Of a DNA stretch of 32,000 bases, positions 1 through 32,000 are shown one piece after another. The notes under the pieces were generated by a model, which was not told the origin of the DNA, did not search any database, and saw nothing but the letters and a program-made list of their open reading frames with translations. Source of the stretch: Thermoproteus tenax Kra 1 (GTDB lineage Archaea > Thermoproteota > Thermoprotei > Thermoproteales > Thermoproteaceae); assembly GCF_000253055.1 (NCBI RefSeq), contig NC_016070.1:1440001-1472000 (forward strand). Direction: 5' to 3'. Within the stretch, counting starts at the first letter, position 1, and each line of letters begins with the position of its first letter. A program made the position numbers and the translations under genes.

Positions 1-114
1 GAGCTGTCCAAGGTCTGCGAGGGCACAGTCCCCCGATTGGACAGTGTAAATCTACAGGACTACGTAAAACAGGGCATACTGAGGGGGATTGAGCAGTTCT
101 TAAAGGGGAGATGA
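1..114 (+). CDS. 3' end of an unidentified upstream CDS (partial at window edge)
   Basis: Frame 1 is open from the window edge (ELSKVCEGTVPRLDSVNLQDYVKQGILRGIEQFLKGR*). Its TGA (112-114) overlaps the pyrH ATG (111-113) as ATGA, the same coupling seen at many junctions here. Too short to identify. Confidence 0.3.
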   Translation, partial: ELSKVCEGTVPRLDSVNLQDYVKQGILRGIEQFLKGR

Positions 115-770
115 TAGCCGTAAAGCTGAGCGGCCGTATCTTCGACGACCCGGCCCTTGTGAGGGAGTATGCGACGATCCTTAGCTCGATTGAGGAGAGT
201 CTGGCGATAATAACAGGGGGCGGAAGCACAGCCAGACGATATATAGAAGCTGCGAGGAGCATTGGGGCAAATAATTACTTTTTGGACATGATAGGGATAG
301 AGGCCAGCAGGTTGAACGCGTGGCTTCTAGTGGCCGCCCTTGGACCAGACGTCTATCCAAGACCTGCCACCTCGTTAGAGGAGGTAGTAACTGCGCTGGG
401 CTATAAGAGGAGGGTTGTGGTAGGCGGGCTCCAACCTGGCCAGTCTACTGCCACAGTGGCAGCCCTAGTGGCCGAGGCGGTGGGGGCAAGGATGTTAATA
501 AACTGCGCCAACATTGATGGAGTATATGACGATGATCCATCAAAGAATCCTAACGCTAGGAAGATACCCATCGTCAAGGCGTCACAGCTAGCGGCCATGC
601 TTAGATCCAATGCGCTACCTGGCACTTACGAGCTCGCCGACGTGTGGAGTTTAGAAGTGCTAAGACGTAGCAAGATACCCATGTATATAGTCGATGGAAG
701 AACCCCCAACCATCTCTTAAAGGTTCTAAGGGAGGGAGCCAACCCCGGTTCCCTAGTTCTCCCCGAGTAG
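111..770 (+). CDS. pyrH: Uridylate (UMP) kinase, archaeal type
   Basis: 219-aa ORF with amino-acid-kinase family signatures: KLSG near the N-terminus, ITGGGSTARRYI, VVGGLQPGQSTATVAALVAE, NIDGVYDDDP. Confidence 0.9.
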   Translation: MIAVKLSGRIFDDPALVREYATILSSIEESLAIITGGGSTARRYIEAARSIGANNYFLDMIGIEASRLNAWLLVAALGPDVYPRPATSLEEVVTALGYKRRVVVGGLQPGQSTATVAALVAEAVGARMLINCANIDGVYDDDPSKNPNARKIPIVKASQLAAMLRSNALPGTYELADVWSLEVLRRSKIPMYIVDGRTPNHLLKVLREGANPGSLVLPE

Positions 771-829
771 GCGGAGCTCTGGCGTAAAATATATATTATC
801 TACATCATTTATTTCAGGGAGGGACCCCC

Positions 830-1120
830 GAGAAGGCCCATGCGGGCCCGCATGAGGGGTGCTCCAACCGCGGGGATCAGCAATATCCCATCCTGTTAAG
901 CTCTCCAAGACCTCTACATGGATACTATGAGGAGGAACTCCGGGCAGAACATGCGGCCAGCGCTCTGTATGACCTCCTCCCCGCTCATGCTGGGCCTCCA
1001 CCGTGGGAGCCTCGCCCGCTGCCCCTCCTCGGGGTTAACTGGGGCGGGCATTATGGCGTCCTCCCGCCGGGGCCATCCGCCGTTGACCGCCGTATGGAGC
1101 GTGCCATCTAGGCCTCTCTC
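830..1120. ncRNA. Candidate structured non-coding RNA(s) in a GC-rich ORF-free island; identity and strand unresolved (RNase P RNA-like motif on + strand)
   Basis: The 463-bp gap 771-1233 has no credible ORF, while other spacers in the window are under 150 bp. Hand-counted G+C is 62-73% per 60-nt line, against about 50% in neighbouring genes. The termini can pair (830-838 with 1111-1120, 9 bp plus a bulge). Other helices: 850-859/980-990 (10 bp plus a bulge), 1014-1024/1041-1049, hairpin 917-929, and a 16-nt palindrome at 839-854. GAGGAGGAACUCCGGGC at 929-945 resembles RNase P CR-I. AT-rich TATA-like words flank both ends (787-815 and 1141-1153). Confidence 0.4.
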
Positions 1121-1207
1121 AGCCCTCTTCGCCGCTTCGCAATAAAAAATATTGAGTCAATCTCCGCCCTATAGGGCGAGGCCTTCGGTTGTAATACATT
1201 GCTCTCG

Positions 1208-1215
1208 TTAAATAC
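1208..1215 (+). promoter_or_regulatory. TATA-like box for the HTH regulator gene
   Basis: TTAAATAC is centred about 22 nt upstream of the GTG at 1234, the spacing seen for most first-in-operon genes in this window. Confidence 0.4.
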
Positions 1216-1233
1216 AGAGTTTTTCAACACGTT

Positions 1234-1710
1234 GTGAAGTTAACGGCTACAGAGCAACGGATAGTCCAGCTCTACAGCGAGGGGCTTAAGCCCAGAGAGA
1301 TAGCGAATAGGTTGGGCATTTCTATAAACACAGTCTACAAGGCGCTCTCTAAACACAGAAGAATCTCTGAGCTAGCTCAAGGGATAAGCGAAGAGGCGCA
1401 GATCCCACAGGGGGATGCTTACTACGCCGTAGTGACTCCTATATACAGCGTGTCCGCACTCTATAGTTACATCCCCGCGCCATCCCTCCAATACATCGAT
1501 GAGATAAAGAGCTTGATTAAAAGGCTTGAGGACATACTGGAGAAGCTCGAGAAGTTGGACGTCAACGCGGCTACACAGCTCTACAGCAAGAGCCCCGAGT
1601 TGCATCGGAACGCGACTGACAAGGTGACTGACAACGCTATGGCGGCGGACGGCCCCGACTTCTTGAGGCAGAACGTGTGGGTGCGCCTGTTGAGGGGGAG
1701 GGTCGGCTAG
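1234..1710 (+). CDS. Small LuxR/GerE-type helix-turn-helix transcription regulator with an unrecognised C-terminal half
   Basis: 158 aa, GTG start. LTATEQRIVQLYSEGLKPREIANRLGISINTVYKALSK matches the LuxR/GerE (sigma-70 region 4-like) HTH pattern. The remaining ~100 aa are not recognised. Confidence 0.65.
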   Translation: MKLTATEQRIVQLYSEGLKPREIANRLGISINTVYKALSKHRRISELAQGISEEAQIPQGDAYYAVVTPIYSVSALYSYIPAPSLQYIDEIKSLIKRLEDILEKLEKLDVNAATQLYSKSPELHRNATDKVTDNAMAADGPDFLRQNVWVRLLRGRVG

Positions 1711-2906
1711 CGCGTTAATATTTTCAAGATAAGACCGTCTCTGACCTGGCTATCGGCCCCAAGCCTTCTGCCCGTTAAGGCCTCCACAGCCGACACGAAG
1801 CGCTCGCCGATCTCCGAGTGGATCATGTAGGCAACGTCGCGAGCAGTTGCATTGCCGGGCACTAATAACGCATCCGGCAAGACGTTTCCGTTCTTGTCTG
1901 CGAGCTTGTGCTCGTCCTCAACAGGGAACACAACGACGTACTTTAAGGCGTCGAAGACGGCGGCGTTTAGAGCCGTTTGAACTCCAGTGCCGCCGAACTT
2001 CCTCATAACTTCCCTTATCTTCTCTAGCACGGCTAGCTGTTGTTGAGTCAAGTTTCCCACGACCTCAAAGTCGGGATCGCCCGGCTTGTATCTTATCAAG
2101 CCCTTGTTGGCCGCTCTACGCAACGCAAGCTCGGCCTCGGCGCTGGTCGGGACTACTATCCTATTCGGGAAAGCCTTCTTGAGCGCTTTATATCCCTCTT
2201 CGCCCTCGGGTAAATCGACTTTGTTCGCCGCTATAACTATGGGTCTCTCCGAGATCAGCGAGCTTGTGAAGGTCAGAAAGTCCTCATCGGTCCACCTACT
2301 GGGGGGTTTTTTCGACAGCCCCAAGTCTTCCAGCTCTCTCTCCACGTGTTCCCTCTCATATCCGAGCCCGCTCAGTTTCTCCATAAGCACGTCCGCCAAT
2401 GGCCTTTTGCCGTACTCGGAGAATCTGATTGCCTTGTCCCAGTCCTTTTTGATTATCGACATCAGCCACATCACAATCTCTCTCTCTAGAAACTTCACGT
2501 CCTCAACGGGGTCTCTAGAGCCTGGCCTCACGAGCCTGCCCTCCTCGTCGGTGGAGCCGGAGGCGTCTACTATATGTATCAACGCGGGCGCTCTCCTTAT
2601 GTGATCCAAGAACTGGTTACCGAGCCCCCTCCCTTGCCAAGCCCCCGGCACAAGGCCTGCTACATCCACGAGCTCTATGGGTATATAGCATACGCCCTCA
2701 AGTACGACGTAGCTGATGGGATTGCACTTGATATTTTTACAAGGACACTCCCTCCTCACGTAGCCTATGCCCACGTTTGGTTCCACTGTAGTGAAAGGCA
2801 CAGGCCCTATCTTGACGTCTTTCATAGTGCTTGCGGCAAAGAACGTTGATTTGCCCGCGTTGGGCTTGCCCACAATGCCTATCTGTATCCGGGTACGGAC
2901 GACCAC
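1707..2906 (-). CDS. Obg-family P-loop GTPase/ATPase (YchF/OLA1-related, Ygr210-like) with C-terminal TGS-like domain
   Basis: 399 aa, GTG start. G1 is GKPNAGKST. G3 is DVAGLVPGA followed by the glycine-rich GRGLGNQFL. G4 is NKVD. The C-terminal segment is beta-grasp-like and ends DGLILKILTR. Confidence 0.85.
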   Translation of the reverse strand: MVVRTRIQIGIVGKPNAGKSTFFAASTMKDVKIGPVPFTTVEPNVGIGYVRRECPCKNIKCNPISYVVLEGVCYIPIELVDVAGLVPGAWQGRGLGNQFLDHIRRAPALIHIVDASGSTDEEGRLVRPGSRDPVEDVKFLEREIVMWLMSIIKKDWDKAIRFSEYGKRPLADVLMEKLSGLGYEREHVERELEDLGLSKKPPSRWTDEDFLTFTSSLISERPIVIAANKVDLPEGEEGYKALKKAFPNRIVVPTSAEAELALRRAANKGLIRYKPGDPDFEVVGNLTQQQLAVLEKIREVMRKFGGTGVQTALNAAVFDALKYVVVFPVEDEHKLADKNGNVLPDALLVPGNATARDVAYMIHSEIGERFVSAVEALTGRRLGADSQVRDGLILKILTR

Positions 2907-2910
2907 AGGA

Positions 2911-2938
2911 AAAAATTTTTGATGAAGCCTTTTTATTT
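2911..2938. promoter_or_regulatory. Back-to-back divergent TATA-like boxes in a 32-bp spacer
   Basis: AAAAATTTTT (2911-2920) is centred about 24 nt upstream of the GTG at 2939 on the + strand. TTTTATTT (2931-2938, read as AAATAAAA on the - strand) is centred about 28 nt upstream of the GTG at 2906 on the - strand. Confidence 0.35.
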
Positions 2939-4246
2939 GTGAGCCTAAAAAGAATAATCATCATAATAATATTATTATTAATAGTATTGCTATTATTTAA
3001 AAATATATTACTTATTATATTAATAGGATTTATCATATTATTTTTAAATAGAATGAAAAAATTTATCTCTATATATAGAGAATGGGCCCGTATTAGGATC
3101 GAGATCTTCCTCATATCGCTTGGGGCATTTATTATTTCGTTGTTGTTAAGGCCCAACAACGTTACAGCGAGGCTGCTCGCCCTCCTCGTCGAAGTAGTAG
3201 CATTGTCTATTTCGCCGTTCTATCCTTCCCCCTCTGTAGCGCTATCTCTTCTAGGTTTGGCCATCGAGACGCCTACGGGAGGACCCCTGAGGGTTTCCCT
3301 ATTGATTGTCGCCTCAATTATGGGCTATCTGCTCGGCTCCATGTTTGACAGGGCAGAGATAACTAAGTTAAATATAGGATCTCTTGATATAAAAGATATA
3401 ATAAAGAAGATAAATAATTATAATATTATTATAAAAGATAGAAAAAATTTTTATTTTGTATCAAGAGGCAATAGAGGTAGACGGGACTTTGACGGACCAA
3501 TACTCGTCTGGCTCCCTAAAGAGAATCTTTCGTACAGTTGTAGATCTTTGAACTGCTTGCCCACATCACTACGCTTGGCCACAGCCGAGGAGACTCTGGG
3601 CGAAGATCTATACTTGTTATTTCCCGAGTTAAAGGAGATAAAGAGCCCCCTTGTTGTCTACGCTGAACGGAGCATCGGAAGATCGCTCCTTCGATATTCC
3701 AGTAAGGTCTATGTTCTCTCCAACGGCCAGGCGAACATCACAGTAAATATATCTGAAATACCATTAGAAAAGAAAATAAAAATAATTATAGATATACTCG
3801 AATATTTTTATGGAATAAAAGATAAAGAGATGCCAGGCCTTCTCTATGACTTTTTCACTACGGGGAGAGCCGCCTTTGATAACCCCAATATGTCGATATT
3901 TTTCGACCTCATCAGAGGCCTCGATAGATGGTCCGACGTGCCCGAGATAGTTGAACTTGGCCAAGACCCTAGATCGGTTTTAGCGGCCTTCGCATTGTAC
4001 ATAAAGTATGGTGGAATGGTTGTTACATCGTCCGGTGGCATCTTCGAGCTATTGAGGAGAAACGACGTTAGAGTAGTATTAGTGACAAACAGGAAATATG
4101 ATAAGGCCTCTTCGTTTATTGTGCTCGCCCCCGTCCCGGCGCCGGAGCTCGCAGGTCCCTTCAGCAAGTTCGTCGATAAATTATCCGACGGCGAATACGT
4201 GGGAATAGTAGAGGGCGTGCCAGTACACGGATTTTTAAAGGAGTGA
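2939..4246 (+). CDS. Hypothetical multi-pass membrane protein with ~280-aa unrecognised soluble C-terminal domain
   Basis: The ORF is open from 2831, but it must start after the divergent GTPase gene. GTG at 2939 would add a poly-Ile/Leu segment (IIIIIILLLIVLLLF, ILLIILIGFIILFL) whose codons carry T at position 2. ATG at 3053 (MKKFISIY...) is the conservative alternative. Further hydrophobic helices are IEIFLISLGAFIISLLL, LLALLVEVVALSI and VSLLIVASIMGYLLG. No Walker or other catalytic motif was seen. Confidence 0.7.
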   Translation: MSLKRIIIIIILLLIVLLLFKNILLIILIGFIILFLNRMKKFISIYREWARIRIEIFLISLGAFIISLLLRPNNVTARLLALLVEVVALSISPFYPSPSVALSLLGLAIETPTGGPLRVSLLIVASIMGYLLGSMFDRAEITKLNIGSLDIKDIIKKINNYNIIIKDRKNFYFVSRGNRGRRDFDGPILVWLPKENLSYSCRSLNCLPTSLRLATAEETLGEDLYLLFPELKEIKSPLVVYAERSIGRSLLRYSSKVYVLSNGQANITVNISEIPLEKKIKIIIDILEYFYGIKDKEMPGLLYDFFTTGRAAFDNPNMSIFFDLIRGLDRWSDVPEIVELGQDPRSVLAAFALYIKYGGMVVTSSGGIFELLRRNDVRVVLVTNRKYDKASSFIVLAPVPAPELAGPFSKFVDKLSDGEYVGIVEGVPVHGFLKE

Positions 4247-4258
4247 TTCAGTATTTTC

Positions 4259-6196
4259 ATGGAGAAGGCCGAGGTCAGGGCGGCCGAAAGGGCCGAGGCC
4301 GCCCCAAAGCCCCCTCATCTGGTCAAAGACATCTTGGAGTATCCAGGTGTCAGAGTTGTTCCCTCGCATAGTCTCAAGGCGGTGTGGAAGTACTTCAGAG
4401 AGTTTCCTCACGATATTCTGCCCGTGTTCAGAAACGCCTTTTCGGATTTAATCGAGGGAGTTATATATCCTAACACTGTTCTCTTGCTCAAAGACAAGGC
4501 TGACGATAGACGGGTAGGCGAAGTGGTAAATAAGGCAGTATCAATATCGTTGGGGGCGACTGTAGAAGAGGCATATAAGCTGCTCAGAGACAGGAGGACG
4601 CCTGGCGCTATTGTGTTGGACGACGAGGGGAAGTACGTGGGCATTGTGACCCTCAGAGGCTTGTTGGAGGCCGTAAAACAGATGCAGCCAAAGGCCAGAT
4701 CGGTCAATGCGGTCTATAGCGAGTTTGGCGCAGCTGTTCAGAGAATCGAGGAGAATAGAGATATTGGCGAGATTATGAAGAAGATAGCGGGCGGCGACGC
4801 GGACGGCGCCGTTGTCGTTAACAAGAGGGGGCTTGTGGCCGGCGTCATAACCGTGTGGGATTTCATAAGATCCTCGATCTGGCTTAGACCAAGGAGAGAG
4901 CCAAGGCCGATCTTCGGCAAAGGCGTCTCGAGAGGCTCATCGGCCGAGGCCAAGGCGCCGGCCGCTAAAGCCGTAATGTCGACTGGAGTTCCCATCGTTA
5001 CCCCAAGGACTCCGATAGAGGACGCTGCGCAAGCTATGGCAACGTTAGGGGTCTACGTGTTGCCCGTCGTCGATAAAGACGGCAGGGCCATCGGCGCATT
5101 GACTGCTTTCGACGTGTTGAAGGCATATTTCGAGGGGCCGAAGGAGGGAAGAGAGGATCTGGAGCCCGAGAGACCAATCAAGGGAGCTGAGGAGCTCAAG
5201 CCAAGCGCGTTGGAGCCCAAGCCGGTCAAGTTCGCTACTGGAGTTAGGGCCAGAGATATACTGAGGTCTGACGTACCCACTGTCAGTCTGTTTGACAGCA
5301 TATCCCATATCAGGAGGGTGATGGTGAAGACCGACGCGCCCATTGTGGCTGTGGTTAACGAGGACAGGAAGATCGTGGGCCTTATATCTAGGCGCGATAT
5401 GTTGTTCTATTTGGCTGAGAAGTCCTTGGGATACTGGAAGGTTCAAAAGGGCAAAAAGCTTGTGCTCAAGGAGAACGTAATGCCGGGCGAACAAGCCAAG
5501 CTGTTAAGGGAGGAGGGGACTGCCTCAGACGTTATGAGGGTCGATGTGCCCAAGCTGTCGGCCGACGCCTCGGCTGAAGAGATAGCCTACCATATGCTTG
5601 CGGCAGGGACCGACTATGTGCTAATAGTGGACAACAGCGGCGAGCCCCTGGGCGTGATAACCAGAGACGACTTGGTAAAAGTCTACGCGGAGAGGGGGAG
5701 GGAGGAGGCGACGGTCGCTGAATTGATGAGCCCTGCCGATATAGTGACTGTCACGCCGTTTCACAGCGTATCCCACGTTGTGGAAAAGATGAAGAAGTAC
5801 GAGCTTGACGGTATACTAGTTGTTGAGGGGAGCGATGTGAGGGGCGCCATAGTGGACAACAAGCTTACGTTGACGCCAATAGAGGAGAGCCTGAGAGGCG
5901 AGAGAGTCTTCATAATAACCAGGAGCGGGTCTAAGAAGGGAGGCTCCGAAAGGCTTAGATATCCAAAGGCGAGTCCCCTTACCGCGTCCGACATAATGGA
6001 CGAGCCCCCGCCCACTATAACCGCCAACGAGGCGGCCCGCGCCACGGCGGCCCGCGTCTTGAGACACGGCGTTGTGGCAGTGTTTGACCAACAGGGGAGA
6101 CTTATAGGCGCGTTGACAGGCTTTGACTTAGTCCGCGATTTGGCAAGAGCCTATGCGACCTCCAAGGCTGAGATAGCCAAGAGGGTTGAGGCTTAA
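4259..6196 (+). CDS. Stand-alone poly-CBS-domain protein (at least seven CBS motifs)
   Basis: 645 aa. The CBS strand-helix signature recurs seven times: GIVTLRGLLEAV, AGVITVWDFIRS, IGALTAFDVLKAY, VGLISRRDMLFYL, LGVITRDDLVKVY, RGAIVDNKL, IGALTGFDLVRDL. A Pro/Glu/Lys-rich linker lies near aa 295-325. No other domain was recognised. Confidence 0.85.
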   Translation: MEKAEVRAAERAEAAPKPPHLVKDILEYPGVRVVPSHSLKAVWKYFREFPHDILPVFRNAFSDLIEGVIYPNTVLLLKDKADDRRVGEVVNKAVSISLGATVEEAYKLLRDRRTPGAIVLDDEGKYVGIVTLRGLLEAVKQMQPKARSVNAVYSEFGAAVQRIEENRDIGEIMKKIAGGDADGAVVVNKRGLVAGVITVWDFIRSSIWLRPRREPRPIFGKGVSRGSSAEAKAPAAKAVMSTGVPIVTPRTPIEDAAQAMATLGVYVLPVVDKDGRAIGALTAFDVLKAYFEGPKEGREDLEPERPIKGAEELKPSALEPKPVKFATGVRARDILRSDVPTVSLFDSISHIRRVMVKTDAPIVAVVNEDRKIVGLISRRDMLFYLAEKSLGYWKVQKGKKLVLKENVMPGEQAKLLREEGTASDVMRVDVPKLSADASAEEIAYHMLAAGTDYVLIVDNSGEPLGVITRDDLVKVYAERGREEATVAELMSPADIVTVTPFHSVSHVVEKMKKYELDGILVVEGSDVRGAIVDNKLTLTPIEESLRGERVFIITRSGSKKGGSERLRYPKASPLTASDIMDEPPPTITANEAARATAARVLRHGVVAVFDQQGRLIGALTGFDLVRDLARAYATSKAEIAKRVEA

Positions 6197-6534
6197 TGGA
6201 CGCCAGGACGGCAATAGAGCATAACCTCTGGCAGACGCCCGAGGGCCTCTACTTAAGGCTGGTGGTGATTAGAGATCGTAGCGAGGCATGTAGGGAGAGG
6301 ATGTCCATAGAGGGGATGGACATAGTCTTATACGTCTGTGAGGAGATCCCTTTGAGAGATACAGCTGCCGTGTATAACTTTTTTAAAAATATTGGTATAA
6401 GTAATATTGAATTAATCTACGGTGAAACATCAAGAGTAAAAATATTTAGAATTATTGATAAATATGATAAAGTCCTTGAAAAATTGCTGACGATAGCGAC
6501 ACCGTCAGAGGGGCCTACTTGGGCCAAATCTTAA
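6196..6534 (+). CDS. Small protein, probably YggU/DUF167 (UPF0235) family
   Basis: 112 aa, with a TAATG overlap with the CBS gene. The pattern LYLRLVV ... DIVLYVCEEIPLRDTAAVYNFFKNIGISNIELIYGETSRVKIFRI resembles the DUF167 signature ending G-x-TSR-x-K. This is from memory only. Confidence 0.5.
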   Translation: MDARTAIEHNLWQTPEGLYLRLVVIRDRSEACRERMSIEGMDIVLYVCEEIPLRDTAAVYNFFKNIGISNIELIYGETSRVKIFRIIDKYDKVLEKLLTIATPSEGPTWAKS

Positions 6535-6564
6535 GGCAATGCCGATAAATCTCTGAGCGATAAA

Positions 6565-6572
6565 CTATATTA
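6565..6572 (+). promoter_or_regulatory. TATA-like box for the S11 gene
   Basis: CTATATTA is centred about 24 nt upstream of the GTG at 6593. Confidence 0.45.
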
Positions 6573-6592
6573 ACCGGAGGAGATCCCTCCAC

Positions 6593-7015
6593 GTGTCCAC
6601 CGCCGGCGAACAGACGGAAACAAAGCCTCAGAAGCTGAGGTGGGGTATAGCGTGGATTTATTCAAGTAGCAATAATACTATGATAACGATAACCGATCTG
6701 ACAGGGGCAGAGACTGTGGCCCGCGTGAGCGGAGGACAAGTAGTTAAGGCGGATAAAGACAAGCCATCTCCCTGGGCTGCCATGCAGGCTGCATATAGGG
6801 CCGCGCAACTGGCCATGGCCAGAGGGATCAACGCAGTCCATATAAAGGTCAGAGGGCCAGGAGGCTACGGGATGAAGGTTCCAGGCCCTGGCGCCAGCGC
6901 AGCCATCAGAGCTCTGGCGAGGGCCGGCCTCATAATAGGGAGAATAGAGGACGTCACTCCAATACCTCACGACACTATAAGGCCGCCGCATGGCCGTAAA
7001 GGGAGGAGAGTCTAA
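6593..7015 (+). CDS. rps11: 30S ribosomal protein S11 (uS11)
   Basis: 140 aa, GTG start. The uS11 core is unmistakable: [18 protein letters not shown] ... [30 protein letters not shown] ... [31 protein letters not shown]. Confidence 0.95.
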
Positions 7016-7330
7016 ATGGCGAAAAAGGACTGCCTCATAGTATACCTGGACTATTGTTCCAAGAGGTCCCCCTATCGCGAGGAAATGGGGAAGATCTTAA
7101 GATACGCGAGGATAAACGCGCTTAGGCTTATCCTTATAACTAGGTGTACGGCCCTCGAGCTTGAGCTTCAAGACTTGAGACAGCTGAGCAACGACAACAT
7201 GGAGTTTCCAGTGAGGCTGTACGAAGATGCGTCGGCTGAAGACGTCGCAAAGCTAGAAAAGTGCGCTACATTCGACGTAAAGACAGTAGACGAAATAAAT
7301 ATATCGTGGCCTGTTAAAATCGAGACGTGA
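7016..7330 (+). CDS. Hypothetical 104-aa protein immediately following S11
   Basis: The ATG directly abuts the S11 TAA (TAAATG). The amino-acid composition is normal, and no family was recognised. Confidence 0.5.
   Translation: MAKKDCLIVYLDYCSKRSPYREEMGKILRYARINALRLILITRCTALELELQDLRQLSNDNMEFPVRLYEDASAEDVAKLEKCATFDVKTVDEINISWPVKIET
7293..7304 (+). promoter_or_regulatory. TATA-like box for C/D-box sRNA candidate 1
   Basis: AAATAAATATAT lies inside the 3' end of ORF104. It is centred about 24 nt upstream of position ~7323, which is 4 nt before the C box. Confidence 0.35.
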
Positions 7331-7376
7331 TGAGAAGGCATTAGCGGCGTCTTATTGCCGGCGCTGGAACTGCTGA
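7327..7376 (+). ncRNA. C/D-box sRNA candidate 1 (weak internal boxes)
   Basis: C box GUGAUGA (7327-7333) contains the TGA stop of ORF104. D box CUGA is at 7373-7376, exactly 50 nt overall. The putative guides are GAAGGCAUUAGC and GCGCUGGAACUG. The D'/C' boxes are degenerate. Confidence 0.35.
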
Positions 7377-7384
7377 TATTTAAA
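7377..7384 (+). promoter_or_regulatory. TATA-like box for C/D-box sRNA candidate 2
   Basis: TATTTAAA sits immediately after the D box of candidate 1. It is centred about 24 nt upstream of ~7405, which is 3 nt before the next C box. Confidence 0.45.
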
Positions 7385-7407
7385 TTGTAGACTGGGATTA
7401 TACCCTG

Positions 7408-7455
7408 GTGATGACGCTGAGCTACGCCGAGATCGTGAAGAGCGGATAAGGCTGA
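7408..7455 (+). ncRNA. C/D-box sRNA candidate 2
   Basis: The layout is canonical for archaea. C box GUGAUGA (7408-7414), 12-nt guide CGCUGAGCUACG (7415-7426), D' CCGA (7427-7430), 4-nt spacer, C' GUGAAGA (7435-7441), 10-nt guide GCGGAUAAGG (7442-7451), D box CUGA (7452-7455). Total length is 48 nt. Confidence 0.6.
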
Positions 7456-7457
7456 AA

Positions 7458-7465
7458 TTTATAAA
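7458..7465 (+). promoter_or_regulatory. TATA-like box for the NOG1-like GTPase gene
   Basis: TTTATAAA sits directly after the sRNA D box. Its centre is only about 18 nt from the GTG at 7479, shorter than the usual ~24 nt. Confidence 0.35.
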
Positions 7466-7478
7466 ATGTGATAATATC

Positions 7479-8528
7479 GTGCAGTTTAAAATCCCCTACA
7501 TATACTCCTCGGAGGAGTTGGAGAGGTACTTTCTGGGAGTCTACAAGACGACTGAGGCGAAGAGCCCCTCCGTTGAGACCGGATTAGAGCGTTTGAGGCG
7601 ACTTGAGATCGCTAGAGTGATGAAGTCGGCCCAAGCTCTGGGCTCAGCGCTTAAAGAGATGGCAGTAGCTATGCCCTTTGTCGGCGAATTGCACCCGTTC
7701 TATAAGGATCTACTGGATCTCTATATAGGGCTCAACAACTACAGACATGCTTTGGCCAAGATCGGAAGGGCCACCTCCGCCGTTAGAGCAATATCTAGGG
7801 AGACGTTGATATCGCTTAAGACGGCCTACAGCAAAGGGCAAATATACAAGATAAGGAGGGCCTATATAGGTAGAGCGACTGATCTAATAAGAGACTTGGC
7901 TCCAGAGCTCAATACGGCGAGAGAGGCTGCCGTATTCTTCAGAAAGCTTTACGACATAGACCCAGAGCTCTTTACTGTAGTTGTAAGCGGCGCGCCAAAT
8001 GTTGGAAAGAGTAGTCTCGTGGGATGTATGTCCACAGCTAAGCCCAAGGTGGCCGAGTATCCATTCACAACGAAACAGATACACGTAGGCCATATATTCG
8101 TGAGGGGCGACAGAGTCCAAGTCATAGACACGCCGGGCCTTTTGGACAGGCCTTTCCAGGAGATGAATAGGATAGAACAACAAGCGGTCTTAGCCCTAAG
8201 ACACCTAGCTAAGGTGATAGTCTTCTTAGTCGATCCATCACTCCATAGTGGTTATGATATAGAGATCCAATTAAAAATATATAATAATATTAAAAGTAAT
8301 TTTAATATACCTATAATATTAGTAATAAATAAAATTGACCTAATTAATAATAAACAGATAATAAAGGATATAGAGAAGCTTTTCGGCGCAGAGCCGCACA
8401 CTATATCGGCCAAAGAGTGTCGTGGGACTGAGGAACTAAAGGAGCTAATCCTCGAGAAGTTTTATGTGCCCTACGCTCTGGAGAGGCTCAGACGCGCCGT
8501 CTATGAGCGACGAAGCCGATCCCGTTGA
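7479..8528 (+). CDS. NOG1-family GTP-binding protein
   Basis: 349 aa, GTG start. A helical NOG1-type N-terminal domain is followed by G1 GAPNVGKSS, G2 FTT, G3 DTPGLLDRP and G4 NKID (8328-8339). Confidence 0.85.
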   Translation: MQFKIPYIYSSEELERYFLGVYKTTEAKSPSVETGLERLRRLEIARVMKSAQALGSALKEMAVAMPFVGELHPFYKDLLDLYIGLNNYRHALAKIGRATSAVRAISRETLISLKTAYSKGQIYKIRRAYIGRATDLIRDLAPELNTAREAAVFFRKLYDIDPELFTVVVSGAPNVGKSSLVGCMSTAKPKVAEYPFTTKQIHVGHIFVRGDRVQVIDTPGLLDRPFQEMNRIEQQAVLALRHLAKVIVFLVDPSLHSGYDIEIQLKIYNNIKSNFNIPIILVINKIDLINNKQIIKDIEKLFGAEPHTISAKECRGTEELKELILEKFYVPYALERLRRAVYERRSRSR

Positions 8529-9573
8529 CCGACACAGTTATAGGTTGAGACTCTCGGACCGAAAAACGCACGCCTAGAATCTTCTCTACTATGTAAATAT
8601 TTGTCAACATGTGTTGAGTAGCTGACGATACTGAGACTCTGCTTTGGCCGTCGGCCAATGCCATGAACGGTATTATCATATCGGCCATGTGGGAGTCCAA
8701 GGCCGCCCCAGATGATATCTCTCTGAGCAACTTTTCAGCGGCCTCTCTTCCGACAATCTCGGCGGATTTACCCCTTTCCCCAAGGCTGTCTGAGCCAAGG
8801 ATGAACCCTCTATCGGTCTCGGCCCATAGCACTATGCCCGACCCAGGTCCTAGACCATCTCGTCTATATTCCACCGATATCTCGACCGGAACGCCGAAGC
8901 CGCTGAGCGTCTCTTTGGCGGCCCTTGCCTGCCGCTCGGCCACGTGTTCCGGGAGATTAACTGCGTGGGAGATACCTCCGATTCTCACCACTTCACCTCT
9001 AACAATCCAGTCGAAGGCCGGTATCTTAGCCACAGGCTCTACGACGACCTCTATGATGCCGCCGCCTTTTGGATAATGGCCTCGCCTCTTGAGGCTCACT
9101 GCGATATTGGCCCCCAACCTGGCTAGAAGCTTGGCGACTACATGGATGAAGTAGTCCACAGGCGGCGCCATGGGCACATCTGTTCCGCCTTTGATAACCA
9201 CCTTAGATCTACAGGGCGCGTACATCAACACAGGAAGGAGGGACTGGAGCACTAATACGACGCTGCCTGCTGTGCCTACATCGAAGAGGAACTCGCCACA
9301 TTTTATTGGGCCCGGCCTAAAGGCGAGATGCATAGATCCGATACTATCTCCTTTAACTTCGGCGTTGGCCACGGCGGCGACTGCTCTTACTGCCGTTAAG
9401 TGTTGATGTTGCAGTCCGGGGTTCTTCCTCCTAGCTCTTATGTTAGTAACCTCAACGGGCACGCCTAGGAGCGCCGACATCGATAGGGCAGTTCTCAAGA
9501 TCTGACCCCCGCCCTCTCCGTAGGAGCCATCGATTACTATCGGCTCCACGCTATATTTTGTTTTATTAAACAT
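8488..9573 (-). CDS. rtcA: RNA 3'-terminal phosphate cyclase
   Basis: 361 aa with GSYGEGGGQILRTALSMSALLG, RARRKNPGLQHQHLTAV and the His region DSHMADMIIPFMALA. An in-frame GTG at 9549 would give an N-terminus closer to the homologues I remember and would free 9550-9590 as promoter space. The 3' end overlaps the NOG1-like gene by 41 nt. Confidence 0.9.
   Translation of the reverse strand: MFNKTKYSVEPIVIDGSYGEGGGQILRTALSMSALLGVPVEVTNIRARRKNPGLQHQHLTAVRAVAAVANAEVKGDSIGSMHLAFRPGPIKCGEFLFDVGTAGSVVLVLQSLLPVLMYAPCRSKVVIKGGTDVPMAPPVDYFIHVVAKLLARLGANIAVSLKRRGHYPKGGGIIEVVVEPVAKIPAFDWIVRGEVVRIGGISHAVNLPEHVAERQARAAKETLSGFGVPVEISVEYRRDGLGPGSGIVLWAETDRGFILGSDSLGERGKSAEIVGREAAEKLLREISSGAALDSHMADMIIPFMALADGQSRVSVSSATQHMLTNIYIVEKILGVRFSVRESQPITVSVNGIGFVAHRRRV
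9561..9568 (+). promoter_or_regulatory. TATA-like box for the ACD-alpha gene
   Basis: TTTTATTA is centred about 26 nt upstream of the ATG at 9591. It lies within the first annotated codons of the maximal rtcA ORF. Confidence 0.4.
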
Positions 9574-9590
9574 TATTATCTACTGGCTGC

Positions 9591-10985
9591 ATGGAACTTG
9601 AGAGCTTGTTTTTCCCCGACTCTGTGGCGGTCGTGGGAGCTTCACCGAGATCCAACTCAGTGGGCTACGTGATCTCAGTCCAGCTACTGAGGAGATTCAG
9701 AGGAAAAGTTTATTTAGTTAATCCAAACTATAATGAAGCAATTATAAATAATATTAATGTAAGATTTTATAAATCAATATTAGATATAAACGATAAAATA
9801 GATCTAGCAGTCGTCGCAGTACCCTCGCGCTATGTCCCTGACATTATGAGAGAGTTGGGAAAACACGGAGTCAAAGCCGCCGTGATAGTAAGTGGCGGAT
9901 TCGCCGAAGTTGGCGAAGTCGAATTGGAGGAATATGTAGTAAAAATAAGTAGAGAGTATGGCATACGTATCTTGGGCCCGAACTGCGTGGGAGTTTTCAA
10001 CGCCCTGAACGGGCTTGACACTATGTTTCTGCCCGAGGAGAAGGCCAAGAGACCTGCCGGCGGCCCTATCGCGTTCATCAGCCAGAGCGGCGCCGTGATG
10101 ACGGCTGTTTTAGACTGGGCAGCTACAGAGGGCGTAGGAATAGGAATAGCGGTAAACGTAGGAAACAGAGCCGATATAGGCGAGGGAGACATCTTAAATT
10201 ATTTTAAAGAACTAGATTTCATAAAAGTTGTTGGAATATATCTTGAGGGGTTTAGAAAGAGAGAAGAATTACTATCATTTATGAAAGCAGCTAAATCTAT
10301 ATCATATAAAAAACCTCTAATTATCTATAAGGCTGGCCGAAACCTTGAGTCTTCCAGAGCCGCGCTGTCGCACACAGCAGCTCTGGCAGGCAACTACGAG
10401 TACTACAGAGCCCTCTTCGCCCAAGTGGGCGCCATAGAGGCACACGATCTGATAGACATGTTCGATATATCTCAGGCAATGGCCCTCTTGCCTCCGCCCG
10501 AGGGCAAAAGAGTGCTCGTAGTAACTTCGTCAGGCGGGATAGGGGTACAATCCGTCGACGCCCTAGTAGAAAATGGCCTTGAAGTGCCTCCTACGCCCAG
10601 AGAGATGAGGGAGGAGCTTAAGACGAAGCTATCGCGCTTAGTCTCTCTATCTAACCCAATCGACCTTACGGGCAGCGCGACCGATGAAGATTTTAAGGCC
10701 GTCCTGGAGGTAGGAGCTAAACATTTCGATGCGATATTGGTAGGAGCTTTAATACATCCGCCGGGGTTGAGCGAGAGGTTAGCCGAGTATATAGTCGACG
10801 TCTTGAGGTTGGGGAAACCCATCGTGGCCGTCAGCCTCGGCGGCTCACCTCAGGTCAAAGAGCTGGAGAATAGGTTGAGGGGCAAAGTGCCCGTCTATAA
10901 TACGCCGAGGCGGGCCGCGAGGGCCCTCGGAGCATTGTATCGCTATTACTCTTTTAAACAGAGGACGAAGAGATCAAGCGCATGA
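9591..10985 (+). CDS. acdA: ADP-forming acetyl/acyl-CoA synthetase, alpha subunit (CoA-binding plus succinyl-CoA-synthetase-like domains)
   Basis: 464 aa. The N-terminus is a CoA-binding Rossmann fold (SVAVVGAS ... VYLVNP ... DLAVVAVP). The phosphohistidine loop is ALSHTAALAG. The sequence is collinear with Pyrococcus-type ACD alpha as I remember it. Confidence 0.8.
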   Translation: MELESLFFPDSVAVVGASPRSNSVGYVISVQLLRRFRGKVYLVNPNYNEAIINNINVRFYKSILDINDKIDLAVVAVPSRYVPDIMRELGKHGVKAAVIVSGGFAEVGEVELEEYVVKISREYGIRILGPNCVGVFNALNGLDTMFLPEEKAKRPAGGPIAFISQSGAVMTAVLDWAATEGVGIGIAVNVGNRADIGEGDILNYFKELDFIKVVGIYLEGFRKREELLSFMKAAKSISYKKPLIIYKAGRNLESSRAALSHTAALAGNYEYYRALFAQVGAIEAHDLIDMFDISQAMALLPPPEGKRVLVVTSSGGIGVQSVDALVENGLEVPPTPREMREELKTKLSRLVSLSNPIDLTGSATDEDFKAVLEVGAKHFDAILVGALIHPPGLSERLAEYIVDVLRLGKPIVAVSLGGSPQVKELENRLRGKVPVYNTPRRAARALGALYRYYSFKQRTKRSSA

Positions 10986-11758
10986 TAGCGTTGCTCACAG
11001 ACTTTGGAACAAAGGACTACTTCGTGGCCGAGATGAAGGCCGTCATATACTCCGTAAACCCGAAGGCCAGGATCGTCGATATAACGCACGAGATACCGCC
11101 TCAAGACGTCTACACCGGCGCATTTGTTTTATGGAGATCTTACAAGTGGTTCCCGAGCGGCACTATATTTGTCGCCGTCGTTGATCCCGGCGTCGGCTCA
11201 GCGCGTCTTCCTCTATTAATAAGAACCAGACACTATTTCTTTATAGGACCTGACAACGGCCTCCTCAGCTTGGCCGCTGAGGAGGACGCGGTGGAGAGGA
11301 TATATAAGATTACGGCGAGTTTGTCTCATAGGTCGAGCACCTTCCACGGCCGCGACGTTTTTGCATATGCAGCGGCGCTGTTATCGAGGGGCGTTGCGCC
11401 CAACTTCTTGGGGGAAGAGATCGCCAATTTTGTGAGGCTAGAGAGACCCAGCGCCACAATAAAAGACGGCCTAGTCTACGCTAAGGCAATATATATAGAT
11501 AGATTTGGAAATATTTATACATCTATTACAAAAGATATTATATATAAAATTGCAAAAATTAACGATGAATTATGTATTAAATTTTATGATAAAGAATTTA
11601 GGGCAAAGTTCCTTGAGACCTATAGCGCCGCCCCTCCGGGTGCGCTAGTGGTATTAGTGAACAGCGAAGGCTTTTTGGAGATTGCCGTCAATAGGGGCAA
11701 CGCATCTGAGGAATTGGGCCTAACAGCCGGCGCAGATCTAGTGCTCTATAGATGTTGA
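10982..11758 (+). CDS. SAM hydroxide adenosyltransferase / DUF62 (chlorinase-fluorinase-like) family protein
   Basis: 258 aa, with an ATGA overlap with acdA. Motifs: IALLTDFGTKDYFVAEMKAVI, VAVVDPGVGS, IGPDNGLLS, STFHGRDVFAYAAA, IYIDRFGN. Confidence 0.85.
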   Translation: MIALLTDFGTKDYFVAEMKAVIYSVNPKARIVDITHEIPPQDVYTGAFVLWRSYKWFPSGTIFVAVVDPGVGSARLPLLIRTRHYFFIGPDNGLLSLAAEEDAVERIYKITASLSHRSSTFHGRDVFAYAAALLSRGVAPNFLGEEIANFVRLERPSATIKDGLVYAKAIYIDRFGNIYTSITKDIIYKIAKINDELCIKFYDKEFRAKFLETYSAAPPGALVVLVNSEGFLEIAVNRGNASEELGLTAGADLVLYRC

Positions 11759-11937
11759 AGCGCCTCCTTCAGCACGCGGCATATCTCATCTAGCGGCACG
11801 CCATCGCGCAACATCTGAATCACTAGTAGCCCGACCACAGCCGGCGAGTCTACCCTTAATCCGACAGCCTCATACTCTCTTCCTCCCACATTAGCCCTTA
11901 TTTTAATGGTGCCCCCCTCTTTGTCGACCGAGATCAT
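11746..11937 (-). CDS. Hypothetical 63-aa protein
   Basis: It lies 21 nt downstream of the DUF47 gene on the same strand and overlaps the DUF62 3' end by 13 nt. No family was recognised. Confidence 0.4.
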   Translation of the reverse strand: MISVDKEGGTIKIRANVGGREYEAVGLRVDSPAVVGLLVIQMLRDGVPLDEICRVLKEALQHL

Positions 11938-11958
11938 AAGAGGGACAACAAGACCACT

Positions 11959-12618
11959 TTAAATTGTGGATATTATAGATATGAGCAACTGCACGGCATC
12001 TTGCGCGTTGTCGGCTATCTTATCCGCGCTATATATCAGTGAGATTATGTGGTTGAACTCAACCGCAGATAAGGCGAGTTGGTATACTTCGTCGAGAATG
12101 TATTCCTTTATTTCATCGACTTCCTCCTCCAGCGTGCTGACGATCCTCGCATATCTGCTACAGAACTCTAGATCCCTACTTCTATCGAGAATAAGGCCAA
12201 TATATTCAATGATAGTTTTATCTAAATCCAACATTTCTTTGAATTTTCCTATAATTATTTTTCTTATATTATCATTTTTCCAAACTCTATATCCACGCTT
12301 TATCTCTTTAGAGATATAGTAAATATTGTCCAATATATTGTCTATTCTATCCAAGAGAAGCTCGGCGCTACCCATAATGCTGGGAACCAAAGCTCCCTTA
12401 GTTATATTGTCGTCGAGTTTGCGTATAATTTCATCGCCCTCCCTCTCTATCGCTGCAATCTTTCTGACAATTTCGTCTAAATAGACCTCATTAAGCTCTG
12501 TTTCCTTTAGGATCTGTTCTAAAAACTCAATGGACTGATGAGAGTAGCCTATGTGAGCCTTCAGACCTTCTACTATCTCGTCCCAACCTGAAGTGAACCA
12601 CCGCTTCAGTATACTCAC
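11959..12618 (-). CDS. DUF47 / PhoU-related (YkaA-like) helical protein
   Basis: 219 aa, GTG start. It is a duplicated helical repeat with IEREGDEIIRKL ... LLDRIDNILDNI in the first half and EEEVDEIKEYIL ... ADKIADNAQDAV in the second. This pattern is typical of DUF47/PhoU-like proteins. Confidence 0.6.
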   Translation of the reverse strand: MSILKRWFTSGWDEIVEGLKAHIGYSHQSIEFLEQILKETELNEVYLDEIVRKIAAIEREGDEIIRKLDDNITKGALVPSIMGSAELLLDRIDNILDNIYYISKEIKRGYRVWKNDNIRKIIIGKFKEMLDLDKTIIEYIGLILDRSRDLEFCSRYARIVSTLEEEVDEIKEYILDEVYQLALSAVEFNHIISLIYSADKIADNAQDAVQLLISIISTI

Positions 12619-12637
12619 GGAACGTGTATGTAGGGCA

Positions 12638-12645
12638 ATTTAAAA
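12638..12645 (-). promoter_or_regulatory. TATA-like box for the DUF47 gene
   Basis: TTTTAAAT on the - strand is centred about 24 nt upstream of the GTG at 12618. Confidence 0.45.
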
Positions 12646-12681
12646 GGTTGGGTCTAGACACCGGCGCCTATGGGCCAACTC

Positions 12682-12696
12682 AATTAATATGTATAA
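12682..12696 (+). promoter_or_regulatory. TATA-like box for the radical SAM gene
   Basis: AATTAATATGTATAA is centred about 23 nt upstream of the GTG at 12712. Confidence 0.4.
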
Positions 12697-12711
12697 ACCA
12701 CATATAAAGTT

Positions 12712-13839
12712 GTGAGAGAGGCCACACTATATAGGAGACTTGACGAGAGACGCGTCGTCTGCACAGCGTGCGCTAGGTATTGTAGGCTGAATCCCGGTGT
12801 CGTCGGCTTCTGCGGAGTCAGAGTGAACTTGGAGGGCAAGCTCTATCTCGCCGTGTATGGGCTTATATCTGCCATAGCTGTTGACCCCATAGAGAAGAAG
12901 CCCCTCACCCACTTCTATCCCGGGGCCATGGTACTATCGCTTTCTACTTTCGGTTGTAATTGGGCTTGTCAGTATTGCCAGAACTTCGATATTAGCCAGA
13001 GGAGGAGGATAGAGGGTTTCGAGATGCCTCCGGAGAGAGTGGTGGAGCTCGCCGAGACCTACGGAGCCCACGGGATAACGTACACTTACAATGAGCCGAC
13101 AATATTCGCTGAGTATGCCCACGATATTGGGGTATTGGCCCGACAAAGGGGCTTGTTCAATACGTTCGTTACAAATGGATATATGACTCCCGAGGCCGTT
13201 GAGTATATAGCGGGGTTCTTAGACGCAGCCACTGTGGACTTCAAGGGCAATGGGAACAAAAGATTCCTTGGGAGATTCTCTATGGTGCCCGACGTGGAGC
13301 CAGTGTTTCAGACTCTTGAGGAGATGAGGAGGAGGGACATTTGGGTCGAGATAACGGACTTAGTAGTGCCGAGGTACGGAGACAACTTGGAGGACGCAAG
13401 AAGATTGGTCAAAAGGGTCATCGATATTCTGGGGCCCGAGACTCCTATACACTTCTTGAGGTTCCACCCAGACTACAAGATGATGGACCTGAGCCCAACG
13501 CCTATCGAGACCTTGGAGAGGCATGTGGAGGTCGCCAAAGAGGAAGGTGCCAAGTACGTCTACGTGGGCAACGTGCCCGGCCATAAGTACGAGCACACCT
13601 ACTGTCCGGAATGCGGACGGCCTGTGATTAAGCGCTATGGCTTCGACATCCTCGAAATAAATCTTGTGGAAAAAGGCGGAGAGTATAGATGCAAGTTCTG
13701 CGGAGCCAAGATCAATATAAGGGGGAGGATCCTCCCTACATGGAAACTGGAGAGCCGTTTTGCCTATGTCCCGATCCACCTTCTAACTCGCTACGTGAGA
13801 AGGGACACGTCTAAGGAGGACGAATCAAGATTTAAATAG
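12712..13839 (+). CDS. amrS: AmmeMemoRadiSam-system radical SAM enzyme (PflA-like activase family)
   Basis: 375 aa, GTG start. The N-terminal Cys pair is VCTACARYC. PIEKKPLTHFYPG precedes the radical SAM cluster CNWACQYCQN. The C-terminal zinc ribbon is CPECG ... CKFCG. Confidence 0.85.
   Translation: MREATLYRRLDERRVVCTACARYCRLNPGVVGFCGVRVNLEGKLYLAVYGLISAIAVDPIEKKPLTHFYPGAMVLSLSTFGCNWACQYCQNFDISQRRRIEGFEMPPERVVELAETYGAHGITYTYNEPTIFAEYAHDIGVLARQRGLFNTFVTNGYMTPEAVEYIAGFLDAATVDFKGNGNKRFLGRFSMVPDVEPVFQTLEEMRRRDIWVEITDLVVPRYGDNLEDARRLVKRVIDILGPETPIHFLRFHPDYKMMDLSPTPIETLERHVEVAKEEGAKYVYVGNVPGHKYEHTYCPECGRPVIKRYGFDILEINLVEKGGEYRCKFCGAKINIRGRILPTWKLESRFAYVPIHLLTRYVRRDTSKEDESRFK
13831..13838 (+). promoter_or_regulatory. 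TATA-like box for the proteasome beta gene
   Basis: TTTAAATA overlaps the amrS stop codon and is centred about 24 nt upstream of the ATG at 13858. Confidence 0.45.
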
Positions 13840-13857
13840 CGTTGAACAAGATAGGGC

Positions 13858-14472
13858 ATGTCCGAGGAATATAACGTAGGCGCTACCGCCGTAGGGATAA
13901 GGGCCAAGGACGGCGTTGTCTTGGCGGCCGAGAAGAGGATAACCTACGGCTTCTATTCGCTCAGCTCCTCCGGAAAGAAGGTCTTTATAGTGAACGACAG
14001 AATGGCGATAGCGTCGGCAGGGGTCATAGCCGACATGCAGACGTTGGCCAAGATACTGAGAGTTAACGCCAAAATGTACGAGCTCGACGCCAAGAGGAAG
14101 CCCAGCGTGGCGGCAATGGCTAAGCTACTCTCTATAATTATGTTCAATAGAAGGTGGATGCCCTTTATAGCCGAGGTGTTGGTGGGAGGATACGACGAAG
14201 AGGGCCCCCACGTGTTCGTCCTCGACCCAGTGGGTAGTCTCATAGAGGATGACTATGCAGCCTTGGGCACGGGGGCAAAGATGGCCATAGGGATACTGGA
14301 CTCAGGTTATAAGAAGGACATAGACGTCGTTGAGGCCAGAAAGCTGGCCATCAACGCAATAAGGGCCGCGCTTGAGAGAGACCCTGTATCCGGCGGAGGT
14401 ATCGACTTAGTTATTATAACGCCCACTGAGACTCGCGAGGAGGAGGTCAAGGTGTCTGCGGTTTTAACCTAA
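13858..14472 (+). CDS. psmB: 20S proteasome beta subunit (beta1-type paralogue with Ala at the canonical Thr1 column)
   Basis: 204 aa with the Ntn-hydrolase beta-subunit pattern: [58 protein letters not shown]. Confidence 0.9.
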
Positions 14473-15143
14473 CAAGGCGCCTCGCCCCATTTATCGAACT
14501 CGGCAGGTTGGCGTCTCTTAAGCTCGTTGGCCTTGTTGTGGGCCAGCAGCAGAGGCTCAGGCATGGAGGATGTCTTACAGAGCGATCTTACAATGTTGAC
14601 GGCATCGTCGAGAGTCACCATATTGCCGACTGAGACGTAGAGAGGCCTTCTGCAGATCACGAGGGCCCCTATCACCTCGCCTGTGCGCGGATCCTGTATG
14701 AGGTTTCCCCTTATCTCGCCGTACAGCTTCGACTTAGCTACGCCTATGCTGGCTATGCCCAAGGCCACTCCTAGGTGGGCCGCGAGGCCTAGCTTGTACG
14801 GATGCGCTATTCCTTGCCCATCGACTAGCACCACATCAAATTTAGTCTTGATTTTTCTGAGCGCTCTCACTATCGGCATAAGCTCTCTGAAGGACAAGAG
14901 AGTAGGCACATATGGGAACACGACCTTGTTAATGGAACATCCGTACTCCAGAGGTCTCCCCTCATTCACTGAATACACAACTGCGGCCGAGAAGGCTACA
15001 TCGCCTTTATACGCCACATCTACCCCAACCACATACTGTACATCCCTCAGTGGGATCTGGACGACTCTCTCAGCCAACCTACGTTGGACTCTTCTGGCTA
15101 GCTCTATGTCAAATCCTCTTGGAACAATCACAGAAGTTTTCAA
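14469..15143 (-). CDS. nfi: Endonuclease V
   Basis: 224 aa with [45 protein letters not shown] and IGVAKS. Confidence 0.9.
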
Positions 15144-15798
15144 GTATTCTGTTTATGATTTTAGAGGTAGAACACAGGCTGCACTCCAGCGGTTTGGCGC
15201 GCACTATTTGTGTCTCAATGCCCCTCCGTCTAAACTTCTCCAACAATGTCGCTTCATCGAACGTCTGGTTTGCGCCCAAGAGGACTACGTCGGGTCTCTC
15301 CTCCTCGACAACTCTAAGCATATCATCCTCATACCCCAATCTGGCTTTGTGCACGAAATATATACTGGAGACCACCTTGAGCCTGTTTTCGGCTGGTATA
15401 GAGACGGTCCTTCCCTTTATTTTGGCGGCGTTTGTATCCCGCGACACGACGGCAACGACGCGGCCCAATCTCCACGCCTGCTCCATGTAAAAGATATGGC
15501 CTGGGTGTATGAGCTCGAAGGTGCCGGCTATGAAGACCTTTCTATAGTTCTTCTCTATCTCCGAGGGCCTCCTCCACTCAAAGTCGACGAGGCCCAACAA
15601 CCTCAGTGCGTCTAGGAGGCCTTCGGCATAAGAGGCAGCGGCGATAGACGTCGTGGCATCCCCCCTAGATAGATAGAACTTGGCATCCCTTAGATAGGCT
15701 TTAGCCAACTCGACGACGTCGTTGGCCCTTGAGTCGTGTAACTTCAGCGTCTCAATAGCGTTCTCGAGGTTGCGCACGTAGATCACGGCTCTCTCCAT
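15109..15798 (-). CDS. ribL: RibL-like FAD synthase / cytidylyltransferase with N-terminal DUF357-like helical domain
   Basis: 229 aa. The nucleotidyltransferase motif is IAGTFELIHPGHIFYM (HxGH), followed by VVAVVSRD. The N-terminal ~85 aa (AKAYLRDAKFYLSRGD ... SYAEGLLDALRLLG) resemble DUF357. The gene overlaps the nfi start by 35 nt. Confidence 0.7.
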   Translation of the reverse strand: MERAVIYVRNLENAIETLKLHDSRANDVVELAKAYLRDAKFYLSRGDATTSIAAASYAEGLLDALRLLGLVDFEWRRPSEIEKNYRKVFIAGTFELIHPGHIFYMEQAWRLGRVVAVVSRDTNAAKIKGRTVSIPAENRLKVVSSIYFVHKARLGYEDDMLRVVEEERPDVVLLGANQTFDEATLLEKFRRRGIETQIVRAKPLECSLCSTSKIINRILENFCDCSKRI

Positions 15799-15818
15799 AG
15801 CTCTTTGAAAGAGCTCTC

Positions 15819-15826
15819 ATATTAAA
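15819..15826 (-). promoter_or_regulatory. TATA-like box for the RibL-like gene
   Basis: TTTAATAT on the - strand is centred about 24 nt upstream of the ATG at 15798. Confidence 0.45.
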
Positions 15827-15834
15827 GCCTGAAA

Positions 15835-15842
15835 TTTTAAAA
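15835..15842 (+). promoter_or_regulatory. TATA-like box for the 64-aa ORF
   Basis: TTTTAAAA is centred about 24 nt upstream of the GTG at 15863. Confidence 0.4.
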
Positions 15843-15862
15843 AGGCTCGCTCCATCGCCCAC

Positions 15863-16057
15863 GTGTCCGAAGAGCTAGAGAAGATAGCCAAAACTATAGT
15901 CGTCAACCTTAGATCCATCGACGAACTGATAAAACAGGGAAGGAAAGAGGAAGCTAAAAAGATCTTTAAGGAAACTAAAAAATTGGCTATAGAGAGGAAG
16001 CTCTACAGAGGCTTCTCTGGGCTCTTCAGAAGAGCCGAGCGCCTTATAGAGGGCTAG
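15863..16057 (+). CDS. Hypothetical 64-aa Lys/Glu-rich helical protein
   Basis: GTG start with a correctly spaced TATA box. The ORF is short with no recognised family. Its 3' end overlaps the UPF0179 gene by 14 nt. Confidence 0.4.
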   Translation: MSEELEKIAKTIVVNLRSIDELIKQGRKEEAKKIFKETKKLAIERKLYRGFSGLFRRAERLIEG

Positions 16058-16469
16058 CCTCAACTAGGTAAAACTCTCTGTTTTTACACTGAGATTTTCC
16101 CAAAATCTTAAGGACTAACACCTTCTCGCCCGGCCTCAGCACCTCTCTGTCCGGGCAATTCTCACATCCCTTGCACTCTTCCTCGTAGGTCACAACGACG
16201 CCTTCCAGAGCCTTGTTCCTGGGCAACAGCAACCTTATGGGCATCTCCTCGGCTGCAACCGGCACCATTTCATCGCCTGTGATTTTGCATCGTTGCCCCA
16301 ACGAAGGCCTTACCTCAACTACTCTGTAAGTTCTGCCGACTCTGAGCCTTCCCATACATACTGAGAATAGTTTACAACTAGTACACTCCTCAGGTATCTT
16401 CAGGACTTTGAACCTATGCCCCAGCTCTGCCTGTTCCTTAGAAACCATAGTGATGACTACGCGGCCCAT
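16044..16469 (-). CDS. UPF0179 family protein (Cys-rich, archaeal)
   Basis: 141 aa. PEECTSCKLFSVCMGRLRVGRTYRVVEVRP plus the second Cys cluster CKGCENCPD matches my recollection of the UPF0179 family. Confidence 0.7.
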   Translation of the reverse strand: MGRVVITMVSKEQAELGHRFKVLKIPEECTSCKLFSVCMGRLRVGRTYRVVEVRPSLGQRCKITGDEMVPVAAEEMPIRLLLPRNKALEGVVVTYEEECKGCENCPDREVLRPGEKVLVLKILGKSQCKNREFYLVEASPL

Positions 16470-16487
16470 GCCGAGACTACTGAGCTG

Positions 16488-16497
16488 AATTTTTATT
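16488..16497 (-). promoter_or_regulatory. TATA-like box for the UPF0179 gene
   Basis: AATAAAAATT on the - strand is centred about 24 nt upstream of the ATG at 16469. Confidence 0.4.
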
Positions 16498-16528
16498 GTT
16501 AAGCGGGCGTGAAAATTTATTGACTAGC

Positions 16529-17473
16529 ATGGGAGATCACGTGTCTATTGTGGCGTTGATTGAGCTTTATAACTCGCTGGATAAGTTAGATCTAAGAGTA
16601 TTGAGGGTCTTAGAGGTGGCGCACTCCAGATACCAGTATGTTCCCTACAAGCTTATAGTTAAGTATATGGATGCCGACGAGAGGAAGGTCGGTCTGGCGC
16701 TATCTAAGCTCAACAAGCTCAAATTAGTACAGAGGGCTAAGAGCTCATATGAGGGGTACAGATTGACTTTCAACTCTTATGACATATTGGCAATTCATAC
16801 TTTAAGGAAGGCTGGGAAGCTGTTATCCCTCTCGCCTACGCCCATAGGAGTAGGCAAGGAGTCTGTGGTATACGCCGGCGAGACCCCGAGCGGCCTTAGA
16901 GTGGCCGTCAAGCTCCATAGGACTGGCACATCCTCTTTTGTTCATGTAAGGAAGTTGCGTATATTTCTGGGCAAGAGGAGGCATCTAACTAGGCTGTATG
17001 AGGCCAGACTCTCGGCCTATATGGAGTATGCGGCGTTGGATGCTATCTTCAGCGAAGGCGGCAGTGTACCGGAGCCTATAGCGTATAATAGACATGCGGT
17101 GGTCATGAGGTATGTGGACGGAATAGAGGCCTATAGGGCTGCGGAGGTGTCCGATGCTTATATAGACGACGTTAAACAGACTATGGAGATTGCTCTGCGC
17201 AACGGCATTATCCACGGCGATCTTACTCCCTATAATATACTGTTAGGCGACAGAGCCTATGTTATCGACTGGCCTCAGTGGGTGCCTGTCACGCATCCAA
17301 ATGCTAATGATATTTTAAATAGAGATTTATATAATATTTATAATTATTTCTCTAAATTTAATAAGAAAATAAATATAGAAGAAATATTGAATATATTTGA
17401 TCGAGTAAAAGAAAGTATGACGATCAAGGCCAGGTTGAGCGAACTGGTGCACAAATTTATCGAGAGCTTATGA
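16529..17473 (+). CDS. rio2: Rio2-type atypical serine protein kinase with N-terminal winged-helix domain
   Basis: The winged helix is YQYVPYKLIVKYM ... LSKLNKLKLVQR ... YEGYRLT. Kinase motifs are IGVGKESVVY, VAVKLHR, IIHGDLTPYNILL and VIDWPQ. The track ORF starts at TTG 16496. ATG 16529 and GTG 16541 are the plausible starts; the latter lies 24 nt from the TATA-like AAAATTTATT at 16512-16521. Confidence 0.9.
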   Translation: MGDHVSIVALIELYNSLDKLDLRVLRVLEVAHSRYQYVPYKLIVKYMDADERKVGLALSKLNKLKLVQRAKSSYEGYRLTFNSYDILAIHTLRKAGKLLSLSPTPIGVGKESVVYAGETPSGLRVAVKLHRTGTSSFVHVRKLRIFLGKRRHLTRLYEARLSAYMEYAALDAIFSEGGSVPEPIAYNRHAVVMRYVDGIEAYRAAEVSDAYIDDVKQTMEIALRNGIIHGDLTPYNILLGDRAYVIDWPQWVPVTHPNANDILNRDLYNIYNYFSKFNKKINIEEILNIFDRVKESMTIKARLSELVHKFIESL

Positions 17474-19236
17474 GGATCCTCGGCCTTGATATAGCGCCTC
17501 AAAATAGATTCGCCTATACGATCGTCGAGGATGGAAAGCTGATTGACCAAGGATACGCCGAGGCGCCCGCCCTATTGAAGGTAATAAAGGATCACAAGCC
17601 TGGAGTAATAGCATTGGACAGTCTGTCCGAGTTGGTAGAATACGGTAAAATAATAATAAAGGCCCTGGGCCATCTCCCCTTCAATATAGACGTAATCGAG
17701 GTAACGAGGGAGGCCAACGCCAGTGTTCCCACGGAGGTCTTAGTGAGGAGGAATTTCGGTATCAATAGGGACAAACTGGACCCTCTGGAGACATCATACT
17801 ATCTGGCCCTATTGGCTGAAAAAGGTGTCGGAGCCAGAATAAAGCTCTTTGAGGAGGAGACCATAATCCTAATAAAAAGGAGGACCTCCACGGCGCCGGG
17901 CGGTATGAGCAGAAACAGATACATGCGCAACATAAAACACAGAATAAGAGAGCTCGCTGAGAAGATATCTAGGCGGCTCGATGAGGCCGGCTTTGATTAT
18001 GATCTATTCTTCAAGGAGGAGTCGGGGGATGTCTCTTCGGCTAAGTTCGTGGTATATGCAAGAAGAGATCTTGTGAGGAGATTCGTCAAGCCCATGAGGG
18101 CCTCGGATGTAGTAGTCACAGTATATTCTGAGCCGGCGAAGCGGTATGGACAAGAGAGAAGCGATTTACACGTGATAGTTGGCATAGACCCAGGCATCGT
18201 AACCGGTCTCGCCATAGTGGACTTGAACGGTAGAGTCCTGCACACCGAGGCGAAGAGGAATTTATCGAGGGGCGAGGCGCTGAGGAGGATCTACCAATGG
18301 GGGATCCCCGTAGTCGTAGCAACCGACGTAACTCCTCCACCTGAGTATGTCAAGAAACTTGCGGCTATGTGTGGGGCCGTAGTCTACGCGCCCGATAGAG
18401 ATCTTGCGGTGTCTGAGAAAAGCGCGATAGTGGAGAAGATAAACTATCCGACATCAACAACGCACGAGCGAGACGCGCTGGCCGCTGCATATAAAGCTTT
18501 TTATGAGTATAAAGATAAATTCAATAAACTAGAAAAAGACTTTAAAGTAATATTAAATGATAAACTATTAGAAAAAGCAAAAATATTAATAATAAAAGGT
18601 AAACCAATAGCTCAAGCCGTCGCAGAAGTCCTTAAGATGTCGTACGACACCGAGAGGACTAAAATCGTGTATGTCCCAATAGAGAGACCGTGTAGAGATC
18701 AAGACGAGAATCTAAGGAGGAGGATAGCCGCTTTGGAGTACGAAAAGGCGCAGTTAGAGAAAGAGCTATATGAACTGAGGGAGAGGCTATCTTCGTTGTC
18801 GAGAGCGTTGACCGATTCGCTGTGGAGAGACTTTAAATATAGAGAACTACAAAGACGTATAGAAGATTTAACAAAATCAATAAATGAATGTGAAGAAGAA
18901 AAAAATAGAATAATGGAAAATATTATAGAAATAATACAAGGCCTACTTAGCGGGAGGTATAAGATGTACGATGAGAACGATATTGTAGAGTGTAGAAAGA
19001 CAGGCGCCGGGGCTATATGTAGGGACTTAGCCAACTTGGAGGACGCGGTGAGATCGGGCATAATGGGCGTACCAGTAAATTTAGTATTAAGATATAAAAT
19101 TGGAACATATTACATAATAGATGAATTGAAAAGAAAGGAATTATTAGAAAAAATTAAAGAACAATATTATAATAAGGAAATTGATTTAAAGAAGATAATT
19201 GAGGAATACAGAAGGCGCCTCCCAGACCTAAAATAG
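17470..19236 (+). CDS. DUF460/COG2433-like protein: two RNase H-fold (RuvC/YqgF-like) modules plus long coiled coil
   Basis: 588 aa, with an ATGA overlap with rio2. [10 protein letters not shown] at the N-terminus and [20 protein letters not shown] near aa 225 resemble the first strand of RuvC/YqgF-type nucleases. Heptad-rich Glu/Lys/Arg/Leu segments span about aa 410-480 and 550-588. Confidence 0.7.
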
Positions 19237-20439
19237 GCTTACCTTGCCCTCTAGGACCAACTGAGTTATCCCGGTCACTCTGGCGAGCTCCTCTGCGGCT
19301 ATCGCCTCTATTTCTCGCTTCATCTCGCTCGATACGACGCCGCCCTCTGGTATGAGTTCAACGTTGAGTATCTTGGGCTCAGTAATGGGTCTACCTATCT
19401 GGCTGACGACCTCCACGGAGACTTCGACTACTCCCTTGACTTCTTTGTATATTCTGTCGGCGATTTTCTGGGCCAGTATATTATATATCTTGCCCACGTG
19501 CGATACAGGATTCTTACCCGCCGCCGCCTCCATGGACATTACTCTCATGGGCGTGATTAGGCCGTTTGCCCTGTTACCTCTTCCGGTCATGCCGTCATCT
19601 CCATGCTCGGCGCTTGTTCCAGTCACAGTTAGATAGTATATGTTGTGCTCGGGTTTGTCGGCCGTATTGACGTCCACCGATACGTTGTAGCCAGGCGCTA
19701 TCTTAGATGCTAGATCTTCCACCCTCCTTTTGACCTCCTCCTTAACTGAGAGATAGTGGTCTTTATCTTTTACCAGAGAGCTTATCATGGCCGCAGCTAT
19801 GGTTATCTTGACGTCCCTTTCCACTCTCACGCCCATAACCTTGACGTCCTCGCCCACCTCGGGCAACCTTGACTTAAACTCTGCTGAGTTTAGAGTTCGC
19901 TCAATTTGATAAACTAGAGTCTCGAGAGTAGAGAGAGGAGCATAGCCCACTCCAATAGACGTATCATTGGCCAGAGGTATGGACTTGGCGCCTAAATCGT
20001 ATACGCCCGTGAGATCGGCCGAGCCTTGCCCGATTCTATAGTCGATGACTACGTGTCTCTCCGGGTCCAAGAAGCGGAAGTGGTCTCTTATCCACCTCTT
20101 TGCGGCCTCAAGGATGATGGGACCTATGGGGACCTTCTCGGTCTCGTTGCCCCTCCTCACCTCGACAGTTGCTCTGCCGGATACAATTATATAAATCGGC
20201 TGAATGACCTCGCCGCCGCCAAAGACAGGCCTGGCCTGTCCGCCGACTACTAAAGTCTTATCTAGGTTGTGGTGAAGTATAAGGCCGTACTTCTTTAGGT
20301 AATAATTGGATAGGAAGACGCTGGCGTACTCGGAGATACCGTCAGCTATATAATCGGGGTGTCCAACGCCCTTTCGCTCTACGATCTCCACACGTTGTTG
20401 TTCAACAGGTATTCTGTTGGCCTTTGTTACTGTTATCAT
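19228..20439 (-). CDS. mat: S-adenosylmethionine synthetase, archaeal type
   Basis: 403 aa with [34 protein letters not shown] and [18 protein letters not shown]. These are typical of archaeal MAT. Confidence 0.95.
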
Positions 20440-20696
20440 GCTGCCGCCTCTTCGCTCGATATATAGATTATTTGGCTTCCTCTTATAAGTATTCTCCCAT
20501 ACCTCATCTTTGCATTGCCAACTTTATCTAGCTCCTCTGCGTTATCTAGAACTAAGTTCATACATGAATCGTATATGCTTAAGACGCCTCTAACGACGAC
20601 ATCTCCCTTTAATCTAGCCACTACGACTTTATTAACCATCTTGGACAGCACCTTTAGCGGCGAGGGCAATTTCAACTGCTGGGCTTTATTAGACAT
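20436..20696 (-). CDS. Sm-like (LSm) archaeal protein
   Basis: 86 aa. The Sm1 motif is [31 protein letters not shown] and the Sm2 motif is [13 protein letters not shown]. The stop overlaps the MAT start as ATGA. Confidence 0.85.
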
Positions 20697-20717
20697 GCAA
20701 GACCCCCTTAGTTGGCT

Positions 20718-20725
20718 TAATAAAA
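20718..20725 (-). promoter_or_regulatory. TATA-like box for the Sm-MAT unit
   Basis: TTTTATTA on the - strand is centred about 25 nt upstream of the ATG at 20696. Confidence 0.45.
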
Positions 20726-20740
20726 TTTTACGCTAAAGTG

Positions 20741-20938
20741 CTACCTACTTTCGAACTGTAGAACGTCGTCGATCCAGTCCACATGGGCCAACAAAGTTCG
20801 GCGGCAACAGTATCTATCGACTCCTAGATCGTCGAGCACTCTGGCTGGGTCCTCGCCAGCAAGGACCCTCCTTCTGAGCGGCTCCCAGAGATGCCCCAGA
20901 GGCCTTCCACATGTAAAACAACGTAGTGGAGCCATCAT
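20741..20938 (-). CDS. rpoN: DNA-directed RNA polymerase subunit N (Rpo10)
   Basis: 65 aa with [12 protein letters not shown] ... [12 protein letters not shown], the zinc-binding pattern of RpoN/RPB10. Confidence 0.95.
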
Positions 20939-20941
20939 GTG

Positions 20942-21400
20942 TTAACGGTACGCCTTCTGTCTCTTTGATCTTGCGTGTTTAAGCCCAGGCTTCTTGGGCT
21001 CGGTTCTCCGCGGATCACCCTTTATCATATATGGATCATACATTAGATAGATCTCTCTGAGCTTCTCGTCGTCGAAATATCTCACAAGGCCTCTCGCTAT
21101 GGCCATTCTGACCGCAGTAGCTTGGCCCATGAAGCCTCCGCCTCTTACCTCGACCTCAATATCCACTCTATTGGCTAGTGCGCCGGCCAGATATAGCGGC
21201 TCTGCCATCTTCTGGCGCGCCATCTCAATGGGCCAGAGCTCCAGCGGATATCCGTTTATCCTAACCCTCCCAACTCCGGGCTTTATCAACGCGCGGGCTA
21301 TCGCAGTCTTCTTTTTGCCGACTGCAATAACCACGCGAGGCGACTCTTGTGCTACGTAGGCGCCCGGAACGTGTTGTTTCTCAGAGGGCTCCAACGTCAT
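20942..21400 (-). CDS. rps9: 30S ribosomal protein S9 (uS9)
   Basis: GKKKTAIARALIKPGVGRVRINGYP ... GGGFMGQATAVRMAIARGL ... PRRTEPKKPGLKHARSKRQKAYR. The start is placed at ATG 21400, which forms an ATGA overlap with the L13 stop. The track ORF extends to 21481. Confidence 0.92.
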   Translation of the reverse strand: MTLEPSEKQHVPGAYVAQESPRVVIAVGKKKTAIARALIKPGVGRVRINGYPLELWPIEMARQKMAEPLYLAGALANRVDIEVEVRGGGFMGQATAVRMAIARGLVRYFDDEKLREIYLMYDPYMIKGDPRRTEPKKPGLKHARSKRQKAYR

Positions 21401-21921
21401 TGACCCTCTGTTGTTTGTTGTCTTAATAACTTCTGCGCCTCTTTCCATTTGTTCCAAGCCCTTGGATCTATCAAGCTCCATAGCTCCTCCAACGTAATAT
21501 ACTTATACAGAGGCTTAGCCCTTATGAGTGCATCGGGCACTCGGTATACCTCTCCGCTTAGATCTTGGGGTCTGGACAGGTAAACCCTCAAACGTTTCAA
21601 GGCCGATCTACCCCTCTGTTTCTTGTACTCAAGCATATCTCTTACTATCCTCTTGAATATCTTGTCAGGCCTCCTCGGCACTTTTGGCCCTACTTTCTCT
21701 GGGTTATAGTGAGTCCTCCACTCCGAGACCTTCCTCATGTACCATCTGACTACCATCTGCCTATCACCTACTATTACAGCCCTATCTATATTTATAACCA
21801 CGACGCTCACGTCAGGCCTGCTCTGGAGCAATTTTGCAATATAGCTTGCCAGCCTGCCTACAACATGATTGGTAGCGTCAATGACTATTGTGCCCTCGTT
21901 CGACCTCGCGGGCCCAGTCAT
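21397..21921 (-). CDS. rpl13: 50S ribosomal protein L13 (uL13)
   Basis: 174 aa with VIDATNHVVGRLASYIAKLL ... VVVINIDRAVIVG ... IFKRIVRDMLEYKKQRGRSALKRLRVY. Confidence 0.93.
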   Translation of the reverse strand: MTGPARSNEGTIVIDATNHVVGRLASYIAKLLQSRPDVSVVVINIDRAVIVGDRQMVVRWYMRKVSEWRTHYNPEKVGPKVPRRPDKIFKRIVRDMLEYKKQRGRSALKRLRVYLSRPQDLSGEVYRVPDALIRAKPLYKYITLEELWSLIDPRAWNKWKEAQKLLRQQTTEGQ

Positions 21922-22286
21922 ATTACTATCTTGACGCGGCTCCCTTTGGGGTTTCTTCTTACAAGTTCTGGAATCGACACAAGTTCTCCGCCGGCTCTTA
22001 ATACGGACTCTGCCGCCGATTTCGTTGCGCTGAGCACAGCCACGGTTACTCTCTTTTCCAATTTACCTGCGCCGAGAAGCTTGCCTGGGATGACAACTAT
22101 ATCGCCGTCGGAGGCTAATCTATCGACTTTCCCAATGTTGACCGCGACGCGCCTCCTCCTGGGTCTTTCTATTAATTCTGCGAGATACGACCATATAGGC
22201 GCATCGTTCTTCCTAGAGGCTATCCTCAGAAATCTAACGAGCGTCCTCAGCCTCATATCAGTGGGGCCTGTGGGATTAGGCGGCAC
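21918..22286 (-). CDS. rpl18e: 50S ribosomal protein L18e (eL18)
   Basis: 122 aa, GTG start. RPRRRRVAVNIGKVDRLASDGDIVVIPGKLLGAGKL ... VAVLSATKSAAESV. ATGA overlap with L13. Confidence 0.9.
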   Translation of the reverse strand: MPPNPTGPTDMRLRTLVRFLRIASRKNDAPIWSYLAELIERPRRRRVAVNIGKVDRLASDGDIVVIPGKLLGAGKLEKRVTVAVLSATKSAAESVLRAGGELVSIPELVRRNPKGSRVKIVI

Positions 22287-22305
22287 GCCGTCTCTTATCG
22301 AGATA

Positions 22306-22313
22306 TATTTAAA
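22306..22313 (-). promoter_or_regulatory. TATA-like box for the L18e-L13-S9-rpoN unit
   Basis: TTTAAATA on the - strand overlaps the rpoD stop codon and is centred about 24 nt upstream of the GTG at 22286. Confidence 0.5.
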
Positions 22314-23154
22314 CGTTCTCAGCTTTAGAGCCCTCCTCTACGGCTGTAGCCGATGCTCTATTTACGACCTCTCTCTCTAGCGATTCTAGGAACGTACTGA
22401 ACTTGACTTTGAGTACGCGGAATGTCTCTTTCAACATATCATTAATACTCATGTTGCCATACGATTCAAACATCATTATATATTTATATTTATCCCAATC
22501 AACAATTAAAATTCCATTACATAAACTTTCACATGTCTTTAATTTTCCAAAAGTACACTGATATAGATCGACCTCTTTGAGCGTATTCCCAAACGCCTTT
22601 GGACATACATTTTTACATATTTTGAGACAGTTCTCGTCATCCTTTACGATGGTTACTTTGGGGAAATAGTAATATGTGGCAAGGCCGGCCTGCCATTTGG
22701 CGTGCTCCCTCGCTCTGCCAAGACGCGCATAAGCCTCTATAGAGATCGATTGGCCCTTAGCCAACTTCACTATGGGCATCTCGGGATATACCGGCTTGAC
22801 TCCAGGATGCTCCGAGATTAGATCGCCTGCATACACAGTCCTGGCCTCTTCAGCAGTGACTTGGAGAGTCAGCCTTACGGTACATTCGGCTGGGTCAACC
22901 AGGCCGCTCTCACACTCCTCAATCTTGGGGAACTCGCCCAACGGGGTAGTTAGAGGAATGAGCCCGATCCTATGGGCCAACATCTCGTCGTACATAGACG
23001 ACGTGTTGTTTATTATAATAACTTGATCTACGGCGAAGACTGGGACTTCTGATATTACTGCGCGTCTTATGGAGTTTACGAGAGAGGGCTTGGCTCCCTC
23101 TATATATGCCCTCAGCCGTAGATTATCGCGCTCTAAGACCTTTGCGTGAGGCAT
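22309..23154 (-). CDS. rpoD: DNA-directed RNA polymerase subunit D (Rpo3)
   Basis: 281 aa. NSIRRAVISEVPVFAVDQVIIINNTS ... DEMLAHRIGLIPL, plus an internal Cys-rich (Fe-S-type) insertion CLKICKNVCP ... CTFGKLKTCESLC. The ATG overlaps the S12 TAA by 1 nt. Confidence 0.93.
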   Translation of the reverse strand: MPHAKVLERDNLRLRAYIEGAKPSLVNSIRRAVISEVPVFAVDQVIIINNTSSMYDEMLAHRIGLIPLTTPLGEFPKIEECESGLVDPAECTVRLTLQVTAEEARTVYAGDLISEHPGVKPVYPEMPIVKLAKGQSISIEAYARLGRAREHAKWQAGLATYYYFPKVTIVKDDENCLKICKNVCPKAFGNTLKEVDLYQCTFGKLKTCESLCNGILIVDWDKYKYIMMFESYGNMSINDMLKETFRVLKVKFSTFLESLEREVVNRASATAVEEGSKAENV

Positions 23155-23597
23155 TAACGAGTAGGCTTCTGCTTTTTACCTCTTAGTATAGCGATGAGGG
23201 ATACGCCGTTGACCTTGGTGACCTTGAACCTTATGCCGGGTATATCGCCGAGCGAGCGCCCCTCGGGCCCTCCTATACGTTCTATTATCACTTCATCGTG
23301 TTCATTTATGAGGTTAAGACCGCCATCGTACGGCACAAAGGCCGTGACTACCTTGCCGTTTTTGACTAACTGGACTCTCACACATTTGCGGACGGCGGCG
23401 TTCGGCTTACGCGCCTCCACTCCCACCTTCTCCAACACTATCCCCCGGGCCATGGGAGCGCCCTCTAGAGGATCGTACTTTTCAGCTATCTTCAAGATCT
23501 TCCTCTTATAGGTTACATCGTTCCATCTGAACCTCCTCCTCTTTTCCTTAAGCCTCCTTGCAGCGAAGAGCCCGACCGGCGACTTCTTGCCAGGCAC
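23154..23597 (-). CDS. rps12: 30S ribosomal protein S12 (uS12)
   Basis: 147 aa, GTG start. [48 protein letters not shown] ... [10 protein letters not shown]. Confidence 0.95.
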
Positions 23598-23617
23598 GAC
23601 CCCTCACTAAACGGGCG

Positions 23618-23625
23618 TATATAAA
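23618..23625 (-). promoter_or_regulatory. TATA box for the S12-rpoD unit
   Basis: AAACTTTATATACG on the - strand has its TATA centred about 24 nt upstream of the GTG at 23597. The same 14-mer occurs upstream of L30e. Confidence 0.55.
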
Positions 23626-23652
23626 GTTTAATTGAAGGACAGTCCCTCTGAG

Positions 23653-24087
23653 CTACGCCAAAACGACTCTATCTACGTCGTAGTATCTCTTGGCCAGCAA
23701 CTTTGCTTTCGCTATATTCCTTCCATTCTTGCCGATGGCAATACCCTTATCTGAGGGCGCCACCGTGGTAATTGCCACTAAATTACCTGACGGCGACTTT
23801 GTGACCTTCACGGCGATGACCTTAGCGGGATAGAGGCTGTTTTTTATCAGCTCCTCAGGCGTGTCTGCGTATTCGACAACCTCCACATCTTTCCCTATTA
23901 TCTGCTTTAACATCCTCACGTTGTTGCCGCCCTTACCTACAGCTAAAGCAGCCTGGCTCTTTCCCACTACAAATATTATTCTATTGTAGCTGTTATCAAT
24001 GACTACGTCGATGGGCGTTACGCCGGTCATCGACTCAAAAAGCGTGGCGTAACGTATCTCTTCGTCAGTCAGCCTTATGTCAGGCAT
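23653..24087 (-). CDS. nusA: Archaeal NusA-like protein (two KH domains)
   Basis: 144 aa with the KH GXXG motifs [11 protein letters not shown] and [14 protein letters not shown]. It holds the conserved position between L30e and S12. Confidence 0.9.
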
Positions 24088-24394
24088 GGCCCACCAGTTT
24101 CAATATCTCGCTCTGGCCTGGCTCTATTATGGACATGGCCGATATCTTGAACGGTTTTCGTACGGCTGCGCCTAGCTCTAGGCTAGATCCAGGGAATATA
24201 AATATTGGGACTCCAGCTAGCTTTGCATAGTACTCAAGGTCATTTTTTACAGCGATCGGCGCGTTGGCGGCTATTATGACCATCTTGGACTGTCCAGCCA
24301 GTATAGATCTCTTAGTGCTCTTGTAGCCGACAAGAACCCTGCCGGTCGTCACTGCGACTTGGAGCTCCCTAGATATATCAACCGATACACTCAC
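24080..24394 (-). CDS. rpl30e: 50S ribosomal protein L30e (eL30)
   Basis: [22 protein letters not shown] ... MVIIAANAP ... [28 protein letters not shown]. The start is placed at GTG 24394, 24 nt downstream of a TATA box. The track ORF begins at TTG 24451 and would include the promoter. Confidence 0.88.
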
Positions 24395-24414
24395 GGCCGT
24401 GAGGAACAATACCG

Positions 24415-24422
24415 TATATAAA
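24415..24422 (-). promoter_or_regulatory. TATA box for the L30e-nusA unit
   Basis: AAACTTTATATACG on the - strand is centred about 24 nt upstream of the GTG at 24394. Confidence 0.55.
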
Positions 24423-24468
24423 GTTTGATCCCCCTTGTTCAGCCAATACAATTAGAATAATACTTAAG

Positions 24469-24515
24469 AAAAAAATTAATTATAAAATTTCTTTCTAGTA
24501 AGATTTATTAAAAAA
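24469..24515 (-). terminator. Oligo-T tracts downstream of rpoA2 (candidate archaeal intrinsic terminators)
   Basis: On the - strand there is a T6 run (24510-24515) and a T7 run (24469-24475), 12-58 nt after the rpoA2 TAG. They lie inside a ~100-bp AT-rich spacer. Confidence 0.4.
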
Positions 24516-24526
24516 TATGTTATTTA

Positions 24527-25666
24527 CTAAAATTGCATTAAAAGTTTTACCATACCTGTCCCTATCGGGATATGCCTGCCCGCAATTATGTTCTCAAAGA
24601 CCCCTCTGAACGGCTCTACATCGCCTTTAGTCGCAGCCTCCACTAACGTCTTTACGGTCACCTCAAATGCGGCTCTGGCCAACGGCGACTCCTTGGAGCC
24701 CACTACGCCGTGTCTTCCTATTGGTCTTACCTTGCCCAGCCAAGTCATAGCATCAGCGATCATATACATGTGTCTCACATCTACGTCCAGACCTTGGTCT
24801 ACCAAAACTCGCCTGATTTCGGACATTATTAAAGTTCTAGCGACCTCTATGCCTAATACTTCGGCGACTTCGTGTAGATCGTTGCTGTAAGTCCTCGTGT
24901 AGTCCACCTCCTCCAATTGGAGAACGCCCTCGAGGTTTGTGCCCTCAGTTACTATATACCACTCGCCAGTGTTTCTATCTTGATCAACTAGAACTTTCCT
25001 GATGCCCTTTATTCCACTGATTCTAGTTTGTAATACTTTATCTTTTAATTTTCTTATTTTTAACATATCTGGCATATTAATTTTTATATAGATAAAATTA
25101 TTTTCTAGCTCCACTGTAACGCCCTTCCCGCGCATTCGTGATAGTGCCTTCTCAATGTCTTTGAGCGAGATGCCTCTATATTTAAGCTGTTCTTGATCCA
25201 ATTCTATTGTTATAGTGTATGTGATATAATCTATATCTACTGATTTTGCAAGGCTCTCTATAGTTGTCAACTGTATCTTTTTCGCCACCTCGGTAGCCGA
25301 TTCTTTGGACTTATTATAGGGCGGTTTAAGGTACACATACATGAGAGGCGTCGACGGCTTTCTTCTGGCGTCAACGATCTCGATCATTCTCGGAAGTCCG
25401 CGTGCCATGGAGAACTCTCTGAGGCCCGCGAAATGGAAGGAGCGCAAGATCATCTGTGTCGACGGCTCGCCTATTGATTGAGCCGTTATAATGCCAATGG
25501 CCTCGCCTGCGTCAATCAGCGATTTTATATATAGCCTTAGAGCTCTATATATAATCTTTAGAGCAGTCTCTTCATCCAAGCCCTCGATCGACTTCTTCAG
25601 CTCCTCATAAAGCGACTTCGGAATAACCGAGGAGACGTCCTCGAGTATTTGAGCCGCAGACATCAC
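24527..25666 (-). CDS. rpoA2: DNA-directed RNA polymerase subunit A'' (Rpo1C)
   Basis: 379 aa with AIGIITAQSIGEPSTQMILRSFHFAG and the C-terminal GVFENIIAGRHIPIGTG. ATGA overlap with rpoA1. Confidence 0.95.
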   Translation of the reverse strand: MMSAAQILEDVSSVIPKSLYEELKKSIEGLDEETALKIIYRALRLYIKSLIDAGEAIGIITAQSIGEPSTQMILRSFHFAGLREFSMARGLPRMIEIVDARRKPSTPLMYVYLKPPYNKSKESATEVAKKIQLTTIESLAKSVDIDYITYTITIELDQEQLKYRGISLKDIEKALSRMRGKGVTVELENNFIYIKINMPDMLKIRKLKDKVLQTRISGIKGIRKVLVDQDRNTGEWYIVTEGTNLEGVLQLEEVDYTRTYSNDLHEVAEVLGIEVARTLIMSEIRRVLVDQGLDVDVRHMYMIADAMTWLGKVRPIGRHGVVGSKESPLARAAFEVTVKTLVEAATKGDVEPFRGVFENIIAGRHIPIGTGMVKLLMQF

Positions 25667-28314
25667 CTCGTATTAAGCTTTATGATATTTATATTGAAGG
25701 GCCTCCCATGGTCTGACTTAGATACATCAGTCCCATCGTCTCCATATAGCGGTTGTAACAAGAGGCCCGTGCCGTATCTAACAGTCCCATCGTAGGCCAC
25801 ATATGCATCCTGGAGTGCGTTTATTATACGGCGTTGCATATAGCCGCTTTGGGCAGTGCGCACGGCCGTATCGATCAAGCCATCTCTTCCTCCAGCTGCG
25901 TGGAAGAAATACTCAATTGGCGTAAGTCCGCGTTTAAATGAAGATCTCACAAAACCGCCTGAGAATGGCCCTATATCGCCGACGGGGAAGTGTGGAAGAG
26001 TCCTTGTCCTATATCCACGCTTTATCCTCTCTCCTCTGATAGTCTGTTGCCCCAACGTGGCGACCATTTGTACAATATTTGTTAGGCTACCGCGGGCGCC
26101 CGTCTTGGCCATCAAATAGGCCTCGGACCTCTTATCGATATATCTATCTACTACGGCCTCAGCATCGCTGCGGACCCTCGATAGTATCTCGGCCAATCTG
26201 TTCTCTAGCGTCTCTTGTACCGTGTAGCCCGGCGCCGCTTCCAGTCTTCCCTCCCGGTAGATCTCTATTAGCTCCATCGCTTTGTTTATGCCGTTCTCGA
26301 TTATCTTATCGACCTCATGTAAAGCCTCATCGGGCAAATTCAGTGAGTCTAGGCCCATAGAGAAGCCTCTCAAATCTAAGAACCTCAAGAAGAGTCGTAG
26401 GGAGGAGTCCAGCCAACGTCTGGCCACATCGGAGCTGTAGTCGCGCGCAATGCGGTGCCATAGAGAGTCCACTTGCTCCGCGCCTATCGACTTCTTGTCC
26501 AGTGTGCCCGCCAACAGGTTCCCATTGATTATGATGATCCACTCATCCTTTTCACACGTATAAGGCTCCTTGCAAGTAGATTTAAACGCAGTGGGCTGTA
26601 CCCAGTTGAAATCTCTGGGCAACGTCATACTGATTATCTGTTTGCCCGTCCAGAGCTCTACAGGGTGCAAAATCGCAGGCTCTGGCAGTTCATCCTCTAG
26701 CTTCATCGCTCCTACTAAAAATGCCGCCTCCTTTTTTGTGAGCAATGTAGTCTTCCGCGATAGGAGGTAGGCTCCTATTATGTAGTCCTGGCGGGCGCCT
26801 ATTATGGCGCCTCCATACCGCGGCGTGACTATATGCTCCTGGACGAGCATCAACGTCCTGGCCTCAGCTCTGGCCTCCTCAGTTTGAGGTATATGTAGGT
26901 TCATCTCATCTCCATCGAAGTCCGCGTTGTATGGCGGACAGACGGCCAAGTGTAGCCTGAACGTTCTACCCGGCAGGACCCTCACTATATGACCCATCAT
27001 GGAGACCCTATGCAACGAGGGCTGGCGGTTAAACAACGCTATATCGCCATCTCTAATGTGTCTTTCAACGATCCAGCCGGGGGCCAACTTCTCCGCGAGC
27101 TGTTTTCTATCTTTTACATATCGTAAATCTATACGTCTTCCCTCAGGCGTAATGACGTAGTTGGCTCCAGGCCACGCCTCAGGCCCCCTCATGACAGCTT
27201 GCTTGAGATCCTCCAAGTTCCACTGAGTTACTCTCTCTGGGACTGTGAGCACCTTGGCTATATCTATCGGAACGCCTACCTCGTTTATACTCAAATTGGG
27301 GTCAGGGCTTATCACTGTGCGCGCCGAGAAGTTGACGCGTTTGCCCGAGAGGCTGCCTCTGAAACGGCCCTCCTTTCCCTTAAGTCTCTGCGCAATGCCC
27401 TTTAGAGGTCTACCGCCGCGGTGCTTAGCCAGTGGGATCCCAGGAAGCTCATTGTCGAAATATGTGGCTATATGGTATTGAAGAAGGTCCCAGAGGTTAT
27501 CTATTACATTAGTGGGAGCGCCCGTCTCTAAGGCTATCTTCAGCTTTTCGTTCATCCTCATTATGTCCACAAGCTTGTGAGTCAGGTCGTCCTCGCTCCT
27601 GATGCCCGTCTCCAACTGGATCGAGGGCCTTACGTGAGGCGGAGGCACCGGCAGAACTCTAAGGATGGCCCACTCGGGCCTCGCAGATGTAGGGTCGATG
27701 CCCAACAGCTCTAGGTCGCTGTTTGGCACTTTAACGAGACGCTCGAGTACAGTCTCGGGGTCCAACTTGATCAGAGCGCCTGTCTCAGTCTCCTCGTAGA
27801 AATTGTACGGCCTCTCGAAGCGTATCTTGTTGCGTTTGTAGCCGCAGTGCGGACACGTAGTCCTCTCCGCCGCCTTGCGGAGTATTTTCTCATGAAGGTT
27901 GGAGGCCAACAGCTTCCATCTGCCCTTGAGTCTCTGAAGACGCTCACTATATCTCCTTATCTCCTCATCCTTCAGCATTATTCTGCCGCAGTGCGGACAC
28001 GTGGCCCTCAATACATCGTATATAAAACGCGCGAACTCGACGTGGATAACAGGCTTGGCCAACTCAATATGGCCGAAGTGTCCGGGGCAGACGTCGTAGG
28101 ACTGCCCACACGTTTCACATTTCGCTCCAGGCTCGGCCACTCCCAGTCGTCTATCCATCAAGCCGCTTCGCACAGGTAGCCCGCCTTCATCGTAGATCTC
28201 AGATGTAGTGATCTCTAAGGTGGAGTATCTCCTTATTAAGTCGGGGCTGAGAATGCCGAACTTAATGCCCTTTATGATCTTAGTGGGCACTACGTCTATC
28301 TGGGAAACGGCCAC
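25663..28314 (-). CDS. rpoA1: DNA-directed RNA polymerase subunit A' (Rpo1N)
   Basis: 883 aa, GTG start. Zinc motifs are CETCG ... CPGHFGH. The catalytic loop is YNADFDGDEMNLH. Confidence 0.97.
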   Translation of the reverse strand: MAVSQIDVVPTKIIKGIKFGILSPDLIRRYSTLEITTSEIYDEGGLPVRSGLMDRRLGVAEPGAKCETCGQSYDVCPGHFGHIELAKPVIHVEFARFIYDVLRATCPHCGRIMLKDEEIRRYSERLQRLKGRWKLLASNLHEKILRKAAERTTCPHCGYKRNKIRFERPYNFYEETETGALIKLDPETVLERLVKVPNSDLELLGIDPTSARPEWAILRVLPVPPPHVRPSIQLETGIRSEDDLTHKLVDIMRMNEKLKIALETGAPTNVIDNLWDLLQYHIATYFDNELPGIPLAKHRGGRPLKGIAQRLKGKEGRFRGSLSGKRVNFSARTVISPDPNLSINEVGVPIDIAKVLTVPERVTQWNLEDLKQAVMRGPEAWPGANYVITPEGRRIDLRYVKDRKQLAEKLAPGWIVERHIRDGDIALFNRQPSLHRVSMMGHIVRVLPGRTFRLHLAVCPPYNADFDGDEMNLHIPQTEEARAEARTLMLVQEHIVTPRYGGAIIGARQDYIIGAYLLSRKTTLLTKKEAAFLVGAMKLEDELPEPAILHPVELWTGKQIISMTLPRDFNWVQPTAFKSTCKEPYTCEKDEWIIIINGNLLAGTLDKKSIGAEQVDSLWHRIARDYSSDVARRWLDSSLRLFLRFLDLRGFSMGLDSLNLPDEALHEVDKIIENGINKAMELIEIYREGRLEAAPGYTVQETLENRLAEILSRVRSDAEAVVDRYIDKRSEAYLMAKTGARGSLTNIVQMVATLGQQTIRGERIKRGYRTRTLPHFPVGDIGPFSGGFVRSSFKRGLTPIEYFFHAAGGRDGLIDTAVRTAQSGYMQRRIINALQDAYVAYDGTVRYGTGLLLQPLYGDDGTDVSKSDHGRPFNINIIKLNTR

Positions 28315-28333
28315 GCCCCGTCAGAGAAATCTA

Positions 28334-28341
28334 TATATAAA
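28334..28341 (-). promoter_or_regulatory. TATA box for the rpoA1-rpoA2 unit
   Basis: AAAATTTATATATAG on the - strand lies in the 61-nt rpoB-rpoA1 spacer, centred about 24 nt upstream of the GTG at 28314. Confidence 0.5.
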
Positions 28342-28375
28342 TTTTAACTTTTGACGGAGTCTACGATAAAACGAC

Positions 28376-31300
28376 TTACTCTAGGATTTCGGCCAGCTCT
28401 AATTTGGGGTATATGCCCAGAGATATCAGCTCTTGGAGCAATAGCTTGAACGCATAGGGGACCACCACTTTGGCGAACTGGCCAGTCTCTCCGTGAATAG
28501 GACACTTAGGCCTATTCGTCTTTGCGTCCAGATATGCGGGCAGGCCGCAGAGTTCGCAGACGTACATGACGTATTTATCGCTGGATTCGACCATCCTCTC
28601 ATAGAGCAACGCGGATGCTCCGTGGGCGATGAGCACGTCGCGCTCCATCTCGCCTAGCCTCAGCCCTCCCTCTCTAGATCTGCCCTCAGTGGGCTGTCTA
28701 GTCAAGATTTGCACAGGCCCTCTCGAGCGCGCGTGGATCTTATCGGCTACCATATGGTGGAGCTTCTGATAGTACACAATCCCTATAAAGATATCGGCGA
28801 CCAACTTTTCTCCTGTGATTCCGCTGTACATAACCTCTTTGCCATCCCATCTATATCCCAACTTCATAAGGAGCTCTCTGAGCTCCGACTCGGGAACCCC
28901 CTCGAAGGGGGTGGCATCTATCAATCTCCCTACCATAGCACCTGCCTTCCCAGCTATGGATTCAAGGAGTTGGCCAACAGTCATGCGGGAGGGCATGGCG
29001 TGTGGATTTACTATTATATCGGGCACTATGCCGTCCTCTGTAAACGGCATGTCCTCCTGCCTTAGGAGCATTCCGATAACACCCTTCTGTCCGTGGCGCG
29101 ACGCAAACTTATCGCCCAACTCAGGCACACGGAGCTCCCTCAGTCTCACTTTGACCAGCTTGTTGCCCTCGGGCGACTCCGTTATCACGACTCTATCGAC
29201 GATGCCCTTTTCGCCCCTTCTTACAGGTATCGAGGCGTCCCGACGCTCCTTTAGAATTTTCTCAGTTTCCAGAGTCATGTAGAAACGCGGAGGCGCAGTC
29301 TTCCCTATTATGACCTCGCCGCCTGAGACGTAGACCTCTGGCGGAGCTATTCCGTCCTCGTCCAAGTGTCCGTAGGCCTCGGGCCCCCTATAGCCTCGCG
29401 CCGAGGGGTCCGGCACCTCTATTCTGTCCTCCTCGCCGCCAGGATATTTCTGTTCCTCCGTCTCATAGGTACGATAGAAGTTCGAGCGCATAAAGCCCCT
29501 CTCGACAGAGGATTTGTTCATAATTATGGCGTCCTCTATATTGTAGCCCGTATATGTCAGCAGTGCGACTACGGCGTTCTGGCCAGCCGGCTTCCGCGAA
29601 TATCCAATGAGCTCTAGACCCCTCGTAGTGACTATGGGTCTCTCCGGATAGTACAACATGTGCCCTCTAGAGTCTAGTTTGTACATAATATTGGCTTGAG
29701 GAAGCCCTAGGGACTGTTTGGCCATCGCTGCCTCGTATTGGTTGCGCGGCGATTGGTTGTGTTCTAGGTATGGGATAATGGAGGCTATGGCCCCGAGGAT
29801 AGATGAAGGAATAATCTCCATATGGGTGTACCCAGCGAGATCCTCCTGAGGATCTACAGCTATATGCGCATTTTCCTCCTCATCTGCGTCCAGATACTCG
29901 ATCACGCCCATTTTAATCAGGTCGTTCCACGTCAGCTCGCCGGCCACCAACTTCTGTACGTGCTCCCTTGTTAGCTTCAGTTTGCCGTTCTCGACAACCA
30001 ATAGAGGGCGCCTTATACGTCCGCCATCGCAGTTCACATATATCGAGTTGCCCAAGAGGGCGACATTAACTTCGTCGTGGACCTTCCCTTGTCTCCTCAT
30101 GGTTCTGATGTTTTTAACCAACTCCTCCGGCTCTGGATGCACTCCTATCAATCTGCCGTTGAGGTACACCTCAGCTCCAGCTACGCCGTTACGTCTAGCC
30201 TCTAACACGGGCACTACGCCCAAATTATACAAGAGTCCCTCCACACTCGACTCATCAACTCCCATTGTCACTTCAGCCAACAAAGCCAAATTCTTGACCA
30301 ACCCGACGTTCTGACCTTCAGGCGTCTCAACGGCGCATAGTCTGCCCCACTGGGTTGGATGAAGATCGCGGGCCTCGAAGTGAGGCTGAGTTCTGCTCAA
30401 AGAAGATACGACCCTCCTCAGATAACTAAGCGTCGACAGATAGTTAGTTCTGTCAAGTATCTGCGAAACGCCCGTCTTTCCTCCCACCCAGTTTCCTGTG
30501 GCGAGCGCCTGTTTCACACGCTCCGTAATAATGTCGGGTCTCACTATGGTCTGAAGGTGAGGTATCTTGCCTCTGGCGTAATATTTCTCCAATTGATTCT
30601 TCAACTCTTGGAGGAACTGCTTCATCACAGTTCTGAATAGTTGGGCCAACAGATCGTTGACCAGTCGCACGCGCTTATTGGCGACGTGATCCTTATCGTC
30701 TGGCCTCCTTCTGCCGAGTTGCATCTCTATGAGGCCCTTGGCTACTTGGCCCAACAACAACGCCTTCTTTATTCTGGCCTCCTGCATGGCCTTATCGTCT
30801 GGCTTCTGTGGGTTCAAGTTCGGCAGGAAGTATTTGTCGAGTATCTGGAGCGCCCTCTCTATCCTTATGGGCCGGGGCTGTCCCACGGCTATCTTGCCGC
30901 CTATGAAGTCCAGTGCATCGTCCCTAGTAGTGGCTATCTCTTGTCCAGCCAACAGCGAGGGCAATAGCTCCTTCTGGATATCGGGATCGTCAGAGACGGC
31001 AAGAACTATATCTTGGTCGCTCTCTAGACCCATGGCGCGCATGTAGACCGTGAAAGGTATTCTCACCGGTATGGCGGAAAGCGTCACGTATATTACGCCG
31101 TCTTTGTGATATTCCACCGTCATGGTAGCGCGGTAGCCCGGCCCCGTTGAGATCACCTTGGCGAGATATCTTACCGTTGGTTTATCGCCTACGTCATATA
31201 TAGGCCTATCTGTCACAAGATCCTCTTGGCTTATAACAACGCGCTCGCTTCCGTTAATTATGAAGTAGCCGCCCGGATCCTCCGGATCCTCAAACTTCTT

Positions 31301-31759
31301 GGCATACTCCTCCGGCTTTAGTCTAGTCAAGTTGCACCTCTTAGACTTAACTACTATTGGCAGCTCGCCCGCGTATATTGTTTCTGTCGCGTAGGGCTCA
31401 TCGTCGACGTAAAGCGTCATTGTGAGATATATGGGGGCACTGTAGGTGGCGTTGCGCAGCCTGGCCTCCATGGGATAGATGAGAGATTCCGAGCCGTCCG
31501 GCTCCTTTATACGCGGCCAACCAATTTCAACCCTCTCTATCACGACTTTCAAGCCCTTTATCTCCGTCTCCACAGTCCCCATCTCCTCAACGATCTTGGG
31601 CAGACGCCTTTCAACAAAGTCGTTGAAAGCTCTTATCTGGTGGTCTACTATGCCTCTATCCCTTATGAACGCCCTTACGAGGGCCCATCTGTCATCGGAG
31701 GTAGGAAACAGCCCATCCCCTCCTCGATATTTAATGGGTATGGGGAGCAGATCTACCAT
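28376..31759 (-). CDS. rpoB: DNA-directed RNA polymerase subunit B (Rpo2), unsplit
   Basis: 1127 aa. Signatures include GDKFASRHGQKGV and EMERDVLIAHGASALL. The C-terminal zinc ribbon is CELCG ... CPIHG. Confidence 0.97.
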   Translation of the reverse strand: MVDLLPIPIKYRGGDGLFPTSDDRWALVRAFIRDRGIVDHQIRAFNDFVERRLPKIVEEMGTVETEIKGLKVVIERVEIGWPRIKEPDGSESLIYPMEARLRNATYSAPIYLTMTLYVDDEPYATETIYAGELPIVVKSKRCNLTRLKPEEYAKKFEDPEDPGGYFIINGSERVVISQEDLVTDRPIYDVGDKPTVRYLAKVISTGPGYRATMTVEYHKDGVIYVTLSAIPVRIPFTVYMRAMGLESDQDIVLAVSDDPDIQKELLPSLLAGQEIATTRDDALDFIGGKIAVGQPRPIRIERALQILDKYFLPNLNPQKPDDKAMQEARIKKALLLGQVAKGLIEMQLGRRRPDDKDHVANKRVRLVNDLLAQLFRTVMKQFLQELKNQLEKYYARGKIPHLQTIVRPDIITERVKQALATGNWVGGKTGVSQILDRTNYLSTLSYLRRVVSSLSRTQPHFEARDLHPTQWGRLCAVETPEGQNVGLVKNLALLAEVTMGVDESSVEGLLYNLGVVPVLEARRNGVAGAEVYLNGRLIGVHPEPEELVKNIRTMRRQGKVHDEVNVALLGNSIYVNCDGGRIRRPLLVVENGKLKLTREHVQKLVAGELTWNDLIKMGVIEYLDADEEENAHIAVDPQEDLAGYTHMEIIPSSILGAIASIIPYLEHNQSPRNQYEAAMAKQSLGLPQANIMYKLDSRGHMLYYPERPIVTTRGLELIGYSRKPAGQNAVVALLTYTGYNIEDAIIMNKSSVERGFMRSNFYRTYETEEQKYPGGEEDRIEVPDPSARGYRGPEAYGHLDEDGIAPPEVYVSGGEVIIGKTAPPRFYMTLETEKILKERRDASIPVRRGEKGIVDRVVITESPEGNKLVKVRLRELRVPELGDKFASRHGQKGVIGMLLRQEDMPFTEDGIVPDIIVNPHAMPSRMTVGQLLESIAGKAGAMVGRLIDATPFEGVPESELRELLMKLGYRWDGKEVMYSGITGEKLVADIFIGIVYYQKLHHMVADKIHARSRGPVQILTRQPTEGRSREGGLRLGEMERDVLIAHGASALLYERMVESSDKYVMYVCELCGLPAYLDAKTNRPKCPIHGETGQFAKVVVPYAFKLLLQELISLGIYPKLELAEILE

Positions 31760-31998
31760 TAGCCCGGCACAACTAGTCTATATATAACTGATTCTCCCGC
31801 AGTCTCAGAACGTCTCACTATCTTGATCACATCGCCTGGCTTCGCGCCAACCGCTTTAACAAGGGGATCGCTCGACCTTATCCAAGGTATCTGCCAGGGC
31901 CTTACTCTCAGCTTTCGGAGCAACGCCCTGGCCTCCTCCTTAGTTAATACGACGACCTCCTGAGGCCCTAGAGAGTGCTCAAGAACTCTTTTGCTCAC
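31759..31998 (-). CDS. rpoH: DNA-directed RNA polymerase subunit H (Rpo5)
   Basis: 79 aa, GTG start 3 nt from the window edge. LPWIRSSDPLVKAVGAKPGDVIKIVRRSETAGESVIYRLVV. The TAA overlaps the rpoB ATG by 1 nt. Confidence 0.88.
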   Translation of the reverse strand: MSKRVLEHSLGPQEVVVLTKEEARALLRKLRVRPWQIPWIRSSDPLVKAVGAKPGDVIKIVRRSETAGESVIYRLVVPG

Positions 31999-32000
31999 GG

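Follow-up and report, generated by a model that had tools for sequence, protein, structure and literature searches.

Short AT-rich islands within genes of Thermoproteus tenax and its close relatives

AT-rich islands and the genes that carry them

The window analyzed here, a stretch of 32,000 nucleotides from Thermoproteus tenax Kra 1 (NC_016070.1, positions 1,440,001 to 1,472,000; coordinates below are window positions), contains genes for YchF-like and NOG1-family GTPases, ACD-alpha, SAM hydroxide adenosyltransferase, PhoU_div, Rio2 kinase, a DUF460 protein, RpoD, RpoA'' and L30e. A first-pass annotation had listed 16 AT-rich islands in this region, and the bimodal 80-bp sliding G+C profile recovered all of them and exactly that number. 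As delimited by a two-state HMM, the islands span 83-168 bp with 12.4-23.4% G+C and take up 5.8% of the window, the remainder of which has 51.7% G+C. Windows of 80 bp below 27% G+C formed 22 runs, compared with a mean of 0.15 and a maximum of 5 in 200 first-order Markov simulations. Fifteen of the 16 islands lie inside long stop-free frames, where about 1 codon in 10 would be a stop by chance at such AT content, and the single exception to the preserved frame is, as annotated, the mostly non-coding island at 24445-24549. The HMM also agrees that 4.3-6.3, 12.7-17.2 and 25.2-32 kb are free of islands.

Three islands are found in the membrane-protein ORF 2831-4246 (plus strand). Island 1 (2910-3077; 168 bp, 14.3% G+C) covers the N-terminal membrane segment and recurs in identical alignment columns in the genomes L001, KC and L003; it begins 4 bp past the start codon of a divergently oriented YchF-like GTPase gene (1707-2906, minus strand). 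The other two, both in frame, occur in T. tenax only: island 2 (3359-3461; 103 bp, 12.6% G+C), with orthologous segments of 43-64% G+C, and island 3 (3744-3826; 83 bp, 15.7% G+C), with orthologous segments of 54-72%. Likewise restricted to T. tenax, island 4 (6373-6485; 113 bp, 18.6% G+C) lies in frame in a 112-aa ORF (6196-6534), and its orthologous segments are collinear with 44-55% G+C. Island 5 (8252-8372; 121 bp, 13.2% G+C) belongs to the NOG1-family GTPase gene (7479-8528), and its position is common to KC, L003, L004 and L006; the G4 motif NKID, which had been placed inside it, is indeed encoded at 8328-8339, with the frame checked by hand. The ACD-alpha (CoA-binding) gene (9591-10985) contains island 6 (9704-9800; 97 bp, 14.4% G+C; aa 39-71), which encodes core beta strands of the Rossmann-like domain and has a GC3 of 0.06 in T. 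tenax, 0.00 in L001, 0.30 in KC, 0.73 in L003 and 0.64-0.79 in outgroups. The same gene contains island 7 (10194-10330; 137 bp, 23.4% G+C; aa 202-247), specific to T. tenax (GC3 0.15, against 0.63-0.80 in all six other genomes), whose peptide is predicted to form a folded helix-strand-helix-strand unit (pLDDT 89-96). The SAM hydroxide adenosyltransferase gene (10982-11758) contains island 8 (11488-11600; 113 bp, 14.2% G+C), which KC has at full length and L001 and L003 in part, whereas L004 and L006 lack it.

The PhoU_div (DUF47) gene (11959-12618, minus strand) carries island 9 (12199-12350; 152 bp, 21.7% G+C). This island occurs in all six species, beginning at one position but ending at different ones, and the orthologous segment of P. 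neutrophilum has 49% G+C and a GC3 of 82%. Island 10 (17305-17418; 114 bp, 13.2% G+C) is situated where the Rio2 kinase gene (16496-17473) encodes its C-terminal end, and 52 bp separate it from the downstream start codon of DUF460; all six species have an island here, but its position is shifted, and outside T. tenax it spans the Rio2/DUF460 junction. Within the DUF460 gene (17470-19236) itself are island 11 (18489-18597; 109 bp, 14.7% G+C; T. tenax only, orthologous segments 42-60% G+C), island 12 (18832-18936; 105 bp, 19.0% G+C; common to KC only) and island 13 (19076-19200; 125 bp, 16.0% G+C; partly common to KC). Also partly common to KC is island 14 in the RpoD (Rpb3-like) gene (22309-23154, minus strand); its presence was borne out, but its annotated extent of 22431-22570 narrows to 22464-22546 (83 bp, 19.3% G+C). 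Island 15 (24445-24549; 105 bp, 12.4% G+C) comprises the 75-bp RpoA''/L30e spacer (11% G+C) with the last 7 RpoA'' codons and the first 2 L30e codons. Island 16 (25020-25104; 85 bp, 14.1% G+C) lies in the RpoA'' (Rpb1 domain 5) gene (24527-25666, minus strand).

Across seven species, 63 islands were collected from about 155 kb, with a median length of 111 bp and 24 of them measuring 100-120 bp. Their edges are step-like: in 10-bp bins across 103 boundaries, each outer bin averaged 0.50-0.55 G+C and each inner bin 0.12-0.19, which upholds the earlier description of the boundaries as abrupt. Gaps between islands range from 240 bp to more than 7 kb, and the spacing is clustered and irregular, with several islands in a single tolerant gene.

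Composition, origin and distribution

The shift in composition affects all codon positions (GC1/GC2/GC3 of 24/14/12% in islands and 55/40/60% outside). Synonymous choice follows it, AAA:AAG being 52:10 in islands and 102:213 outside and GAA:GAG 28:3 and 92:330, respectively, and I, K, N, Y and F together make up 58% of island residues (I 21%, K 14%, N 10%) compared with 22% outside. The same conserved PhoU_div peptide is encoded with a GC3 of 25% in the T. tenax island and of 82% in Pyrobaculum. Since the GC3 of coding island DNA is 12%, the spacer in island 15 has 11% G+C and islands run across gene junctions, the cause acts at the level of DNA and not of protein; the codon shift, the residue shift and the DNA-level driver that had been annotated are all confirmed. 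In addition, low G+C is not the default state of unconstrained DNA, because ordinary spacers have 41-57% G+C and islands cover 7.8% of non-coding DNA against 4.9% of coding DNA, a 1.6-fold difference, with more than 90% of island bases being coding. Runs of at least 7 identical bases are scarce in islands (A, 2 against 12.5±2.9 expected; T, 0 against 3.6±1.6). TATA-like words, of which the islands were said to be full, are abundant as claimed, but no more so than in codon-shuffled controls of equal composition. No enrichment of islands close to start codons or gene ends was observed, and neither a repeat family nor helical periodicity was detected among them.

The calculated stability of the duplex is correspondingly low. 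At 0.1-1 M salt, internal bubbles are predicted to open at 77-91 °C in islands and at 93-108 °C in other 111-bp windows, so that islands would be about 16 °C less stable than the remaining DNA; in vivo, opening is opposed by chromatin proteins, polyamines, Mg2+ and positive supercoiling from reverse gyrase, none of which enters this estimate. The calculated island range brackets the growth optimum of T. tenax, 86 °C, the maximum being 96 °C (PMC3189178). The annotated proneness of the islands to melting is supported only by this thermodynamic calculation.

Orthologous segments of normal G+C align residue for residue with the islands, and Pfam domain matches continue through them, in agreement with the earlier statement that they are not insertions. 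When substitutions in the islands found in T. tenax only were polarized with outgroup DNA, 111 of 170 ancestral G/C sites (65%) had become A/T, compared with 18.6% in the background, and 4 of 151 ancestral A/T sites (2.6%) had become G/C, compared with 11.6%. Ancestral A/T bases were kept at 141 of the 151 sites, and A<->T changes were not raised (6/151 in islands, 172/6224 in the background). The comparisons show that the islands arose in place via directional replacement of G/C by A/T.

Islands of the same kind occur in six further species of the clade at 2-5 per 10 kb. In contrast, no intragenic island was present in about 82 kb from four outgroups, and islands within genes are absent from Pyrobaculum, a more distant Thermoproteus and Thermocladium; they are specific to the T. 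tenax clade. They are also specific to the chromosome, as judged from a single virus genome, that of TTSV1, a T. tenax virus (20.9 kb, 49.5% G+C) in which no island was found. By extrapolation, a genome of 1.84 Mb would hold several hundred to about 900 islands. Some island positions are clade-wide and others lineage-specific. Patches are gained, shift and shrink over the time of species divergence, and a density of 2-5 per 10 kb is kept in every species of the clade. Patches are probably also lost, on the parsimony of two steps instead of three for the first ACD-alpha island (island 6). Third-position identity is 0.716 in shared islands, with 0.667 expected from composition alone, and 0.503 outside, with 0.427 expected; amino-acid identity is 0.66 in shared islands and 0.77 outside. 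Nothing but base composition is conserved in the islands. Islands are absent from all nine genes whose amino-acid identity is 78% or higher.

Competing explanations

Several explanations can be put aside on the present evidence. An artefact, whether of sequencing, assembly or in-silico processing, had been offered as an alternative and is refuted: nothing was found in its favor, the T. tenax genome was Sanger-sequenced while the six other species represent independent short-read assemblies, and the assemblies with islands span Sanger, Illumina, isolate and MAG origins. L003 and L008, separate MAGs of one species (99.7% identical), agree in every island, reading frames, motifs and Pfam matches are intact, and the T. 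tenax protein in public databases matches the window at 100% identity, including its islands. Short tracts acquired from a low-GC donor by gene conversion or transformation, the former also suggested earlier, would account for the tract-like size and sharp edges, and DprA and ComF are reported from T. tenax as the only crenarchaeote that has them (PMC3189178). Such an origin is nevertheless very improbable and gene conversion from a low-GC relative is rejected, since a diverged donor would differ at many A/T sites too, whereas 141 of 151 were retained and nearly all changes are G/C->A/T. Island peptides are AT-shifted forms of the clade's own sequence, and BLAST matches of islands are solely to orthologous islands. 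A GC3 of 0.00-0.15 is, to our knowledge, no higher than the genomic mean of even the most AT-rich archaea. Equally improbable is protein-level selection for segments rich in I, K, N, Y and F, with DNA composition as a by-product: the residue shift is strong, but synonymous sites and the non-coding spacer are shifted equally, one conserved peptide differs widely in GC3 between T. tenax and Pyrobaculum, and orthologues work with ordinary residues at these positions, so this candidate was rejected. A function in RNA or translation seems unlikely. An AU-rich, unstructured stretch of about 37 codons amid GC-rich, structured messages might admit RNases or RNA-binding proteins, or alter the local translation rate for co-translational folding; the preponderance of coding bases with hardly any preference for non-coding DNA, the excess of A over T on the sense strand at four-fold sites (39:19 inside islands, 484:489 outside) and the avoidance of long T and A runs are in its favor. 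However, islands span stop and start codons and even a whole intergenic spacer, their positions are independent of gene ends and fall amid folded domains, and they turn over between orthologues of one protein, as a folding-linked pause would not. They are also not clusters of rare codons, because ATA, AGA and AAA are common genome-wide.

The main rival is a self-reinforcing local mutation bias, which we regard as possible but doubtful. An AT-rich segment breathing at 86 °C would suffer faster base damage (cytosine deamination, guanine loss or oxidation), become richer in AT and hence more open, and reach a stable end at about 12% G+C; islands would then be neutral or mildly harmful scars bounded only by protein tolerance, and their clade restriction would stem from a lineage change in repair or chromatin. 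This would fit the bimodal composition with few intermediates, the step-like edges, a G+C as low as coding permits (GC3 matches the spacer G+C), the clustering in weakly constrained genes and segments, the lack of sequence conservation or motif, and a predicted opening temperature near the growth temperature. An approximately 15-fold higher G/C->A/T rate fits the substitution counts. In addition, the shared PhoU_div island begins at the conserved peptide DRIDNILDNIYYISKEI, a natural seed for such a bias because its codons are intrinsically AT-rich. Single-strand damage is expected to be mostly C-to-T, yet the spectrum is close to background, with 20% transversions and a transition:transversion ratio among G/C->A/T changes of 4.07 for islands against 3.09 for the background. 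Ordinary non-coding DNA is barely enriched in islands, TTSV1, which replicates in the same cell, has none (a single genome), and hyperthermophiles of the same family with similar G+C lack them. If frayed edges keep spreading, it is not obvious why sizes should peak so narrowly at about 111 bp. The 49 recent SNPs between near-identical genomes all lie outside islands, although this is a weak test given how few G/C sites the islands still have.

We favor, tentatively and with a probability of about 0.4, islands as composition-defined, thermally labile elements kept by an AT-directed fixation bias that is filtered by protein tolerance. Each island is a stretch of some 110 bp where almost all G/C that the protein can dispense with has been swapped for A/T; selection or a transmission drive would act on a physical property of the duplex, not on a sequence motif. 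We infer that the bias lies in fixation rather than mutation, since the ratio of transitions to transversions differs only 1.3-fold, not by the large excess that deamination alone would give; the counts by themselves do not separate the two, because strong mutation bias with rapid reversion mimics a low A/T->G/C count. The selected property may well be thermal lability, as the calculated opening temperatures suggest. Purifying selection on proteins would set where patches lie and which codons keep G/C, which would explain why islands shun the most conserved genes and keep motifs such as NKID. As candidate uses in the cell, islands might relieve or buffer torsional stress, mark a chromatin boundary, or let in DNA uptake, recombination or strand-opening enzymes. 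The clustered, irregular spacing counts against the favored reading and speaks against a regularly spaced architectural role.

Two observations stand beside these. A neutral process confined by what proteins tolerate would give clustered spacing just as readily. The G+C of islands is at the coding floor, whereas a threshold trait would hover near its threshold, which counts against the reading of islands as selected labile elements.

Comparison with known systems

We found neither a published description of such islands nor a known mechanism that accounts for them. The uptake sequences (USS/DUS) of Pasteurellaceae and Neisseriaceae occur hundreds to thousands of times in a small genome (H. influenzae has 1,471), and many of these copies are intragenic; they accumulate by molecular drive, via fixation bias rather than mutation, and alter the peptide content of the proteome (PMC2817400). 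The islands resemble them in density, tolerance-dependent placement and turnover, and the DprA and ComF reported from T. tenax would be a further parallel, but USS/DUS are specific 9-12-bp motifs, whereas islands are about 110 bp long, motif-free and defined by composition only. DNA unwinding elements, SIDD sites and base-unpairing regions are similarly AT-rich, about 100 bp or longer and defined by a helix stability far below that of their flanks instead of by a motif. However, these are few and intergenic (origins, promoters, terminators, matrix attachment regions) and open by negative supercoiling, while islands are many (about one per 2-4 kb), mostly intragenic and found in a host with reverse gyrase. 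Isochores and GC-content domains, which biased gene conversion shapes, share a regional shift in G/C versus A/T fixation at synonymous, non-synonymous and non-coding sites, with amino-acid content dragged along; islands differ in their 100-bp scale (against tens of kb to Mb), A/T-ward direction, prokaryotic host, step-like edges and turnover of positions between sister species.

Dense, local and directional G/C->A/T change in a GC-normal genome is also known from fungal repeat-induced point mutation and deaminase mutation clusters (kataegis). These processes act on repeats or on single-stranded intermediates of repair, yield transitions almost exclusively and wreck genes, unlike the islands, which show 20% transversions in single-copy targets with all frames open. 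Targets of xenogeneic silencers (H-NS, Lsr2/CgpS) resemble islands in their sharp local drop of G+C in a GC-rich genome, and by analogy islands could be read by nucleoid proteins and be prone to spurious transcription; such targets are horizontally acquired and kb-sized, whereas islands are native, 110 bp long and located in vertically inherited core genes. Finally, in the Asn/Lys-rich segments of Plasmodium and Dictyostelium, AT pressure similarly rewrites protein toward N, K and I. There, the segments were inserted and are mostly disordered, and the whole genome is AT-rich, whereas islands replace orthologous residues one for one and, in predicted structures, encode confidently folded core strands and helices.

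Composition and coding context of the AT-rich islands

An 80-bp sliding G+C profile of the window was bimodal and contained exactly 16 low-GC segments, in the places where the first-pass annotation had put its AT-rich islands, and a two-state HMM positioned their edges (islands 1 to 16 in order) at 2910-3077, 3359-3461, 3744-3826, 6373-6485, 8252-8372, 9704-9800, 10194-10330, 11488-11600, 12199-12350, 17305-17418, 18489-18597, 18832-18936, 19076-19200, 22464-22546, 24445-24549 and 25020-25104. By the HMM, these islands are 83-168 bp long, have 12.4-23.4% G+C versus 51.7% outside, and make up 5.8% of the window; 22 low-GC runs were seen in the window, versus a mean of 0.15 in first-order Markov simulations. 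The abrupt boundaries and the clustering of lengths near 100-120 bp that had been described by eye hold across the whole clade: at 103 boundaries, mean G+C stays level at 0.50-0.55 on the outer side and at 0.12-0.19 on the inner side, without a shoulder, and 24 of 63 islands measure 100-120 bp (median 111 bp, maximum 226 bp).

As had been claimed, all islands but one lie in open reading frames and keep the frame. Long stop-free frames hold 15 of the 16, the exception being island 15 (24445-24549), over the RpoA''/L30e spacer. By Pfam, the host genes encode a NOG1-family GTPase, a SAM hydroxide adenosyltransferase (SAM_HAT), PhoU_div, Rio2, DUF460, RpoD and RpoA'', and the domain matches continue through the island-encoded residues; the G4-type motif NKID is indeed coded within an island, at 8328-8339.

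At 2831-2945, the mechanical ORF of the membrane protein begins at TTG 2831 and overlaps a YchF-like gene on the opposite strand, and its orthologues start about where T. tenax reads VSLKR (around 2942), so that the first third of island 1 is probably a divergent promoter rather than coding DNA. A stretch of 28 bp at 7% G+C (9552-9579), lying between RTC and ACD, which are divergent, is probably a promoter region that both genes share. It also encodes MFNKTKYS, by which the T. tenax RTC ORF extends N-terminally beyond all orthologues, and the true RTC start is therefore probably the downstream V(E/Q)P codon. Two plus-strand ORFs, one of 310 aa antisense to the EndoV/FAD-synthetase genes (14683-15615) and one of 271 aa antisense to the L13/L18e genes (21565-22380), are rich in Ser, Pro, Leu and Thr, and from this composition and their place opposite identified genes they look like shadow frames of GC-rich DNA, not genes.

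The proposal that the driver acts on DNA rather than on protein is supported by codon usage. GC1, GC2 and GC3 are 24, 14 and 12% within islands versus 55, 40 and 60% outside, Lys AAA:AAG is 52:10 versus 102:213, Glu GAA:GAG is 28:3 versus 92:330, and the synonymous shift runs the same way in every two-fold and four-fold codon family. In addition, the non-coding spacer in island 15 has 11% G+C, matching the GC3 of coding islands; islands cross gene junctions (Rio2/DUF460 in relatives, the pyrH start in strain AZ2); and the PhoU_div island peptide is conserved down to Pyrobaculum, with a GC3 of 25% in T. tenax versus 82% in Pyrobaculum. At four-fold sites of the window's coding islands, sense-strand A:T is 39:19 (484:489 outside), a strand asymmetry that amino-acid constraint does not explain. 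Homopolymer runs of at least 7 are depleted in the coding islands of six species (48 segments, 5,310 bp) relative to codon-shuffled island sequence (2 A runs versus 12.5±2.9, and no T runs versus 3.6±1.6), which points to selection to avoid slippage, or to keep oligo-T termination signals off both strands.

Distribution and turnover among relatives

An assembly or in-silico artefact, one alternative raised in the first-pass annotation, is excluded by the occurrence of islands in independent assemblies. ACD-alpha as encoded in the window and the Thermoproteus tenax protein at NCBI are 100% identical, islands included; the T. tenax genome was Sanger-sequenced, and the genome paper gives only three extended regions below 47% G+C. 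Syntenic loci were available from a Logan assembly (L001), the MAG KC_019 (L002/L005), two MAGs of one further species (L003 and L008), an uncultured Thermoproteaceae MAG (L004) and Thermoproteus sp. CP80 (L006), together with a largely non-syntenic one from Thermoproteus sp. AZ2 (L007). All of these carry islands, at 2.3-5.4 per 10 kb (4.1 per 10 kb clade-wide, over 155 kb), so that six species besides T. tenax have them, and L003 and L008, from different assemblies and 99.7% identical, have identical islands. The comparison with sister genomes that had been suggested thus finds islands in every one of these relatives, some at shared positions and others lineage-specific.

Around NOG1, synteny breaks down: relative to T. 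tenax, L001 (1-7503) has the whole pyrH-to-NOG1 block inverted and L003 (7767-8801) only NOG1. In KC_019, a 100-N run (L002, about 19960-20061) splits the SAM synthetase gene into two calls, a scaffolding gap rather than biology, and about 5 kb of an AZ2 contig (L017, 7861-12845) have no called genes.

Outside this group, no intragenic island was found in P. neutrophilum, a Pyrobaculum MAG or a more distant Thermoproteus MAG (21.4 kb each) or in Thermocladium (17.8 kb), all of which have only short intergenic AT-rich promoter regions. Two intergenic AT-rich stretches of the outgroups, L014 9843-9979 (between divergently transcribed genes) and L009 4598-4668, are 70-137 bp long at about 16-17% G+C, so that DNA of island-like composition may have existed between genes before the clade arose. 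The one viral genome searched, that of the spherical T. tenax virus TTSV1 (AY722806, 1-20933), has no island; its G+C is unimodal at 49.5%, with no 80-bp window below 20%, unlike the host chromosome.

Protein and codon alignments showed that each island is a residue-for-residue replacement of a GC-normal segment in relatives without it, with no length difference, in agreement with the earlier view that the islands are collinear with orthologues and are not insertions; the collinearity extends to six species and to the outgroups. Both islands of the ACD-alpha gene, ACD islands 1 and 2 (9704-9800 and 10194-10330), are predicted to form confidently folded core strands and helices in an AlphaFold2 model (mean pLDDT 90.3; 89-97 with regular secondary structure in the island segments). 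Insertions and low-complexity inserts are thus excluded by the collinear alignments and the structure model. The GC3 of ACD island 2 is 0.15 in T. tenax versus 0.63-0.80 in all six other genomes, and that of ACD island 1 is 0.06 in T. tenax, 0.00 in L001, 0.30 in KC_019 and 0.64-0.79 elsewhere; a control segment of the gene stays at 0.59-0.87 in all genomes compared, and outgroup DNA polarises the changes.

A tree built from non-island protein columns places T. tenax as sister to the other five species. Every species with data has an island at four positions: the N-terminus of the membrane protein, NOG1, PhoU_div and the C-terminal end of Rio2. Five other islands occur only in T. tenax, two only in KC_019 and one only in L003 and L006; these last three have a nested distribution on the tree and clearly represent gains. 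Four species carry ACD island 1 and L003 and L006 lack it, for which a loss is the simplest reading. Species differ in whether the SAM_HAT island is complete, partial or missing, and the boundaries of shared islands overlap but differ between species. Positions have thus been gained, shifted and probably lost while density is conserved.

In the islands found only in T. tenax, 111 of 170 ancestral G/C sites (65%) have become A/T, versus a background of 18.6%, and only 4 of 151 ancestral A/T sites have become G/C (background 11.6%), with A-T interchange at 6 of 151 (background 2.8%). The retention of ancestral A/T bases excludes a foreign donor, and with it the earlier suggestion of gene conversion from a low-GC relative. 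The G/C-to-A/T changes in islands of all species comprise 431 transitions and 106 transversions, a ratio of 4.07 versus 3.09 in the background (Fisher p = 0.016); this excess is small and far from a deaminase signature, and pure deamination is rejected on the ratio. A low-power test for recent hypermutation found 0 of 49 SNPs inside islands. Third-position identity is 0.716 in shared islands (0.667 expected) and 0.503 outside (0.427 expected), and with no conservation beyond composition a sequence-specific binding site is rejected. Amino-acid identity is lower in islands (0.66 versus 0.77 outside).

Placement, stability and comparison with known systems

The islands do not form a repeat family: in the BLAST comparison proposed earlier, islands matched only their orthologous counterparts over more than 20 bp, and real repeats are missing from the window, which removes mobile elements and repeats as explanations. 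DNA curvature and nucleosome phasing are likewise discarded for want of any 10-11-bp helical periodicity in the islands, and structured RNA because nothing in the window scored above the threshold of any Rfam family. TATA-like words are frequent in the islands, as had been noted, but not in excess of codon-shuffled controls; composite BRE+TATA elements number 9 on the sense strand versus 12.6±3.5 in these controls and 1 on the antisense strand versus 5.2±2.3. Five of the 16 islands overlap the -150 to +30 region of start codons (4.1±1.7 at random placement) and four lie at gene ends (3.9±1.7 expected). With neither positional nor motif enrichment, a general promoter role is rejected, and so is a terminator role, since gene 3' ends are not enriched and long T runs are depleted; islands 1, 10 and 15 may double as promoters. 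No island occurs in any of the nine genes with at least 78% amino-acid identity. Ordinary spacers have 41-57% G+C and islands cover 7.8% of non-coding DNA versus 4.9% of coding DNA, which indicates that release from coding constraint alone makes no island.

Nearest-neighbour parameters with an internal-loop penalty, for naked relaxed DNA in 0.1-1 M monovalent salt, gave calculated opening temperatures of 77-91 °C for the 16 islands versus 93-108 °C for other 111-bp windows. T. tenax grows optimally at 86 °C and up to 96 °C (PMC3189178). Chromatin, polyamines and reverse gyrase would be expected to raise both values in the cell.

A full-text literature search returned no description of such islands, and their comparison with known systems revealed mostly differences. 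RIP and deaminase clusters consist almost only of C-to-T and G-to-A changes in duplicated targets whose genes are killed by stops, whereas the islands include the 106 transversions, are single-copy and leave long frames intact in 15 of 16 cases. Diversity-generating retroelements (DGRs) have a template repeat of like length and sequence elsewhere at the locus and a reverse transcriptase gene close by; a DGR is rejected for want of such a repeat. Among the ten window ORFs compared with Pfam there was no reverse transcriptase, only ordinary cellular proteins or ORFs matching nothing. Archaeal BRE/TATA promoters lie just upstream of a gene or transcription start and carry motifs beyond composition, horizontally acquired AT-rich islands are foreign and missing from relatives, isochores and gBGC domains extend over tens of kb or more, and low-complexity AT-driven inserts are inserted and disordered; the islands differ in each respect. 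Bacterial uptake sequences (USS/DUS) are dense, intragenic, placed by protein tolerance and driven by fixation (PMC2817400). The islands resemble them in being dense, intragenic and in poorly conserved genes and positions, but lack a specific conserved motif of about 9-12 bp or any words common to non-orthologous islands; uptake sequences are the closest functional parallel. By defining properties, the islands are thus not RIP or kataegis tracts, DGRs, uptake sequences, isochores, xenogeneic islands, promoters or low-complexity inserts. The defining property that they do share is the low stability of DNA unwinding elements and SIDD sites, in which about 100 bp are far less stable than the flanks, as calculated here.

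Candidate origins of the islands

We favour an AT-directed fixation bias on duplex lability, filtered by protein constraint, and give this reading a probability of roughly 0.4. Fixation biased toward A/T would act on the lability of the duplex, and protein constraint would determine where the resulting patches persist. The serious rival, which we nevertheless consider unlikely, is a pure mutational runaway, that is, a self-reinforcing local mutation bias. Such a runaway accounts for the bimodal composition, for G+C values at a floor, for clusters of islands in tolerant genes and for seeding where a peptide has AT-rich codons. It fits worse with a mutation spectrum like that of the background, A-T interchange at an ordinary rate, the narrow mode of island lengths, spacers of normal G+C, the island-free virus (one genome) and the density conserved amid turnover of positions, and for these reasons fixation bias is preferred. 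An effect on RNA or translation, selection on the protein, a foreign donor and an artefact are all weak or excluded as explanations.

A tentative and rather doubtful extension is that the T. tenax clade has a new, composition-coded class of element, with several hundred patches of about 110 bp per chromosome (by extrapolation) that melt or nearly melt at growth temperature and are maintained through selection or a transmission drive so strong that it could rewrite conserved proteins. In one version, they would signal where DNA enters or is taken up for exchange and recombination, and would have spread by molecular drive; T. tenax has been reported as the only crenarchaeote with DprA and ComF (PMC3189178). 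In another version, they would be passive thermo-topological buffers: as islands make up 2-6% of the DNA, their opening would impose an equal change in superhelical density on the rest of the chromosome, a change as large as that of physiological supercoiling.

If the islands are maintained elements, a DNA-level requirement overrides protein coding at hundreds of sites, among them RNA polymerase subunits and the nucleotide-binding motif of a GTPase. Helix stability, a physical property rather than a sequence, would then be the signal, which would give genomes a new means of carrying information and add a factor to the control of duplex stability in hyperthermophiles. If they are mutational scars, they would be a natural case of mutation bias that is bistable and inherited by position, resolved to 100 bp, and what holds prokaryotic G+C above mutational equilibrium would become testable within single genes. 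On either reading, gene finders, codon-usage models and detectors of horizontal transfer will be misled by islands, as will phylogenies from island-bearing proteins, in which amino-acid identity falls from 0.77 to 0.54 in columns where just one of two species has the island.
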